Both the position numbers and the translations under genes were made by a program. 64,000 bases of DNA from Geothrix sp. (GTDB lineage Bacteria > Acidobacteriota > Holophagae > Holophagales > Holophagaceae): NCBI GenBank assembly GCA_036504495.1, contig DASXVC010000014.1:2366-66365 (forward strand), read 5' to 3'. Shown here piece after piece: positions 1 to 64,000 of this stretch. The notes under the pieces were generated by a model. The model was not told the DNA's origin. It saw nothing but the letters and a program-made list of their open reading frames with translations, and did no database searches. How positions within the stretch are numbered: the first letter of the stretch is position 1; every line of letters begins with the position of its first letter.

Positions 1-7
1 CAAGGAG

Positions 8-1381
8 GTGGTGCTGACGGACGCCATCAGCGACTGGACCTTCGACACCGAAGGCAAGCGCCTGCTGCTCCGCAAGGGGCCCAACTTCCACGTGGGTGAG
101 GCCTCGGCGGTGTTCACCTCAAAAGCCCTGCCGGAGAAGCTCGACCTTGACCGCATGACCATGACCGCGGACCCCCGGGCCGAGTGGAAGCAGATCTTCG
201 AGGACACCTGGCGCTGGTACCGGGACTTCTTCTACGACGCGAACATGAACGGCAACGACTGGGCCGCCATCGGCGCCAAGTTCCGCGCCTGGCTGCCGGA
301 GCTGAACTCCCGCCAGGAGCTGAACTGGCTGCTGAGCCAGATGGTGGGTGAGCTGAACGTGAGCCACACCTATGTGAGCGGCGGCGACCTCGGCCCCGCC
401 CGGCCCGTGCCGAGCCCCGTCACCCCGGGCCTCCTGGGCGCGGATTTCCGCGCCGAGAACGGCCTCTACCGCTTCGCCAAGGTCTACGGCCCCACGGCCT
501 ATGCCCGCGACCTCAAGGCGCCCCTGGCCGATCCCGCGCCCAAGGTGAAGGAGGGCGAGTACCTGCTGGCCATCGACGGGAAGCCCCTGAAGGCGCCGGA
601 GGCCATCGCAGCGCGCCTCCAGGTCATCAAGGGCCAGAAGGTGACGCTCACCGTGAACGCCAAGCCCACCATGGACGGAGCCCGCACCGTCGAGGTGGAG
701 CCCGTCGCCAGCGACTGGAACCTGCGCTACGAGCGCTGGGTGGCCGACAACATCGCCGCCGTGGACAAGGCCTCCAACGGCCAGCTGGGCTACATGCACA
801 TCACGGCCATGGGCGACCAGAACATCGGCCAGTTCGACAAGTACTGGCGCGCCTTCCGCTACAAGAAGGGCATCGTGGTGGATGTGCGCGGCAACGGCGG
901 CGGCTGGACCGAGTTCTTCATGATCGACAAGCTGGAGCGCAAGCAGGTGGGCTTCAACGTGCTGCGCGGCATGGGCGCCTTCCGCTACCCCGGCACCGCC
1001 AGCGACGGTCGCTACGTCTTCCTCACCAACGAGCAGAACGGCAGCGACGGCGAGGCCTTCCTCGAGCACGTGAAGGCCCGCAAGCTGGGCCCCATCGTGG
1101 GCGTGCCCAGCTGGGGCGGCCTGGTGGGCATCATCAACACCCAGTTCACCCTGGATGGCGGCCGCGTGGAGCAGAGCAACAACGGCTTCTACGGCCGGGA
1201 AGGGAAGTGGTGGGTGGAGAACCACGGCGCCGACCCCGACCTCACCGTGGAAAACGATCCTGCCAGCCTCCTGCAAGGTCATGACCGCCAGCTCGAAGTG
1301 GGCATCGAGACCCTGCTGAAGCAGCTCAAGGAGAATCCGACGCCGGCCTTCCCGGCGGTGCCGGCTTATCCGAAGCGGTGA
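8..1381 (+). CDS. Tricorn-like S41 family peptidase, C-terminal part (5' end lies before the window)
   Basis: EWKQIFEDTWR..RDFFYD helix, PDZ-like segment, GYMHI, DVRGNGGG and SDGE catalytic motif, WGGLVG, ENHGADPD; typical of tricorn/S41 C-terminal domains. Confidence 0.9.
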   Translation: MVLTDAISDWTFDTEGKRLLLRKGPNFHVGEASAVFTSKALPEKLDLDRMTMTADPRAEWKQIFEDTWRWYRDFFYDANMNGNDWAAIGAKFRAWLPELNSRQELNWLLSQMVGELNVSHTYVSGGDLGPARPVPSPVTPGLLGADFRAENGLYRFAKVYGPTAYARDLKAPLADPAPKVKEGEYLLAIDGKPLKAPEAIAARLQVIKGQKVTLTVNAKPTMDGARTVEVEPVASDWNLRYERWVADNIAAVDKASNGQLGYMHITAMGDQNIGQFDKYWRAFRYKKGIVVDVRGNGGGWTEFFMIDKLERKQVGFNVLRGMGAFRYPGTASDGRYVFLTNEQNGSDGEAFLEHVKARKLGPIVGVPSWGGLVGIINTQFTLDGGRVEQSNNGFYGREGKWWVENHGADPDLTVENDPASLLQGHDRQLEVGIETLLKQLKENPTPAFPAVPAYPKR

Positions 1382-1405
1382 GTCCAGACAGGCGGTAAAA
1401 AGTTC

Positions 1406-1457
1406 CTGGTTGATGGGGGATGGTGATGGGAAAGTGGTGCCATCGCCATTCATCCAG
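1406..1457. repeat. Intergenic inverted-repeat element, GGTGATG family (copy 1)
   Basis: GATGGTGATGGGAAAGTGGTGCCATCGCCATTCATC hairpin; the core is nearly identical to the copy at 3400-3460. Confidence 0.6.
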
Positions 1458-1474
1458 AACAGGAAGGAGTCGGA

Positions 1475-1831
1475 ATGAAAGCCCCCATCTTTCTGCCTCT
1501 TGTTTTGCTGTTCGGGATGGCCTGCGAGCCTGTGACCACCTTCACTCGCCTAAATCAGACTGACTACCCTTCCAAACCAAAAGACTGCGATATCAAGATC
1601 TTCACCCAGGCGCCGGTGGACAAGAAATTCGAGGAAATCGCCATTCTGAACACGGTCACGGCCGAGGGGAACCCGGCGAAGGGTCTCAACGCCATGCTTC
1701 CGAGTATCAAGGCAACCGCCTGTGGGTTGGGCGCTGATGCGGTTCTGATTAAATACGTGGAGCCCGGCGACCCCTCCAGACAGGGTTCGCATGGAAAGAC
1801 ATTTGCTGTCGCTATCAAGTTCCTCAATTAG
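1475..1831 (+). CDS. Hypothetical lipoprotein (YbjQ/heavy-metal-binding-like small alpha/beta domain)
   Basis: AAGGAG RBS; signal peptide with lipobox-like GMAC; FEEIAIL...ACGLGADAVLI pattern; lower GC than flanking genes. Confidence 0.65.
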   Translation: MKAPIFLPLVLLFGMACEPVTTFTRLNQTDYPSKPKDCDIKIFTQAPVDKKFEEIAILNTVTAEGNPAKGLNAMLPSIKATACGLGADAVLIKYVEPGDPSRQGSHGKTFAVAIKFLN

Positions 1832-1868
1832 CGTCTACTTCCCTTGGCCATTTTCCATGGAGCCATCC

Positions 1869-3299
1869 ATGCTTCGCTTCGGATTCAAAACGATCGTGGC
1901 ACTCCTGCTTGCGCCGGTCTTCGCCCCGGTTTTTGCGGAGGGTCCAGCCAAGCCCACGGATGCGGTCCTCGACACTGAGCGTCCCCGTTTCGAGGCGCTG
2001 GCCCGCAGGATCTGGGAGACCCCGGAACTGGCGCTCAACGAGACACGTTCCTCCGCCGCCCTCGCCGATGCCCTGGAGAAGGAGGGTTTCCAGGTGAAGC
2101 GCGGTGTGGGCGACCTGCCCACGGCCTTCATCGCCACCGCCGGCAGCGGCGAGCCGGTCATCGCGGTGCTGGCCGAATACGACGCGCTCCCGGCGCTGTC
2201 CCAGGCGGCGGCCGAGTCGAAGAAGCATGTGCTCGCCGACGGGACGCCGGGCCAGGGCTGCGCCCACAACCTGCTGGGCACGGCCTCCGTGGCCGGGGCC
2301 ATCGCAGCGAACCGCGTCCGCATCCAACAGAAGCTCCCGGGGACGATCCAGGTTTTCGGGACGCCCGGCGAGGAGGTCTTCATCGGGAAGGTCTTCATGG
2401 TGCGCGATGGCGTCTTCGCCAAGACGGACGCGGTGCTCACCTGGCACCCGGACGATCAGAACCGCGTGGTGAACCGCACCCGGCTGGCCGCCGCCGCCGT
2501 CGATGTGGAATTCCTGGGGAAGTCGGCCCATGCCTCTGCCTCGCCCTGGCTCGGCCGGAGTTCGCTCGACGCGCTCGTGCTGTTCGACCACGCGATGGCG
2601 CTCATGCGTGAGCACCTGAGGCCCACGGCCCGCATCCACCGCGTCGTGAAGGATGGCGGCGCCCAGGCCAACATCATCCCGGACTACACCCGGGGCCAGT
2701 ACTGGGTCCGCGACGCGTCCATCGAGGGCGTGAAGAGCATGCTCGACCGGCTCCGCAAGGCCGCCGATGGTGCCGCCACCGCCACGGAGACCAAGGCGAA
2801 GGTGACGGCCCTCTTCGAGGCGCGGGATCCAGTTCCCAACGACGCGCTGGGCAAGGTGATGCAGCGGGAGCTGGAACGCATTGGCGCCCCGGCCTTCGAT
2901 GACGCGGACCTGACCTTCGCGAAGGCCATGCAGCGGGAACTGGCCTTCGAGCCCGCCGGCCTTTCCACCACCGTGATGCCCTACGCCCCCCGCACCGGCG
3001 GAACGGCCTCGTCCGACATCGGCGAGGTGAGCGCCGTGGTGCCCCTGGCCGAGCTGGGCGTGGTGACGCGCCCCCTCGGAACCGCCGCCCACCACTGGGC
3101 CCAGACCTCCTGCGCCGCCCACCCCCTGGGCATGAAGGGCATGCTGGTGGCCGCCAAGGTGCTGGCCGCCTCCGTGGTGGACCTGCTCCAGGACCCGGCC
3201 GCCGTGAAGGCGGTCAAAGAAGAATTCGCGAAGACCATGAAGGGCAAGTCCTACGTTTCGCCCCTCACCCCCGACGCCAAGCCACACGTGTTCCAGTAG
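1869..3299 (+). CDS. M20 family amidohydrolase (AbgB/p-aminobenzoyl-glutamate hydrolase-like) with signal peptide
   Basis: IWETPELALNE, LAEYDALP, GCAHNLLG, GTPGEE, WHP, GKSAHA, SSDIGEVS motifs; GGAG before ATG 1869. Confidence 0.88.
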   Translation: MLRFGFKTIVALLLAPVFAPVFAEGPAKPTDAVLDTERPRFEALARRIWETPELALNETRSSAALADALEKEGFQVKRGVGDLPTAFIATAGSGEPVIAVLAEYDALPALSQAAAESKKHVLADGTPGQGCAHNLLGTASVAGAIAANRVRIQQKLPGTIQVFGTPGEEVFIGKVFMVRDGVFAKTDAVLTWHPDDQNRVVNRTRLAAAAVDVEFLGKSAHASASPWLGRSSLDALVLFDHAMALMREHLRPTARIHRVVKDGGAQANIIPDYTRGQYWVRDASIEGVKSMLDRLRKAADGAATATETKAKVTALFEARDPVPNDALGKVMQRELERIGAPAFDDADLTFAKAMQRELAFEPAGLSTTVMPYAPRTGGTASSDIGEVSAVVPLAELGVVTRPLGTAAHHWAQTSCAAHPLGMKGMLVAAKVLAASVVDLLQDPAAVKAVKEEFAKTMKGKSYVSPLTPDAKPHVFQ

Positions 3300-3399
3300 G
3301 AAACCTTCAAGGTTTTCGAAGAACTCACCACCAGATATCTGTATGTCTCGCGTATCAGCGCAGCTGATACCGAGAGGGCACCAAAAAAGACAAATCAAG

Positions 3400-3460
3400 C
3401 CGGTGATGGACAGTGATGGGAAAGTGGTTGCCATCACCGTTTATCACTGTTCATCACCGG
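3400..3460. repeat. Intergenic inverted-repeat element, GGTGATG family (copy 2), 10-bp tandem units in the arms
   Basis: CCGGTGATGGACAGTGATGGGAAAGTGGTTGCCATCACCGTTTATCACTGTTCATCACCGG. Confidence 0.7.
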
Positions 3461-3510
3461 TTAAAGGTAGTTAGGCGTCAATCCGAACACCGCACCACCT
3501 AGAGGGTCCC

Positions 3511-3900
3511 GTGAACTTGCCAAGGAGTGTTGGGGCGGTTCTTATCGGTTGGATTACAGTGGTCGGTCTTTCGCTCTCCACTGATTATTTGCTCCAGCAA
3601 ACCAGGCTCTTTCCAGCCTGGGGCCAGCCGGTCTGGAGCTTTTGGCCCAATCTCCTGGCCCTTTCCTATCGATGTGTCTTTACGGTGATCGGTTGTTACA
3701 TCGCAGGAAGGCTTGCGGACCGTAATCCCATGTTCCACGCCATTCTTCTCGGCATTATCAGTTTCATTCTCAGTCTTCTTGGGGCTATGACAGCCATTCA
3801 AAACCATTTTGGGCCTGCGTGGTACCCCATCGCACTTGCCCTCGCCACTTTGCCTTGCGCGTGGCTAGGCGGCCTCCTTTCTAAATCACGCAGCGCCTAA
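3511..3900 (+). CDS. Hypothetical 4-TM membrane protein (integron cassette-like gene 1)
   Basis: Four hydrophobic segments, GPAWYPIAL motif, lower GC; preceded by GTTAGGC (3470) and stop codon inside GCCTAAC. Confidence 0.75.
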   Translation: MNLPRSVGAVLIGWITVVGLSLSTDYLLQQTRLFPAWGQPVWSFWPNLLALSYRCVFTVIGCYIAGRLADRNPMFHAILLGIISFILSLLGAMTAIQNHFGPAWYPIALALATLPCAWLGGLLSKSRSA

Positions 3901-4018
3901 CGCTCCCCTCAACTCGAACCCCGCCTTCATTGCCTCTCGCTCTCTCTCAGCATTCCGCTATCTCGGCTCCGCTCAGCGCCTCGGTGCGGGCTGGTCCGGG
4001 GAGCTTCATTCGCCAGGC
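3895..4018 (+). mobile_element. attC-like integron recombination site (degenerate R' core)
   Basis: Starts RYYYAAC (GCCTAAC), imperfect internal inverted repeat, ends GCCAGGC (decayed GTTAGGC); 124 bp; left half repeated at 4519. Confidence 0.75.
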
Positions 4019-4056
4019 CGATCTGGAAGCAGGTTCCCTTTTTCGAAGAGGTCCCC

Positions 4057-4524
4057 ATGCTCGACAACATTCTTCCTCGGCACATAGACAACACCTTTCG
4101 CGGCCAGAAACCGGCGCTGTGGTTCTTTGGGGCCATGGTGTTCATGAAGACCACCCAGAGCCTGGCGGTCCTCTTTGGCGGCCCCTCGGTGATAAGTTCC
4201 GCCGATGGTATCCCCCTCGACACATACGTCCCTGCTGCCGCACAGACAGTCGTTTCCTTATGGGCGCTTCTAGGGCTCACTCGGTTCTGGATCTGTCTGC
4301 TCTGCGTGCTTGTCCTGGTTCGTTATCGATCCATGGTTCCCTTCATGTTCGCGCTGTTGCTACTGCACGACCTTGGTAGAAGCCTCGTTCTTCATTTCCT
4401 GCCCATCATCAGAACCGGTACACCGCCAGGGCCCCTGGTCAACCAGGCAATCCTCGTCATGACCATGGTTGGACTGGTCCTGTCGCTATGGACCAAACGC
4501 AATCCACCCTTACAATCGGCCTAG
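4057..4524 (+). CDS. Hypothetical membrane protein (integron cassette-like gene 2)
   Basis: GAGG RBS, ADGIPLDTY motif, four hydrophobic segments; flanked by GCCAGGCCGAT and ATCGGCCTAGC. Confidence 0.75.
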   Translation: MLDNILPRHIDNTFRGQKPALWFFGAMVFMKTTQSLAVLFGGPSVISSADGIPLDTYVPAAAQTVVSLWALLGLTRFWICLLCVLVLVRYRSMVPFMFALLLLHDLGRSLVLHFLPIIRTGTPPGPLVNQAILVMTMVGLVLSLWTKRNPPLQSA

Positions 4525-4585
4525 CCTGCGCTCAACTCAGGCCCCGCCTGCATTGCCTTTCATGGCTCTCTCCACTTTCCGCCTT
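4519..4585 (+). mobile_element. Truncated attC-like site (left half only)
   Basis: GCCTAGCCTGCGCTCAACTCAGGCCCCGCCTGCATTGCCTTTC resembles GCCTAACGCTCCCCTCAACTCGAACCCCGCCTTCATTGCCTCTC at 3895. Confidence 0.65.
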
Positions 4586-4600
4586 TTCGTGATCGATCCC

Positions 4601-5029
4601 ATGCCGATGACCGACCTCCAGGAACGCATCACCACCAGCTTCAAGGCCCAGGGCCTGATGGCCACTCTTGGAGCCACGATGGTCCTGGTGTCGGAGGGCG
4701 AGGTGCACATCGCGCTGCCCTTCTCGGAGCGGCTGTCGCAGCAGCATGGCTATGTCCACGCGGGCGCCATCACCAGCATTCTCGACAGCGCCTGCGGGTA
4801 CGCGGCGCTGACGAAAGCGGCGCCGGGCTGTGAGGTGGTCACCGCCGAGTTCAAGATCAACCTGCTGCGGCCCGCCATCGGCGACCGCTTCCTGGCCATC
4901 GGACGGGTCCAGAACGCGGGCCGGTCCCTCACGGTCTGCACGGGCGAGGTCCAGGCCTTTTCAGGCAGCGGGTCCGCCCCCAAGGTGGTCGCGCTCATGC
5001 AGGCCACCATCGCCACCCTCCGCCCGTGA
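4601..5029 (+). CDS. PaaI family thioesterase (hotdog fold)
   Basis: QQHGYVHAGAITSILDSACGYAA and EFKINLLRPA motifs. Confidence 0.9.
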   Translation: MPMTDLQERITTSFKAQGLMATLGATMVLVSEGEVHIALPFSERLSQQHGYVHAGAITSILDSACGYAALTKAAPGCEVVTAEFKINLLRPAIGDRFLAIGRVQNAGRSLTVCTGEVQAFSGSGSAPKVVALMQATIATLRP

Positions 5030-5060
5030 TGGCGCGGCCTCCGGTCCCCTCAGGTTTCCC

Positions 5061-5291
5061 ATGCCCCTCGACCATCAGCGCCTGACGGATGCCCAGAAAC
5101 AGACCTGCCCGCTCTGCGGTGGGCCGAACGGGTGTGTACCTTCCGCCTGTGGCCGCACGGACATGCCCTGCTGGTGCACGGCCGTCGCCTTCAACCCGGC
5201 TTCGCTGGCCCTGGTTCCAGAGGAACTCCGCAACGTGGTCTGCCTGTGCCGCCGCTGCGCCCTAGCGCCCCCGGCCGAGGGCCGAGGCTGA
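5061..5291 (+). CDS. Cysteine-rich CWC family protein
   Basis: CPLCGGPNGC...CWC...CLCRRC pattern. Confidence 0.8.
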   Translation: MPLDHQRLTDAQKQTCPLCGGPNGCVPSACGRTDMPCWCTAVAFNPASLALVPEELRNVVCLCRRCALAPPAEGRG

Positions 5292-5312
5292 GGCGGATAC
5301 AAAAAACAAAGA

Positions 5313-5386
5313 TCACCACCAAGACACCAAGAAAAGCGAAAAGAAATGCTTTTGCAGTTCTTGGTGCCTTGGTGTCTTGGTGGTGA
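5313..5386. repeat. Inverted-repeat element, CACCAAGR 8-mer family (copy 1)
   Basis: TCACCACCAAGACACCAAG...CTTGGTGCCTTGGTGTCTTGGTGGTGA between convergent genes. Confidence 0.85.
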
Positions 5387-5423
5387 ATCAGTTTCTTGCT
5401 TCGAGATTGAAGGTCCGCTGGAA

Positions 5424-6572
5424 TCAGAACCCGACCGTGTAGGCCCCATCCCGCATGAGCGGAACGGTGGCTCCTCCGGCCATTTGAAGATCCACGCTCA
5501 CCACCTTCACGTCGGGCTGGGTTTCGGGGACGTAGACGCGGTCGATGTGGATGACGGCTTCGGGGCCGCTGAAGTCCTTGGGGCCGACCTGGCCGCCGAA
5601 GTGGTCGCTGCGGCCGAAGGCGAGGTGGAGGCCCAGCTTCTCGTCCAGGAGGATCTCGCCGATGGGTTTCACGCCGAAGGCTGAGAGCACGCCCAGGCCC
5701 AGCTCGGCCAGGTTGCCGTAGGCAGGTTCTCCGGCCAGCAGGGCGGCCTCCTCGCGGGACTTGGGGCCTTCGCTGACGACCTCCAGCGCCTTGTTGCCCT
5801 CGATGCGGTAGCGCACCACTTCGGCGCCGAACTGCACGGGCATGATGCCCGCCGTGCGGCTGGGATCGCCCGGCAGCTCACCCTCGTAGGGCACGATGTA
5901 GGCTTCGCCTGAGGGCAGGTTGCCCGCCACGCCGGGCGCGGGGAGCAGGCCGCCGGAGGCGTGGCCCGTGCGGTGGCGCAGGTCCACGTGCAGCTCACAG
6001 GCACCCGAAGGCGTATCGAAGCGGAAGGCCGCGCCCTCGGCCCGGTCCAGCAGGTCCTTCAGGAGCTCCACGCGGCGGTTCACTTCGGTGTAGTCCAGGC
6101 GCAGGGCGGGGATCATGTCCTCGCGGAAGCCCGGCATGGTGGCGGCGCGGATGGGGTGCGTCTTCGCGGCCAGCTTGAGGGGCGCGGTGGCCGAGAACTT
6201 CGTGAGCGCGATGAGGATGGGGTGGCTGGCGTAGAGGTCCGCAAAGCTCACGGAGGCCGCGGGATCCAGCGAATCCGTGGCAGGCATGGGGCCGCCCGCG
6301 TGGAGCCAGGCGCGCTCCGGCAGGTCGCCGTTGTTGGTGTGGACGTTGGGATACACCACCAGATGCGTCTCCAGGCCCAGCCCGGCGCGGTGGGCGTTCA
6401 GCTCCGCGGCCCAGGCGGCCGCGATGTCGCGGCGGGCGGCCCAGTTGGCGTCGTCGGGCACCTTCGCGTCCGGCAGGTCCACCAGGATGGCCAGGGCCGT
6501 TTCGCCAGCCCGGGGCTGGAACACCCGCTGCACCAGGGCCACCAGTTCCGATCCCGTCAGTTGTTCGCTCAT
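5424..6572 (-). CDS. M29/aminopeptidase T-like metallopeptidase
   Basis: GNLPSGEAYIVP, NLAELGLG, DEKLGLHLAFG, IHID motifs; GGAGG before ATG 6572. Confidence 0.75.
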   Translation of the reverse strand: MSEQLTGSELVALVQRVFQPRAGETALAILVDLPDAKVPDDANWAARRDIAAAWAAELNAHRAGLGLETHLVVYPNVHTNNGDLPERAWLHAGGPMPATDSLDPAASVSFADLYASHPILIALTKFSATAPLKLAAKTHPIRAATMPGFREDMIPALRLDYTEVNRRVELLKDLLDRAEGAAFRFDTPSGACELHVDLRHRTGHASGGLLPAPGVAGNLPSGEAYIVPYEGELPGDPSRTAGIMPVQFGAEVVRYRIEGNKALEVVSEGPKSREEAALLAGEPAYGNLAELGLGVLSAFGVKPIGEILLDEKLGLHLAFGRSDHFGGQVGPKDFSGPEAVIHIDRVYVPETQPDVKVVSVDLQMAGGATVPLMRDGAYTVGF

Positions 6573-6620
6573 GCGGTCCTCCGCTGGGAGGATGCCCTGC
6601 CTCACGGGGGCCTGTCGAGC

Positions 6621-8570
6621 CTAGGCCTGGGCCCTCTGGGCGAGAACCCGGGCGCAGGACTGGATGTGGGCCAGGTCCTCCGGGGCGACCTCGCCGGGCT
6701 GGCGGCGTTCGCTGAGGGTCTTCTGGATGAGCCCGGAGAGGTCGGCCCACGAGGAGGGGGCCTCCAGCTGGAGGGCCACCAGGGCGTCCGCGATGCGGCG
6801 GCGGAGGGGCCAGGGGTTCCGGCTGTTCCACCCGCCCCGGACCGTGGTGGCGAGGGCTCCCAGGGCCCGCCGGGAGAGGGGCCGATCGACGGTGTCGTGG
6901 GCCCGCGCGAGCGCTTCCACGGCCACGGTCTGCAATTCGGGGGCCTTCAGTTCAGCGGCCTTGGCGCAGAGGGCGAGGGCTCCATCCGGATTCCCCAGGT
7001 CCCGCAGGGCCTCGGCCAGGGCGGTCTGGATGCGCGGGGGCTGGCCGGAGTGGAGCAGGTTCAGGAGGGGATCCACGGCCTCCGGGGAGCCCACGGCGCC
7101 CAGGGTTTCCAGGGCCGCCAGCAGGAGGGATTCCCGGGGGTCGGAGGCCACCAGGGCCAGCAGGTCCGGAACCAGCGCGGCCAGGCGGTGCATGGCGATG
7201 AAGCGCAGCCACACCTCGGCCTCCTCCGGGCCGGCCTCGGCCAAGTGGGCTCGCGCCATCCCCTCGGGCTCCGGCAGCTGCCCCAGGTGCCAGAGCGCAC
7301 GCTGGGTGATGTCCGCGATGGGATCGCGCAGCGCCTTCAGCAGGGCCGTGCGGAAAGCGGGGTCCCGGCGCTCGCCCAGGCCTTCCACCACGGCGCTGCG
7401 ATGGGAGCCTTCGGCCTGATCCAGCAGGAGGTCGAGCAGGTCCTGGGCCGAGGGCGGGACCAGCCGGGTGAGGGCGGCGGCCACGCCCGCCTTGCCTGTG
7501 TTCTGCCGCAGGCATTCGGCCATGGCCGCCAGCAGGCTCTCGGCATCCAGGAGGCCGCGGCTCGCCAGGTCCGCCAGACCCTGGGCCGCGGTGTCCAGGG
7601 CGAATTCCAGGCCCCGCCCGCGATGCTGCGCCAGATCCCCGGCCTGTCCCAGCTGGCGGGTCAGGAGGACGGCCTTTTCATCCGAGGCGGCCAGCAGCGT
7701 ATCAAGCAGGAAGGTGTCGAGAAGCGACGGGGCGGACTCCCGGAGAGTCGCCATCGCCGCCTGGATCCGCTCTGATTGTCCCGAGGCGAAATCCGCCGCG
7801 ACTTCGGGCTGGCGGGCCTCCCAGCGGTGGATGAGGGCCTGGAGGACCTGCTCCTGCACCTCCGGCCGCGGCAAGGCGCGGAAGGCCGTGAGCAGGGCGC
7901 GGATCTCACGGTCCTCCAGGGCTTCCTGGTGGGTGTCCTTGAGGAAATCAAGGAGGAACGCCGCGGCTTCCGCGGTGGGGATCTGGCCCACGAGGCGGAG
8001 GGCGTGGCGGGCCACCAGGGGATCGGGGTGGCGGACGGCGGCCTGGAGGGGCTCCAGGCCGTCCGGGCTCAGCAGCTTCGCGAGCTGCCGGGCGCCCTCA
8101 TTGGCGTCCGCGGGCTGGGCGCTCCCCTGCAGGAGGCGGGCGAGGTGGTGCTGGAAGGCCCCGGCGGGGTCGGTTTCCTGAAGCACTTGGTCCGCGGCCT
8201 CACGGAAGTCCGGCTCGGCCCGGCTCTGGGACAGGGCGCGCAGGGAAGCCGTGGCCGCGGGGATCCCCATCCGGCCCAGGGCGCGGACACCGGTCTTGAA
8301 GAGGACAAGGTCCTTCTCCTGGCGCAGCACGCGGTCCAGCACCGGGAGCCATTCGGGCCAGGGGTGGTAGAAGCTGAATTCCAGGGTGAGCTGCCGCAGG
8401 CCGGGGGAACAGGAGACCCGTTGGACGCGGTCCTTCAGTTCCGCCACGGCCTCAGGTCCCGCCTCGGCGACGGTGCGGAAGAAGGCCAGCTGACCAGCCC
8501 TCCAGGTGGGATCGAGCCGGTCCAGGAAGACCTCGAAGGAAGACTGGTTCATGGAGGGGGCCACGCTCAT
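6621..8570 (-). CDS. HEAT-repeat protein
   Basis: Repeated helical units (ALETLGAVGSPEAVDPLLNLL, ALAEALRDLG, RALWHLGQL); start overlaps the upstream PilZ gene stop. Confidence 0.75.
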   Translation of the reverse strand: MSVAPSMNQSSFEVFLDRLDPTWRAGQLAFFRTVAEAGPEAVAELKDRVQRVSCSPGLRQLTLEFSFYHPWPEWLPVLDRVLRQEKDLVLFKTGVRALGRMGIPAATASLRALSQSRAEPDFREAADQVLQETDPAGAFQHHLARLLQGSAQPADANEGARQLAKLLSPDGLEPLQAAVRHPDPLVARHALRLVGQIPTAEAAAFLLDFLKDTHQEALEDREIRALLTAFRALPRPEVQEQVLQALIHRWEARQPEVAADFASGQSERIQAAMATLRESAPSLLDTFLLDTLLAASDEKAVLLTRQLGQAGDLAQHRGRGLEFALDTAAQGLADLASRGLLDAESLLAAMAECLRQNTGKAGVAAALTRLVPPSAQDLLDLLLDQAEGSHRSAVVEGLGERRDPAFRTALLKALRDPIADITQRALWHLGQLPEPEGMARAHLAEAGPEEAEVWLRFIAMHRLAALVPDLLALVASDPRESLLLAALETLGAVGSPEAVDPLLNLLHSGQPPRIQTALAEALRDLGNPDGALALCAKAAELKAPELQTVAVEALARAHDTVDRPLSRRALGALATTVRGGWNSRNPWPLRRRIADALVALQLEAPSSWADLSGLIQKTLSERRQPGEVAPEDLAHIQSCARVLAQRAQA

Positions 8571-8941
8571 TGCCGCGCCAGCTGGGCGGCCACATGATCC
8601 GCGATGAGTCCCGTCACGAAGGGCGTCATGTCCTGGAATTCGACCCCCATGAGGACGTACCCCGTGGTCTTGCCGGGCACCTTTCCGAGCATCCGCAGGA
8701 TGACCGCCCCGAGGGGCACCAGGGGCAGATCCGGGTGGTCGAGGTAGAGCGAGTCGATGGCATCCCCCACGTCCAGGTGCTGGACACGCCCCACCTGGAC
8801 TTCCAACCCGCAGCCACCGGCGCTGAGGTTCGCCAGGCGGCTGTCGAGGATGTCCACCCCCTTGGCATGGAACCGGACGCCGTACTGCCGGTCGGTGGTG
8901 CTCAGGCGCGGGTATTTTCGTTGGTCTTGGACAAGGGACAT
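8567..8941 (-). CDS. PilZ domain protein
   Basis: QRKYPR (RxxxR) and NLSAGG (D/NxSxxG) c-di-GMP-binding motifs. Confidence 0.85.
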   Translation of the reverse strand: MSLVQDQRKYPRLSTTDRQYGVRFHAKGVDILDSRLANLSAGGCGLEVQVGRVQHLDVGDAIDSLYLDHPDLPLVPLGAVILRMLGKVPGKTTGYVLMGVEFQDMTPFVTGLIADHVAAQLARQ

Positions 8942-9053
8942 GCCTGCGGTGCTCCGGCGGTCTGGCAGGCCCCGGATTCCGGGTCCCTGAGGCCGATGCC
9001 TCTGCATCGGCGCGGAGGCTGGCAGACTGGTGTTTTCGATGGGAACGGACTCG

Positions 9054-9776
9054 ATGGCGAAGAAACGGGGATGGGGTGGACGCATTCTGGTGGTCCTGAG
9101 CTGGGCGGTGGGCCTGTTCCTGGGGCTAAGTCTCGCGCTGGTGCTGGTCTTCCGCTTCGTGCCCGTCCCGGTGTCGGCCCTCATGGTGCAGCGCCGCGTG
9201 GAATCCTGGTCCAGCGATAAGCGCTACACCTCGCACCACACCTGGGTTCCTCTGGAGGAGATCTCGCCGAGCCTGGGCGCGGCGGTGATCGCCGCGGAGG
9301 ATCAGAACTTCACGGATCACTTCGGCTTCGACTGGCAGGCCATCGAAAAGGCCATCCAGCACAACGAGCACAGCCGCAGGAAGCGCGGAGCTTCCACTGT
9401 GTCCCAGCAGACGGCCAAGAACCTCTTCCTCTGGAACAGCCGCTCCTGGCTGCGGAAGGGGACGGAGACCTGGTTCACGCTGATGATCGAGGTGGGCTGG
9501 TCGAAGCGGCGGATCCTGGAGGTCTACCTCAACATTGTGGAATTCGGCGATGGCGTCTACGGCGCCGAGGCCGCGGCCCGCACCTACTTCGGCAAGCCCG
9601 CCAAGCGGCTCACCCCGGGCGAATCCGCGCTGCTGGCCGCGGTGCTGCCCAACCCCCGCAAGTTCCGCGCGAACGCCCCCAGCGACTACATCCGGGGCCG
9701 CCAGGCCTGGATCCTGGGCCAGATGCGCCAGCTGGGCGGCGAACAGGTGGTGAAGGACCTGGAGGCCAAGCTTTAG
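9054..9776 (+). CDS. mtgA: Monofunctional biosynthetic peptidoglycan transglycosylase
   Basis: [46 protein letters not shown]51 motifs. Confidence 0.95.
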
Positions 9777-9803
9777 ATGATCCCGGCCCGAGGAAAGAAG
9801 AGG

Positions 9804-9949
9804 CCTCCACGAAGGGCACGAAGGAAAGGCTGGATTGGCACGAAGGTGGGACGAGGCGCCTGAACGAGAGGCCCCGTTTACCCATCCGACTCGAATTCAT
9901 TCGTGGCCTGTCTTGCGCCCGTAGGGCGTATTCGTGTCCTTTGTGGAGG
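9804..9949. repeat. Inverted-repeat element, CACGAAGRR 9-mer family
   Basis: CCTCCACGAAGGGCACGAAGG...ATTCGTGTCCTTTGTGGAGG between convergent genes; same family as 58255-58491. Confidence 0.7.
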
Positions 9950-9984
9950 GCTTTTCCTGGATGAGTCGAGAGGCTCGGCTGCCC

Positions 9985-12900
9985 TCAATGCCAGGTCAGG
10001 TCCCCGTCGCGGGGGCTGCTGCGCAGCTCCACCGCATTGGCCAGGACGCAGAGGGCCGGGCCCTGGTCGAAGCGGTGGGTCAGGCCCGCCGGAAGACCGG
10101 TCTTGCCGGCGACGCCCACCCATCCATCCCGGCCCGAGCGCTTGGCGGCGTAGAGGCAGCGATCGGCCACTCGCACCTGGTCCTCCCAGGACCCCGATTC
10201 CAGGTGGTCTGACTGGAAGGGGAAGAGGGAGAAGCCGATGGAACAGGTGATCTCCACGGGATCCGGCAGCCCCAGATCGAAGGAATGTTCCCGCACGGCC
10301 TGGTGGAGGCGGGCCACCACCGTGGCCGCGCCATCCAGGTCCGCGGTGTGGCCCACGAAGAGGATCTCCTCGCCGCCCCACCGGATGAGGAAGTCCGATT
10401 CACGCGCCTCCCGCTTCAGGATGCCGGCCACCTGCTTCAGGACCAGGTCCCCCGCGGCATGGCTCCAGGTGTCGTTCACGCGCTTGAAGTGGTCCAGGTC
10501 GATCATGGCGAAGACCAGGCAGGCCTCGGCGGGAAGGTCCGCGCCCTGGTGGTCGCGCTGGCCGCGCAGGACCAGGGCCAGGACGGGGGGAAGCTCCTCT
10601 TCGAGGTAGCGCCGGTTGCGGAGGCCCATGAGGGGATCCGTGGTGGAGATGGTGGCCAGGGCGAGGTTGCTCAGTTCCAGCGCCTCGGTGCGCTGGTAGA
10701 CCAGGGTCCTCAGTTCCTCATTCCGCCGCCGCAGCAGGCGGACCCGCCAGCGGAGGTAGACCACTCCTGTGCAGGCGGCGAGGCCGCCCCACACGGGCCA
10801 GATCCACCAGCGCCGCCACCACGGGGAAAGCACCCGGAACCCCACGGAGGCGATGGGCCCCGCGCCACCCTCTTCGAGCACGGCGCGGACATCCAGGCGG
10901 TAGGGTCCCGGGGGCAGGGCGGGGTAGCGGAGGTCCCGGGTCGGGAGATCCACCCAATCCTCGTCAAGACCGGCCAGCCGGGCCTGGAAGCGGTACCGCC
11001 CTTCGTGCTCAAAGGTCAGGGAGGTGAAGTGGGCCGCCAGGGTGCGATCCGCGTAAGGGACCGCGCCCAGGTTCATCAAACCCGCGATGGGCCGGTCCCA
11101 CTGGCGCGAGCCCAGCCGGAAGGAGACGAAAAGGGTTTCCGGGAGGACGGGGGGCCGGTTGCCGGGTACGGGGTGGTGATGGAGGAGGCCCGCGGTGGAT
11201 CCGAACCAGATGCCCCCATCCGGATCCACCCAGGTGGAGAAGGGATTGCAGTCGGTACTGGTGAGGCCGTCCTCGCGCCGGAAGAGCCGGTGGCTGGCGC
11301 CATCTGTGCATTGAACACCACGGGGGCCGCCCACCCACAGGCGGCCGGTGGGATCCACCGCGAGGCTGTACACCGAATCGCTGGCGAGGCCGTTCCGGCG
11401 GGCCCAGTGGTCGATCACCCGGGGCGCAGGCCCCCGCAGATCCACATGGGTGAGGCCCATGGGTTCCCGGTAGGCCACCCAGGCCGTGCCATCGGGAAGG
11501 GGCGCCAGGGCCGCGAGGGGCGCTGGCCGGAGGCCGATCTCCCGTCCCCAGCGTTGCCATTGGCCCTGGTCCAGGCGGGCCAGGCCGGTGCCCGTGGCAG
11601 CCCAGAGGCGGCCCTGGGGGTCTTCGTGCAGGGCCGCGATGGCCTCCAGTGCCGGGGTGCCGGGATTCTCCGTCCGTTGGAACACGGCGCGTCCAGTGGG
11701 GTCCGACAACCGCCACAAACCGTCGTGGGAGGTGCCCACCCACAGGTCGCCGCTCCGGTCGAAGGTCAGGGCCACGGGCACCGCCAGGCCCTTGGCCGGT
11801 GGCAGCGGGATGCGCGTCATGCGGGACCGGTCCGGGCTGATGCGGACGAGGAAGGGCTGTTCCCCGGCGCCCCAGATGGAGCCATCCGGCCCCTCCTTCA
11901 AGGTGTAGAGGACCAGGCCCGCGGCGGGGGGAAAGGCCGTGGGGCCCTTGGCCGCCATGCGCGCGAGGCCGTTGCTGGTGCCGATCCAGAGCACGCCGGA
12001 CCGGTCCCGGAGCAGGCCCCAGACGTTGTCCGCCGGGAGGCCGTCCAGATGCGTGATGTTCTCCCAGGCTCCGGTGCCCTGGAGCCGGTGCAGCCCCAGA
12101 CTGGCCACCCAGAGGTTGCCCGTGCGGTCCACGAGGGCCTGGTTGGCCCAGCCCGAGGGCAGGCCCCGGGTTTCGTCCAGGAGCCGCCAGGTGGCCGGGT
12201 CTGTGAAGTGGAGCAGGCCTTTGGCCGTGGGGACGAACACACCGCCATCGCCGTCCGCGCTGAGGGTCTCCTCGTAGAAGCTCACGCCCAGGGGTGGGAG
12301 GCCCTTGGCGGGCAGGGTGAGGCGGGAGGCCCGGGGCGCCAGCAGACGAAGGTGGCTGGGGGTCCGCACCCAGAGCGTTCCGGAGCGGGTCATCAGCAGG
12401 GCTTTCACGGATTCCGCGGGCACGCCTTCCCGGGTCGTCCAGGTGCGCCACTGGCCTGTGGCGTGGAGGTGGTGGAGGGCCGAGGACCCGCCCACCAGGA
12501 GGCTCCCGCCATCCCAGGCCAGCGAATAGGCGGGGCCGCCCGGCCAGCCCTGGACCGGGGTGAAGGGGCCGCCGGTGCTGCGGAAGAGGCCCGACTCTGC
12601 CGCGACCCAGACCTGGCCCTGGGGGTCCTGGAGGATCTGGTGGATCTGGGCAGAGGCCAGGGGGTCACCGGCCTCCAGGGGCTGTATGCGTCCCTCCCGC
12701 CAACGGCAGAGGCCCGCGCGGGTGCCGATCCAGAGGCTGCCGTCCGGGCAGGGGCTGAAGGCGCGGACCCAGGCGGAAGGCAGACCCTCTGGCAGGCTCC
12801 AGAGGCGGAAGCCCGTTCCATCGAACCGGTAGGCGCCGCCTTCGGTCCCCACCCACAGGAAGCCCGCGGCGTCCTGGGTCAGGGTGGTGAGGCTGGTGTG

Positions 12901-13035
12901 CTCCAGGCCTTCAGAGGGTCCGTAGCTCCGGAAGACCATGCGTCCGGACTGGGGAACGCCCGCGCCTGAAAGGCCCAGGGTGAGGCCCGTGAGCAGGAGG
13001 GCCCGGAGGCTTCGGAGGAGGGGCGGCATGGCCAT
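9985..13035 (-). CDS. Membrane-anchored diguanylate cyclase with periplasmic beta-propeller sensor (Reg_prop repeats and Y_Y_Y domain)
   Basis: Signal peptide, many D..G.LWVGT propeller repeats, [17 protein letters not shown] helix, [10 protein letters not shown] and RESD..RWGGEE GGDEF motifs; start approximate. Confidence 0.9.
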
Positions 13036-13210
13036 GCTGGCATCCATCCTATCGGCGGAGGGGCCTCGGAAGTTTCCTATTCTGCGGGGTTGCTTCGGAA
13101 GTCTCCAGATGGATGTTGGGACCCGGGGATCTGCGTCACGGATTCCCGACCTGCCGGTTTTCTGTGCGGGCCTGCGGTATAGAATGGGCCATCTCCCAGG
13201 AGGATCCATC

Positions 13211-14197
13211 ATGAAGCCCCCCGTTCGCGTAGCCGTCACCGGCGCTGCCGGCCAGATCGGATACAGTCTGCTCTTCCGCATCGCCAGCGGCGCGATGCTC
13301 GGCAACGACCAGCCCGTGATCCTCCAGCTGCTGGAGATCACCCCGGCCCTGAAGGCGCTGAACGGCGTCGTGATGGAGCTGAAGGACTGTGCCTTCCCGC
13401 TGCTGGCGGGTGTGGTCACCTCCGACGATCCCATGGTGGCCTTCAAGGATGCCGACTATGCGCTGCTGGTGGGCGCCCTGCCGCGCAAGGCCGGCATGGA
13501 GCGCGCTGACCTGCTCAACGCCAACGGCGGCATCTTCAAGCCCCAGGGCAACGCCCTCAGCGAAGTGGCCAGCCGCAACGTAAAGGTGCTGGTGGTGGGC
13601 AACCCCGCCAACACGAACGCCTTCATCGCGCTGTCCAACGCGCCCAAGCTCAAGCCCACGCAGTTCCACGCCATGGTGCGCCTGGACCACAACCGCGCCA
13701 TCTCCCAGCTGGCGGAGAAGACGGGCAAGCCCGTCACCGCCATCAAGCAGATGACCATCTGGGGCAACCACAGCGTCACGCAGTTCCCCGACCTCTACCA
13801 CGCCACAGTGGATGGCAAGAACGCCCACGAGCTGGTCAATGACCACGCCTGGTACGAGACCACCTACATCCCCACCGTGGCCAAGCGCGGCGCGGCCATC
13901 ATCGAGGCCCGCGGCCTCAGCAGCGCCGCCAGCGCCGCCAACGCCGCCATCGACCACATGAAGAGCTGGGCGCTCGGCACCCCCGAGGGTGACTGGACCA
14001 GCATGGCCTTCGTGTCCGACGGCAGCTACGGCGTGCCCGAGGGCCTGGTCTACGGCTTCCCCGTCACCGTGAAGAACGGCCAGGTGGAGATCGTGAAGAA
14101 CCTCGCCATCAATGACTTCAGCCGCGCCAAGATGGACGCCACCGCCAAGGAGCTCGATGAGGAGCGCCAGGCTGTGAAGCAGCTGGGCCTGATCTAG
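13211..14197 (+). CDS. mdh: Malate dehydrogenase
   Basis: [34 protein letters not shown] motifs. Confidence 0.97.
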
Positions 14198-14220
14198 CAG
14201 GACGCCCCTTGGGGCCTGAT

Positions 14221-14252
14221 AACGCAGGGGGTTCGCCCCCTGCGTTTTTTTT
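14221..14252 (+). terminator. Rho-independent terminator of mdh
   Basis: AACGCAGGGGG-TTCG-CCCCCTGCGTT followed by a T run. Confidence 0.9.
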
Positions 14253-14307
14253 GACAATGGCGTGACCGTTTCCAGAACCTATTCTTGGCTTGAGCCGGAG
14301 GTGGACC

Positions 14308-14523
14308 ATGGTCGAACCGCTCGAACGGCGTCAGATGTGGAGCCGGATCATCGGGGTGGAGCGCCGGGCCGCGCCCATGAACGATCTGGATGGACACCCC
14401 CTGCCGGATCCCACGCGGCTGGAGGACGAGGAGTTCGCCGAGACCCAGGCGGAACTCAGCGCGCAGAAGAAAAAAGCCCTTGAGCACAGGGAACGGTGGG
14501 AGGATTCCGACCGGTTCGACTAG
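14308..14523 (+). CDS. Small hypothetical protein
   Basis: Strong GGAGGT RBS, TTGACA upstream, plausible codon usage; no recognised domain. Confidence 0.6.
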   Translation: MVEPLERRQMWSRIIGVERRAAPMNDLDGHPLPDPTRLEDEEFAETQAELSAQKKKALEHRERWEDSDRFD

Positions 14524-14599
14524 GGCCCGGGGCCGGGGCGACCCCTGTCTTGACAGCAAGGCCGCCTGGGCCGACAGTGGCGGGATCTTTTGGACGCCT

Positions 14600-14869
14600 A
14601 TGCCCCGCGTCACCTTCACCCGCAACCTCCAGCGCCACGTGGCCTGCCCGCCCTGCGCGGTAGCGGGCGCCACAGTGCGGGAGGGCCTGGAGGAGGCCTT
14701 CGCGCTGTACCCGAAGCTCCGGGGCTACGTGCTGGACGAGCACGGCGCCCTGCGGTTCCACATGGCGATCTATGTGGATGGCGTGCCCATCGCGGACCGC
14801 CCGGGGCTCAGCGACCCCGTGTCCGAAACCGGCGAGATCTTCGTCATGCAGGCCCTGTCTGGAGGCTGA
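14600..14869 (+). CDS. MoaD/ThiS family ubiquitin-like protein
   Basis: 89 aa beta-grasp pattern (GATVREGLE..F..YPKLRGYVLDE.G) ending ALSGG. Confidence 0.9.
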   Translation: MPRVTFTRNLQRHVACPPCAVAGATVREGLEEAFALYPKLRGYVLDEHGALRFHMAIYVDGVPIADRPGLSDPVSETGEIFVMQALSGG

Positions 14870-14870
14870 G

Positions 14871-15977
<1,107 letters not shown>

Positions 15978-16068
15978 GGCCTGAGAACAACCCCCTTCGC
16001 GGAGCGGGGTAACATGAGTCTCCGGTGCGGTGGAACACCATCCCCCGCACGCTGTCCCTGGAGGACCC

Positions 16069-16320
16069 GTGACTCGCACGACGCGCACTTTGGTTGCCTT
16101 GATGTTCGGAAGTTCCCTGCTCCTGGCCCAGATCCCCAACCCCCTGAACCTGCCCGATCCCCTGGGCCTTTCCAAGAAGCCCGCCCCGGCCCCGGCGCCC
16201 CGCCGGGACGGTCGCCGCGTGGAGCGGAAGCCGAAGCACCATGACAACGGCAAGCACAAGGGCCAGGAGAAGCACGAGGATCGCGAGCGCGGTGAGCGCA
16301 AGGGTTCCGGCAAGCGCTAG
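16069..16320 (+). CDS. Small secreted basic low-complexity protein
   Basis: GGAGG RBS, signal-like N-terminus, Pro-rich then HHDNGKHKGQ and charged tail. Confidence 0.55.
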   Translation: MTRTTRTLVALMFGSSLLLAQIPNPLNLPDPLGLSKKPAPAPAPRRDGRRVERKPKHHDNGKHKGQEKHEDRERGERKGSGKR

Positions 16321-17078
16321 TTTCCGAACACCTTCAGCACCAGCTCCGGATGGTTGCGGAGGAAGGCTGTGCGGTGGTCCGCGCCGATGACCGCCAGGAA
16401 GCAGGCTGCCTCGGCCGTGGCCGTGGCGGCCTGCGGCCTGCGCCGCAGGTAGGCCTCCAGGCCCAGGAAGCCGCTGGGGAGATCCTCGGCGCGGAGGAGG
16501 CGCGACCCTGCTGCGTCCTCCAGGCGCACCGTGCCCATGGCCAGCTGGAACACCGCGTCGGCGGGTTCTCCGGCCCGGAAGATGGTTTCACCGGCCTGGA
16601 CCATGCGCCGTTGGGCGGCCAGATCGAAGCGGGCGCGCAGGTCTTGCAGTTCCTCATTGGCCTCCTTCAGGCGCGAGGTGAACTGGCGGCAGAGGATGCG
16701 CGTGAGGCCGGGAAAGCCCGCCATGATGGCGTCCAGGTGGGCCGGCTTCAGGTGCAGGGCCTGGCAGCTGCCCACGGCGCGCACGGTGGCCGTGCGCTGC
16801 TGGGCCCCGAAGTAGGCCATCTCGCCGATGATGGCGGGCGCCTCCACGCTGCACTCGATGTGGGCCAGGGGCCGCGTCCCGCCCTCGGGCATGGCCTTCT
16901 CCACCACCAGGCTGCCCCGGCGCACGATGAAGAGATCCTGGGAGGACTCCCCCTCCACCACCAGCAGCTCGCCATCCCGGAAGCGCAGCGGCGCGATATC
17001 CGGGCAGGCCGTCAGCAGCGGCCCCAGCTCCGGGTCGGAGGCCAGGTCCAGGGAGGCGGGATCGAGAACGTCGGGCAT
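16317..17078 (-). CDS. Tandem cyclic-nucleotide-binding domain protein (no HTH seen)
   Basis: GE....EGE...LFIVRRG, IGEMAYF...RTATVRA and a second degenerate cNMP domain. Confidence 0.85.
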   Translation of the reverse strand: MPDVLDPASLDLASDPELGPLLTACPDIAPLRFRDGELLVVEGESSQDLFIVRRGSLVVEKAMPEGGTRPLAHIECSVEAPAIIGEMAYFGAQQRTATVRAVGSCQALHLKPAHLDAIMAGFPGLTRILCRQFTSRLKEANEELQDLRARFDLAAQRRMVQAGETIFRAGEPADAVFQLAMGTVRLEDAAGSRLLRAEDLPSGFLGLEAYLRRRPQAATATAEAACFLAVIGADHRTAFLRNHPELVLKVFGN

Positions 17079-17129
17079 GGAGACATCTTCCGACGGGAAA
17101 GAGGGATCAGCCACGGGTAAACACGAATG
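17056..17129. repeat. Direct repeat copy 1 (about 75 bp; 5' end of cNMP gene plus repeat arm)
   Basis: Aligns by eye at roughly 80% identity with 17843-17917. Confidence 0.75.
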
Positions 17130-17264
17130 GGTCCGGCGGCAGGTTGGCGATATGGTTCGCGCCGATCCGCTGGAGCGCAGCCACCGTTTCCTTCGCACGG
17201 TCGCAGGGCGATTCGCGTCATTCGCGGTTCGATCTTTCTGGCTGAGTCTCCCCGATAAGGAGTA

Positions 17265-17711
17265 TCACTCCCGGATCTCGGCCTCGACAAGCTGGGCGAG
17301 CAGCGTGAGCGATTCCTGCCAGCCGAGGTAGCAGGCTTCGGGGGGGATGACGGCGGGGATCCCCTCTTGCACGATGGCCAGCTCGGTTCCGCAGGAAACC
17401 TGCTTCAGGGCTATGGTCGTCTGCATCTCCCCCGGCAGGTTCGGGTCGTCGAAGATGTCCGTGTGCCGGATGCGTTCATGGGGCACCAGCTCCAGATACG
17501 TTCCGCCGAATGAATGGCTGTGGCCGGTGGTGAAGTTCGTGAATGACATCTTGTAGGTGCCGCCGACCCGGGCTTCCAGATGGTGCACCTTGCCCGTGAA
17601 GCCGTTCGGCGGAAGCCACTTGGCCATTGCGTCGGCATCGAGGAAGGCCCGATAGACCCGCTCGGGTGTCGCACGAATGACGCGGTGAAGTCGGATGGTG
17701 CTGGTGGTCAT
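17265..17711 (-). CDS. SRPBCC/AHSA1-like protein
   Basis: RVIRATPERVYRAFLD..AMAKWLPP, GGTYKMSF, CYLGWQESL. Confidence 0.92.
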   Translation of the reverse strand: MTTSTIRLHRVIRATPERVYRAFLDADAMAKWLPPNGFTGKVHHLEARVGGTYKMSFTNFTTGHSHSFGGTYLELVPHERIRHTDIFDDPNLPGEMQTTIALKQVSCGTELAIVQEGIPAVIPPEACYLGWQESLTLLAQLVEAEIRE

Positions 17712-17842
17712 GAGGCTTCTCCCTTCGATCGTGGTGGGCGGCGAGCTGAACGCCAAGGGCGGCACGAGCAAACCGGTGCGCTTGTTGAGACACCTAACGG
17801 AAGAATCTAAGCGAATTGGGCGTTTGGGCTAGGGTTGGGGTC

Positions 17843-17940
17843 GCGGGAACGAGGAGGTCGGGCACGGAGACACCCCCGGACGGAGAAAGAAGGATCAGCC
17901 ACGGATGAACACGGATGAACACGGATTCACACGGATGAAA
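17843..17940. repeat. Direct repeat copy 2, running into a CACGGATGAA x4 tandem array
   Basis: ATCAGCCACGGATGAACACGGATGAACACGGATTCACACGGATGAA; a further arm ATCAGCCACGGATGAACAC at 18132. Confidence 0.8.
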
Positions 17941-17994
17941 CTGGGCCGTTGTTCCGGACGGGAACTGGGTTTGCTGGGTTGAAAAAGGTATCAA

Positions 17995-18093
17995 TAAGCG
18001 GAGGAGAGCTGAGTCGCTGAGGAAAGCGGAGAAAAGCAAAAAACTACTGTGTTCTTCTCTGCTCTCCTCCGCACTTCCGCTACCCTCCGCTTA
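17995..18093. repeat. Inverted-repeat element, GCGGAG family
   Basis: TAAGCGGAGG...GCGGAGAAAAGC / GCTCTCCTCCGC...CCTCCGCTTA around an AT-rich loop. Confidence 0.65.
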
Positions 18094-18208
18094 CGTACGG
18101 TTTTTTGGTTGGGGCGGCCTCTCCGCATGGAATCAGCCACGGATGAACACAGGTAAAAACAGAGGGCGGGATCGCTCCCACCCTCCGTTCATTGCTAGAA
18201 ATTCGGAA

Positions 18209-18484
18209 TCAGGCCACGAGTTTGCCCTGTAGCCAATTCGAGATCTCGAGGGGTAAACCGAACCATGCAGCCTCATTGCCGAGTTCGCAAACGAACAGCT
18301 TGTCGTTTTGATCCAGATACGCTGAGAGAATATCTCGAATCGAAACTGCATTCAGGTTGGACTTGATAACCCAGACGGATTGTTGAATATGTGCCCAGGT
18401 TCCGCTGCCTTTGATGGCATCGGTTAGTCCTGTGTATTGCTGCCCGGGTCGGTACAAGTCGTAAGTGATGAGGTAGGTTTTCAT
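18209..18484 (-). CDS. Stand-alone Cas2/VapD-like small ferredoxin-fold protein
   Basis: MKTYLITYDL...Y..L..AIK..G....QQSVW...D.NDKLFV pattern; 91 aa; low GC; no cas genes or CRISPR array in the window. Confidence 0.7.
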   Translation of the reverse strand: MKTYLITYDLYRPGQQYTGLTDAIKGSGTWAHIQQSVWVIKSNLNAVSIRDILSAYLDQNDKLFVCELGNEAAWFGLPLEISNWLQGKLVA

Positions 18485-18676
18485 TGTTGAGTAATCCAAA
18501 TGGTCATCTCGCCATGGCATGAACTTTGAGGAATTGCACAGACGGGCGTGGCGAGCGACCATGTCAAATAGATCCCCTTCGTGCAATGAACAAGCGTGAG
18601 CGGGAAATCTCTGGGTGTTTTCGGCTGCAACCGAAGGCACCTTTTTTATTGGTGGTGATCTGGCCACGGCGGCTCC

Positions 18677-18704
18677 AAAAAAAAGAGCGGGGTATCCCCC
18701 GCTC
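18677..18704 (-). terminator. Rho-independent terminator downstream of nrdJ
   Basis: Minus strand GAGCGGGG-GATA-CCCCGCTC followed by T8. Confidence 0.85.
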
Positions 18705-18723
18705 GTCGTTAAGGCTGGTTTTC

Positions 18724-18751
18724 CTTGGTGGTCTTGGTGTCTTGGTGGTGA
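18724..18751. repeat. Right arm only of a CACCAAGR-family element
   Basis: CTTGGTGGTCTTGGTGTCTTGGTGGTGA; a further arm end TTGGTGGTGATC at 18649. Confidence 0.7.
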
Positions 18752-18767
18752 ATAAGGCGCTCCTTAT

Positions 18768-21700
18768 CTAGCTGCACCCCGTGGTGGCCCCGCAGGTCTG
18801 GCACTTCATGCAGGCGCCGTTGCGGACGAGGGTGAGGTGGCCGCATTCGGGGCAGGGATCGCCGGTGTAGCCCTTTTCACGGGCGGCCTGGGCGGCGGAC
18901 ACGGTGGCGCCGGACAGGGAGGCGGCGGGGCGGGCGCTGACGGCCACCAGCTGGGGCGCGGCCTGGGGGGCCGGCGCGGAGGCACCCGCGGCGGTCTCGG
19001 GGAAGGGCAGGGGCGTGCCCGTGGGCAGGCTCGGCAGGTTCACGCCGGGGGCCTGGCTGTTGGGACGCAGGCCCGTGGTGGCGTTCATGAGCTGTTCGGG
19101 CTCCACATGGGCCAGGTCGTAGCGGCCCAGGTAGCTGATGGCCAGTTCGCGGAACACGAAGTCGATGAGGCTGGTGCTCAGCTTGATGGTGTCGCTGCCG
19201 GCCACCATGCCGTTGGGCTCGAAGCGGGTGAAGAGGAAGGCATCGCAGAACTCCTCCAGGGGCACGCCGTGCTGGAGGCCCATGCTCACCGCGATGGCGA
19301 AGCAGTTGAGCACGGCGCGGAAGGCGGCGCCCTCCTTGTGGATGTCGAGGAAGATCTCGCCGAGGCTGCCGTCCTCGTATTCGCCGGTGCGGAGGTAGAG
19401 CTTGGTGCCGCCGATGGTGGCGGCCTGGGTGTAGCCGCCGCGGCGGTTGGGCAGGCGGCGGCGGTAGGTGCGCACCAGCTGCTGGGTGAGAGCCTGGGCC
19501 AGCACGGGGGTCTTTTCCGCGGCGGTGGCCTGGTCGTCCAAGAGGGTGTCCACGCCGTCCAGCAGGTCCAGGCTGGTGGCCATGGCCTGGCTCATCTTGG
19601 AGCCGTCGCGGTAGAGCGCCACGGCCTTGAGCATGAGCTGCCAGCTGGCCTCGTAGATGCCGCCGATCTCATTCACGGTGGCTTCCGCGGGCAGGTTGAT
19701 GGTCTTGCTGATGGCGCCGCTGAGGAAGGGCTGGGCCGCGCCCATCATGCGCAGGTGGCCCTGGGGGGCGATGTAGCGCCGGCCGGTGCGGCCGCAGCGG
19801 TTGGCGCAGTCGAAGATGGCCATGTGCTCGTCCTTGAGGTAGGGCGCGCCTTCCACGGTCATGGTGCCGCTCAGGGCCAGCAGGAAGGTCTCGACCTGCT
19901 CGGGGCTGAAGGTGCCCTTCAGGCGCTCCACGTCGATGGCGTAGGCGGGATCGAAGGCCGTGGGGAGCTTCTGCTCCACGGCGGCGATCTCCTCCTCGGC
20001 CCAGCCCGCGCCCTTCAGCATGGTGCGGGTGATGCCGGGGGTCTCGTCGGTGATCTGCAGCCAGCCCACCACGTGGCGCTCGATCTCCTGGATCTGCGCG
20101 GGGGCGTAGCCCAGGCGGGCCAGGGCCTCGGGGATGGCGCTGTTCACCAGCTTGAAGTAGCCGCCGCCGGCCAGCTTCTTGAACTTCACCAGGGCGAAGT
20201 CGGGTTCGACGCCCGTGGTGTCGCAGTCCATGAGCAGGCCGATGGTGCCCGTGGGCGCCAGCACCGTCACCTGGGCGTTGCGGTAGCCCCACTGCTCGCC
20301 GTAGGTGAGGGCCGTGTCCCAGCTTTCGCGGGCGGCATCCACGATGCGCTTGGGCACCCCGGTGCCGGTGAGGCCCTGGGGCCGGATGGAGAGCTGCTCG
20401 TATTCGGAGGGCGGGGCGTTGTAGGCGGCGCGGCGGTGGTTGCGGATGACCCGCAGCATGTGCGCGGCATTCTTCTGGTAGCCCGGGAAGGGCCCCAGCT
20501 CGCGGGCCATCTCGGCGCTGGCGGCGTAGGCATCGCCCGTGAGGATGGCCGTGAGGGTGGCGCACCACTGGGTGCCTTCGGCGCTGTCGTAGGGGATGCC
20601 CATGCGCATGAGCATGGCGCCCAGGTTGGCGTAGCCGAGGCCCAGGGTGCGGAAGTCGTAGCTGAGCTTCGCGATGGATTCGCTGGGGAACTGTGCCATG
20701 AGCACACTGATCTCGAGCACCACGGTCCAGAGGCGGATGGCGTGGCGGTAGCCCGCCAGGTCGAAGCCGCCGTCGCCGGTGAGGAAGGTGCACAGGTTCA
20801 GCGACGCCAGGTTGCAGGCGGTGTCATCCAGGAACATGTACTCGGAGCAGGGGTTGCTCGCGTTGATGGGCCCGTCCTCGGGGCAGGTGTGCCAGTCGTT
20901 GATGGTGGTGTTGAACTGGATGCCGGGATCGGCGCAGGCCCAGGCGGCGCGGTTCACCTTCTCCCACAGATCCTTGGCGCGGAGCTTCTTGCTGGTCTTG
21001 CCGTCGATGCGGCGCTTCAGTTCCCAATCCCCATCCATCTCCAGGGCGCGCATGAAGGCATCGGGCACGCGCACGGAGTTGTTGGAGTTCATGCCGCCCA
21101 CGGTGAGGTAGCCCTCGCCGTCCCAGGAGGTGTCATAGCCCGCGAGATCCCGGGCGAAATCACCCTCGGCCAGACGGCCCAGGCACTGCGTGAGGAACGC
21201 CGCGGGCACGCCTTCGCGCTTGGCGCGGGCCAGGGCCTTGCGCAGGGCCTCATTGGTCTTGGGATCGGCGTCCTTGGTGGTGGAGCCCTCCACGGACAGG
21301 CAGATGGCGTCCCAGTGGCGGCGCAGCATGGTGCTGCCCGCGGCCATCATGGCCACCTTGCGCTCCTCGGTCACCTTCCAGTCAATGAAGGCCTCGATGT
21401 CGGGGTGGTCGAGGTCGAGGCAGACCATCTTGGCGGCGCGGCGCGTGGTGCCGCCGCTCTTGATGGCGCCCGCGGCGCGGTCGCCCACGGCCAGGAAGCT
21501 CATGAGGCCCGAGCTGCGGCCGCCGCCGGACAGGGGTTCCTCGGAGCCGCGCACCTTGGAGAAGTTGGTGCCCGTGCCGGAGCCGTACTTGAAGATGCGG
21601 GCCTCGCGGGTCCACAGGTCCATGATGCCGCCCTCGTTCACGAGGTCGTCGGCCACGCTCTGGATGAAGCAGGCATGGGGCTGCGGGCGCTCGTAGGCGG

Positions 21701-22172
21701 AGGTGGACTTCATCATCCCGCCGGTGGCCGGGTCCACGTAGCTGTGCCCCTGGGCCGGGCCGGAGATGCCGTAGGCGAAGTGCAGGCCGGTGTTGAACCA
21801 CTGCGGGGAATTGGGCGCGCACATCTGGCCCGCCAGCATGTAGGTCAGCTCGTCGTAGAAGGCCTGGCCGTCCTCCGCCGATTCAAAGTAGCCGTGGGTC
21901 TCGCCCCAGTGGCGCCAGCACCCCGCCAGGCGGTGGAAGACCTGGCGCGCGTCCTTCTCTCCGCTGTTCTGGGCGTCGATGCCCTTCCGGCGGAAGTACT
22001 TCTGGGCCAGGATGTCCACGGCCACCTGGGACCAGGTCTCCGGCACCATCACGTCCTTGGCCTCGAAGACCACGGTGCCGTCGAGCTTGGAAATCCGGCT
22101 CGTCCTGGGGACGAAGTGGAAACCTTCCAGGGGGTCGTGACCTGCCTTCGTAAAGTGGCGGGCGATCTTCAT
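18768..22172 (-). CDS. nrdJ: Vitamin B12-dependent (class II) ribonucleotide reductase with C-terminal TSCPD and zinc ribbon
   Basis: [48 protein letters not shown] motifs; terminal CPECG...[11 protein letters not shown]. Confidence 0.96.
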
Positions 22173-22278
22173 TGGGTTGTCCTGGGCAGGGGGGGTGGTG
22201 AGGGGCGTTCAAAAGGCCGGATGGGACCCGAAAGGGCGCACGAAGCTCTCCCTTGCTGGAAGGGGACTTTGTGGGAAA

Positions 22279-22332
22279 CCTCAAGGGGTTGTGCCGGGAG
22301 AAAAGGATGGCCCCAACATGTAGGGGTGTCAA
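22279..22332 (-). promoter_or_regulatory. nrdJ promoter with two NrdR boxes
   Basis: TTGACA (22332-22327) abuts near-palindrome CCCCAACATGTAGGGG (22311-22326); a second box GCACAACCCCTTGAGG lies 32 bp downstream; both fit the acaCwAtATaTwGtgt consensus core. Confidence 0.75.
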
Positions 22333-22461
22333 GGGCCGCCCACCGGATTTTTCCAGCAATTAAAAAAGTCCATAAAAATCCTCACTTTGAGGGCCCGCGC
22401 CCCTCTGCGAAGGACCCTTTCGCTGGCGTGACCCCCCCCTCAGAAGCTACCCTGATGGCAA

Positions 22462-22552
22462 GCCGGGCCCCATGCATCGGGGTGCGACGAACCGGGTCAG
22501 ATCGGAAGAAGCAGCCCTAAGTCGCTCCCCCGAGTGCCGTGGTAAGCCCGGC
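22462..22552 (+). ncRNA. ffs: Signal recognition particle RNA (small bacterial 4.5S type)
   Basis: Long hairpin GCCGGGC...GCCCGGC containing GAACCGGGTCAGATCGGAAGAAGCAGCCCTAAG (helix-8 motif with GGAA tetraloop). Confidence 0.9.
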
Positions 22553-22661
22553 CCTTTTGCGCCTTTGGCGAAAAAGGGCCGGACTTACCATCCGTTCGCG
22601 CGGCGCCTGCGGCTTGCGCTCACGGGTCGGTACCGCCGTACGCAAATCTGCTTTTCTTTTC

Positions 22662-23540
22662 CTATCTCGGAATCCGCGCAGCGGATTCCGAGCCCGCACG
22701 GCACACGGAGTACAAAGGACACTCCGCGCAGGTGCTGCGTTTCCGCACGCCGGGGCAATCCCCCAGGATGCCCAGGTGGCTGAGGGCGAAGTCGTAGCGG
22801 AGGGGGTCGACAGGATCCAGGCGGCGCAGGGAGGCGGTGATCTCGTGGGCCATCTTGCCGTCTGGTGTGGCGCGGCGGCTGAGGCCGATGAAGCGCGACA
22901 CGCGGGCCACATGGGTGTCGAGGGGGATGATGAGCTGATCCACGGGGTAGCGGGTCCAGAGGCCCAGGTCCGGCCAGGCCGGCCGCGCCATCCAGCGCAG
23001 GAACATGCGCCAGCGCTTGCAGGCGGCCCCTTCCAGCGGGTCGGGCAGGGAAAAGCGGGAGCCGTAGGTGGCCGGGAGCTCCTTCCGGAGGCGCTGGACC
23101 AGGCGGGAGAGCGCGGCATCGGCGTGTCCGTCGGGCCCGGGTAGCAGATGGGGTTCGAGCCCGCTGCCACTTTCGCCGTCCAGCCGCTTCCAGGCCAGCA
23201 GCCACGCCACCAGGTCGCTGGCTGTGTGGAACCGCCAGACCCAGCCTTCCAGGGCCCGGGTCAGCTCCTGCCGGATGCCGGCCTCGGTGCGTTCCCGAAG
23301 CCAGGCGGCGGGATGGGCTCCGAGAGGCGCCAAAGCGCCCGCCACGGCCCGGATCATGGGATCCACCCGACCGTAGGCTAGGTGGGCCGCCACAAAGGCA
23401 GCCACCTCCCGGTCGAAAGGCCCTTCATAGGCCAGCGGCACGGAGAGGGGGTCCTTCAGCAGGGCCCCGGCCGTGTCGTACCGGACGCAGAGGCCGTCCA
23501 GCCGGGCCTTCAATGCAGTGGCGGAGGTTCCCATACCCAT
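22662..23540 (-). CDS. TIGR02757/DUF2400 family protein (HhH-like, C-terminal Cys cluster)
   Basis: DREVAAFVAAHLAYG, ACKRWRMFLRWM.R..DLGLW, IPLDTHV, DPLRYDFAL, C..CPL..VC; only the 3' part of the 740-aa track ORF. Confidence 0.88.
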   Translation of the reverse strand: MGMGTSATALKARLDGLCVRYDTAGALLKDPLSVPLAYEGPFDREVAAFVAAHLAYGRVDPMIRAVAGALAPLGAHPAAWLRERTEAGIRQELTRALEGWVWRFHTASDLVAWLLAWKRLDGESGSGLEPHLLPGPDGHADAALSRLVQRLRKELPATYGSRFSLPDPLEGAACKRWRMFLRWMARPAWPDLGLWTRYPVDQLIIPLDTHVARVSRFIGLSRRATPDGKMAHEITASLRRLDPVDPLRYDFALSHLGILGDCPGVRKRSTCAECPLYSVCRAGSESAARIPR

Positions 23541-23675
23541 CAGTGTCCCAGGTGCCGCGACCCTCTCCACGGCGGAAAATGCGAAGCTCGTGCCTAAAAT
23601 CACTATGTAAGCCAAGGCATTGCCGGTAGGCTTATGAACGGTGGCCCGTGGCCCCTTGAGGAGTGCTGACCGCAC

Positions 23676-24077
23676 ATGATGACCCTGCGTGGCCTTGGAA
23701 ACCTGGCGAAGATCCTGGAAGAAGCTGCAAAACCTGATTCCGTGTTGCGTGAAGACCGCGAGAAGCCCAAGCCCAAGGTTCTCAAGAAGGGGGAGAAGGC
23801 CGGAAACATCCGGGTCATCGATCCCAAGCGGAAAGTCTGGTACGAGAAGCGCCTGAAGGAGATCACCACCAAGGCGGCCTCCTCCGAAAGCGCCGCCTCC
23901 GGGCCCGTGAGTGCGCCCCTGATGCCTGCGGCTCCCGCGCTGGCCAAGAGTGTGGCCTCCCAGATGGGCGGCTCGCTGCTGCAGACCCTGGCCGCCGCCA
24001 AGGATGCCAAGCCCAAGGTCGAAGGGCAGAAGCGCTCCGAAGCCTGGCGCCGCAAGCCGGGTGAATCGATCTTCTAA
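23676..24077 (+). CDS. Hypothetical basic protein
   Basis: GAGGAG upstream, typical codon usage, Lys-rich; no domain recognised. Confidence 0.65.
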   Translation: MMTLRGLGNLAKILEEAAKPDSVLREDREKPKPKVLKKGEKAGNIRVIDPKRKVWYEKRLKEITTKAASSESAASGPVSAPLMPAAPALAKSVASQMGGSLLQTLAAAKDAKPKVEGQKRSEAWRRKPGESIF

Positions 24078-24090
24078 CCTCATTCCATTC

Positions 24091-24148
24091 ATACGAAAAC
24101 GAGGCGGCTCTGCCGCCTCGTTTTCGTATTGCGGGGCAAAGCCCCGCA
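24091..24148. terminator. Double hairpin between convergent genes (bidirectional terminator or REP-like doublet)
   Basis: 18-bp perfect stem with TCT loop directly followed by an 8-bp stem with AAA loop. Confidence 0.7.
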
Positions 24149-24151
24149 GCT

Positions 24152-24652
24152 TCAAGCCAGGGGTGCGGTCCGAAGGTACTTCCGCCCGATCCAGGTGGCA
24201 GACAGGGGGCGCTCGAAGCGCCCCTGGCGGAGGTCTCCCAGGGTGAGGAGGGCCAGGTCCAGCACCACGGTGCCGGCGCCCAGCGTGCCATCGGCGATGC
24301 GCGCTTCCAGGTCGGTGCGCGCGAAGACGCGGACGCCCTCGGGCAGCCGAGTGATCACGTCCTGGGCATCCTGCAGGCCCAGGCCGAGCCGCTCGGAGAT
24401 CTGCCGGACGCCACGCAGCATGCCGTCGATGGCGCAGCCCGAGGGCTGGGTCGCCAGGGTGGGTTCGGCGATGGCCAGGATGCGGCCCTCCAGGAGGGCC
24501 CAGGTCCCCTGGTACTGGATGCCCTTGTGGCGCCACCGGCCCAGGAGGGCCTCGATCTCGGGCGCGAGGACGGAGGGGTCCACGGGCCGGTCGAAGGCCA
24601 CCAGCCACAGGCGGGCGTCGTCGGGCAGGGCGGAAAAGGCGGACAGGGGCAC
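24152..24652 (-). CDS. Conserved hypothetical protein
   Basis: FSALPDDARLW...W.HKG...PSGCAID pattern recalled from an uncharacterised family. Confidence 0.7.
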   Translation of the reverse strand: MPLSAFSALPDDARLWLVAFDRPVDPSVLAPEIEALLGRWRHKGIQYQGTWALLEGRILAIAEPTLATQPSGCAIDGMLRGVRQISERLGLGLQDAQDVITRLPEGVRVFARTDLEARIADGTLGAGTVVLDLALLTLGDLRQGRFERPLSATWIGRKYLRTAPLA

Positions 24653-24763
24653 GGCGGACTCCAGTGTCAGGACAGTCTATGGGATGCCGGCTGTTCCGTC
24701 CCCATGTCCTGTCCAGGGTTCCGTGACGAAAGTTCCGGCAAGTCTCGCGTAAGGTGGAAGGCG

Positions 24764-25711
24764 ATGCGAGACACAGCGATCCTGCTCCTGAATCTGGGTG
24801 GTCCGGTGAACCTGGACCAGGTGGAGCCTTTCCTGGCGGCCTTGTTCGGGGACCGGGACCTGATCCGTCTCCCAGGCCCAGCATGGCTCCAGGGCCCCTT
24901 TTCCAAGCTCATCGCGAAGCTGCGCGCCCCGGGCGCGAAGGGGCGCTACGCGCAGATCGGCGGCGGATCCCCGCTGCTGCGGGAGAGCGCCTTCCAGGCC
25001 TCGGCGCTGAGGTCGGCCCTGCGGGCCGCCGGCCGCAATGAACCGGTGAAGCTCTGCTTCCGCTATGCCGCGCCCCGGGCCGAAGGGCTGCTGAAGGCCC
25101 TGAAGCGGGACGGCATCCGCAAGCTGGTGCCGGTGACCCTCTACCCCCACGACTGCCGCGCCACCACCGGCTCAAGCCTGCGGGAGCTGGCCGTGGAGGC
25201 CGCCAAGGCGGGCATGGAGATCCTGCCCGGCGTGGACCACTACGCCACGGACCCCGACTACCTCGACGCACTGGAGATGCCGCTCCGCGCCGCGCTGAAG
25301 GAGCTTCCCGGCGCCACGGTGATCTTCAGCGCCCACAGCCTGCCCGTGCGCCAGATCGAGGCGGGAGATCCCTACGAGAAGGAGATCCACGCCACGCGCG
25401 AGGCGCTGATCGCCCGGATCGGCGAGATCCCGGGTGGCTACCTCCAGGCCTACCAGAGCCGCACGGGCCCCGTGCGCTGGCTGGAGCCGCCCCTGAAGTC
25501 CGTGCTGGAATCCATGGGCGGCAAGGATGTGGTCGTGGTGCCCATGAGCTTCGTGAGCGAGCACATCGAGACCCTGCACGAACTGGACATCGAGTACCGG
25601 CACGTGGCCGACCAGGCGGGCATCCGCACCTACCGCCGTGTGGCCGCCCCGGGCACCGATCCCGCCTACATCCGCTGCCTCACCCGGCGCGTTCTGGAGA
25701 TCCTCCCATGA
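24764..25711 (+). CDS. hemH: Ferrochelatase
   Basis: LLNLGGP, IGGGSPL, FSAHSLP, GDPY, YQSR.GP..WL.P, SFVSEHIETLHELD. Confidence 0.95.
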   Translation: MRDTAILLLNLGGPVNLDQVEPFLAALFGDRDLIRLPGPAWLQGPFSKLIAKLRAPGAKGRYAQIGGGSPLLRESAFQASALRSALRAAGRNEPVKLCFRYAAPRAEGLLKALKRDGIRKLVPVTLYPHDCRATTGSSLRELAVEAAKAGMEILPGVDHYATDPDYLDALEMPLRAALKELPGATVIFSAHSLPVRQIEAGDPYEKEIHATREALIARIGEIPGGYLQAYQSRTGPVRWLEPPLKSVLESMGGKDVVVVPMSFVSEHIETLHELDIEYRHVADQAGIRTYRRVAAPGTDPAYIRCLTRRVLEILP

Positions 25712-26967
25712 GCACTCTGATCCTCGGTGGCGGCGTGACGGGCCTGGCAGCGGCCTGGCATCTGGAGCGGCGTGGCGAACCCGTTGAAGTGTGGGAGGCC
25801 GCTTCCAGCGTGGGTGGCTGGATGAAGACCCTGCCCTGGGAGGGTGGCCATTTCGAAACCGGTCCCCAGGGTGTGCTCTGGCAGAAGGGCACGGTGGTGG
25901 ATCGCCTCTTCAGCGCCATCGACCTGCCCTTCAAATCGCCGGGCACGGGCGCCCGCTGGGTGGGGAAGGGCGGGCGCCTGGTCCCCGTGCCCGCCTCGCC
26001 TCCGGGGCTGATGCTCTCGCCCCTCATGACCCTGGGCGCCAAGCTGCGGATGATGGCGGAGCCCTTCATCCCCGTGCGGGGCGCGGAACCGGAAGAAGGG
26101 CTGTCTGCCTTCATCGCGCGGCGCCTCGGCAAGGGCGTGGCCACGGAACTGCTGCCGGCCATGGTGGCCGGCGTGCTGGCGGCGCCCGCGGAGGTCCTGT
26201 CCGTGGATGCCATCCCCAAGCTGCGCCAGTGGGAAGCCACCGGCAGCCTGGTGAACGGCATCCGCAAGGGTGGCGTGAGCCACATGGTGGTGCCCGAGGG
26301 CGGCATGGGTCAGCTGCCCTTGCGCCTGGTGGCGAAGCTGTCCACGGTGCGGACGGGCCTGCGGGCCGAACGGCTGGAAGCCCTGCCCGGCGGCCGCTGG
26401 CGCGTGAGCGGCGGCGGCGAGGTCCGCGAAGCCGATCGCGTGGTGCTGGCGCTGCCCGCCTATGAAGCCGCCGCGCTGCTGGGCCCTGTCGCCTCGCAAA
26501 GTGCCGACGCCCTGGCTGCCATCCCCTACACCTCCGTGGATCTCTGGCACAGCCGCCACACCCCGCTGCCGGCCCTGAAGGACAGCTTCGGCTTCCTCAT
26601 CCACCCGCCCGAGGGGGATGGCTACCTGGGCTCCCTCGTGCCGTCCTGGATGGACCCGCAAAGCGCCCCAGAGGGCTTCATGCAGCTCCGCAGCTTCATC
26701 GGCGGAGCCTTTGGCAAGCCCGCGGATCTGGAGGCCTGGGAGGGCGTGTACGCCCGCCTGAAGCACTGGGTCCCCACGCTCAGCGCTCCCGCGGCCGTGC
26801 GCCATGAACGGGCCGAACGGGCGATTCCGAGGCCGGAGCTGGGCCATCGGGCCCGTGTGAACGCCGCCTTGGAGGGTCTGCCCGCCGGGGTGGACTGGCT
26901 GAGCAATGCCCGCTTTGGACCGGGCGTGCGCGACATCCTCGAGGGCCTGGAAACCTGGGCTGGCTAG
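25708..26967 (+). CDS. hemG: FAD-dependent proto/coproporphyrinogen oxidase (HemY type)
   Basis: GGGVTGLAAA dinucleotide motif, EA...VGG, ETGP, FGFLI; translationally coupled to hemH. Confidence 0.85.
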   Translation: MSTLILGGGVTGLAAAWHLERRGEPVEVWEAASSVGGWMKTLPWEGGHFETGPQGVLWQKGTVVDRLFSAIDLPFKSPGTGARWVGKGGRLVPVPASPPGLMLSPLMTLGAKLRMMAEPFIPVRGAEPEEGLSAFIARRLGKGVATELLPAMVAGVLAAPAEVLSVDAIPKLRQWEATGSLVNGIRKGGVSHMVVPEGGMGQLPLRLVAKLSTVRTGLRAERLEALPGGRWRVSGGGEVREADRVVLALPAYEAAALLGPVASQSADALAAIPYTSVDLWHSRHTPLPALKDSFGFLIHPPEGDGYLGSLVPSWMDPQSAPEGFMQLRSFIGGAFGKPADLEAWEGVYARLKHWVPTLSAPAAVRHERAERAIPRPELGHRARVNAALEGLPAGVDWLSNARFGPGVRDILEGLETWAG

Positions 26968-27046
26968 GGCCTGTTTATTAAGGATGGACAGGGTGACATT
27001 TGCCCACATCCGGCGCAGAATGGGGCCACCTTTTCAGGAGCCCGCC

Positions 27047-27481
27047 ATGCGCACCAGCCTCCTCCTCTCTTTCCTTGCCTCAGCGGCGCTCTTTGCCCAG
27101 GCCCCGGCACCCAAGGCTGAAGCCAAGCCCGCAGCGAAGGCGGAGGCCAAGGCCGAAACCAAGGCTGGCGCCGAGGTCAAGGTCGGCACGGGCGTGGAGA
27201 AGATGGAAATCCAGGGCGAATCCGCCGCCTTCAAGGTGGCCGCCGGGACGAAGATCTACGCCTGGGCCAAGGTGACCGGCGCCGCCGACAGCTCGGTCAC
27301 GGTGGTGTTCAGCATGGGCGACCGCACTTCGAAGCAGGAACTGAAGGTGCCCCGTTCCCCCTACCGCACCAACGCCTACCGCACCTTCCGCGCGGGCGAC
27401 GGCGGCAGCTGGACCGTGAAGGTCCTGGCGGCGGATGGCGCCGAGCTGGGAACGGCCGCATTCACGGTCGAGATCCAGTAA
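27047..27481 (+). CDS. Secreted protein with DUF2914-like C-terminal Ig-like domain
   Basis: AGGAG RBS, signal peptide, AKAEAK linker, YRTNAYRT...GSWTVKV. Confidence 0.7.
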   Translation: MRTSLLLSFLASAALFAQAPAPKAEAKPAAKAEAKAETKAGAEVKVGTGVEKMEIQGESAAFKVAAGTKIYAWAKVTGAADSSVTVVFSMGDRTSKQELKVPRSPYRTNAYRTFRAGDGGSWTVKVLAADGAELGTAAFTVEIQ

Positions 27482-27546
27482 GGCTAATCTCAGTCTTCAG
27501 CGGGAGCGGTGCCCGGTGGGCGCCGCTCTCTTTGCCTGGAGGGGTC

Positions 27547-28071
27547 ATGCCCATTGCGGCCTTGCTTGAAGGTTCCCTGCCGGTGGGGGCCTCCATGTGG
27601 AAGCTCGCCCAGCCCTGGTGGGAATTCGCGCTGCGGGCGCTGCTGGTCTACGGCTTCCTGCTGGTGACGCTGCGCCTCACGGGAAAACGCCAGGTGGGCC
27701 AGCTGGCGCCCTTCGACCTGGTGCTGCTGCTGGTGTTGAGCAACGCGGTGCAGAACAGCATGAACGCCGGGGACAACACCGTGACGGCGGGCTTCATCCT
27801 CGTGGGCACACTGCTGGCTGTGAACGGTTTGATGTCCTGGCTGACCTGGCGCAGCAAGCGGGCCGAGATCCTCCTGGAGGGCAGGCCCCAGATCCTGGTG
27901 CACAACGGGCTGCTGGACGAGGCCATGCTGGCCTCTGAGCGGATCACCCGGCATGAGCTGATGGCGGCGGTGCGGCAGGCGGGGGTTTCCGATGTGGCTG
28001 ACGTCCGGGTGGCCATCCTGGAAACAAACGGCCGGATCAACGTGATCGCCAAAACGCCAAGCACCCCTTGA
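27547..28071 (+). CDS. YetF/DUF421 family membrane protein
   Basis: LRLTGKRQVGQLAPFDL, EG.P.ILV.NG, AILETNG.I.V. Confidence 0.92.
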   Translation: MPIAALLEGSLPVGASMWKLAQPWWEFALRALLVYGFLLVTLRLTGKRQVGQLAPFDLVLLLVLSNAVQNSMNAGDNTVTAGFILVGTLLAVNGLMSWLTWRSKRAEILLEGRPQILVHNGLLDEAMLASERITRHELMAAVRQAGVSDVADVRVAILETNGRINVIAKTPSTP

Positions 28072-28101
28072 CTTGACGAATAAAAAGCGAAAACTTAGGG
28101 C
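28068..28101 (+). promoter_or_regulatory. Putative promoter with CGAA-N7-CGAA direct repeat
   Basis: TTGACTTGACGAATAAAAAGCGAAAACTT immediately before the ATG; no SD sequence. Confidence 0.45.
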
Positions 28102-28989
28102 ATGACCCCGCTGCCCCTGCCTACGGATCCGCCACTGCTCTTCCAGGATCTGCTGGTGGAGCCCGAAGAAGCCCGGTCCATCCTGCGGCCCCAGAAGGAC
28201 GAGCGCTACGGCTTCGGCTTCGCCCTCAGCCCCTACCGAGGCTGCGGCCACGGGTGCCGCTACTGCTACGTCCGCGAGTACCCGAATGCCCTCCACAAGC
28301 CCGAGGACTGGGGCAACTGGGTGGCGCCCAAGCTGAACGCCCCGGAACTGCTCTGGTCCCAGCGGCACCGCCTCCATGGCGAGCGGGTCTTCATGGCCTC
28401 CGCCACGGACCCCTACCAGCCCCTGGAGCGCCAGTACCGCCTGAGCCGCCGCTGTCTGGAGGTGCTGCTGCTCTGCCCCACCACGGAGGTCATCGTCCAC
28501 ACCCGCTCGCCCCTGATCCTCCAGGACCTGGACTTGCTGCGGGCCTTCGGGCCGCGGCTGACCGTGGGGCTGTCCATCCCCACGGATGACGACACCGTGC
28601 GCCAGGCCGTGGAGCCCCATGCCCCGGCCATTCCCAGCCGCTGGGCGGCGGCGGAACGCCTGGCCGCCGCGGGCATCGGGGTGTCGGTGGCGGTGGCGCC
28701 CCTCATGGCCGTGCATGACGCGCAGGCCTTCGCCCGCAGGGCCCGGGCCAGTGGCGCCTCAGGGGCCTGGGTGGGGGGGCTCCGCCTGCTGAAGCAAGAC
28801 CCCTTCTACAAGGTGCTGGCGGATCATGGCTGGCTGAAGGTGCTGGATCCCGTCTACGCCGAAGGCATCCGGCAGGCCTTCAGGGAGGTGTTTCCGACCC
28901 GCCGCCATCCCCGGGAACGGCCCGATAAACCTGAGGTCCACCGGCCACCGCCCATCCGTCAGCCGGGCCTGTTCGATCGGGTGGGGTGA
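28102..28989 (+). CDS. SPL-like radical SAM protein (Rv2578c/SplB-like)
   Basis: SPYRGCGHGCRYCY (CxxxCxxC), ATDPYQP.E, TRSPLI..D.D; C-terminal QPGLF. Confidence 0.9.
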   Translation: MTPLPLPTDPPLLFQDLLVEPEEARSILRPQKDERYGFGFALSPYRGCGHGCRYCYVREYPNALHKPEDWGNWVAPKLNAPELLWSQRHRLHGERVFMASATDPYQPLERQYRLSRRCLEVLLLCPTTEVIVHTRSPLILQDLDLLRAFGPRLTVGLSIPTDDDTVRQAVEPHAPAIPSRWAAAERLAAAGIGVSVAVAPLMAVHDAQAFARRARASGASGAWVGGLRLLKQDPFYKVLADHGWLKVLDPVYAEGIRQAFREVFPTRRHPRERPDKPEVHRPPPIRQPGLFDRVG

Positions 28990-29022
28990 TGGTATCGGGT
29001 GGGGTAATGGCACTGCTTGGCA

Positions 29023-32000
29023 TCACCCGGCTTGGGCCACCTGCCGTGCCACGGCCACAGGGACGAAGGGGGTGAAGGCCGCCAGGGTTCCGGGCCAGTC
29101 TTCGAGCAGGGTGGTGGCCGTGCGGCTTCCCGTTTCGGCCGCATGGGCTTCGAGCAGCCCGCGGAACAGGGATTCCTCCTCGGCCCGCCAGGGGATGGCG
29201 GCGAGGTAGTCGCGGTTCACCTGGCCTGTGTGCTCGCGTCGCAGGAACAGGCACCCGCCGGTCATGCCGGCCCCGGCATTGGTGAGGACGGAGCCGAGGA
29301 TGGCCACGGCGCCGCGGGTCATGTATTCGCAGGCGTGATGGCCCGCGCCTTCGACCACCGCCGAGGCGCCGCTGTTCCGCACGGCAAAGCGGTCCCCGGC
29401 CAATCCGCGCACCAGCAGCGTACCGCCGGTGGCCCCATACAGGGCCCCGTTGCCCAGGATGGCGCTGGCTTCCGCGACGAAGGTGGCCCTGGGATGGGGC
29501 AGGAGGACGGTCCGCCCCCCGGACATGGACTTGCAGACGGAATCGTTGGCTTCGCCCTGGAGCCGGACGTCCAGGCCTTCAGTGAGGAAGGCGCCGAAAC
29601 CCTGGCCCGCGCTGCCGGTGAACTCCAGCCGCAGCGTGCCGCGCACGGCCGGATCCTCGCCCCGCAGGCGCCGTTCACGCACTTGGCGGGCGATGGCCCC
29701 GGCCAGGGTCGCCAGGATGCCCCGGTCGCCGGTGGTGATGGCGTAGGCGCGGTGATGGATGCCTCCGTCCTCCAGGAAAGACTGCGCATCCTCCAGGACC
29801 CGCTGGTTCAAGGGGGCCACGCCATCCTGGTTGAAGGCGGAGGGACCCGAATCCGCCCGGGGGGCGCGGGGTTCCAGGAAGGCCCCGAGATCCAGCTTGC
29901 GGTCCCGTACGAAGGTCGCGTGATCCGGCGCCACCTGGAGCAGATCCACCCGGTCCTGGAGCTCCGCCAGGGAGGCCACACCCAGGGAGGCCAGGTGGCG
30001 GCGCACGTCCTCGGACAGGTGGACGAGCATGCGCTGGATGGCCTCGGGCTTGCCGGAGTAGCGGGCCTTGAACTTCGGGTCGTGGGTCGCGATGCCTGCC
30101 GGGCAGGTGTTCTTTTCGCAGATCCTGGCCATGACACAGCCCTCGGCCACGAGGAGGAGCTTGCCGAACTCGAAGCCATCGGCGCCCAGGATGGCCGCCG
30201 TCACCAGGTCCTTGCCCGTGAGCAGGCCGCCGTCCACGCGCAGCTCCACCTGGTCGCGCAGCTGGTTCTCGCGCAGCGCCTGATGGGCTTCGACCAGGCC
30301 GAACTCCCAGGGCAGGCCCGCGTGTTTCATGGAGCCCAGCGTGGCCGCGCCCGTGCCGCCGTCGCCCCCGGCCACGTAGAGGATGTCGGCTCCGGCCTTG
30401 GCGACGCCCACGGCGATGGTGCCGATGCCCGTGCCCGACACCAGCTTCACGCTGATCTTGGCCGCGGGATGCACCTGGCGGAGTTCGTGGATCAGCTCCT
30501 TGAGGTCCTCGATGCTGTAGATGTCATGCAGGGGTGGCGGGGAGATCAGGTCCACATCCGGCAGGGAGAACCGCGCCTTTGCGATGGTGGCGTCCACCTT
30601 CACGCGCATGAGCTGGCCGCCTTCGCCGGGCTTGGCGCCCTGGGCCACCTTGATCTGGATTTCCTCGCCGGAGATCAGGTATTCCGCCGTGACGCCGAAG
30701 CGCGCCGAGGCCACCTGCTTGGTGGAGGCGGTGATCCCATCGGTCCAGTAGAAGGGGTTCTCGCCGCCTTCGCCGCTGTTGCTGCGGCCCCCCACCGCCT
30801 CCATGGCGAGGATGAGGTCGCGCTGGCTTTCGGCGCTGACGGCCCCGAAGGACATGGCCCCGGCGCCGAAGCGGTGCAGGATGGCGGGCACGGCCTCCAC
30901 GCGGTCCTGGGGCAGGGGTTCCGCGGCCGTCCGGAAGGCCAGCAGGTGGCGGGGATTGATGGGTTCGTCGACCTTCAGGGAGGTGAGGTATTCCTGGTAG
31001 AGGCCGCGGGCCTCGGGTGTGTCCGGATCCAGGTCCACCAGCTGGTGGAGCAGGCGGGCCCGGGCGGAGGTGAGCCCGTGCCGCTCGCCCTCGCCGGGCC
31101 GGGGCGATTCGCGGAACTGGTGGGTGTGCAGCAGGCGGTCCATGAAACCGGCCTGGGCCGCGAGGCCCGTCTTCCGCAGCACATCGCCCGCCAGCTCCTC
31201 GTAGCCGATGCCGCCCAGGGGGCTGGCGTGGCCAGGGAAGAAGATCTCCATCAGCTCGGGCCCCAGGCCCACGGCTGTGAAGAGCTTGGCGCTCATGTAG
31301 CTCTGCACCACGGAGATGCCGCACTTCGCCATGATCTTCAGGAGGCCGGATTCCAGCGCGCTGACGAAGTTCCGCTCGCGCTGATCCGGGCTCAGGCTGC
31401 CGAGGCTGGGGTGCTCGTCCTGGCGGGCGATCTCCAGGGCCAGGTAGGGGCAGACCGCCGAGGCGCCGAAGCTGATGAGGGCCGCCAGGTGGTGCGAGGT
31501 GCGCGCCTCGCCCGTGTGCACGACGATGGAGGCGTTCAGGCGCAGGCCCGATTCGTTGAGGGTGTGCACCACGGCGCGCAGGGCGATGAGGCTGGGGATG
31601 GGCGGCCGCTCCACGCTTGCTTCCCGGTCGCTGAGGATGATGACGCTGGTGCCGCGCTCGACGGCCTCCCGCACGTCGCTGGCCAGGCGCTCGACGGCGG
31701 CATGGAAGCCCGCCTCGCCATCCTCGCGCCGGAAGTGCATGGGAAAGGTCCGGGGGATGATGTGGGATTCGGAATGCCGCAGGCTCTGCATGCTTTCGAG
31801 GTACCGCATCTGTCCGAGGTCCAGGATGGGCCGGGGCAGCTCCAGGGCCTCGCTGAGGGGCACCAGATCCTTGGGGAAGAAGATGTTCGGCGCCCGTCCG
31901 AGGAACACGCGCAGGTCGGTGATGTTGCCTTCGCGGAGGTAGTCCAGGGGCGGGTTCGTGACCTGGGCGAAGTGCTGGTAGAAGTAGTCGAAGAAGGGGC

Positions 32001-33411
32001 GGGGCTCGGATGAGAAGACGTTGGGCCGGGCGGTGTCGCCCATGGACCCGATGGCCTCCTTGCCCGTGGCGGCCATGGGGTAGAGGACCTTCTCCAGCTC
32101 CTCGCGGGAGCAGGTGAAGAGGGTCTTCTTGAAGACGCTGACCGGGCCTCCCGCCTCGGTTTCGGGAAGGAACCCGATGGGCGTGGTCCGGGGGTCGAAG
32201 CTGGCATCGCGGTGTTCCCGCGAATGGCTGGGATCGCGGAAGTGCACCCGGCCCGTGACCAGGTCTACCTTGACGCCGGTGCCCGCGTAGAGGATGCCCT
32301 TGCGGCGCACGGTGGCCTCGTCCAGGGGGAACGATCCCGCCTCGGAGGCGAGGTAGAAGCGGTTGTCCGTGATGGCCCAGCGGGCGGGGCGGAAGCCGTT
32401 GCGATCGAGCCGGGCACCCACGGTGCTCCCGTCGGAGTAGACCAGGAAGGCCGGGCCGTCCCAGGGCTCCATGGCGCGGCTCCAGAAGGTGTAGAATGCG
32501 TTCTGGGCCTCCGCCGGGGGCATCATGATGGCGAGGATGTCCTCCATGTGGGGGATGCTGCTGCGGTAGAGCAGGGCCTCCGCGATCTCGTTCAGGCTGC
32601 CGGAATCGCTGATGGAACCATGGGTCACCAGCTGGTCGGCCTTGAGCCCGATGGACATCTCCCGCGAGATGGCCCGGGAGCGGTTGCCGGCGATGGTGTT
32701 GATCTCGCCGTTGTGCCCGATGAGGCGGAAGGGCTGGGCCTTGTCCCAGGAGGTGCGGGTGTTCGTGCTGAAGCGCCGGTGGATCAGGGCGAACCGCGTG
32801 ACGAAGCGCGGGTCGCGGAGATCCAGGTAGAAACGGTCCAGGTCCGCGGCCCGGGTGAGGGCCTTGTAGACGATGGTCCGCGCGGACAGTGACGCGAAGA
32901 AGAACTCGCTCTGGATGCCCTGTTCCACCAGCTTGGTGCGGAGCACCTGCTTGGCGTTGTAGAGCAGCTTGTCGAAGGAGGCATCGGTCCGGCATTGGAG
33001 AGGACGGCGCAGGATGGCCTGCCGCATGGTCGGCATCGACCGCCGCGCTTCCTCGCCCAGCACCGAGACATCCACCGGAACCTCACGGTAGGCCAGCACG
33101 TCCAGGTCGAAGAAGGCGAAGGTGGCTTCGAAAATCTCCAGGGAGCGCCGGAGGCGGTCCGGGTCCTGGGGCATGAAGAGGTTCGCCACGGCGACATCGC
33201 CGCGCCGGTAGCCGAACATTTCGAAGGGGATGTCGGCCATGACGCCGGCGCCGTCGCTGCTGACCTGGTCTGCGGCGCATCCGCCCCGGTGCTCGACGCA
33301 TTTCAGGGCGTGGAGGGCGTCCTGGAGGATCTCGTGGCAGATCTCGCCCGTCCGGCTGGCAATGAAGCCCACCCCGCAGGCGCTGTGCTCAGATCGCGAT
33401 CCCTCAAGCAT
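29023..33411 (-). CDS. gltB: Glutamate synthase large subunit
   Basis: ACGVGF, HRRFSTNT, HNGEINT, EPWDGPA, FAQVTNPP, SNSGEGGE, QGAKPGEGGQL, PPPLHDIYSIEDL, CxxxxxCxxxxC, GXGXG domain. Confidence 0.96.
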   Translation of the reverse strand: MLEGSRSEHSACGVGFIASRTGEICHEILQDALHALKCVEHRGGCAADQVSSDGAGVMADIPFEMFGYRRGDVAVANLFMPQDPDRLRRSLEIFEATFAFFDLDVLAYREVPVDVSVLGEEARRSMPTMRQAILRRPLQCRTDASFDKLLYNAKQVLRTKLVEQGIQSEFFFASLSARTIVYKALTRAADLDRFYLDLRDPRFVTRFALIHRRFSTNTRTSWDKAQPFRLIGHNGEINTIAGNRSRAISREMSIGLKADQLVTHGSISDSGSLNEIAEALLYRSSIPHMEDILAIMMPPAEAQNAFYTFWSRAMEPWDGPAFLVYSDGSTVGARLDRNGFRPARWAITDNRFYLASEAGSFPLDEATVRRKGILYAGTGVKVDLVTGRVHFRDPSHSREHRDASFDPRTTPIGFLPETEAGGPVSVFKKTLFTCSREELEKVLYPMAATGKEAIGSMGDTARPNVFSSEPRPFFDYFYQHFAQVTNPPLDYLREGNITDLRVFLGRAPNIFFPKDLVPLSEALELPRPILDLGQMRYLESMQSLRHSESHIIPRTFPMHFRREDGEAGFHAAVERLASDVREAVERGTSVIILSDREASVERPPIPSLIALRAVVHTLNESGLRLNASIVVHTGEARTSHHLAALISFGASAVCPYLALEIARQDEHPSLGSLSPDQRERNFVSALESGLLKIMAKCGISVVQSYMSAKLFTAVGLGPELMEIFFPGHASPLGGIGYEELAGDVLRKTGLAAQAGFMDRLLHTHQFRESPRPGEGERHGLTSARARLLHQLVDLDPDTPEARGLYQEYLTSLKVDEPINPRHLLAFRTAAEPLPQDRVEAVPAILHRFGAGAMSFGAVSAESQRDLILAMEAVGGRSNSGEGGENPFYWTDGITASTKQVASARFGVTAEYLISGEEIQIKVAQGAKPGEGGQLMRVKVDATIAKARFSLPDVDLISPPPLHDIYSIEDLKELIHELRQVHPAAKISVKLVSGTGIGTIAVGVAKAGADILYVAGGDGGTGAATLGSMKHAGLPWEFGLVEAHQALRENQLRDQVELRVDGGLLTGKDLVTAAILGADGFEFGKLLLVAEGCVMARICEKNTCPAGIATHDPKFKARYSGKPEAIQRMLVHLSEDVRRHLASLGVASLAELQDRVDLLQVAPDHATFVRDRKLDLGAFLEPRAPRADSGPSAFNQDGVAPLNQRVLEDAQSFLEDGGIHHRAYAITTGDRGILATLAGAIARQVRERRLRGEDPAVRGTLRLEFTGSAGQGFGAFLTEGLDVRLQGEANDSVCKSMSGGRTVLLPHPRATFVAEASAILGNGALYGATGGTLLVRGLAGDRFAVRNSGASAVVEGAGHHACEYMTRGAVAILGSVLTNAGAGMTGGCLFLRREHTGQVNRDYLAAIPWRAEEESLFRGLLEAHAAETGSRTATTLLEDWPGTLAAFTPFVPVAVARQVAQAG

Positions 33412-33545
33412 CGTCGTTTCCTTTCGGGATCAAGCCATCCTAACGAGAATCGATGGGCCTGTGCCGTTGAAACGCCCTATGGGGTTATCAGGCGCGCTTA
33501 TAGCCCCTGACGGTCGTATGGTCCTTGTGGGAGACTGGATCTCCC

Positions 33546-35159
33546 ATGACCACCCTTGCCCTCACGTACCGCCCGCGCCTGCTGTCCGACCTCGTGGGAC
33601 AGGAAGGCAGTGTGAAGGCCCTGGCCAACGCCCTGAAACGGGCGAAGGAGAGCGGGCACATCCACCAGGCCTACCTCTTCGCAGGCGTGCGGGGCACGGG
33701 CAAGACCAGCACGGCGCGCATCCTGGCCCGGGCCCTGAACTGTGCCGAAGGGCCCACGGCCACGCCCTGCGGCGTCTGCGATCCCTGCCGGGCCGCCGAG
33801 CAGCCGGACAGCAGCCTGGACATCGTCGAGATCGACGCCGCCAGCCGGGCCTCGGTGGCCGACGCCCGGGCCCTCCGGGAGCAGGTGCAGACGCGGCCCG
33901 CCTTCTGCCGGTACCGGGTCTACATCATCGACGAAGTGCACATGCTCAGCACTGAGGCCTTCAATGCCCTGCTGAAGGTCATCGAGGAGCCGCCGCCCCA
34001 CGCCATCTTCGTGCTGGCCACCACCGAGCTGCAGGACGTGCCGGACACCATCAAGAGCCGTGTCCAGATCTATCCGTTCCGCCTGATCCCTGTGGGGCTC
34101 ATCGAAGGCCGCCTCAAGCACGTCTGCGAACAAGAAGGTGTGGAAGTCGAGGCGGGCAGCCTCCGGCTGGTGGCCGAGGCGGGGCAGGGCTCCATGCGCG
34201 ATGCACTGACCATCCTCGACCGCGTCATCGCCGCCGGGGATGGAGTGGTGCGGGAGGAGGCCGTCCGCGAGCAGCTGGGCATCGTCAGCGCCCACCTGGT
34301 GCAGGGCGTGATGTCCTCCCTGGCCATCGGCGACACGGCGGCCCTGATGGAGGCCTGCCGCGAGCTGACGGAGCAGGGTGCGGACTGGGCCACCTTCTGG
34401 CGCGAGCTGGTGCTGGCCTTCCGCGACCGGCTGGAACAGGAGGCCCGCGCCGCCCGCGGGCCCCAAGAGTTATTGCGCTGGGCCCGGATGCTCCAGCTCC
34501 TGCTGAGCCGGGAGCGGGACCTGCGGGATAGCAGCCTGCCCCGCGTGGTGGTGGAGCTGGCGCTGGTGACAGCTTCGCAGCTGCCTCATCTGGCGCCCCT
34601 GGACGCGCTCGTATCGGGTGGTCCGGCCCGGCCCTCAGGCCCGCCAGCCGGGCCACCGCCGGTCCCTTCCAGGGCCCCCCAGGCCGCGCCGGCGCCTGAG
34701 GGGCCTCGCAGGCCCACGCCGGTCACCTCTCCAGCTACCACGCAGCCCCAGGCCTCGCCGCGCACCCACGCACCCCTGCCGCCAGGCCCGCCCGCCCCAC
34801 CCCAGCTGCGCCTGGCGTGCAGCGAGGCCCTTCGGGGGGTTCCGGGCCTGCGCGCCCTGGGCTCCGCCCCCCAGATGGCCACGGACCTGAGCTGGGAGCC
34901 ACCGGTCCTGCGGCTCCGCTTTCCCGGCAACGTGCGGCAGACCCTCCAGGACCTGGAGCGGGAGAAGGCCAACCCCCACGTGCTGGCGGCGCTGGCGACG
35001 GTGCTTCCGGGCCTGAAGGCCCTGGATGTCCACTTCGATGACGGCCCGCCGGAAACCCAGTCGGACCGCCCGGAAGACCGCCTGCGGCGCGAACCCGCCT
35101 TCCAGGAGCTGCTCCGCCTCAGCGGCGGCGAAGTGCTGGAGATCCGGCGCGAGGGCTGA
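33546..35159 (+). CDS. dnaX: DNA polymerase III subunit gamma/tau
   Basis: LALTYRP, G.RGTGKTS, zinc Cys motif, EIDAAS, IIDEVHML, SR, GSMRDA; Pro-rich linker. Confidence 0.95.
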   Translation: MTTLALTYRPRLLSDLVGQEGSVKALANALKRAKESGHIHQAYLFAGVRGTGKTSTARILARALNCAEGPTATPCGVCDPCRAAEQPDSSLDIVEIDAASRASVADARALREQVQTRPAFCRYRVYIIDEVHMLSTEAFNALLKVIEEPPPHAIFVLATTELQDVPDTIKSRVQIYPFRLIPVGLIEGRLKHVCEQEGVEVEAGSLRLVAEAGQGSMRDALTILDRVIAAGDGVVREEAVREQLGIVSAHLVQGVMSSLAIGDTAALMEACRELTEQGADWATFWRELVLAFRDRLEQEARAARGPQELLRWARMLQLLLSRERDLRDSSLPRVVVELALVTASQLPHLAPLDALVSGGPARPSGPPAGPPPVPSRAPQAAPAPEGPRRPTPVTSPATTQPQASPRTHAPLPPGPPAPPQLRLACSEALRGVPGLRALGSAPQMATDLSWEPPVLRLRFPGNVRQTLQDLEREKANPHVLAALATVLPGLKALDVHFDDGPPETQSDRPEDRLRREPAFQELLRLSGGEVLEIRREG

Positions 35160-35381
35160 TCAGCCGCCCGACACCGGCGGCATGAGGGCCACCTCATCGC
35201 CATCGGCCAGCGATGTGCTCCGGTCGGCGAAGCTCTGGTTCACGGCCAGCAGGGCGTCCTTGGGCAGGTCTGCGAAACACGGATCCGCCAGCAGGTCCCC
35301 CAGGGTGGGGGCCACGGGCCGTTCCAGTTCACTGAAGCCCAGCAGGGCGCGGTAGCGGGCGAAGCACTTCACGGTGATCAT
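35160..35381 (-). CDS. moaD: MoaD/ThiS family sulfur carrier
   Basis: ITVKCFARYR...LAVNQ..A.....LADGDEVALMPPVSGG. Confidence 0.88.
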   Translation of the reverse strand: MITVKCFARYRALLGFSELERPVAPTLGDLLADPCFADLPKDALLAVNQSFADRSTSLADGDEVALMPPVSGG

Positions 35382-35416
35382 GCACATCTCCACCCACCCA
35401 GCCTACCGCCCGGGGG

Positions 35417-38400
35417 CTATTTGGGGCTCCACGAATGCCGGATCTCCCCGGAGGGGTTGAGCCCAGAGCTGCCGCCCTTGCTGGCGCCCAGCTGGAGGAT
35501 GAGGCCGCCGAAGCGCCATTCCACCTGGCCGGAGGTGATGCTCAGCTCGCCGCTCTTCTTGTGGGACACCACGAAGGCGCTGCGCTGGCCCAGCAGGCTG
35601 ATGCTCTTGCCCAGGGTGACCTCGGTTTCGGTGGTGCCCAGGCTCGTGGTGCGCACCGCCACATTCACCCGGTCCAGCCCTAGGGTCCGGCGCAGCTGCT
35701 CCTGCAGGGGCGCGAAGGCCAGGGTGGAGATGAGGCCGGATCCCGCCCCGGCGATGCCTGAGGTGATGGCGCCCTGGGTGGCGCCGGAGGAGGCGCTGGC
35801 GGTGCCGACGCTGGCCACATTGCCGGGGTTGATGAGGATGGCCACGATCTCGTCCTGGCGCAAGCTCGGCGTGGAGCTGGGCATGATCGTCAGGTTGCTG
35901 AGGGTGCCGTGGATATCCAGGTTCACCGTGTAGCCCGGAATGGAGGTGACGCTGCCCTGGAGGTTGATGACCGGGTCCAGGGGGCGGGATTCGGAGAAGG
36001 CGAGGGAGCCCAGGTTCACCACCATGTCCCCCGCGGGGAAGATGTTGGTGATGCGGCCGCCGGGCTGGAAGACCAAGGTGCCCTTGGGAATGGGGTGGGC
36101 CAGGGTGCCGAGCACCTGGAACGGCCCTTCGGTGCGGCCTTCCAGCTTCAGCAGGTTGGTGTCGAAGCTCCAGGGGCTGCGGAGGTCCAGGTCCAGGTCC
36201 AGCCGGATGCGATCCAGGGGGTCGTCCAGATCCAGGCCCACCAGGCCGCCGCTGTCGCTGAGGGCGCTGCGGAGGATGAGGTCCGCCAGCTTCACCTCGG
36301 TCTGGTAGCTCAGGCGGTCGGCCCGGAGGCGGCCCTTGAGCAGGCCGCCGCTTTCGTTGCCCTCCAGGGTGGCGCGCAGGGTGCCCTGGAGGTCGAGGCC
36401 GTCTGGCACGTCCCGGAGCTGGAAGTTGGCCAGGGAGGCCTTGAGGGCGTAGGTGTCCAGGCCGCCCAGCTGCCAGGTGAGGCCCCCGGAAACCTGGAGA
36501 TCGCCATGGGCGAGGGTGCCCCGGAGGGGTTTGTCCGCGGGCAGGGAGACGGTGCGGTCCTTGAACACCACTTCAGCCTGAAGGTCCTCCACTCCCTGGT
36601 AGCCCCGCAGGTTCAGCTGGCTCTTCTCCAGGGACAGCTTGCCGTCCAGCCCGGGGTCGGTATAGGTGCCGTGGGCCAGCAGATCGAGCCGGCTCGTCCC
36701 CTGGATCCTGAGCTCAGACAGCAGGTTGTACTCGTCCACCTCCATCACGCGATCGAAGATGGTCTTGAGGTGGGCCAGGTTCGCGGTCCCCTGGGCCCGG
36801 AGCCCCAGCGGGGCCGTGGTCGAGAAGGGCAGGCTGCCCGACAGGCGGAGGCTGGCGGCCTGGGCGGATGCGGCATCGGCAGGCTTCCGGGCGCCCCCTT
36901 CCAGGGCGATGTCCACCTCGGCGCCAGCGCCGTCACCGCGCAGGGCGGAGGGCCGGGCCTGGTGCAGCTCGAAGGCGTTGAACTGGGCGGCCAGGCGGTT
37001 CAGGGTCCCGGTCCAGCTGAGGTTCCTGCCGTTCCACCGGCCCTGGGCGGTGGCCTCCAGGCTCAGGTCTTCCACCAGGTCTTCGGTGAGGCTGCGGGCG
37101 AGAATATCGGTATGGGCACTGTCCGCGGAGACATTCAGGGAGAGGCGGGCGGTCAGGTCCGGCCCGTCCTGCCGGGCCTGGGCCTCCACCACGGGACGGG
37201 TCATGCCCTCGATCCCCAGGCGCCCTTCCATCCGACCCCGCTCCAGGCGGACCGAGCCCTCCAGGCCCTCCACGCTGCGGCCTCCGAAGAAGATCCGCCC
37301 CCGGCTCAGGTCGACCCGGCCCTCAGGCAGATCCAGGGCTCCGAAGGGACTGGTGATGGGCCCCAACAGGCGTGCCTCCACCTGGGATTGGATGCGGGGG
37401 CCGGGCAGGGCCAGAAGCTGGGAATCCAGGCGCCCCGTGAGATCCACCCACCAGGTCCAACGCTGGAAGTCCATGTCGGCCCGGCCGGTCAGGGCCAGGG
37501 CACCCTCCGGCTGGGTGTCGGGACCCCCCAGCGACTCTGGGGCTTCCCCGATCCGCACATCGTCGAGGCGCAGCCGGAGGGTGGGAAGGTCCATGGAAAA
37601 ATCTGCGGAGGCTGCTGGAATTTTGATTCCGTAAGCCTCGCCTGACTCGACTTGGGCGGAACCTGTCATGGTGAGATGGTCGTAGGAACCCTGGAGCCGG
37701 ACCCACCCGCTCCCCGTGCCGGTGAGGGGGAGTTCCTTGCCTTCGGGGTCCTTCAGATCGGCGGCCCGCAGCCCCTCGGCCACGGGAAGGCGGAAGGCGG
37801 TATAGCACATGTCCATCTGCTTCTGACCGGGAGCCACCGGGCCCCAGGTCAGCCAGAGATCGCCGCCGCCGCGGCCCTCATCCTTCCGGATGTCGATGCC
37901 GGTGACGCGGAGTTCGGAGCCCCGGATCTGAACCTGCGCCCCCAGGCTGTCGGCCCGAGCTCCGTGCCAACGGGGGTGCGCCACTTCGGCGGAGCCTTCC
38001 AGGTCCAGGCCGGGGCCCCGGCTCCAGTGGATTTTGGCCTGGGCCAGGGTCTGCCCCTCCATGTCCAGGTCGGCCACCTTCCAGGCGCGGAGGGCCTGGG
38101 CCACCTGACCCGCGCCCACCTCCACCTTGCCTTCGCCCTCGAGACGGACCAGCCCGTGGGGGCCCAGGTCGGCCCAGCCGGTGCCATCGGCCTTGAGGGC
38201 TTCCAGATCCAGGTGGAACTGATCCAGGGTGGCCCGGCCGCGTTTCAGCGTGGCGCCCAGAGATCCAGCTCCCAGGCCGTGTTGGGTCAAGCCGAGTTGG
38301 AGGGAGCCCTGCCAGCGATCGGCGCGGCCAAGGTCGGCAGGGTCCCGGGGGCCTTCCACCTCGGCCTTCAGGGTGCCCCGGAGGCCCTGGAGTTCCGGCA

Positions 38401-39514
38401 ACCGGTACATCCGGCCCAGGGCTTCGAGGTCCACGGCCTGGCCCGCGAGGGAGGCCCTGGCCGGCGTCTTCCGGGACCAGGCTCCATCCAGGGTGAGGTC
38501 CCCTTGGGGGGAGTGCCAGCGGAGGTGGCTCAGCTGGAAGCCCTCCAGGTTGCCCTTGCCGCGGAGGTCGAGGCTGCCGGGGAGGAAGGCGCCGCCTGCG
38601 GGGCGGAGATCCGTGCCATCTGCGCTGAGGGCCCATTCAGGGGCGGCGAGGGTCCCCTGCACGGTGGCGTGGAGGTCGAGGCTGCCGGAGAGGGGAGGCC
38701 GGGCCACGCCACCCCAGCGGGCGGCCTGGGACAACCCTAGGACTCCCGTGAGCTGGGCTTCCAGCCGCTCGGACTGTCGAGGGGTCTTCGAATCGAAACG
38801 CCCGCGCAGCCGCACCTGGCTTTCCCCCAGGCGGAAGTAGCCCTCCTTGAGGATCAGCACCGCCTCCGAGACTTCGCCATTCAGATCCAGGCGGCCCTTT
38901 TCCAAGCCGTTCGGTCCCTTGACGGTCAGCTGGGGACCCGCCACGTCCACGCGCAGCTGGTTGGGTCCGGTCCCGGTGGCCTTCACCTCGAACAGGTACC
39001 GCATCGGCGGCAGGCCCCGCAGGGGTTCGGGAATCTCGATCTCGCCTCCCGTGAGGCTGAACAGATCCAGCCGCACCTGCGGGAGCGGTCCCTTCCGCGG
39101 GGGGCGCTCCTTCAGGTGGATGGCCGACAGGCCCGCTTCCGTGAGGCGGACGTGAGGATGTTCCAGGCGGACCGAGAAGATGCGATGCGTGGAGGCGAAC
39201 AGGGAGGCAAGGTCGGCCTGGACTTCCACTTTCCGGACGGTGAGGAGGTCGCCGCCGAGCCGCACCTCCCGCAGGGTCGCGGATCCGAGGATGGGGTGGA
39301 ATTCCACCTGGCCGATCTCCAGGGAGAGGCCCGTCTCCTCCCGGACCAAGGCATCCAGCTTGGAGACTGTCCAACGGAGGACCGCCGGCCGGGTCGCGAT
39401 CCAGGGGACGACGGTCACGGTGGCGGTGCCGGCCACCAGGACGTACGACACCCGCCGCACCCAGCGACGGCCCCAGAGCCGCTGCACAGCATCCTTGGTG
39501 GGGTGCCAGATCAT
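35417..39514 (-). CDS. TamB/AsmA-like translocation and assembly module protein
   Basis: N-terminal TM anchor, long beta-rich body, C-terminal LSSTPSL.QDEI..IL and LGLD DUF490-like motifs. Confidence 0.8.
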   Translation of the reverse strand: MIWHPTKDAVQRLWGRRWVRRVSYVLVAGTATVTVVPWIATRPAVLRWTVSKLDALVREETGLSLEIGQVEFHPILGSATLREVRLGGDLLTVRKVEVQADLASLFASTHRIFSVRLEHPHVRLTEAGLSAIHLKERPPRKGPLPQVRLDLFSLTGGEIEIPEPLRGLPPMRYLFEVKATGTGPNQLRVDVAGPQLTVKGPNGLEKGRLDLNGEVSEAVLILKEGYFRLGESQVRLRGRFDSKTPRQSERLEAQLTGVLGLSQAARWGGVARPPLSGSLDLHATVQGTLAAPEWALSADGTDLRPAGGAFLPGSLDLRGKGNLEGFQLSHLRWHSPQGDLTLDGAWSRKTPARASLAGQAVDLEALGRMYRLPELQGLRGTLKAEVEGPRDPADLGRADRWQGSLQLGLTQHGLGAGSLGATLKRGRATLDQFHLDLEALKADGTGWADLGPHGLVRLEGEGKVEVGAGQVAQALRAWKVADLDMEGQTLAQAKIHWSRGPGLDLEGSAEVAHPRWHGARADSLGAQVQIRGSELRVTGIDIRKDEGRGGGDLWLTWGPVAPGQKQMDMCYTAFRLPVAEGLRAADLKDPEGKELPLTGTGSGWVRLQGSYDHLTMTGSAQVESGEAYGIKIPAASADFSMDLPTLRLRLDDVRIGEAPESLGGPDTQPEGALALTGRADMDFQRWTWWVDLTGRLDSQLLALPGPRIQSQVEARLLGPITSPFGALDLPEGRVDLSRGRIFFGGRSVEGLEGSVRLERGRMEGRLGIEGMTRPVVEAQARQDGPDLTARLSLNVSADSAHTDILARSLTEDLVEDLSLEATAQGRWNGRNLSWTGTLNRLAAQFNAFELHQARPSALRGDGAGAEVDIALEGGARKPADAASAQAASLRLSGSLPFSTTAPLGLRAQGTANLAHLKTIFDRVMEVDEYNLLSELRIQGTSRLDLLAHGTYTDPGLDGKLSLEKSQLNLRGYQGVEDLQAEVVFKDRTVSLPADKPLRGTLAHGDLQVSGGLTWQLGGLDTYALKASLANFQLRDVPDGLDLQGTLRATLEGNESGGLLKGRLRADRLSYQTEVKLADLILRSALSDSGGLVGLDLDDPLDRIRLDLDLDLRSPWSFDTNLLKLEGRTEGPFQVLGTLAHPIPKGTLVFQPGGRITNIFPAGDMVVNLGSLAFSESRPLDPVINLQGSVTSIPGYTVNLDIHGTLSNLTIMPSSTPSLRQDEIVAILINPGNVASVGTASASSGATQGAITSGIAGAGSGLISTLAFAPLQEQLRRTLGLDRVNVAVRTTSLGTTETEVTLGKSISLLGQRSAFVVSHKKSGELSITSGQVEWRFGGLILQLGASKGGSSGLNPSGEIRHSWSPK

Positions 39515-39517
39515 CGT

Positions 39518-40486
39518 CTAGTTCTTCTCGCCGCAGCTGGGGCAGATCATGGCCATGCGCGGCAACTGGCGGTAGCAGAAGCGGCAGAGGCGCGATTGCG
39601 TGGCTGCGCGGAGGGTGGGGTGGGGCCCCGAGGAGGTCGAGGAGAGCACCGCAGTGCCCAGGGGGCGGGTCTCGCGGGCCACACTGTCCTTGAGCCGGCG
39701 CAGGGCTTCCAGGAGCGCCTGCGCGGAGAGGTACCGCTCGCCGAGGTTCACGGCCAGGGCCTTCATGACAACTTCGGAAAAGGCCTTGGGCACGATGGGG
39801 TTGCGCAGGTGGGGCGCCATCACCTGCTGGCTGGTGAAGGCCTGGGCGATCTTGAGCGGATCGGCGTCGTAGAAGGGCACGGTGCCCGTGAGCATCTCGT
39901 AGAGCGTGATGCCGAGGGACCAGAGGTCTGACTGGAAGACGGCCCGGCCCCGGAAGTGCTCCGGGGCCATGTAGGGCGGTGAGCCGATGCGGGTGGGCGC
40001 GTAGGGGACGTGCTGCATCTCCAGCACCCGGGACGTGCCGAAGTCGGTGACTTTGGCGATGCCTTCCTTGTTTACCAGGATGTTCGCGGGACGCAGGTCC
40101 CGATGGAGGATCTGGTGGCCGTGGGCGAAGGCGATGGCGCTGCAGATGTCCAGCCCGATCTCCAGGGCCCGGGCCGGGGGCAGGGTGCGTTCGCGGCGGA
40201 TGAGGCGGTCCAGCCCCTCGCCCTCCACATATTCGAGCACCATGAAGAAGATGCCGTTCTTCCGCTCGACCGTGATGAGCTCGACGATGTTCGGGTGCTT
40301 CAGGCCCGCCATGATGCGGGGCTCCTTCAGCAGGTCCACGATCTCGTCCTGCTGCTGGTGCGGCACCTTCAGGGCCACCTTGCGGTTCACCCAGGTGTCC
40401 AAGGCCAGGTACACGGCCCCGAATCCACCGGACCCGAGGCGGTCCAGGATCTGGTATTTGCCCAGGGTTTGATCCTTGGAAAGCAC
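39518..40486 (-). CDS. Hanks-type Ser/Thr protein kinase with C-terminal zinc ribbon
   Basis: GSGGFG, VALK, HRDLRPAN, DFG, YMAPE, SDLWSLG; tail CRFC...CPSCG. Confidence 0.93.
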   Translation of the reverse strand: MLSKDQTLGKYQILDRLGSGGFGAVYLALDTWVNRKVALKVPHQQQDEIVDLLKEPRIMAGLKHPNIVELITVERKNGIFFMVLEYVEGEGLDRLIRRERTLPPARALEIGLDICSAIAFAHGHQILHRDLRPANILVNKEGIAKVTDFGTSRVLEMQHVPYAPTRIGSPPYMAPEHFRGRAVFQSDLWSLGITLYEMLTGTVPFYDADPLKIAQAFTSQQVMAPHLRNPIVPKAFSEVVMKALAVNLGERYLSAQALLEALRRLKDSVARETRPLGTAVLSSTSSGPHPTLRAATQSRLCRFCYRQLPRMAMICPSCGEKN

Positions 40487-40547
40487 GGGTGCGGGCTCCG
40501 AAACGATGGAACCAGCATGACCGAAACGGGGCGCCGCTCCTAGGAAC

Positions 40548-42167
40548 CTATTCCAGGATGCGATCCAGGAAGGAGGGCTGCTCCTCCCAGGCGGCGGTCA
40601 GGTGGCGGATCCGTGGACGGGCCTCCACGCCCAATCCGTAGGCCTTCCGGAAGACCGCCCGGTCCTCCACGGTGGCGCGGTGGTGCTGGCGCAGGTGCTC
40701 GCCCCAGCTGGAGCTGAGGAAGCTCTCCACGAAGCGGACCTGGCCCGGGTCCGGCGGTACCAGATCCTGGAAGAGGGACCAGCGCACGGCGCCATCCCGG
40801 ATGCGGATGCGGCGGACCTCCCGCATGGCCGCCTGGAATTCGGCATTCCGTTCCTCGGGCACCCGGTATTCCAGCACGGTGAGGATCGGCCCTTCATCGG
40901 GATGGATGGGGCTGGGCGAATGGGGCTGGAGGTGGTGGGGGCTCAGGTCCAGCGGCTCATGGAGGGCCTGGATCTTCAATCGGGCGGTGATGGCGAGAAA
41001 TACGAGCATCCCGGCCCCGGCTCCGGCGAAGGCGGCGTGGATGCCCCAGCGCTCACCCACCCAGCCCCAGAAGGCCGCACCGCCGGCCATGGCGCCGCCC
41101 CAGACGGTGATGTAGACCCCCAGGGCCCGGGCCCGCACCCAGGAGGGCACGGACAGCTGGACGCCGGTGTTGCAGGTGCTCAGGACCGTGAGCCAGCCCG
41201 CGCCGCAGACCAGGAGGACCAGGCCGGTGGAGAAGGCGTGATCGAGGAAGGCCAGCACCAGCAATCCCATCGCGAAGGTGGTGGTGGCCGCGGCCATCAG
41301 GGTGTTCGGGTCGGCTTTCTGCCGGAGGGTCGGCAGGATCAGCGTCGCCCCGACCGCCCCCGCCCCGGTGCAGCCGAGCAGCAGGCCGAAGGCCGTGGAG
41401 CCCAGGTGGAGCCGGTGGATGGCGAGGGTGGGCAGCAGCGAGAAGATGGGCCCCCCGAAGAACACGAAGCCGCCGCCCCGCAGCAGGATCACCTGGAGGG
41501 CCTTGCGATGGCGCGTGTAGCGGAGGCCGACCTTCATGGCCGCGACGAACCGTTCGGCCGGCAGGTCCGTGGTGACGGGCCGGCGCTTCCATCCCTTCAG
41601 GACCACGAGGACGCCCACAAAGGAGACGGCATTGAGGGCAAAAGCCCAGGTGGCGCCCAGCCACCCCACCACCAGGCCGCCCAGGGCAGGGCCCACGGCG
41701 CGGCTCACATTGAAGCCCGCGCTGTTCAGGGCCACGCCTGTGGCGATCTGATCCTTGGGGACCAGGTCCGGCACCGAGGCCTGCCAGGCGGGGGCGTTGA
41801 GCGCGGCTCCCACCCCCAGCAGCAGCGACATGCTGATGAGTACGCCGGGGGTCACCAGATGGAGGGCCGAGAGGAGGGCCATGCCCGCCGCGGCCAGGAG
41901 CATCCAAGTCTGGGTGATCAAGAGGAGGCGGCGGCGGTCGACGATGTCCGCGATGGCGCCGCCGGGCATGGACAGGATGAGCATGGGCAGCGTGGAGCCC
42001 GTTTCGATGAGGCTCATGAGCAGCGGGGACCGGGTGATTTCACCCATGAGCCACTTCTCGCCCACGCTCTGGATCCAGGTGCCCATGTTCGAAGCCATGG
42101 CCGCGATCCAGATCGCGAGGAACAGGCGGCTCCGGAGCGGAGCGAAAGGATCCTTGGCGTCGGTCAC
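40548..42167 (-). CDS. MFS transporter (MFS_3/DUF894 family, with C-terminal soluble domain)
   Basis: ASNMGTW, GAIADIVDRRR, NVSRAVGPALGG, RIRDGA..W, SWGEHLRQH. Confidence 0.9.
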   Translation of the reverse strand: MTDAKDPFAPLRSRLFLAIWIAAMASNMGTWIQSVGEKWLMGEITRSPLLMSLIETGSTLPMLILSMPGGAIADIVDRRRLLLITQTWMLLAAAGMALLSALHLVTPGVLISMSLLLGVGAALNAPAWQASVPDLVPKDQIATGVALNSAGFNVSRAVGPALGGLVVGWLGATWAFALNAVSFVGVLVVLKGWKRRPVTTDLPAERFVAAMKVGLRYTRHRKALQVILLRGGGFVFFGGPIFSLLPTLAIHRLHLGSTAFGLLLGCTGAGAVGATLILPTLRQKADPNTLMAAATTTFAMGLLVLAFLDHAFSTGLVLLVCGAGWLTVLSTCNTGVQLSVPSWVRARALGVYITVWGGAMAGGAAFWGWVGERWGIHAAFAGAGAGMLVFLAITARLKIQALHEPLDLSPHHLQPHSPSPIHPDEGPILTVLEYRVPEERNAEFQAAMREVRRIRIRDGAVRWSLFQDLVPPDPGQVRFVESFLSSSWGEHLRQHHRATVEDRAVFRKAYGLGVEARPRIRHLTAAWEEQPSFLDRILE

Positions 42168-42202
42168 GGGCTTAGGCTATCCAGGGAGTTCAACTAATAA
42201 CT

Positions 42203-42292
42203 TCACCACCAAGACACCAAGGCACCAAGAAAAGCAAAAAGAACTTCTTTTGTCATTCTTGGTGTCTTGGTGTCTTGGTGTCTTGGTGGTGA
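42203..42292. repeat. Inverted-repeat element, CACCAAGR 8-mer family
   Basis: TCACCACCAAGACACCAAGGCACCAAG...CTTGGTGTCTTGGTGTCTTGGTGTCTTGGTGGTGA just downstream of rpoD. Confidence 0.85.
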
Positions 42293-42321
42293 TCTTCTGG
42301 TTCTGATTCCAAAAAAGTGCC

Positions 42322-44046
42322 TTAGCCCAGGAACGCCTTGAGGGTCTTGGAATAACGCGGGTGGCGAATCTTGCGCAGGGCCTTGGACTCGATCTGGCGG
42401 ATGCGCTCGCGGGTGACGGCGAACTCGCTGCCGACCTCCTCCAGCGTGTGTTCGGAGCCGTCGTCGCCCACGCCGAAGCGCATGCGGAGGACGCGCTCTT
42501 CGCGCTCGCTGAGGGTGTTGAGGACATTGCGGACGGTCTCCTTGAGGCGCTGCTGCACGACCTGCTCCACGGGGGAGACCACGGTCTTGTCCTCGATGAA
42601 ATCGCCCAGGTGGGAATCCTCCTCCTCGCCGATGGGCGTTTCGAGGGAGATGGGCTCCTGCGCGATCTTCATCACCTTGCGGACCTTGCCCACGGGCATG
42701 TCCATGGCGTGCGCGATCTCCTCGCTGGAGGGTTCGCGGCCCAGCTTCTGCACCAACTCGCGCTGAGTGCGGATGAGCTTGTTGATGGTCTCGATCATGT
42801 GCACGGGGATGCGGATGGTGCGGGCCTGGTCCGCGATGGCGCGGGTGATGGCCTGCCGGATCCACCAGGTGGCGTAGGTGGAGAACTTGAAGCCGCGGCT
42901 GTATTCGAACTTGTCCACGGCCTTCATGAGCCCGATGTTGCCCTCCTGGATGAGGTCCAGGAACTGGAGGCCACGGTTGGTGTAGCGCTTGGCGATGCTG
43001 ACCACGAGGCGGAGGTTGGCCTCGATGAGCTCGGCCTTGGCGCCGCGGCTGATGCTTTCCGCGGCCTTGAGGCCGTTGAAGTCCTTGTGGAACTGCTCGC
43101 TGGTGGTCTCGTACTTGATGAAGAAGTCGGCGAGGGTCTTCTCGATGTGGGCCAGCTCGTCCTTGTAGCGGTCCTTCAGCTTGGCGAACGCGGGGTTCTT
43201 GAGGCGGTCCCGGAGCTCGCGGCACTTGCGCTCGCCGGTCATCACCTGGCTGTGCTGGTGGGTGATGCGGTCGATGAGGCGCGTGACAGCCAGGCTGTTG
43301 AGGCCCAGCTTGCGGATCTGGCGGGACAGGCGGCCGCGGGCCTGGAGGAGCTCACGGTCGAGCTTGCGCTTCTTGGGCAGGGTCTTGGTGCCGGCATCCA
43401 CCTGGAGCTTCAGGTCCAGCAGGTCCTGGAGGGCCTGGTCATAGACCAGCAGCTTCTCGAACTGGTGATGCACGTGCTGGGTGGCGGAGGTGCTCTCGGC
43501 ATCCTCATCGTCATCCACCTCGTCGGAAAGGCCCACGACTTCGCGGATCTTCCCGGGGTTCTCCTTGAGCATCTTGCCGATGTCAATCAGCAGGCTGGCG
43601 GCCAGACGGGACCGGGAGAGGGCCCGCATGACGCTGCGGACGCCGACCTCGATGCGCTTGGCGATCTCGACCTCGTCCTCGCGCTTGAGGAGGGGCACGG
43701 TGCCCATCTCCTTGAGGTACATGCGGACCGGGTCGTTGAACTTGTCGCTGTCGGGGCTGTCGATCTCGACTTCGAGATCCTTATCCGTCTTCCCGCCGCC
43801 CTCCACCATGATGAATTCGGGCTCGATGGCTTCACGGGCCGCGAGAGCCTCCTCCTCCGTGGCGCCGACGCCCACTCCGAGACGCGCGAACAGGCCGAGG
43901 GCCGTCTCCAGATCCAGGGGGTTGGAAGCAGTGTCGGGGAGGAAATCATTGAGCTGGTCGACCAGCAGGAATCCGTTTTTCCTTCCGATGGAGATCAGGG
44001 CTTTGGTCAGGGCGTAGTAGGCATCACGTGGCGGCGTCGGAACCAT
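42322..44046 (-). CDS. rpoD: RNA polymerase primary sigma factor
   Basis: [45 protein letters not shown]...[10 protein letters not shown]; downstream of dnaG. Confidence 0.97.
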
Positions 44047-44202
44047 TCGGACCTCAAAGAGCGGTGCGGCATCGGGCCAGCGGGCGGGGGGACCCGGCGG
44101 CCGAGGGGAATGCAGAACACGGCCAATGTACCGGGCCGAGTCCGGAACTTTTCAGTATAGGGGATCTGCGAGTTCAGGCAAGGGCTGGGATCCGGCAGGG
44201 CC

Positions 44203-45930
44203 TCAACGGGGGCCTCTCCGTCGGCGTGACAGCTCCTTCTGGCGGGCCAGGAGATCATTCTGCCTGGTCATCACCCGGTTGGTAAGGGCCGCATCCACCA
44301 ACGTGCGGGGATCCTGCAGCAACCGGTTGTTGGCCTGGATCTCCCGGTCCACATAGCCGCCTTCGAGCTTCGCAAACAGGGCTTCGGCATCCCGGCCGGC
44401 CTCATCCTGGCGGCTGGCCTGGGCCTCCAGGTGGCGGAGGGCGGCGATGGCCCCTTCGGGCAGCTGGGCGAGGTCCCCATCGGCGTCCAGCAGGGCCTGG
44501 AGCAGGGGCGCTCCCTCCAGGCTTTCCCACCAGGCAGGTGGAATGTCCTGCACGCGCCGCCACTGGCCGGCCGAGCTCAGGAGCAGGAGGCCGCGGATCA
44601 GGTCGTCGAGCTCGGGGAGGATCGGGGCGGCCGGACTGGGCTCATCGGAGGGCCGGACTGGCGCCTGCCGGCCCTTCACGGCCCGGTCCAGCTCCTGCAG
44701 GGGCACCTGGAGCTGGTGGGCCAGGCTGGCGAAGAGATCGCGGCTTTCGGTGGTGCGCGGCAGGTAGGGCAGGAAATCCAGCAGATCCTTGAAGGCCCCC
44801 ATGCGATCCGTGATGCGGCGGAGGTCCTTGCCCTCCATGGCCCGGTCCACCATGAAAGCGGTCCAATCCGGCACCGTCCGCAGCAGGTCCTGGAAGGCTT
44901 CGCCACCCAGCTTGAGGCACCAGGTATCGGGATCCTCGCCTTGGGGCAGCTCCAGCAGGCGCACCTCGAACCCCAGGGGCAGGGCCATCCGCAGGCTTTT
45001 TTCCATGGCCCGGCGGCCCGCGGCGTCACCATCGAAGCAGAGGATGACCCGCCGGGTGAAGCGTCCCAGCTGTTTCAGGTGTTCTTCAGTTAGGGCCGTG
45101 CCCAGGGGCGCCACAGCCTGATGGATGCCGTGCTGGTGGAGCTGCAGCACATCGAAATAGCCTTCCACCACCAGGGCGCCGTCCTTCATGGCCCCCTTGG
45201 CCCGGTGGAAGCCGAAGAGAGTCTCGCCCTTGTGGAAGAGGGCGGTGTCGCGGGTGTTGAGGTACTTGGGCTGGCCCTCGCCCATGATCCTTCCGCCGAA
45301 GGCCACCAGGCGCCCCCGGGCATCATGGATGGGGATGGTGAGGCGGTTGCGGAGGAAGTCGATCTGGGTGCCGCGCTCGCTGCGGCTGGCCAGGCCGGCC
45401 TGTTCGAGCAGCTCGCCGGAGAAGTTCAGGCCGCGCAGGTGCGTCACCAGGGGATCCCAGCCGTCCGGCGCCATCCCGAAGCCCGCCTCGGCCACAAAGG
45501 GCCCTTCATAGCCCCGCTGGCGCAGGTAGGTCCGGGCGGCCTCGTGCCGCTCCAGCTGCCGCTCGTAGAAGGACTGGGCCGCCTCCAGGGCCGCCCGCAT
45601 CCGGGTCTCCAGGTCCACCTCGGCCGCCGGGCGCTCCCGGTGCTGGGGCAGGTCGATGCCCGCGGCACGGGCCAGCTGCTCCAGGGCCTCGGGGAAGGTC
45701 ATGCCCTCGCGTTCCATGAGCCAGGCGAAGGCGTCCCCGTGCTTGCCGCAGCCGAAGCAGTGGTAGAAACCCCGGTTGGCCACGACCTGGAAGCTGGGGC
45801 TGCGCTCGGCGTGGAAGGGGCAGAGGCCCACATGGGCCGAGCCCTGCTTGCGCAGCTTCACCGCCTGGCCCACCAGGGCCAGCAGGTCCGTGGCGTCCCG
45901 GACGCGCTCGACGATTTCGCGGTCACGCAT
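44203..45930 (-). CDS. dnaG: DNA primase
   Basis: CPFH...CFGC zinc finger, FGGR, PKYLN, VEGYFDV, FDGDAAG, DPD. Confidence 0.97.
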   Translation of the reverse strand: MRDREIVERVRDATDLLALVGQAVKLRKQGSAHVGLCPFHAERSPSFQVVANRGFYHCFGCGKHGDAFAWLMEREGMTFPEALEQLARAAGIDLPQHRERPAAEVDLETRMRAALEAAQSFYERQLERHEAARTYLRQRGYEGPFVAEAGFGMAPDGWDPLVTHLRGLNFSGELLEQAGLASRSERGTQIDFLRNRLTIPIHDARGRLVAFGGRIMGEGQPKYLNTRDTALFHKGETLFGFHRAKGAMKDGALVVEGYFDVLQLHQHGIHQAVAPLGTALTEEHLKQLGRFTRRVILCFDGDAAGRRAMEKSLRMALPLGFEVRLLELPQGEDPDTWCLKLGGEAFQDLLRTVPDWTAFMVDRAMEGKDLRRITDRMGAFKDLLDFLPYLPRTTESRDLFASLAHQLQVPLQELDRAVKGRQAPVRPSDEPSPAAPILPELDDLIRGLLLLSSAGQWRRVQDIPPAWWESLEGAPLLQALLDADGDLAQLPEGAIAALRHLEAQASRQDEAGRDAEALFAKLEGGYVDREIQANNRLLQDPRTLVDAALTNRVMTRQNDLLARQKELSRRRRGPR

Positions 45931-45999
45931 GCTTCAGGCATAACATGAGCGCGGCCGAAAGTGTCGTGGCATGCTTGAGGATTCGCACGGCGGAACCCC

Positions 46000-46989
46000 A
46001 TGACCCAGCTTCTCGACACCATTCTTCTCTTCAGCCTGCCGGCTTCGGGCAAGTCGGAGGTGCGCCGCTACCTGGCCAGCCTCACTCCGGACCAGTGCCG
46101 GAACGACTTCCACATGGGGCCGACCCTCCAGCTGGACGACTACCCCTACGTGCACCTCATGCACCGCATCGACGACGAGCTGAAGGCCAGCGGCCTGGGC
46201 TACGCCTATTACCACGGGCCCAGCCGCCCCTTCCGGGACAACTGGACCTGGGCGGTCCTCATCGAGCTGCTGAACGAGGACTACGCCAATCTCATGGCCA
46301 GCCGCCACCTTGAAGTGGCCAGTGCGGCGCAGCACCTCTTCGACCGTCTGGACGCGGCTCATGCCCGGGTGGGCCTGTCCCAGCCCCTGGGGGAGATTCC
46401 CCACCGCATCCGCGTGCGCATGGCCGAGGCCCTGGAAGTGCCGTGCCGGGCCGAGCTGGACACCCTCAACCGCCAGAACGCCCTGGATAAGGCTGGGCGC
46501 ACCCTGGTGATCGAGGCCGCCCGCGGCGGCGCCCACGGCTCAGCCTTCCCCCTGTGCCCGCCCCACGGTTATGACACGGCCTTCCAGACCCTCTCGCCGG
46601 TCATCCTCGAAAAGGCCTCCGTCCTCTACGTCTGGGTGGACCCCACCGAAAGCCGCCGCAAGAACATCGAGCGGGGCCGGCCCGATGGGCAGGGCAGCAT
46701 CCTGCACCACAGCGTGCCCATGGAAGTCATGCTGGGCCAGTACGGCACGGACGACATGGCCTGGCTCATGGAGCAGAGCGACCGCCACGGCACCATCCGC
46801 GTGGAGCGCACCATCCAGGCCGGCGACCGCTACGAGACGAAGATCTACCACCTCCCCGTGGCCCGCTTCGACAACCGGAACGACCTCACGACCTTCGTCC
46901 GCGAAGACCAGAAGCTCTGGAAATCCGCCGATGTCCAGGCCATCCACAGCGGCCTCAAGGCAGCCTTTGACCAGCTGGCAAAAAGATAA
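46000..46989 (+). CDS. Hypothetical protein with a degenerate N-terminal P-loop
   Basis: ILLFSLPASGKSE then QLDDYPY; strong coding codon bias; function unknown. Confidence 0.75.
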   Translation: MTQLLDTILLFSLPASGKSEVRRYLASLTPDQCRNDFHMGPTLQLDDYPYVHLMHRIDDELKASGLGYAYYHGPSRPFRDNWTWAVLIELLNEDYANLMASRHLEVASAAQHLFDRLDAAHARVGLSQPLGEIPHRIRVRMAEALEVPCRAELDTLNRQNALDKAGRTLVIEAARGGAHGSAFPLCPPHGYDTAFQTLSPVILEKASVLYVWVDPTESRRKNIERGRPDGQGSILHHSVPMEVMLGQYGTDDMAWLMEQSDRHGTIRVERTIQAGDRYETKIYHLPVARFDNRNDLTTFVREDQKLWKSADVQAIHSGLKAAFDQLAKR

Positions 46990-46997
46990 AAAGCTTC

Positions 46998-47066
46998 AAC
47001 CGCAGAGGGCGCAGAGATCGCAGAGGGAATCTGCTTTTCTCTGCGCCCTCTGCGTTCTCTGCGGTT
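46998..47066. repeat. Inverted-repeat element, CGCAGAGRR 9-mer family
   Basis: AACCGCAGAGGGCGCAGAGATCGCAGAG...CTCTGCGCCCTCTGCGTTCTCTGCGGTT between convergent genes. Confidence 0.85.
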
Positions 47067-47076
47067 AAACGTCTTT

Positions 47077-48420
47077 TCAGTGCGCTCCGGCGCCCGCCTT
47101 GGCGTGCCAGATGCGGGTCATGATGAAGGCGCCGAGCAGGCTGAAGGGGATGATGGAGCCCACCCAGATCCAGGCGTGGGCGGGCTGGTGGCCGTGGGTG
47201 GCCACGCCATCCCAACCGAAGGTCTTGAGGATCCAGCCAAGGCCGAAGCCGGTGAGGCCTGAGCCGATGTACTGGATGCCATCCAGGGCGCCGGTGACCG
47301 TGGCCGCCGCTTTGCGTCCCCCGAAGTCCATGCTGGCGGTGCCGCTGAGCATGCCGTGGACGCCGAAGATGAACATGGCTGTGAGCCCCAGCAGCAGCAC
47401 GGCCCAGACCTGGCCACCCACCGTGCCCTGGCCGAGGGTCATGCCCAGCAGCCCCAGCATCACCACCTGCACCAGGTAGAAGAGGAACGCCACCGGGGGA
47501 CGGCGCGACTGGAACAGCTTGTCGCTCATCCAGCCGCAGAGCAGGCCGCCAAGGATGCCGCCACCCATGAAGGCGATGCCCGTCCACCAGAAGAGGTGCT
47601 CCTTCTTGCCGAGGTGGTAGACCTCCTGCAGGTACTCGGTGAAATAGAGCATCACGCCCTGGCGCACGAATCCGGTGCAGAACTCCGCGAAGATGAGCGA
47701 GACCACGATCGGGTTGTGGAAGACCTTCCGCATGAGGTCGCCCAGGGGCAGGGGAGTGTCGTCCGCGGAGGCGGCATTGGAGCCGTCGCCGGTATCGAAA
47801 TCCGGGTGCCCGGCATGGCTGGGGCGGTTGCGGACCAGGAACCAGTCCACGGCGAACATGAAGGTCATGGCGGCGGCGGGCACGAACCAGATGACGGTCC
47901 AGCTGCGGAAGCTGGCCAGCAGCCAGGCGCCGATGGTGGTGGCCAGGAAGTAGCCGGAGCTGATCATGATTCCGAAGATGCCGCCGAAGACGCCGCGCTC
48001 CTTCACATGGAACCAGGTGCTGTTCACCTTCACCACGGAGAGGGCCCCGAAGCTCTGGAAGTACATGTTCAGGCTCCAGAGCAGGCTCATGCTCACCAGC
48101 ACCTGGGACGCATCGCCGTTCAGGAACATGAACCCGATGAGCAGGTTCACGAGGGCCGCGCCAATGGCCCCCACGAGGATGGCCTTGCGGCCGCCGATCC
48201 GGTCGGCCAGAGGCCCGTTGAAGGCCACGGCCAGGCCGTAGGTCCAGAAGCCCGCGGAGGCGATGAGCCCCATCTCCGCCTTGTCGAGGTGGTACCAGGC
48301 CCCGATGTCGTTCTTCACGATGTTGAAGTTGTAACGGCCCATGTACATGGCCGCGTAGGTCAGCCCCAGGGGGAACCAGTTCATGAACCGGCGGAGGCGA
48401 AAGGCGGGGCTGTGATCCAA
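47077..48420 (-). CDS. MFS transporter, GlpT/UhpT (organophosphate:Pi antiporter)-like
   Basis: YAAMYMGRYN, GPLADRIG, WF..KERG, GWMSDKLF.SRR, AATVTG.LDG.QY.G. Confidence 0.85.
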   Translation of the reverse strand: MDHSPAFRLRRFMNWFPLGLTYAAMYMGRYNFNIVKNDIGAWYHLDKAEMGLIASAGFWTYGLAVAFNGPLADRIGGRKAILVGAIGAALVNLLIGFMFLNGDASQVLVSMSLLWSLNMYFQSFGALSVVKVNSTWFHVKERGVFGGIFGIMISSGYFLATTIGAWLLASFRSWTVIWFVPAAAMTFMFAVDWFLVRNRPSHAGHPDFDTGDGSNAASADDTPLPLGDLMRKVFHNPIVVSLIFAEFCTGFVRQGVMLYFTEYLQEVYHLGKKEHLFWWTGIAFMGGGILGGLLCGWMSDKLFQSRRPPVAFLFYLVQVVMLGLLGMTLGQGTVGGQVWAVLLLGLTAMFIFGVHGMLSGTASMDFGGRKAAATVTGALDGIQYIGSGLTGFGLGWILKTFGWDGVATHGHQPAHAWIWVGSIIPFSLLGAFIMTRIWHAKAGAGAH

Positions 48421-48511
48421 GGGAACCTCGATGCTTCAAGGGTACTGGGGGGCTTCCCGGCGCCCAAGTGACGAGGCTGTAACTCCGGTCAACTCCCGCC
48501 GCTTTGAGAAA

Positions 48512-49057
48512 TCACTCGGCTTTGCGGAAGGTTTCGTCGGTGCCCGTGAGTTCCCAGCTGCCCCGGCGGCGCTCGAAGGTGGCGTGGCGTTGCTTGGTCT
48601 GGCCCACCTTCGCATCCGGATGGAGCGCCTGGAAGATGGGGAACTGGGCCGTGGGCTTCTCCAGCCGGATCTCGTAGATCACGCGGGCGCCCTCGCGGGT
48701 GGGCTCCATGCGGGCGGCGCGGACGAAAACAGCTTCCGCCGCGGGCATGCTGAAGCCCTTGGGGGCGGCCTTGATGGCTTTGGGGGCGGAGGCTTTCAGG
48801 CGGAAGGTGAAGGTTTCGCGGCCACCCTCGTTCTGGACCGCACAGTCGAACCAGCCGCTCTTGTCGAGGTTCTCCTTGAGGGCCGCCAGGCGCAGGTGCT
48901 CGGGGCTGCCCTTTTCCGCCGAGGCCTTCTCGGGGATGGTTACGGGGACCACCACCGGATAGTCCCTGCGGATCAGGTCCTCCGCCTTGCCGCGCTCCAG
49001 CTTGGAGCTGCAGGCCAGTGTGAGGAGCAGGACAGGCAGGAGCAGGGCAGGGCGCAT
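48512..49057 (-). CDS. Hypothetical lipoprotein
   Basis: Signal peptide [12 protein letters not shown] with lipobox. Confidence 0.75.
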
Positions 49058-49166
49058 GGTCATTTCCTTTCCAGTTCGCAAGGATGGTGACACAACCGGG
49101 CGGGACATGACGGGCATCATGGGCACCCCGGAGTATCCTATGGGCCCTGATGATAGGAGACCCGCC

Positions 49167-50360
49167 GTGAATCCTGGCTACCTGGCCCACCTCAACCGTG
49201 AGATCGAGCTGCTGAAGGAAGCGGGGCTCTACAAGACGGAGCGGGTCATCACCTCGCCCCAGCAGCCCCAGATGCAGGCGAACGGTAAGGACGTGGTGTG
49301 CCTCTGCGCCAACAACTACCTCGGTCTGGCCAACCATCCGGAGATCATCCAGGCCGCCAAGTCGGTGATGGACGACCATGGCTTCGGCATGGCCTCGGTG
49401 CGCTTCATCTGCGGCACCCAGGACATCCACCGGGAGCTGGAGCTGAAACTCGCCGCCTTCCTGGGCTTCGAGGACACCCAGCTCTATTCCTCGTGCTTCG
49501 ATGCCAATGGCGCCATCTTCGAAGGCCTGCTCGGCGAGGAGGACGCGATCATCAGTGACGCGCTGAACCACGCCTCCATCATCGACGGCATCCGCCTCTG
49601 CAAGGCCCAGCGCTTCCGCTACGCCAACTCCGACATGGCCGACCTGGAAGCCCAGCTGAAGGCCGCGGATGCCGCGGGCGCCCGGTTCAAGCTGGTGGTC
49701 ACGGATGGCGTCTTCAGCATGGACGGCTACATCGCGAAGCTTGCTGAGATCTGCGATCTGGCTGAAAAGCACGGCGCCATGGTCATGGTGGATGACAGCC
49801 ACGCCGTGGGTTTCATGGGGGTGAATGGCCGTGGCACGCATGAGCACTGTGGCGTCATGGGGCGTGTGGACTTCATGACGGGGACCTTCGGCAAGGCCCT
49901 GGGCGGCGCCTCCGGCGGCTACATCGCCGGCAAGCAGGTGGCCATCGACTGGCTGCGCCAGAAGGCCCGCCCCTACCTGTTCTCGAATTCCGTGGCCCCG
50001 GCCATCGTGGCCGCCACCCTGAAGGTGCTCGACCTCCTGAAAAACAGCCAGGGCCTCATCAAGCAGGTGCATGAGAACGCCCGCTATTTTCGCGCCGGCA
50101 TGGAGAAGGCTGGCTTCAAGCTGCTGCCCGGCGAGCACCCCATCGTGCCCGTGATGCTGTACGAGGCGCCGCTGGCCCAGGAATTCGCCAAGCGCCTGCT
50201 GGACGAGGGCGTCTACGTCATCGGGTTCTTCTTCCCCGTGGTGCCCAAGGGCCAGGCGCGCATCCGCACCCAGATGAGCGCTGCGCATACCCGCGAGGAC
50301 CTGGACCACGCCATCAAGGCCTTCACCAAGGTGGGCCGCGAGCTGGGTGTGATCAGCTAG
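49167..50360 (+). CDS. kbl: Glycine C-acetyltransferase (2-amino-3-ketobutyrate CoA ligase)
   Basis: [52 protein letters not shown]; AGGAGA RBS before GTG. Confidence 0.96.
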
Positions 50361-50549
50361 GGTCTGTTTTCAAAGTGGGGTGTGGCCGCGCAAGGGGCGC
50401 CGCCCCTTGCCCTCCGGGACGTCGCCCAGCCGCACCCCTGGCTACGTTGACGGCCTCGAACGATGTCCCGCATCGCCCTTCGGCCGCCGTCTTGCCATGA
50501 GCGCGGCTGGTCGCCGTCGCGGCTCGCATCCACTTTGAAAACAGACCCT
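50359..50549. mobile_element. Putative MITE, 191 bp, 20-bp perfect terminal inverted repeats
   Basis: AGGGTCTGTTTTCAAAGTGG ... CCACTTTGAAAACAGACCCT; structured interior; overlaps the kbl stop codon (CTAG). Confidence 0.75.
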
Positions 50550-50558
50550 GGCCCTTTC

Positions 50559-50843
50559 CTACAGCACGATGTACCGGTAGGTTCCCGGGTCCTGTTCCTT
50601 CAGCAGCAGCTGGATGGTCCAGCGCCGATCGGGGTAGCGCTCGTACATCGTGGCGCTCATGACGGATTCCGACAGCCAAGGGCGGATGTCCTCGTACCGC
50701 TCGAACACCGGGGGCTCCCAGCCATCGCTTCCGGTGCCCCGGGCCGCCGATCCAGGCTTGAGGTAGTCCAGCAGTCGCGCCAGCGAGGTTTCGGGATCCT
50801 GCATCATCCGCTCCATGCTTCCGGGTGGGGCCTGAGTCTGCAT
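50559..50843 (-). CDS. Small hypothetical protein
   Basis: ORF directly after the PilZ gene on the same strand; start uncertain. Confidence 0.55.
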   Translation of the reverse strand: MQTQAPPGSMERMMQDPETSLARLLDYLKPGSAARGTGSDGWEPPVFERYEDIRPWLSESVMSATMYERYPDRRWTIQLLLKEQDPGTYRYIVL

Positions 50844-50845
50844 GC

Positions 50846-51241
50846 TCAGGCGGGATCGTTCGAAAGCGCCCCATCCGCAGGCTCGCCAGAGGGGCCGGTG
50901 GGTTCGGAGGCATGGGGGGACAGCGATTCGATGAGCGTCCGGAGGGAGGTCTCGCTGCCCGGGTCGAGGGCCTTGGAAAAGGTGATGGCCATGCCCCGCG
51001 CGTCAGACCTCACCACGGTTCCCCGGGCCACGATCCGCCGCTTGGCCTCGCCATCCTGTAGCAGGATGGCCACACCACACGGGCTACCAAGGGGCAGGCG
51101 CTCGCGGCCGCCCACCAGGATGCCCCCCATGCTGAGGTCGATGGCCGTGGGGAAGGCGATGATCCGGTCCTCTGCCACCAGTTTCACCTGGTAGGAGATG
51201 GGAATGCGGCGGAATCGCCGTGTTTCGGGATGTGCGCTCAT
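50846..51241 (-). CDS. PilZ domain protein
   Basis: RRFRR (RxxxR) and DLSMGG motifs, GTVVR...GMAITF. Confidence 0.88.
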   Translation of the reverse strand: MSAHPETRRFRRIPISYQVKLVAEDRIIAFPTAIDLSMGGILVGGRERLPLGSPCGVAILLQDGEAKRRIVARGTVVRSDARGMAITFSKALDPGSETSLRTLIESLSPHASEPTGPSGEPADGALSNDPA

Positions 51242-51289
51242 GAGTGAAATCCGGTTCCCGGCATGATAACGCACGGGAATGGCCCGGGA

Positions 51290-53002
51290 TCACAGGTCCT
51301 CCGTCTCTCCATAGCTCTTGTCGTGCACGCCCGTGACGGCCCGGCCGGAGGGATCGGCCATCCCCGCGAACGAGGCATCCCAGCGCAGGGCGGTTTCCGT
51401 GCTGCACGCGACGCTGCGTTCGAAGGGCACACAGTTCACGGCGGTGGCGCTCGGGAAGTGGTGCTCGAAGATCTGGCGGTAGAAGTAGGCCTCCTTGGTT
51501 TCGGGAGTCTTGACGGGGAACCGCTCCGTGGCGCCCCGCATCATGCCGTCGCTGATCTCCCGTTCGGCCGTGGCCTTGAGGGCGTCGATCCAGGCGTAGC
51601 CCACGCCATCGGAAAACTGCTCCTTCTGCCGCCAGAGCACGGCGTCCGGGATGAGGCTCTCGAAGGCCTTCCGCAGGGGGTATTTTTCGATGGGCCTGGG
51701 CCGTGGGGCGTTCCGGGGCAGCTTCACCGCCGGATCCATGCGCATGGCCACATCGAGGAAGTCCCGGTCCAGGAAGGGCACCCGGGCCTCCACGCCCCAG
51801 GCCGCGCTGGACTTGTTGGCGCGGGCGCAGTCGTAGAGGTGCAGCTTCTGGAGCTTGCGGACGGTCTCGGCGTGCAGCTCAGGGCCGTCCGGCGCCTTGT
51901 GGAAGTAGAGGTAGCCGCCGAAGATCTCGTCAGCGCCCTCGCCCGACAGCACCATCTTGATGCCCATGGCCCGGATCTTCCGCATCATGAGGTACATGGG
52001 CGCCGACGCCCGGATCGTCGTGATGTCGAAGGTCTCCAGGTGGTAGATCACATCCGAAAGAGCGTCCAGGCCCTCCTGCACGGTGAAGTGGAGCTCATGG
52101 TGGATGGCGCCGATGTGCTCGGCCACCAGCCTTGCGGGAGCCAGATCCGGCGCTCCCTCCAGCCCCACGGCGAAGCTGTGGATTCGCGGCCACCAGGCGG
52201 GCGTCGTCCCGCCCTCCTCCACGCGGCCGTCCCGGTACTGGGCAGCGATGGCCGCAATCAGCGAGGAATCCACGCCCCCGGAGATCAGGACGCCGTAGGG
52301 CACATCGCACATGAGCTGGCGCCGCACCGCGGTTTCGAGCGCCGCCCGGAGCGCCTCGGGATCGTAGGGCTCATCCGGGACATGGCCGGGCCGGGCCCAT
52401 TCAGGCTCGTAATAGCGCTGGAAACCCTTGTCCGCCTCGTGTCCCAGGTAGTAATGTCCTGGCGGGAACTCGCGGATCCGGTCGCAGTGGCCTACCAGGG
52501 CCTTCATCTCCGAAGCGGCGTAGAGCCGGTCCTCCCGGTCCCAGCCCAGGTAGAGCGGGACGACGCCGATGGGGTCCCGGGCGATGAGGAAGGTCTCGCG
52601 CTTGGGGTCGTAGAGCACGAAGGCGAAGATGCCGTTCATGCGGTTGAGGAAGTCCCGGGGCGGGAGTTCGTCGTAGAGGTAGAGGATCACCTCGCAGTCC
52701 GAGAGGGTCTGGAAGTCGTGGGCTTCCCGCAGGCCATGCCGGAGGTCCCGGTGGTTGTAGATCTCCCCGTTGACCGCGAGGACGGTGCCCTTGAGGGTGT
52801 CGACGAGGGGCTGGGCGCCGTGCTCCACATCCACGATGGACAGGCGCTCGTGGACGAGGATGGCCCGGTCATCGCTGTAGATGCCGCTCCAGTCAGGACC
52901 CCGGTGGCGGATCTTCCGGGCCATGGCCAGGGCCTGGCGCCGGAGCTCCGCCGGGTTCGAGCGGGAGGGATCGATGTCGAGGATGGTGAGGATGCCGCAC
53001 AT
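51290..53002 (-). CDS. asnB: Asparagine synthetase B (glutamine-hydrolysing)
   Basis: MCGI N-terminus, HRGPDW, NGEIYN, SGGVDSS, SGEGADEIFGGY, RQKEQFSDG. Confidence 0.97.
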   Translation of the reverse strand: MCGILTILDIDPSRSNPAELRRQALAMARKIRHRGPDWSGIYSDDRAILVHERLSIVDVEHGAQPLVDTLKGTVLAVNGEIYNHRDLRHGLREAHDFQTLSDCEVILYLYDELPPRDFLNRMNGIFAFVLYDPKRETFLIARDPIGVVPLYLGWDREDRLYAASEMKALVGHCDRIREFPPGHYYLGHEADKGFQRYYEPEWARPGHVPDEPYDPEALRAALETAVRRQLMCDVPYGVLISGGVDSSLIAAIAAQYRDGRVEEGGTTPAWWPRIHSFAVGLEGAPDLAPARLVAEHIGAIHHELHFTVQEGLDALSDVIYHLETFDITTIRASAPMYLMMRKIRAMGIKMVLSGEGADEIFGGYLYFHKAPDGPELHAETVRKLQKLHLYDCARANKSSAAWGVEARVPFLDRDFLDVAMRMDPAVKLPRNAPRPRPIEKYPLRKAFESLIPDAVLWRQKEQFSDGVGYAWIDALKATAEREISDGMMRGATERFPVKTPETKEAYFYRQIFEHHFPSATAVNCVPFERSVACSTETALRWDASFAGMADPSGRAVTGVHDKSYGETEDL

Positions 53003-53012
53003 GGCTTGCTCC

Positions 53013-53050
53013 AAAAGAAAAAACCCCGATCCGCTTTCGCGAATCGGGGT
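53013..53050 (-). terminator. Attenuator terminator in the asnB 5' leader
   Basis: Minus strand ACCCCGATTCGC-GAAA-GCGGATCGGGGT then TTTTTCTTTT, directly before the asnB RBS. Confidence 0.88.
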
Positions 53051-53069
53051 GGTCCGGGAATTCAGGTGT

Positions 53070-53159
53070 CTAGGTGAGACCCTCTCCGGCCCACGCGCGA
53101 TTCGCGCGAGGGAGCCGATTATTGGAATTGCGGTTGGGCCGCAGAGAGGGATTGGTCAT
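53070..53159 (-). CDS. Putative asnB leader peptide (29 aa, MTNPSLRPNRNSNNRLPRANRAWAGEGLT)
   Basis: Hand translation; 6 Asn codons, 4 of them in codons 9-14; lies between the promoter and the terminator. Confidence 0.8.
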   Translation of the reverse strand: MTNPSLRPNRNSNNRLPRANRAWAGEGLT

Positions 53160-53174
53160 GTAACGCCTGGAAGA

Positions 53175-53204
53175 ACCTTATCGGCTGGCTTCGCAAAACG
53201 TCAA
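53175..53204 (-). promoter_or_regulatory. Putative sigma70 promoter of the asnB leader
   Basis: TTGACG-N18-TAAGGT on the minus strand. Confidence 0.55.
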
Positions 53205-53266
53205 GGTTAGAAGCAGAAGTTGGCTGGTCTTGCGCTTGATGATGAAATGGTGCGGTTGGAGGCGCC

Positions 53267-54298
53267 ATGAAAGCCCTGTTGAAGACCAAGCGCGAGGAAG
53301 GCATCTGGATGGGTGAGGCGCCCATGCCGGAAGTGGGCCCGAACGACGTGCTCATCCGGGTCCACAAGAGCGCCATCTGCGGCACCGACGTCCACATCTA
53401 CAACTGGGATGAGTGGGCCCAGAAGACCATCCCCGTGCCCATGGTGGTGGGCCATGAGTACTTCGGCGTCATCGAGAAAGTGGGGGCCGAGGTCGAGGGC
53501 TACCAGCCCGGCGACCGGGTGAGCGGCGAGGGCCACATCACCTGCGGCCACTGCCGGAACTGCCGGGCGGGCAAGCGCCACCTCTGCCGAAACACCGTGG
53601 GTGTGGGCGTGAACCGTACGGGGTCCTTCGCGGAGTACCTGTCCATCCCCGCCTTCAACGTCTTCAAGGTGCCCGACAACATCCCGGACGAGGTGGCCTC
53701 CATCTTCGACCCCTACGGCAATGCCGCCCACACGGCCCTCAGCTTCGACATGGTGGGCGAGGATGTGCTGATCACGGGCGCGGGCCCCATCGGCATCATG
53801 GCCGTGGCCATCGCCAAGCACGTGGGCGCCCGGCACGTGGTCATCACGGACGTGAACGAGTACCGGCTGGATCTGGCCCGGAAGATGGGTGCCACCGTGG
53901 CCGTGAATCCCACGAAGAAGAGCCTCCCCGACGTGATGAAGGACCTGGGTATGACCGAAGGCTTCGATGTGGGCCTGGAGATGAGCGGCAACCGCAACGC
54001 CTTTGAATCCATGCTGGAAGCCATGCACCATGGCGGCCGCGTGGCCCTGCTGGGCATCCTCCCCGGCGACTGCGCCATCGACTGGAGCCAGGTGATCTTC
54101 AAGGGCCTGGTGCTGAAGGGGATCTACGGCCGGGAAATGTTCGAGACCTGGTACAAGATGGCCGCCATGGTCCAGAGTGGGCTCGACATCACCCCCGTGA
54201 TCACCCACCACTACAGCATCGACGACTTCCAGAAGGGATTCGATGCGATGCGGAGCGGGCAGAGCGGGAAGGTGATCCTGGATTGGGGCGTCAGCTAG
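53267..54298 (+). CDS. tdh: L-threonine 3-dehydrogenase
   Basis: [22 protein letters not shown]...[18 protein letters not shown]. Confidence 0.97.
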
Positions 54299-54319
54299 CT
54301 TCTTGCAGAGAGGCACCTG

Positions 54320-54370
54320 CAAAATGCGGCCCATGGCCGCATTTTGTTTGCTGCGCACGCAGTGCGCAGC
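54320..54370. terminator. Double hairpin between convergent genes
   Basis: CAAAATGCGGCC-CAT-GGCCGCATTTTG then GCTGCGCAC-GCA-GTGCGCAGC. Confidence 0.65.
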
Positions 54371-54393
54371 TTGCCACAAAGCTCATTGGAACC

Positions 54394-55017
54394 TCAACGA
54401 AGGGGCTGCGGCTGGGGGACGGGCGGGAAGGGGCCGTCGGTCCAGGAAGCGCCGTCCTTGATGAGGATGTCGCCGGCGAGCCCCTCGCCACCGGGCAGGC
54501 CGTCGGTGCCGAGGCAGACCAGGTAATACCCGTCGAACTTGGTGTTGAACTTTTGTTTGACCGGCCCGCGCTTGACCTGGACCTCCTCGACGGGCCGCGC
54601 GACGTAGGCGCGGTAGAGGAAGGGATGGCCCCAGGGCGCTTCGGGCACCTGTTCCAGGTATTCGGGGACCAGGCTCTGCAGGGACCCGGGGTATTCGCCG
54701 GTCTTGGCCCGGTAGCGGATCAGGGCATCCATGATGCGTTTGAGGGCGGACCGGACCTGCTTCTGGCGGTCGGCCAGATCCCGGTTCACGAAGGCCTCGA
54801 TGAGAAAGAGATCCCGCTTGGCCTGCTGGGCGGCATCCGTGTCCGGGTAGCGGTCCACCAGCTGCTTCATCATGGCCTTAGCCTCGAGGCTCCGGCCCTC
54901 CAGGTTCATTTTCCGGGCTTCCTCGTAGAGGTTCCCGGGCAGCCTGGGGTCCTCGGAGCTGCATCCGGCCAGGAGCGTTAGAAGGGCCAGGGCGGGGGCG
55001 AAAGACGTGCGGCGCAT
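54394..55017 (-). CDS. Lipoprotein with TPR-like helix pair and GspG-like C-terminal domain
   Basis: LAGC lipobox; LVDRYPDT; ALIRY....GEYP..L..L, PWG.PF.Y, LGTDGLPGGEGLAGDI as in T2SS protein G. Confidence 0.7.
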   Translation of the reverse strand: MRRTSFAPALALLTLLAGCSSEDPRLPGNLYEEARKMNLEGRSLEAKAMMKQLVDRYPDTDAAQQAKRDLFLIEAFVNRDLADRQKQVRSALKRIMDALIRYRAKTGEYPGSLQSLVPEYLEQVPEAPWGHPFLYRAYVARPVEEVQVKRGPVKQKFNTKFDGYYLVCLGTDGLPGGEGLAGDILIKDGASWTDGPFPPVPQPQPLR

Positions 55018-55072
55018 GGCATGAACCTTAGCAGAGGCGCGGGACGGTAGGATGGAAGAAAGAGGAGGGCAC

Positions 55073-55726
55073 ATGACCGACAGGCCGATGCTGGTGGGCA
55101 TCGTGGGGGGCTCCGGAAGCGGGAAGACCTCGGTGGCCGCCGAGCTGGTGAAGCGCCTCAAACGACGCAGCGTGGCCACGCTCCTGCTGGACATGGACGC
55201 CTACTACGCGCCGCTGGAAGTGGTGAAGGGGCGGTTCGGGGGGCGGCCTGTGAACTGGGACCATCCGCACGCCTTCGACCTGGAGCTCATGGCGTCCCAT
55301 CTGTCGGCCCTGCACCGCGGGGAGAGCATCCGGAAGCCGGCCTACGACTTCACCCTGTCTGATCGCACCGGCTGGGAGGAGCCCGTACCGCCGGGCCAGG
55401 TGGTGATTCTCGAGGGGCTGCTGCTGTTCGCCCTCCAGGAACTCCGGGACCAGCTGGATACCAAGATCTTCGTGGACACGGACGCGGACATCCGCATCCT
55501 CCGGCGCATCCGGCGGGACACGCGCGAGCGGGGGCGCAGCCTCGAGAGCGTCATGGACCAGTACGAGCAGAGCGTCCGCCCCATGCACCTGGAGTTCGTG
55601 GAACCCAGCAAGCGCTGGGCCGACCTCATCGTGCCCACGGGCGTGGAGAACCGCACGGCCCTGGACGTCATCACCCACCACATCTGCAGCCGCGTGCTTG
55701 ATCAGGGAGAACCCCAGCGTGTTTGA
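55073..55726 (+). CDS. udk: Uridine kinase
   Basis: GIVGGSGSGKT, DAYY, NWDHPHAFD, ILEG, RRIRRD..ERGR, VEPSKRWAD. Confidence 0.95.
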   Translation: MTDRPMLVGIVGGSGSGKTSVAAELVKRLKRRSVATLLLDMDAYYAPLEVVKGRFGGRPVNWDHPHAFDLELMASHLSALHRGESIRKPAYDFTLSDRTGWEEPVPPGQVVILEGLLLFALQELRDQLDTKIFVDTDADIRILRRIRRDTRERGRSLESVMDQYEQSVRPMHLEFVEPSKRWADLIVPTGVENRTALDVITHHICSRVLDQGEPQRV

Positions 55727-56036
55727 GAACGGCATCCACCTCTCCGCGGAAACCTATCGGGACCTGGACAGCTCCGTACAGCGTCTCGACGTCCGCGAGG
55801 CCTGGGAATACGACCTGGCGCATATCCCCGGAGCCATCCTCATCCCCCTGGGCCAGCTGGCGGACCGGGTGGCCGAACTGGATCCCTCCCGCCCCGTGGC
55901 GGCCTACTGCCACCACGGCACCCGCAGCCTCTATGCCCTGCGGTTCCTCCAGGGGGTGGGGTTCAAGGACCTGGCCCACCTCGCCGGTGGCATCGACGCC
56001 TACAGCCGCCTGGACCCCTCTGTGCCGAGGTACTGA
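55719..56036 (+). CDS. Rhodanese-like domain protein
   Basis: DVRE.WEY..AHIPG, YCHHG.RS, LAGGIDAY...DPSVPRY. Confidence 0.9.
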   Translation: MFENGIHLSAETYRDLDSSVQRLDVREAWEYDLAHIPGAILIPLGQLADRVAELDPSRPVAAYCHHGTRSLYALRFLQGVGFKDLAHLAGGIDAYSRLDPSVPRY

Positions 56037-56641
56037 TGCGGCTGCTGCACTGCCACCCGGAGGGCTTTGATCCCGCCACCGAATGGACCCAGGAGTCCGA
56101 GAGCGTGCGTCAGGATTCGCGGCTCTTCCGGCAGATCGTGGCCCAGCGCCGGAGCCCCCATACGGGGCGCCAGCACGCCTTCTACCGCCTGCAGGGACCT
56201 GACTGGGTGAATGTGGTGGCCTTCACCCGCGGTGGCGACCTGCTGGTGGTGGAGCAGTTCCGGCACGGCATCGATGCCCCCACCCTGGAGATCCCAGGCG
56301 GCGGTTGTGACGCCGGGGAGGCCCCCGAGGCTGCCGCCCGGAGGGAGCTTCGGGAGGAAACTGGGTTTTCTTCCGACCGGTGGGTCGCCCTGGGCTCCTG
56401 CACCCCGAATCCCGCCACCCAGAACAACCGTTGCCACACCTTCCTGGCCCTGGACTGCGATCCAGATGGCCCCCTGGCCCTGGATCCCGCGGAGGAACTG
56501 CAGGTCTGGGCCTGCGGCTGGTCTGAATGGCAGGGCCTCATGCACCGGGGTGAGATCCACCACGCCCTTGTCCTGGCGGCCTTCCAGCTCTTGAGCCTAT
56601 GGGAGGGCTGGCCTGCGCTGCGGGAGCGGCTGGAACTCTGA
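56036..56641 (+). CDS. NUDIX hydrolase (ADP-ribose pyrophosphatase-like)
   Basis: EIPGG...GE.PE.AARRELREETG Nudix box, QFRHG. Confidence 0.92.
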   Translation: MRLLHCHPEGFDPATEWTQESESVRQDSRLFRQIVAQRRSPHTGRQHAFYRLQGPDWVNVVAFTRGGDLLVVEQFRHGIDAPTLEIPGGGCDAGEAPEAAARRELREETGFSSDRWVALGSCTPNPATQNNRCHTFLALDCDPDGPLALDPAEELQVWACGWSEWQGLMHRGEIHHALVLAAFQLLSLWEGWPALRERLEL

Positions 56642-56713
56642 ACCTGTTTGTCGCCTTTTCCCGAAGCCGCGCAAGGCGCTAGTCTGGAGGCTGGATCCCG
56701 ATGAGGAGTGGCC

Positions 56714-57211
56714 ATGGCCAGCGAGTGTTCGTTTGATGTCGTCTGCAAGGTGGACCTGGACGAGGTGAAGAACGCCGTGTCCCAGGCCATGAAGGAGATC
56801 GGCCAGCGCTACGACTTCAAGGGCTCGGTCTCCAAGATCGAGCTGAAGGATGACAAGGTGCTGGTGCTCAACAGCGACGACGAGGTGAAGCTCAAGGCCG
56901 TCATCGACGTGCTGCAGACCAAGCTGCACAAGCGCGGCGTGAGCATCCGCAGCATGGAATACGGGAAGCTCGAGCCGGCCTCCAAGGGCAGTGTTCGCCA
57001 GGAAGTCACCATCCAGCAGGGCATCCCGGTGGACAAGGCCAAGGGCCTCATCAAGGCGATCAAGGACTCGAAGATCAAGGTCCAGGCCAGCATCCAGGGC
57101 GACCAGCTCCGCGTCAGCGGCAAGAGCCGCGACGATCTGCAGGAAGTCATCGCCCTCTTCAAGAAGGACGATCAGGGATTGGACCTCCAGTTCACGAACT
57201 ACCGAGGATGA
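56714..57211 (+). CDS. yajQ: YajQ family nucleotide-binding protein
   Basis: [40 protein letters not shown]. Confidence 0.95.
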
Positions 57212-57215
57212 CCCT

Positions 57216-58211
57216 TTGAGCCGACTCGACCTCTCCCACTACTTCCTCCCCATCGCCCCCAAGCTGGTGGGCGTCGAGGCGGAGCTGCAGCGCATCCTGC
57301 AGAGTGATGTGGAAGTGGTCCAGAAGCTGGCGGACCACGTGCGGGGCGGGCAGGGGAAGCGCCTGCGGCCGGCCCTGGTGATGCTGTCCTCCCGGTTCTG
57401 TGGTGTCCCCAATGACGAGGATGTGCGTTTCGGGGCCGTCTTCGAGCTGATCCACACCGCCACGCTGGTGCATGACGATGTCATCGACCACGCCCAGCTC
57501 CGCCGCGGCATGCCCACCCTCAACCGGCTCTGGGGCAACACCCTCACCGTTCTTTTCGGCGACCTGCTCTACCTGGTGGCCATGAACGAGGCCATCGCTG
57601 GCCGCAGCTGGCGGATGATGGAGATCTTCGCGGAAGTCACCACCCGCATGATCGAGGGCGAGCTCATCCAGAACGATGTGCTCTTCAAGCTGGACACCAC
57701 CCGCAAGGACTATTTCGACATCCAGGAGCGGAAGACCGCCCTCCTGTTCAGCGGCTGCACGGAAACGGGCGCGGTGCTCACCGGACGGAGCCTGGAGGAA
57801 TGCAGGTCCATGCGGGAGTACGGCCTGGAGGTGGGCCGGGCCTTCCAGCTGGTGGACGACCTCCTGGACTACACCGCCACGAGCGAGCAGCTGGGCAAAC
57901 CGGCTTTCAGCGACCTGCGTGAGGGCAAGCTCACCCTGCCCATGCTCACCCTGCTGGAACGGGCCCCGGATGAAGTCCGTTCCCTGATCCGCACCATCTG
58001 GCACCGGGGCGAGGAAGTCCCCATCCCGGAGGACGAGGAGGCCCAGCTTCGGGCCCTCATCACGAGGCATGATGCCCTCTCCGAGACCCGTGAGCTCGCC
58101 CTCAGGGCCTCGAAGAATGCCGTGGCCCGCCTGGCCGCCGTCCAGGGTGATGCCGCCACGGGCGTCCTGCTGCGTGAGATCCCCGAGGTTCTGCTGTCCC
58201 GGAGCAAGTGA
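57216..58211 (+). CDS. Polyprenyl diphosphate synthase (IspB-like)
   Basis: GKRLRP, HDDVID...RRG, FQLVDDLLD, GK....DLREGK.TLP; TTG start after GAGGA. Confidence 0.93.
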   Translation: MSRLDLSHYFLPIAPKLVGVEAELQRILQSDVEVVQKLADHVRGGQGKRLRPALVMLSSRFCGVPNDEDVRFGAVFELIHTATLVHDDVIDHAQLRRGMPTLNRLWGNTLTVLFGDLLYLVAMNEAIAGRSWRMMEIFAEVTTRMIEGELIQNDVLFKLDTTRKDYFDIQERKTALLFSGCTETGAVLTGRSLEECRSMREYGLEVGRAFQLVDDLLDYTATSEQLGKPAFSDLREGKLTLPMLTLLERAPDEVRSLIRTIWHRGEEVPIPEDEEAQLRALITRHDALSETRELALRASKNAVARLAAVQGDAATGVLLREIPEVLLSRSK

Positions 58212-58225
58212 TTAAGGGTTTCCGA

Positions 58226-58530
58226 TTATCGGCGAGCCTCAGCCTCAAAAAGATCTCCACGAAGAACACGAAGGCACCCTGCGGGCGCATGAAGGGCGCG
58301 AATGGGCCTCGACCCACCGTGGACATCCCTTCGCGAGCGTCAGCCGTGGCGGCTTCGGAAGTCGCCCAGAGCCGCCGCCCGCGAAGCCGGTTGCGCCATG
58401 CGCGACCGGGGCCCGAGGCCCGGATGTCCTAAGCCGAAACCTGGTAACTGCCTTTGTGGCCTTTGCTTTCTTCTTCGTGTTCTTCGTGGAGGCTTTTGAA
58501 TCCTTTGATCAGGCTGAGGCTTGCCGATAA
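58226..58530. repeat. Nested inverted-repeat element (three layers)
   Basis: Outer IR 19/20 bp (58226-58245 / 58511-58530); middle CACGAAG-family arms (58255 / 58491); inner GGACATCC...GGATGTCC multibranch (58321-58429). Confidence 0.8.
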
Positions 58531-58549
58531 CGAGGTAAGGGTTATCCGA

Positions 58550-59905
58550 TCACCTCTCCAGGGAGGCCAGCAGCTCCTGGAAGCGCGGGTGCGAGCGGAT
58601 GGAGTCCAGATCGCCGTCGTGGATGAACCAGTCCTTCTGGGATAGTCCCCCGGCCACGGCACGCTCCAGGCAATCCAGGCTCTCCTCGGGATCACCAGCC
58701 AGGGCATGGATGCACCCCAGGTTGTAGAGCAGCATGGGGTCGTCGGGGTCCATGCTGCGGGCCATCCGGGCCCAGGCCAGGCCCTTGTCGCGCTCCCCCA
58801 GGGCCACGAGGGCGTTGGCTCCCAGGTAGCGGGCGCGCGCATCATCGGGGGCGTGCTCCAGCCGTTCCTCCACCAGGGCCAGGCCGGCCCGGCGGGCCCG
58901 CTCCGCCTCATCCTCGAGCCCCAGGCTGTGATAGACCTGGGCCACCAGCAGGATGGCCTGGAAGTCCTCGGGGCGGAGTGCCGCCGCCCATTCGAAGTAC
59001 TCGATGGCCCGTTCCGGCTTGCCTGCCGCGAAGCAATGGCGGGCATAGAAATAGGCGGCGGAGTAGAGGTTGGGATTCAGGCGGAGGGCGGTTTCGAAGG
59101 CCGCCTCCGCCTCGTCGGCCAGGCCGGCGGCGGAAAGGGCGGCGCCCCGGGACGCATGGGCCTCGGCCAGTTCCGGGTCCAGTTCCAGGGCCTTGCGGCT
59201 GCAGGACTCCGCCAATTCCCTTTGGGGCTCGGTTCGGTCGATGTAGATGTAGCTGTAGGCTGCGCAGTTCGCCAGGCCCGCCCAGGCCGAGGGGAAATTC
59301 GGATCACGGTCCAGGGCGCGCCGGTACATCTCCGCCGCCTGGCTCATGCCATGGCGGTTGAACCGGAAATACTGCTGCCGGCCCCTCAGGTAGCACTCAT
59401 AGGCTTCGAGGTCCACCGGGTATCTGGGCCGTACGGACGCGGGCACATGCAGTGCCAAAGCCACGGAGCGGGTGATGTCATCGAGGGTGGCGAAGAGATC
59501 CTTCCGGTCGAAGGTATAGACCCTGGACCAGGCCACCCGGCCTGATTTCACATCCACCAGTTCCGCTTTCAGGATCAGGAGGCGTTCATCTTTCCTGAGT
59601 GAGCCCGTGAGGATGGCGGTCGCATGCAGGCGGCGCCCCGCCGCCAACGGGGAGAGGGCCGATCCTCCATACCAGAAGGAGGTGGTCCTGGAGACCACCT
59701 GGAGGTCCTCCAGGTGGTTGAGGGACTGGAGCACCTCATCGGCGATCCCCTCGCTGAGGTGCGAATCGCCGCCATCCGGCCGTTGATCCAGAAAAGGGAG
59801 GACAGCCACCACGGCCCGCCCTTTCCGCGCCTTGGGATGAACGGGGCCCCTTTTCGCAACTCCGGTCCGGGAGGATCGAGGGAACTTCCCCAACTGCAGG
59901 GTCAT
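58550..59905 (-). CDS. TolB-like/TPR repeat protein (adenylate-cyclase-associated type, no catalytic domain seen)
   Basis: VAVLPF...SEGIADE...VVSRTTSF, EAYECYLRG, TPR repeats, YNLGC..A, DGDLDSIRSHPRF. Confidence 0.85.
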   Translation of the reverse strand: MTLQLGKFPRSSRTGVAKRGPVHPKARKGRAVVAVLPFLDQRPDGGDSHLSEGIADEVLQSLNHLEDLQVVSRTTSFWYGGSALSPLAAGRRLHATAILTGSLRKDERLLILKAELVDVKSGRVAWSRVYTFDRKDLFATLDDITRSVALALHVPASVRPRYPVDLEAYECYLRGRQQYFRFNRHGMSQAAEMYRRALDRDPNFPSAWAGLANCAAYSYIYIDRTEPQRELAESCSRKALELDPELAEAHASRGAALSAAGLADEAEAAFETALRLNPNLYSAAYFYARHCFAAGKPERAIEYFEWAAALRPEDFQAILLVAQVYHSLGLEDEAERARRAGLALVEERLEHAPDDARARYLGANALVALGERDKGLAWARMARSMDPDDPMLLYNLGCIHALAGDPEESLDCLERAVAGGLSQKDWFIHDGDLDSIRSHPRFQELLASLER

Positions 59906-60027
59906 GGTCCACCTCATCGGCCATCCCGGAAACAGGACCATGGGGTGCATAGATATACCGACCCCGATCCGGGCGTGGTATCAGCATGGGATGGCTGGAC
60001 CTTCGCGCAAGGGGCCGCGGCGCCCGC

Positions 60028-61587
60028 CTAGCTTTCGACCTCTCCCAGCCTCAGATCGAACGGGATCCCCGCCCGTTTGCAGGCCGCGATGAAGCTCTCC
60101 TTGTCGGGGCACTTGAGGTAGGCCTCCATGGGCTCCACTTTCTTGTCCTTCATGTGCTCGACCAGCGCATCGTTCATGAGCCGCTGGCCGTAGCTGCGGC
60201 CGGTCTGCATGGCGCTGGGAATCTGGAAGTTCTTGCCTTCGCGGATGAGGTTGGCGATGGCAGGGCTGATGAAGAGCGTCTCCAGGGCGGCGATGCGGCC
60301 GCCGCCGATCTTCTTCAGCAGGGTCTGGCTCACCACGCACTTCAGGGCGTCCGCCAGCATCACGCGGATCTGCTGCTGCCGGTCGGCGGGGAACTGGTCC
60401 ACGATGCGGTCGATGGTGCCGATGGCACTGCTGGTGTGGAGGGTGCCGAAGACCAGGTGGCCGGTGATGGCCGTCTCCAGGGCGATGGCGATGGTCTCCA
60501 GGTCGCGCATCTCACCCACCATCACGATGTCGGGATCCTCGCGCAGGGCGGCCCGGAGGCCGTTCTTGAAGCTGTCCGTGTGGGTGCCCACCTCGCGCTG
60601 GTTCACGAGGCAGCCCTTGCGCGGATGCACGAACTCGATGGGATCCTCGATGGTGAGGATGTGGTCCTGCCGCTTCTGGTTGGCCAGGTCGATGATCGCC
60701 GCCAGGGTGGTGGATTTGCCGCTGCCCGTGGGGCCGGTCACCAGCACCAGGCCCTTGGAGAGGTCGCAGAGGCGCCGGATGGGATCGGGCAGGCCCAGCT
60801 TGTCTGGATCGGGGATCTGGTTGGGGATGACGCGGCAGACCAGGCCCGGCCCCACCCGATCCATGAAGTAGTTCACGCGCAGGCGGCAGCCACCCGACTC
60901 GTAGGCGTACGCGAAATCCGCATCGTGGCGTTCCTGGAAGTGGTGCCAGGCGGTTGGAGTGGCCACCGCTTCCATCATCTCCAGCAAGGTGGCTGGTTCC
61001 AGACGGCCGAACCCCTCCAGCTCCTTCATGTCGCCGTGAATGCGCGCCAGGGGCGGTTCCAGGGAGGTGCAGTGCAGGTCTGAGCCTTGCTGGGCGAGCA
61101 GGGCGGTGAAGAGGCGGTCGGCCAGGGGGTGGGTGTGGCTGCGGTCCGGCCGCGGAAGCTGTGGCGCACTGGCCACGCCCACGGGAGCGGCCTTGGGCGT
61201 GGGGGCAGGCGCGGTCGCGGCGATGGCGACTGGCGTGGGAACGGGTGCTGGCGCGGGGTTGGGCTGCGCCTGGGAACGGGCTGGGCCCTTGTGCTCCGCA
61301 ATGATGAGCGGGACGTCGAGGTAGCGGCTCAGGCGGATCAGGAAGGTCTGGCCGCTGAGGTCGTGTTCGAATTCGGCCTTGCCATCCTTCTGCCAGGTGG
61401 CTTTCAGCGCTCCGGGGACCACTTCCCCCGCCAGGACATCCACCATCACCGTGGGCAGGGGGTTCGGCAGCAGGTCCACGGCCTCGCCGTTCTTGAGTTC
61501 CAGGCGGGGCTTCTTATCCGCCTCCAGGCGGAGCAGGGTGCCGCCCCTGGCGATGACGTGGGAAAGCAGCCGGTCCAGCTGGGCCAT
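60028..61587 (-). CDS. pilT: Type IV pilus retraction ATPase with N-terminal extension
   Basis: [52 protein letters not shown]. Confidence 0.92.
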
Positions 61588-61692
61588 GAATGTCTCCTGC
61601 AGCCTTCAAAGGATGCCACGGGTCACAGCCTTCGGGGTTCGGACATGATGGCCCGGCCGCTAGACTGGGAAGTGACCTTCTCGGGAGCAAGC

Positions 61693-62850
61693 ATGAACAT
61701 CCATGAATACCAAGCCAAGGAGCTGCTGAGGCAGTACAAGGTGGCCACGCCCGACGGCAAGGTCGCCCAGGACGCTGAGGAAGCCCGCATGATCACCAAG
61801 GAATTCGGCGGGGCCAGCGTCGTCAAGGCGCAGATCCACGCCGGCGGCCGCGGCAAGGGCGGTGGCGTGAAGTTCGCGACGGATCCCGACAAGGCCGCCG
61901 AGCTGTTCAAGGCCATGATCGGCATGCAGCTCGTCACCAAGCAGACCGGCGCCGAGGGGCGCAAGGTCCGCACGGTGTTCCTCTCCAAGCCCGTGGACAT
62001 CGAACGGGAACTCTACTTGAGCTTCCTGGTGGACCGCGTCACCAGCCGGGTCACCATCCTGGCTTCCACCGAGGGTGGTGTGGAGATCGAGGAAGTCGCC
62101 GAGAAGACCCCCGAGAAGATCGTCCGGGTGGCCGTGGATCCGGCCCTGGGCCTCAGCGGCTTCCAGGCGCGCCAGGTGGCCTTCGCCCTCGGGCTCGAAG
62201 GCAACGCCTTCAAGCAGGGCGTCGTGTTCCTCCAGAACCTCTACCGGCTCTTCGTGGAAAAGGATTGCTCCATGGTGGAGATCAATCCGCTGGTCATCAC
62301 CAAGCAGGGCGACGTGACCGCCCTGGACGCCAAGATCGGCTTCGATGACAACGGCCTGGTCCGCCACCCCGACGTGCTGGCCTACCGCGACCTCAACGAG
62401 GAAGCGGAGGAGGAAGTGGAAGCCAGCAAGTACAATCTCAACTTCATCAAGCTGGATGGCAGCATCGGCTGCATGGTGAACGGCGCCGGCCTGGCCATGG
62501 CCACCATGGACATCATCAAGTACTGCGGCAGCTCCCCGGCCAACTTCCTGGACGTGGGCGGCAGCGCCACCGAGGATGCGGTGAAGAACGCCTTCCGCAT
62601 CATCCTGCAGGACAAGTCCGTGAAGGCCGTGCTGGTGAACATCTTCGGCGGCATCATGCGCTGCGACATCGTGGCTTCCGGCATCGTGAACGCGGCGAAG
62701 GAGATCGGCATCAAGGTCCCCGTGGTCGTGCGCCTTGAGGGCACCAACGTCGAAGAAGGCAAGAAGATCCTCGCGGAGAGTGGCCTGAACCTCATCGTTG
62801 GAGCCGACCTGAAGGACGCCGCCGAGAAGGTGGTCGCTTCCATCAAGTAG
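61693..62850 (+). CDS. sucC: Succinyl-CoA synthetase beta subunit
   Basis: [49 protein letters not shown]. Confidence 0.97.
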
Positions 62851-62894
62851 TCCCACCACGGAACCCGATCGATTCCATTCTTGCGAGGTATGAC

Positions 62895-63767
62895 ATGGCA
62901 GTTCTCGTGGGCAACCACACCAAACTCATCGTTCAGGGCATCACGGGCCGCGAAGGCCTCTTCCACGCCAAGGGCTGCCGCGACTACGGCACGAACGTGG
63001 TCGGCGGCGTGACCCCCGGCAAGGGCGGCACCGAGATCGAAGGCTTCCCGGTCTTCAACACCGTCCAGGATGCCGTGGCCAAGACCGGCGCCAACGCCAC
63101 CATGATCTTCGTCCCCCCCGTGGCCGCCGCGGATGCCATCCTCGAAGCCCTCGACGCGGGCATCGAGCTGGTCGTCTGCATCACCGAGGGCATCCCCGTC
63201 CTCGACATGGTCAAGGTCAAGCGGGTGCTCCCCAATTATCCCAAGAGCCGCCTCATCGGCCCCAACTGCCCCGGCATCATCAGCCCCGGCCTGGCCAAGA
63301 TCGGCATCATGCCCGGCCGCATCCACAAGCAGGGGCACGTGGGCGTGGTCAGCCGCTCCGGCACCCTCACCTATGAGGCCGTGGGCCAGCTCACGGCCCT
63401 GGGCATCGGCCAGAGCACCTGCATCGGCATTGGCGGTGATCCCGTGAGCGGCACCAGCCACATCGATGCGCTGGAGATGTTCAACAATGATCCCGACACC
63501 CACGCCGTCATCATGATCGGCGAGATCGGCGGCAGCGCCGAGGAAGATGCCGCCGCCTGGGTCAAGGCCAACATGAAGAAGCCCGTGGTGGCCTTCATCG
63601 CCGGCCAGACGGCCCCTCCGGGCCGCCGCATGGGCCATGCGGGCGCCATCATCTCTGGAGGCAAGGGCACCGCCGCCGAGAAGATGAAGGCTCTCACCGC
63701 CGCTGGCATCACCGTCGTGCAGAGCCCCGCCGACATGGGCAAGGCCCTGGCCGAGCGCCTGAAGTAG
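62895..63767 (+). CDS. sucD: Succinyl-CoA synthetase alpha subunit
   Basis: [32 protein letters not shown]. Confidence 0.97.
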
Positions 63768-63782
63768 TCACAACGAAAAGCT

Positions 63783-63867
63783 TCACCACCAAGACACCAA
63801 GGCACCAAGGCACCAAGGCACCAAGAACTGCTATTTTCTTTTCTTGGTGTCTTGGTGTCTTGGTGGT
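63783..63867. repeat. Inverted-repeat element, CACCAAGR 8-mer family
   Basis: TCAC(CACCAAGR)x5...CTTGGTGTCTTGGTGTCTTGGTGGT downstream of sucD. Confidence 0.85.
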
Positions 63868-63878
63868 TAATTTTCATT

Positions 63879-64000
63879 ATGCTGATTTCGAGAGAAATGG
63901 TCCTGGACCAGGACATTGGCCTCAACGCCACGCTGTTCGGCGGGGACATGATGGCCCGCATGGACAAGGTGGCGGGGATCACCGCCTCGCTCATGTCCCG
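63879..64000 (+). CDS. Acyl-CoA thioesterase (YciA-like hotdog), 5' part only
   Basis: Hand translation MLISREMVLDQDIGLNATLFGGDMMARMDKVAG fits the N..G.LFGG....MD motif; runs off the window. Confidence 0.7.
   Translation, partial: MLISREMVLDQDIGLNATLFGGDMMARMDKVAGITASLMS

Follow-up and report, generated by a model that had tools for sequence, protein, structure and literature searches.

Elements with two inverted arms are known from REPIN–RAYT systems. According to Bertels and Rainey (10.1101/2021.07.10.451892), REPINs are extragenic elements of about 100 bp with two inverted arms and a variable spacer, and they are long-lived at their sites. The closest published architecture to that found here is the intervening sequence (IVS) of the Coxiella 23S rRNA gene, in which an S23p gene lies in a stem with tandem heptamers that is cut by RNase III (PMC4990558). 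Moreover, the PDDEXK_3 (GxxExxY) family was reported to be widespread, of unknown function and subject to many horizontal transfers (PMC3424549), and 8-bp duplications were reported for IS1595-family elements (PMC8101967). In this study, arm elements were analyzed in the genome of Geothrix sp. GCA_036504495.1 (3.0 Mb, 83% complete) and in a window comprising 64,000 nt of its contig DASXVC010000014.1 (positions 2,366-66,365, forward strand).

The repeat units listed in the initial annotation were all present in the window. They were named F1 (unit at 5313, 18724, 42203 and 63783; period 8), F2 (9804 and 58255; period 9), F3 (46998; period 9), F4 (17893 and 18132; period 10), F5 (right-arm unit at 17211; period 9), F6 (17995) and F7 (1406 and 3400; period 10), while F1′ denotes a one-base variant of the F1 unit. 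Tandem dimers were compared with two order-4 Markov simulations of the 3.0-Mb genome. The genome-wide counts of F1 (89), F2 (63), F3 (18), F4 (13) and F5 (9) faced no dimer in either simulation, and the 36 F1′ dimers faced 1 and 3. For the looser patterns of F7 and F6, dimers were merely 2-3 times background. These arrays far above simulation, together with the folding of the window regions, confirmed that intergenic inverted-arm elements of several families are real. A unit spacing of roughly one helical turn had also been proposed. Since the periods were 8, 9 and 10, with 8 in the commonest family (F1), that family is off such a spacing, which was ruled out as a general rule.

About 172 arm elements were found in the genome, including 42 of F1 and 17 of F1′. 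Paired arms belonged to one family in 105 of 130 elements, compared with 19.8 after shuffling. In the window, eight of ten regions folded with z values of -5.6 to -10.1 relative to dinucleotide shuffles (Table 1). The two-armed architecture held for most window elements, but not for the lone left arms at 17893 and 18132 and the lone right arm at 18724. The window elements lay between protein genes, none inside an rRNA gene. Genome-wide, the claim that all are intergenic was true for 353 of 419 arms with a simple gene caller and failed for the rest, while the noted position just past a stop codon agreed with a median distance of 29.5 nt after the stop. Rfam gave no match to the elements; its sole match in the window was the SRP RNA.

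Table 1. Arm elements and associated features in the window
Position	Strand	Feature	Context	Fold z
1406..1460		Degenerate F7 element, 10-bp units	3′ of S41 peptidase gene	-3.7
3401..3459		F7 element	Also in a close strain (run X2)	-8.1
5313..5386		F1 element	Between convergent genes	-9.5
9804..9949		F2 element	Between convergent genes	
17106..17229		Chimera: degenerate F4-like left arm and F5 right arm (17211-17226)		-1.1
17240..17263		Lone right end of IS1595-type MITE	Adjoins F5 arm	
17893..17940		Lone F4 left arm, four units		
17995..18093		F6 element	Between two F4 left arms	-6.9
18132..18150		Lone degenerate F4 left arm		
18724..18747		Lone F1 right arm	3′ of ribonucleotide reductase gene	
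42203..42292		F1 element	3′ of sigma-70 gene	-10.1
46988..47076		F3 element	Between convergent genes	
58213..58220	+	Left 8-bp target duplication of MITE	Single copy in close strains	
58221..58535		IS1595-type MITE, 315 bp, 24-bp terminal inverted repeats	F2 element inside	
58255..58491		F2 element with 170-nt spacer	Cargo of MITE	
58536..58543	+	Right 8-bp target duplication of MITE		
63782..63870		F1 element	3′ of succinyl-CoA ligase genes	

The initial annotation had pointed to similar arms around genes for GxxExxY and four-helix-bundle proteins and had advised a search for reading frames between opposed arms. The recurrent gene found in this way was GxxExxY (PDDEXK_3). In the own genome, arms flanked the gene at eight of nine GxxExxY loci, each with a different unit, and at one locus (L011) a PF05635 gene lay inside arms of 7-bp units. 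Arms flanked 82 of 89 GxxExxY genes in the genus (2 of 100 shifted controls), 63 of 74 in 14 named phyla (3 of 141 controls) and 48 of 61 from metagenomes (1 of 92 controls). The genomes gave 0-10 GxxExxY matches each, and the family reaches an archaeon. Phylum labels barely followed the protein tree (36 changes vs 40 shuffled), and the cassette of arms and gene spreads horizontally. PF13366 (PDDEXK_3) was assigned in all eight proteins scanned, and structure prediction gave a PD-(D/E)XK, restriction-endonuclease-like fold. Residues E48, D88, E98 and K100 were invariant among 79 proteins, and the genes were under purifying selection (median dN/dS 0.075 and 0.10). No solved relative was detected by sequence (best E 0.13). 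Fold searches did not single out a closest enzyme, since Cas4, type II restriction enzymes, a DUF820-like protein and Holliday junction resolvases were tied at Z 7-8. Constant translation of the left arm was rejected as a rule, being true in 15 of 15 intact copies at the argS site and false at several other sites.

Protein subtypes and arm units correspond, each subtype having a unit of its own. In protein clade 1, the unit ended in AG or CG in 61 of 63 cases and never in AT, whereas it ended in AT in 45 of 48 cases in clade 2. Within clade 1, the whole unit followed the poorly supported protein tree only weakly (42 changes vs 49 shuffled, minimum 41). Overall, the arm families track the protein subtypes, which supports this part of the initial annotation. 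The gene and its arms travel together, so linkage alone could yield the match of clade and unit. Residues 28, 29, 33, 50 and 126 covaried with unit position 5; a residue-to-base recognition code was nevertheless rejected, because this covariation is phylogenetically non-independent, with just one independent pair on supported branches.

The abundance of gene-less families was compared at one host site, the gap between what we take, from the translations, to be argS and pyrG. This gap held an F1 cassette in nine genomes, an F1′ cassette in seven, nothing in 30 and other contents in four. Two supported clades separate the F1 from the F1′ proteins, and on the host tree built from sigma-70 the two states were interspersed (12 state changes). 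In F1-cassette, F1′-cassette and empty genomes, the median genome-wide dimers were 63, 7 and 0.5 for F1 and 5, 31 and 0 for F1′, respectively. The F1 share of dimers was 0.66-0.99 with the F1 cassette and 0-0.57 with the F1′ cassette, and the ranges did not overlap. Empty-family abundance matches the resident subtype, with agreement in all three independent pairs available per contrast (p 0.25). The matching repeats are far more numerous in genomes with a given gene version, and each enzyme thus probably propagates or sustains the repeat family that belongs to it. Up to 49 F1 dimers occurred in genomes with no cassette at this site, and no F1′ gene accompanied the 17 F1′ elements in the 83% complete assembly of the own genome.

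The sites vary between relatives, as had been anticipated, and families and cassettes swap or are missing at orthologous gaps. The gap at 46998, with F3 in the own genome, was occupied by seven families in 27 of 30 genomes. Downstream of the sigma-70 gene (42203..42292), relatives carried either an ordinary short hairpin or an element of F1, of F1′ or of an F3/F6-like family. The F1 element at 63782..63870 has an ortholog in relative G001, and G061 and G010 carry an ordinary hairpin there. The F2 element at 9804..9949 was present in two relatives and left a flank-only remnant in one; close strains (runs X2, X4 and X5) had 13 other letters instead of 9777-9988. Furthermore, 10 of the 12 F1 sites of G001 were common to the own genome (flanks about 88% identical), which indicates that new insertions are rare. 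Many of the plain elements have been in place for a long time and are not recent arrivals.

We lean towards reading the elements as gene-less copies of the arm-GxxExxY cassette, moved by a subtype-specific nuclease through putative cutting and subsequent repair. The full cassette consists of the same inverted arms wrapped round a GxxExxY nuclease-family gene, and the window elements would be its gene-less copies. Each nuclease subtype would recognize and bind its own arm unit and may nick or cut at paired arms, presumably in DNA rather than RNA. Host repair may then occasionally copy, swap or delete an element without target duplication. The elements would persist at gene 3′ ends, likely because a stable hairpin is tolerated there or stands in for a terminator.

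An explanation at the RNA level deserves comparison with this reading. The host could maintain the arms for a function in RNA, as bidirectional terminators, 3′ stabilizers or RNase III sites; the gene would then ride along in the loop, and recombination between similar arms would spread the families. The RNase III-cut stem of the Coxiella IVS (PMC4990558) is a precedent, and all cassettes are co-directional with neighboring genes. The gene context agrees with it as well: 94 elements were co-directional, 56 convergent and 3 divergent, against 741, 164 and 309 background gaps, so that divergent gaps held 3 of 153 elements compared with 309 of 1214 gaps overall. At the sigma-70 3′ site, an arm element was found in 12 of 30 genomes and mostly, as judged by eye, a short GC hairpin with a T tract in the others; standing where relatives carry ordinary terminator-like hairpins, the elements may have a terminator role. 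Downstream T (6.1 of 12) exceeded upstream A (5.1 of 12; p 0.005), a hint of RNA-level selection. However, T runs of at least 6 followed just 6 of the 94 co-directional elements, and the transcribed strand had no surplus of G-U relative to A-C pairs (74 vs 91, p 0.21, 58 elements), as would be expected if the constraint were symmetric. The explanation also leaves the invariant catalytic residues unaccounted for, as well as the F1 and F1′ abundance that follows the resident subtype, and we regard it as unlikely.

Ordinary transposases could instead have dispersed the elements, which would serve them as MITE cargo or as targets and would have no more than a cis linkage to the GxxExxY gene. This would account for the sole precise new insertion seen, the IS1595-type wrapper at 58221-58535. 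Its empty allele was found in close strains of two studies, and it was carried by none of 20 resolved syntenic relatives. At least six of the eight duplicated bases matched in 13 of 16 MITE copies (1.9 shuffled), and the 170-nt spacer of the F2 element inside it recurred, at about 70-92% identity, in at least 12 dispersed copies. Relatives contain autonomous elements of 1,111 bp whose ends are the same, with PF12762 transposases in G053 and G060; the IS1595 transposase of the own genome was rejected as the partner, since its ends differ. Several families occur as cargo of this wrapper, and it also inserts into the arms of others. A single mobility route for all elements, as first assumed, is not supported, since the 58255 element moved inside this MITE. 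A minority of the elements (about 6% recognizable) travels as such cargo. A search for IS1595-type ends, however, detected them in only about 10 of 172 elements and in none of the 42 F1 elements, and 158 elements had no direct-repeat excess in any of five flank windows. Target duplication was thus rejected as a general feature; it was seen solely in the IS1595-wrapped subfamily, after the true outer ends were recognized. We consider transposases as the general cause quite improbable. Homing seems marginally less probable still: at a few conserved sites, the nuclease would cut alleles that lack the cassette or hold another family, repair would copy the cassette in, and the empty elements would be decayed cassettes or decoys. 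The recurrence of cassettes at the same host sites in scattered lineages, with subtype swaps between sister genomes, fits homing, as do one cassette with an internal deletion and others that left single arms. Against it, no clear co-conversion gradient was found at 46998 or argS-pyrG at species-level distances (the first 30 nt on one side were slightly raised), and some 172 empty copies at many unrelated sites exceed plausible decayed homing alleles.

With cut-and-repair by subtype-specific nucleases as the favored reading, a broader view may be offered tentatively, at somewhat below even chances. The elements could belong to a class of selfish or domesticated DNA that extends across phyla and has not been described before, in which 120-residue PD-(D/E)XK nucleases have diversified into many subtypes. 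Each subtype would read its own tandem-unit arm and, by cutting followed by repair, propagate or replace the empty hairpins of its own family; neither a transposase nor a target duplication would be involved. About nine such families would compete within one genome for the same 3′ sites. If true, this would account for an extensive group of so far unannotated intergenic repeats found in many phyla, extend the REPIN–RAYT idea to a different enzyme class with a link to rRNA intervening sequences, and provide nucleases of very small size that are specific for sequence or structure and whose targets vary naturally. The PDDEXK_3 (GxxExxY) family gains candidate substrates, and two subtypes at one site, with arm units one base apart and empty families rising and falling with them, are a ready specificity pair.

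No earlier description of the cassette and its subtype-repeat pairing was found in the literature searched. The IS1595 likeness (the ends of autonomous elements of the genus and the 8-bp duplication at 58221-58535) covers the wrapper alone, and about 94% of the arm elements have no recognizable ends of this type. Unlike classical MITEs, plain arm elements lacked a target-duplication excess, and IS1595-type ends occurred in just 10 of 172. GTAG/CGTC REPs and TIRtrons are likewise inverted-repeat families that flank a mobilizing gene and are dispersed downstream of genes, but their partner is a tyrosine transposase (PMC3733652) and they are not known to have tandem-unit arms. Heptamer arrays of Xanthomonas and Nostoc (PMC4692102), in Xanthomonas often inverted pairs near stop codons, and of Beggiatoaceae (PMC4679880) are intergenic tandem short units like those here. 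Their units are 7 bp, and they are not known to have a partner gene; the word "nuclease" is absent from both main texts.

Like the present cassettes, the Coxiella 23S IVS has a small gene enclosed by terminal inverted repeats that contain short units in tandem, and it too spreads horizontally. Its heptamers vary in copy number, and the PF05635 gene of L011 has arms of 7-bp units. Unlike that IVS, which is inside rRNA, the present elements lie between protein genes, are mostly gene-less and have a nuclease-family protein as main partner. With REPIN–RAYT, they share two inverted arms with a variable spacer, many copies (172 here), long persistence at sites, and a partner enzyme gene linked to the same repeats. 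A dependence of the repeat population on the partner, as in REPIN–RAYT, may hold here too, given the strong association with non-overlapping ranges in three independent pairs. However, REPIN arms are small palindromes, whereas the arms here are tandem direct units of 8-10 bp. RAYT is a HUH tyrosine transposase, single-copy and vertically inherited, while the GxxExxY partner is a PD-(D/E)XK protein (PF13366 in 8 of 8) with 0-10 copies, moving across phyla as far as an archaeon. The elements are therefore best read as a probable REPIN–RAYT-like system run by a PD-(D/E)XK nuclease, which would act by cleavage and copying.

The window corresponds to contig C14 of a genome of 3.0 Mb (67% GC, 83% complete). 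The repeat units described in the initial annotation were borne out at their positions; some of its entries were lone arms or a chimera. Tandem dimers (two tandem units of one family) of F1, F2, F3 and F4 occurred 89, 63, 18 and 13 times in the genome, respectively, compared with 0 for each in two Markov simulations. A census of this genome with 25 chosen units gave 172 elements, among which a few nested ones were counted twice or mis-paired, and 55 lone arms. De novo searching yielded 101 pairs after merging, mostly with the inverted-arm architecture and some being chance genic matches. The two arms belonged to one family in 105 of 130 elements, compared with 19.8 in shuffles. The elements had been described as all intergenic, which applied to 353 of 419 arms genome-wide with our own gene caller. 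Their contexts were co-directional in 94, convergent in 56 and divergent in 3 cases, against 741, 164 and 309, respectively, for all gaps of at least 60 nt. Folding gave z ≤ −5.6 in 8 of 10 window regions.

Repeat families and the mobile unit in the window
Feature	Position	Description
F1	5313, 18724, 42203, 63783	unit
F1'		one-base variant of the F1 unit
F2	9804, 58255	unit
F3	46998	unit
F4	17893, 18132	unit
F5	17211	right arm
F6	17995	unit
F7	1406, 3400	unit
Mobile unit	58221-58535	24-bp terminal repeats and 8-bp duplication

Other features were observed in the window. A decayed F1-like remnant with a small embedded hairpin (3320-3385) directly preceded the 3400 element, and the same hairpin type was nested in several F1 spacers elsewhere. 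The bacterial small SRP RNA (Rfam RF00169) lay at 22461-22556, and a 24-bp hairpin came after it at 22540-22590. Inverted repeats of 23 nt (96% complementary, 151 nt apart) at 50356-50552, 3' of an aminotransferase gene, probably represent another small mobile element; related DNA was abundant in sequencing runs.

GxxExxY genes were found at nine loci of the genome (10 matches, with a frameshift in one gene), and there was a single four-helix-bundle gene; all were co-directional with their neighbours and had a GC content of 54-60%. Eight GxxExxY genes were enclosed by inverted arms as cassettes, each with a different unit, and the frameshifted gene was without arms and had an IS1595 end just upstream. 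That IS1595 element, with its own ends, was seen at L426 (the end of contig C31) and on contig C19; it lies right upstream of the frameshifted gene and splits a small nucleotidyltransferase-type gene pair, named by eye. The four-helix-bundle (PF05635) gene (L011:1501-1803) had arms of 7-bp units in reverse order and lay upstream of a dnaJ-like gene; two 7-bp families had about 5-6 empty elements each in this genome. Window genes were named from Pfam; argS, pyrG and dnaJ are presumed identities, based on the translations.

The association was also found in other genomes. Within the genus, 1-10 GxxExxY matches occurred in 53 of 62 genomes, and arms were present at 82 of the 89 distinct genes examined among about 235 matches, compared with 2/100 shifted controls; 14 genes had arms in reverse order. 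Outside the genus, where 80 genes were fetched (1 unparsed and 5 incomplete left out), the values were 63/74 for genes of 14 named phyla, with one archaeon among the hosts, and 3/141 for controls. For metagenome genes of the second protein clade (80 fetched; 3 unparsed and 16 incomplete left out), they were 48/61 and 1/92. Viral genes had arms in 4 of 6 cases. Divergent genes on viral contigs of 50-80 kb (L354, L357 and L358) were surrounded by AT-rich, inverted tandem-unit arms unlike the bacterial core.

The partner protein matched the PF13366 profile, and its model (pLDDT 91) had a predicted restriction-endonuclease-like fold (Z 7-8, tied matches). The active site was conserved, with E48, D88, E98 and K100 kept in 79 of 79 aligned proteins. 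Median dN/dS values were 0.075 and 0.10, with dS saturated in 13/28 and 3/15 pairs, respectively. In the portion of PMC3424549 consulted, PDDEXK_3 is tabulated as having an unknown function and multiple transfers.

The protein subtype matched the arm unit. In the genus tree, clades followed arm units, confounded there with site. Across phyla, the unit ended in AG or CG in 61/63 and in AT in none for clade 1, and in AT in 45/48 for clade 2. Within clade 1, where only 2 of 66 branches were well supported, position 5 of the unit required 13 changes compared with 23 when shuffled (0/300 shuffles); the whole unit gave a weaker signal (42 versus 49, minimum 41). The cassettes had spread horizontally, and host phylum barely tracked the clade 1 tree (36 changes versus 40). 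Linkage of gene and arms alone could be enough to produce the clade-unit matching.

The argS-pyrG gap, examined in 50 of 62 genomes, held an F1 cassette in 9, an F1' cassette in 7 (one of them internally deleted), a spacer of 14 or 37 nt in 30, and remnants or another family in 4. In 15/15 intact copies, the start codon overlapped the argS stop and the reading frame of the gene ran through the left arm. The F1 and F1' proteins formed two supported clades, and the cassette states were mixed on the sigma-70 host tree (12 state changes, 48 genomes). The resident subtype was linked to the abundance of its family. Median F1 dimers were 63, 7 and 0.5 in F1-cassette, F1'-cassette and empty-site genomes, respectively, and median F1' dimers were 5, 31 and 0. 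The F1 share was 0.66-0.99 with the F1 cassette and 0-0.57 with the F1' cassette. Rank tests gave p ≤ 1e-4 with kin treated as independent, and supported branches offered only 3 independent pairs, 3/3 in the same direction (p 0.25). However, two empty-site genomes had 41 and 49 F1 dimers, and no F1' gene was found in the window's genome (83% complete) despite 17 F1' elements. In two relatives (L056 and contig C148 of G056), the pyrG-like gene had about 60 extra internal bases, estimated from match gaps.

Turnover was evident at fixed sites. Site 46998 held an element in 27/30 genomes. These elements represented seven families, one degenerate case having been assigned manually; 14 family changes were needed on the flank tree, and well-supported sisters differed in family. 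Downstream of the sigma-70 gene, arm elements of three kinds were present in 12/30 genomes; most of the remaining genomes had a short GC hairpin (by eye), several of these with a different downstream gene. In three relatives (L139, L146 and L155), the last codons of the sigma-70 gene were repeated after a short insert at its 3' end, resembling the trace of an integrating element. The 9804 element was present in 3/16 resolved genomes, with a flank remnant in one, and was missing from close strains in three sequencing runs of two studies. Many elements are old, because 10 of the 12 F1 sites of the relative G001 also held an F1 element in the window's genome.

Several explanations were considered. 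That ordinary transposases disperse the elements is improbable in general, but is true of a wrapped minority. The 58255 element has a 170-nt spacer common to at least 12 dispersed copies, and its subfamily occurred in 9/62 genomes. Positions 58212-58537 were missing, with three other letters instead, in an approximately 97% identical contig and in a second study, and the insertion was found in 0/20 resolved syntenic relatives. The duplication matched at 6 or more of 8 bases in 13/16 copies, compared with 1.9 in shuffles; 8-bp duplications are usual for IS1595 elements according to the part of PMC8101967 consulted. In relatives, these ends also delimit 1,111-bp elements that encode a 320-aa IS1595 transposase. 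This known mover accounts for the wrapped elements, but such a flank was found in only 10/172, none of them F1, and the elements showed no general target duplication. The IS1595-type MITE (the mobile unit) had often inserted into a different arm family, within its arms or its loops (L407, L414, L421 and L425), giving nested elements. At L442:483-1524 and L450:271-1185, cassettes with the same IS1595-type ends carried small PIN-like toxin-antitoxin-type genes (by eye) in place of arms. Spread by homing is also improbable; no clear co-conversion gradient was seen, at species-level distances, at site 46998 or the argS-pyrG flanks.

That the elements are RNA elements kept by the host is unlikely. 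The T content of the downstream tail slightly exceeded the A content of the upstream flank (p 0.005), a hint in favour of this explanation; against it, G-U pairs were not above A-C on the transcribed strand (74 versus 91, p 0.21, 58 co-directional elements), and T runs of at least 6 occurred in only 6/94 co-directional elements. The elements could act as terminators or stabilisers, which may account for the places in which they persist, but neither such a role nor retention by the host explains the subtype-abundance link. On balance, we lean slightly towards a REPIN-RAYT-like system run by a PD-(D/E)XK enzyme. The partner protein would bind its cognate arms and might cut at paired arms, and host repair would copy or swap the elements.

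The cassette-repeat system is real and widespread, and apparently undescribed in print; no description of the GxxExxY-arm link was found in the literature covered, mostly open-access main texts. Related repeats appear without a GxxExxY partner in the parts consulted of PMC4692102, PMC4679880 and PMC3733652. The closest published anatomy to the cassette, as far as the consulted part of PMC4990558 describes it, is the Coxiella IVS. Compared with REPIN-RAYT, whose features were taken from part of 10.1101/2021.07.10.451892, the present system is similar in its working but differs in enzyme, arm structure and inheritance.

Follow-up and report, generated by a model that had tools for sequence, protein, structure and literature searches.

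A predicted asparagine-codon attenuator upstream of asnB in Geothrix sp. and related Holophagaceae

Results

The asparagine synthetase gene asnB of Geothrix sp. is preceded by a short Asn-rich leader ORF, a protector hairpin, an antiterminator, and an intrinsic terminator, an arrangement that very probably acts as a ribosome-mediated attenuator and is predicted from its sequence to allow read-through into asnB when Asn-tRNA(Asn) is scarce. The parts of this arrangement, their conservation among relatives, the complementarity of the RNA strands, and the agreement between the leader codons and the pathway of the downstream gene are directly observed. The elements lie on the minus strand at 53013-53204 of the window (the whole stretch of DNA analysed, 64,000 nucleotides), between tdh and asnB, as determined by reading of the sequence, the ORF list, and a terminator scan, and are given here together with the neighbouring genes.

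53267..54298, plus strand: tdh, L-threonine 3-dehydrogenase, divergent (NF003808, 612 bits, cut-off 380)
53199..53204, minus strand: predicted -35 hexamer, TTGACG; a TTG-type hexamer is conserved among relatives
53175..53180, minus strand: predicted -10 hexamer, TAAGGT, 18 nt after TTGACG and 15 nt 5' of the leader ATG
53070..53159, minus strand: leader ORF, 29 codons, MTNPSLRPNRNSNNRLPRANRAWAGEGLT
53118..53135, minus strand: predicted control codons N9-R-N11-S-N13-N14, from Asn conservation in 69 main-type leaders
53120-53118, minus strand: N14, the invariant control codon
53090..53112, minus strand: protector (1:2) hairpin, CCC-CGCGCG / CGCGCG-U-GGG, from folds; extendable to 53117-53087
53086..53105, minus strand: antiterminator 5' strand (segment 2), from folds and conserved pairing; begins 12 nt past the last control codon
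53063..53085, minus strand: variable inner hairpin around the leader stop codon, from folds; enclosed by the antiterminator
53039..53057, minus strand: antiterminator 3' strand (segment 3), from folds and pairing; overlaps the terminator 5' arm
53023..53050, minus strand: intrinsic terminator hairpin (3:4), 12 pairs with a GAAA loop, 8 G-C pairs and one U-G
53013..53022, minus strand: U tract, 10 nt, U-rich, directly after the terminator stem
53009..53012, minus strand: Shine-Dalgarno-like GGAG of asnB, from the sequence; present by eye in most aligned leaders
51290..53002, minus strand: asnB, glutamine-hydrolysing asparagine synthetase B, the predicted controlled gene, with its ATG at 53002

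Organisation of the leader

This attenuator was proposed in a preliminary description of the DNA, the main elements of which lie exactly where it had placed them. These include the 29-codon ORF with six Asn codons (five AAT and one AAC) clustered as N-R-N-S-N-N, and the 12-bp GAAA-loop hairpin and U tract just 5' of the asnB ribosome-binding site, with the identity of the downstream gene confirmed by matches over the cut-offs to NF006949 (824 bits, cut-off 499) and TIGR01536 (434 bits, cut-off 267). The remark that AAT is unusual relative to AAC agrees with codon usage in 885 long ORFs of the Geothrix sp. genome, where 2.2% of codons are for Asn and AAT accounts for 17% of these. From this usage, the probability of at least 6 Asn among 29 codons is 3e-5, with 4 of 27,775 short ATG ORFs in the genome holding at least five Asn at a share of at least 15%. 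The ribosome-binding site of the leader is weak, consisting of AGG only, and the leader peptide matches no NCBIfam model.

As tdh is divergent from asnB, transcription of the leader must start in the intergenic region. The promoter proposed there, TTGACG-N18-TAAGGT, is present and conserved, with a TTG-type hexamer and (T/C)AnnnT at 16-19 nt spacing found in 46 of 49 same-genus leaders and 60 of 75 family leaders, although a consensus promoter scan made no call for this pair of hexamers (0 called). The -10 hexamer varies (TAAGGT in 27, TATCAT in 4, TATGAT in 4, TAAAGT in 4, TATGGT in 3, and others) with TA---T kept throughout, and a start site here would leave a leader 5' UTR of about 8-9 nt. 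The asnB gene itself lies between two threonine-degradation genes on the plus strand, these being tdh and a kbl-like PLP enzyme gene assigned by eye (49130-50357).

Conservation among relatives

In the family examined, which is of the Holophagaceae type, asnB was found in 93 of 133 genomes. Upstream DNA was taken for 88 of the 93 loci, five whose match lacked the 5' end of the gene being left out, and one of the 88 had no recognisable start, leaving 87 loci. At 75 of the 87, in eight genera, asnB has an Asn-clustered leader ORF upstream, a count that shows conservation and not 75 separate trials, as kin are not independent. Two sequence types occur, with 69 leaders of a main type ending in RA(D/N)RAW... 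and six of a second type ending in PPGWS(W/R). Twelve loci have no leader, one being cut by a contig end and 11 having full upstream DNA.

Leaders were chosen by their C-terminal motif and not by Asn content. All 69 main-type leaders carry Asn four codons before the RA(D/N)RAW motif (57 AAT, 12 AAC), hold 2-5 Asn before the motif (some relatives having only two control Asn codons), and stop at a fixed codon (47 TAG, 22 TAA). A lack of conservation of the Asn codons had been named beforehand as refuting the proposal; instead, Asn is kept with synonymous change while neighbouring codons vary, with AAT making up 157 of 265 control codons (59%) across the leaders compared with 17% of the Asn codons of the genome. 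Of the six Asn codons counted in the preliminary description, only N9, N11, N13, and N14 behave as control codons. N3 is rarely kept, and 43 of 69 leaders have Asp in place of N20, whose codon is part of the antiterminator strand; both were therefore rejected, and the control codons are taken to be N9-N14.

Conservation at the nucleotide level is strongest in the helices, and this, together with the weak Shine-Dalgarno sequence of the leader and a UGG in segment 2, would suit an RNA switch that is not translated, one whose AAY triplets or hairpins serve to bind a protein, a tRNA (in the manner of a T-box), or a ligand, with the ORF being incidental. Such a switch is highly improbable given that the AAY triplets share the frame of an ATG, the start codon in 71 of 75 leaders, with the other two frames interrupted by stops in 64 and 50 of the 75, that the stop codon exchanges between TAG and TAA, and that paralogous leaders swap AAY for TTY/TAY/TGG, CCN, or CAG according to the gene downstream. 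A search of Rfam with positions 50000-56000 of the window at E <= 5 gave three sub-threshold matches, none of them to a leader family, and no T-box or riboswitch. A match to NsiR1 (24 bits, gathering cut-off 39) covers the terminator only and was set aside.

Consistent with a translated leader that senses asparagine, a scan of a genome collection (one genome per species), using a pattern built from the paired RNA segments only and leaving the control codons out, returned 78 matches, with Asn at the control codon in 76 and an asnB start downstream in 66. Judging from record titles, the matches are mostly from Geothrix and other Holophagaceae, together with six Gemmatimonadota records (L105, L134, L139, L146, L168, L170) in which a near-identical attenuator precedes a Holophagaceae-like asnB, possibly because gene and switch were transferred together. 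Of the two exceptions without Asn, one is a Rhodococcus match (L140) that has no asnB start behind it either and was taken as likely chance, and the other is a leader upstream of a chorismate mutase/pheA-like gene. Named, isolated Geothrix species are among the carriers, again by record titles, making reporter, Term-seq, and Ribo-seq work feasible.

At the asnB locus of a complete same-genus genome (L101, genome G043), leader and terminator are cleanly missing and the promoter-like TTGACG remains, with the asnB ATG positioned about where the leader ATG would be, an arrangement resembling a deregulating deletion of natural origin. From the phylum's other families, 20 loci matching asnB models were fetched, several of which are distant asnB-like genes; in two of the 20 no start was found, two were cut by contig ends, and 14 had no Asn-rich ORF. 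The remaining two (L183, L188), each from a different family, have an Asn-rich leader of their own upstream of asnB, with a terminator-like hairpin. Inspection by eye of the second leader type (L064, L067, L070, L072, L076, L077) reveals a -10-like AATACT/GATACT 6 nt 5' of the ATG, which suggests a leaderless transcript.

RNA secondary structure and ribosome position

The three helices of the main-type leader remain paired throughout the 69 leaders, with 99.4% of alignment cells paired in the protector, 95.8% in the antiterminator (99.5% in its outer 8 bp), and 97.9% in the terminator. Conserved and covarying stems had been anticipated; at 96-99% pairing the stems are indeed conserved, but little of their variation is true covariation. 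Most changes are one-sided, and with a double-sided change in only one pair per structure the support from covariation is modest. One variable antiterminator pair is G-U in 35 leaders, A-U in 25, and G-C in 9, and is never broken. The second leader type forms a different 9-bp antiterminator, paired in 54 of 54 cells across all six leaders. In 602 of 828 comparisons, native halves of the inner hairpin gave a more stable fold than cross-genus chimeras, with the test failing in two of seven genera against chimeras and in three of seven against shuffles. At least six U are present in the 8 nt after the terminator stem in 66 of 75 leaders.

In the window, the 9-nt complementarity on which the antiterminator had been proposed is exact (CGCGAATCG at 53106-53098 with CGATTCGCG at 53046-53038), although the antiterminator proper is longer, pairing 53105-53086 with 53057-53039. 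The long-range helix CCCUCUC/GAGAGGG, put forward as a competitor, is present in the window's own minimum free energy fold, but the consensus fold lacks it and its 5' arm falls within the variable beginning of the leader, the conserved competitor being instead the local hairpin at 53112-53090. Computed energies in the window are -20.3 kcal/mol for the protector (with its outer helix), -33.3 kcal/mol for the antiterminator, and -23.4 kcal/mol for the terminator, and the leader fold has a z of -4.6, with 0 of 200 shuffles as stable.

The effect of ribosome position was modelled by masking 9-12 nt past the A site and disallowing pairs that span the ribosome. Under these conditions, the probability that the antiterminator forms is 0.95-0.99 when the A site is on the last Asn codon or up to five codons before it, and the antiterminator is lost 2-4 codons past the last Asn, a sharp loss that arises partly by construction, as masking removes the strand. 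In a looser model that allows pairs across the ribosome, re-formation of the antiterminator is possible while the ribosome occupies the stop codon. At equilibrium, the terminator of the full transcript wins at every ribosome position (mean probability 0.93-0.97), so the switch must be kinetic, and we infer that its basis is the order of synthesis together with refolding of the protector behind the ribosome.

Dominance of the terminator at equilibrium would also fit a terminator that merely dampens asnB constitutively, or a vestigial element, neither of which involves switching, as would the cleanly missing leader of G043 and the ten more loci without one. This is the least probable of the explanations weighed here, as a constitutive dampener would require neither a conserved Asn codon nor a fixed stop nor a conserved antiterminator strand, and the unit has been kept at 75 loci, occurs in a second phylum, and stands before two synthetase genes that are unrelated to each other.

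For the attenuator, the following sequence of events is proposed. RNA polymerase would start about 8-9 nt 5' of the leader ATG and pause at the protector hairpin (53112-53090). When asparagine is plentiful, the ribosome would pass N9-N14 and cover segment 2 during synthesis of segments 3 and 4, with the protector then refolding behind the ribosome, the terminator forming, and an RNA of roughly 150 nt being released. When asparagine is scarce, the ribosome would wait on N9-N14, covering CCC and some of the CGC in the protector 5' arm and leaving free segment 2, which starts 12 nt past N14; segment 2 would then capture the terminator 5' arm before the 3' arm emerges, and asnB would be transcribed. 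Promoter use, translation of the leader, pausing, and kinetics are in this scheme what the architecture would predict, as is the response to asparagine. Eight public RNA runs had shares of 0.04-0.07, and the four examined held only low-depth contigs of relatives, less than 95% alike.

Leaders of the same type upstream of other genes

A covariance model built from the 69 main-type leaders was searched in the Geothrix sp. genome and the family, with 40 of the listed non-training matches fetched along with 3 from the Geothrix sp. genome. Fourteen downstream proteins were profile-scanned and the rest were assigned by eye from their N-termini. Among these matches, the codons on the one scaffold track the pathway of the downstream gene, which argues more strongly than anything else that the Asn codons function as codons and serve to sense asparagine.

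An Asn leader lies before an archaeal-AsnA-like gene in 11 of the 14 family genomes that have this gene, one of the other three being cut by a contig end. The 414-residue product, found in 14 of 133 family genomes and 0 of 61 same-genus genomes (L208-L211, L213-L217, L219, L247-L260), is unrelated to AsnB; its best NCBIfam match, PRK06462, is below cut-off, its best PDB matches are 1nnh and 3p8t, and no Pfam match was obtained for the two copies scanned. Two genomes (G122, G124) have asnB without a leader and carry the Asn leader before the AsnA-like gene instead.

In Geothrix sp. itself, the scaffold recurs with aromatic codons as the leader MTPRLHTYYWFPHTDRAWHGEGPA before class I DAHP synthase (E 1e-12; L204, G000:C92:21929-22077, minus), with a Tyr-Tyr-Trp-Phe (YYWF) leader before DAHP synthase conserved in four relatives' loci (L222, L223, L225, L229), and as the leader MTLSRRFFPFSFRTSGARVGGV with a terminator before pheA, encoding prephenate dehydratase (E 0.004; L205, G000:C67:22269-22409, minus). 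The Phe leader of the pheA type has the codons FFPFSF, and similar leaders are found at L232, L234, L235, L239-L242, and L246, whilst Phe/Tyr leaders precede class II DAHP synthase in relatives. A Pro-rich ORF and terminator lie before proB (E 0.08; L206, G000:C20:56-196, plus), and Pro-containing leaders with terminators precede proB or proC in relatives (L230, L236, L238, L243-L245). These are candidate proline attenuators, and are the weaker cases because GC-rich DNA commonly contains Pro codons and the scores against the model are low. Additionally, in one genome only (G118, L221:105-250), the leader MRSSSRQQQQNPRPPANREGTREGRG, with QQQQ, precedes an ammonium transporter and is a candidate glutamine-codon nitrogen sensor.

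On balance, we lean towards a modular attenuator family in Holophagaceae, in which one duplicated RNA scaffold has been retuned by swapping its control codons alone (Asn, Phe/Tyr/Trp, Pro, Gln). If this is the case, the ribosome would read amide-nitrogen status through Asn and Gln codons, and the paralogues would form a natural codon-swap series bearing on the long-standing question of whether changed control codons are by themselves enough to give an attenuator another specificity.

In two further matches (L220, L224), the scaffold has a shorter tail and 2-3 Asn codons, and the gene downstream encodes a PEP-carboxykinase-like protein (Atlas score 0.96), which has no Pfam or NCBIfam match and may provide a link to the supply of oxaloacetate and aspartate. 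At L158/L201 (a Thermoanaerobaculia record) and in two relatives (L261, L262), the scaffold lies before a chorismate mutase/pheA-like gene and has one conserved Phe codon (RRFSR) at the position of the cluster.

Comparison with known systems

The Asn leader resembles trpL, hisL, pheL, thrL, leuL, and ilvL in having a short upstream ORF with codons for the pathway product. As the preliminary description had recognised from the layout of trp/his/thr-type attenuators, the leader ORF, protector (anti-antiterminator), antiterminator, and intrinsic terminator follow in the same order as in classical attenuators, and, as in these, one synonymous codon is favoured. Every sequence-testable feature of trp/his/leu-type attenuators is present except a clean equilibrium switch. 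Unlike in classical attenuators, the control amino acid is Asn, the hosts are Holophagaceae (Acidobacteriota) and Gemmatimonadota, and one scaffold is reused for several amino acids within the same genomes. The attenuation mechanism itself is textbook knowledge, and it is this shared scaffold with swapped control codons that is most worth pursuing.

Asn T-box riboswitches of Firmicutes respond to whether tRNA(Asn) is charged and regulate a terminator upstream of asparagine genes, with the T-box binding uncharged tRNA directly and not being translated. The Holophagaceae leader would likewise sense tRNA(Asn) charging and act on a terminator, but keeps an in-frame ORF and has no T-box match. Among earlier accounts of attenuation, Lopatovskaya 2010 and Turnbough 2019 reportedly do not list Asn.

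The classical mechanism of leader-peptide transcription attenuation, and the Shewanella leuA leader, are described in PMC1183508 and PMC2659441 respectively, and according to a 2010 survey (PMC2965389) almost no predicted attenuator in Acidobacteriota had a function. Full-text literature searches, which covered titles and abstract starts with most subscription papers outside their scope, returned no Asn leader attenuator, and the literature searched held no description of Asn or Gln specificities for classical attenuation. Asparagine has 0 mentions in the main text of PMC2965389, PMC2659441, PMC1183508, PMC4833913, and PMC8346122, the supplements of which may list predictions. If correct, the present reading would make asparagine one more amino acid that classical attenuation senses, and would bring the mechanism to Acidobacteriota. 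For the Pro paralogues, the proline-codon leaders of Salmonella mgtCBR/mgtA (PMC3641672, PMC8346122) provide a relevant precedent, with Pro as a non-classical control codon, although these leaders control Mg2+ transport and virulence genes and not the biosynthesis of the encoded amino acid.

Charging of tRNA(Asn)

AsnRS, which is required if Asn codons are to report free asparagine, is present in all 76 high-quality family genomes at E <= 1e-40 and scores over the cut-off in 112 of 133, with one confirmed at 508 bits. In the Geothrix sp. assembly, which is 83% complete, no AsnRS scored over the cut-off, and the asnS locus of two close relatives maps to the gap between its contigs C70 and C26. 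The bacterial asnA model gave no match in this assembly, and one tRNA-Asn(GTT) was found. GlnRS occurs in 5 of 5 relatives checked, and AspRS carries the motif RNLGSLVFLDLRD, presumably that of the discriminating type. Asn-tRNA(Asn) is likely made by direct charging, given AsnRS in the family genomes and GlnRS in the relatives. The idea that the lineage has no AsnRS, with the codons reporting a GatCAB route, was dropped on account of AsnRS in relatives, the position of asnS in the contig gap, and GlnRS in all five.

The genome does contain gatB, and a translated leader could in principle control the terminator in response to a different signal, such as the speed of the ribosome, nitrogen status through amidation of Asp-tRNA(Asn), or arrest by the RA(D/N)RAW peptide. 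The near-invariance of RA(D/N)RAW would fit the last of these, and the leaders with only 2-3 Asn before the PEP-carboxykinase-like gene, and one pheA-like leader with a single Phe codon at the cluster position, would fit a signal other than the encoded amino acid. Conservation of RA(D/N)RAW extends to third codon positions (GCG in 67 of 69 and GCG in 66 of 69), a pattern that an RNA helix would produce, and the motif recurs in aromatic leaders, both of which argue against peptide arrest. The amidation route is opposed by the presence of AsnRS and of GlnRS in relatives and by the AspRS motif, and any signal other than asparagine by codon identity following the pathway, making a non-Asn signal improbable compared with sensing of asparagine through its codons.

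Two types of AsnRS are present in the family, one scoring about 430-445 bits and the other about 615-630 bits. Genomes in which asnB has no leader commonly carry the higher-scoring type, but two genomes have both this type and the leader.
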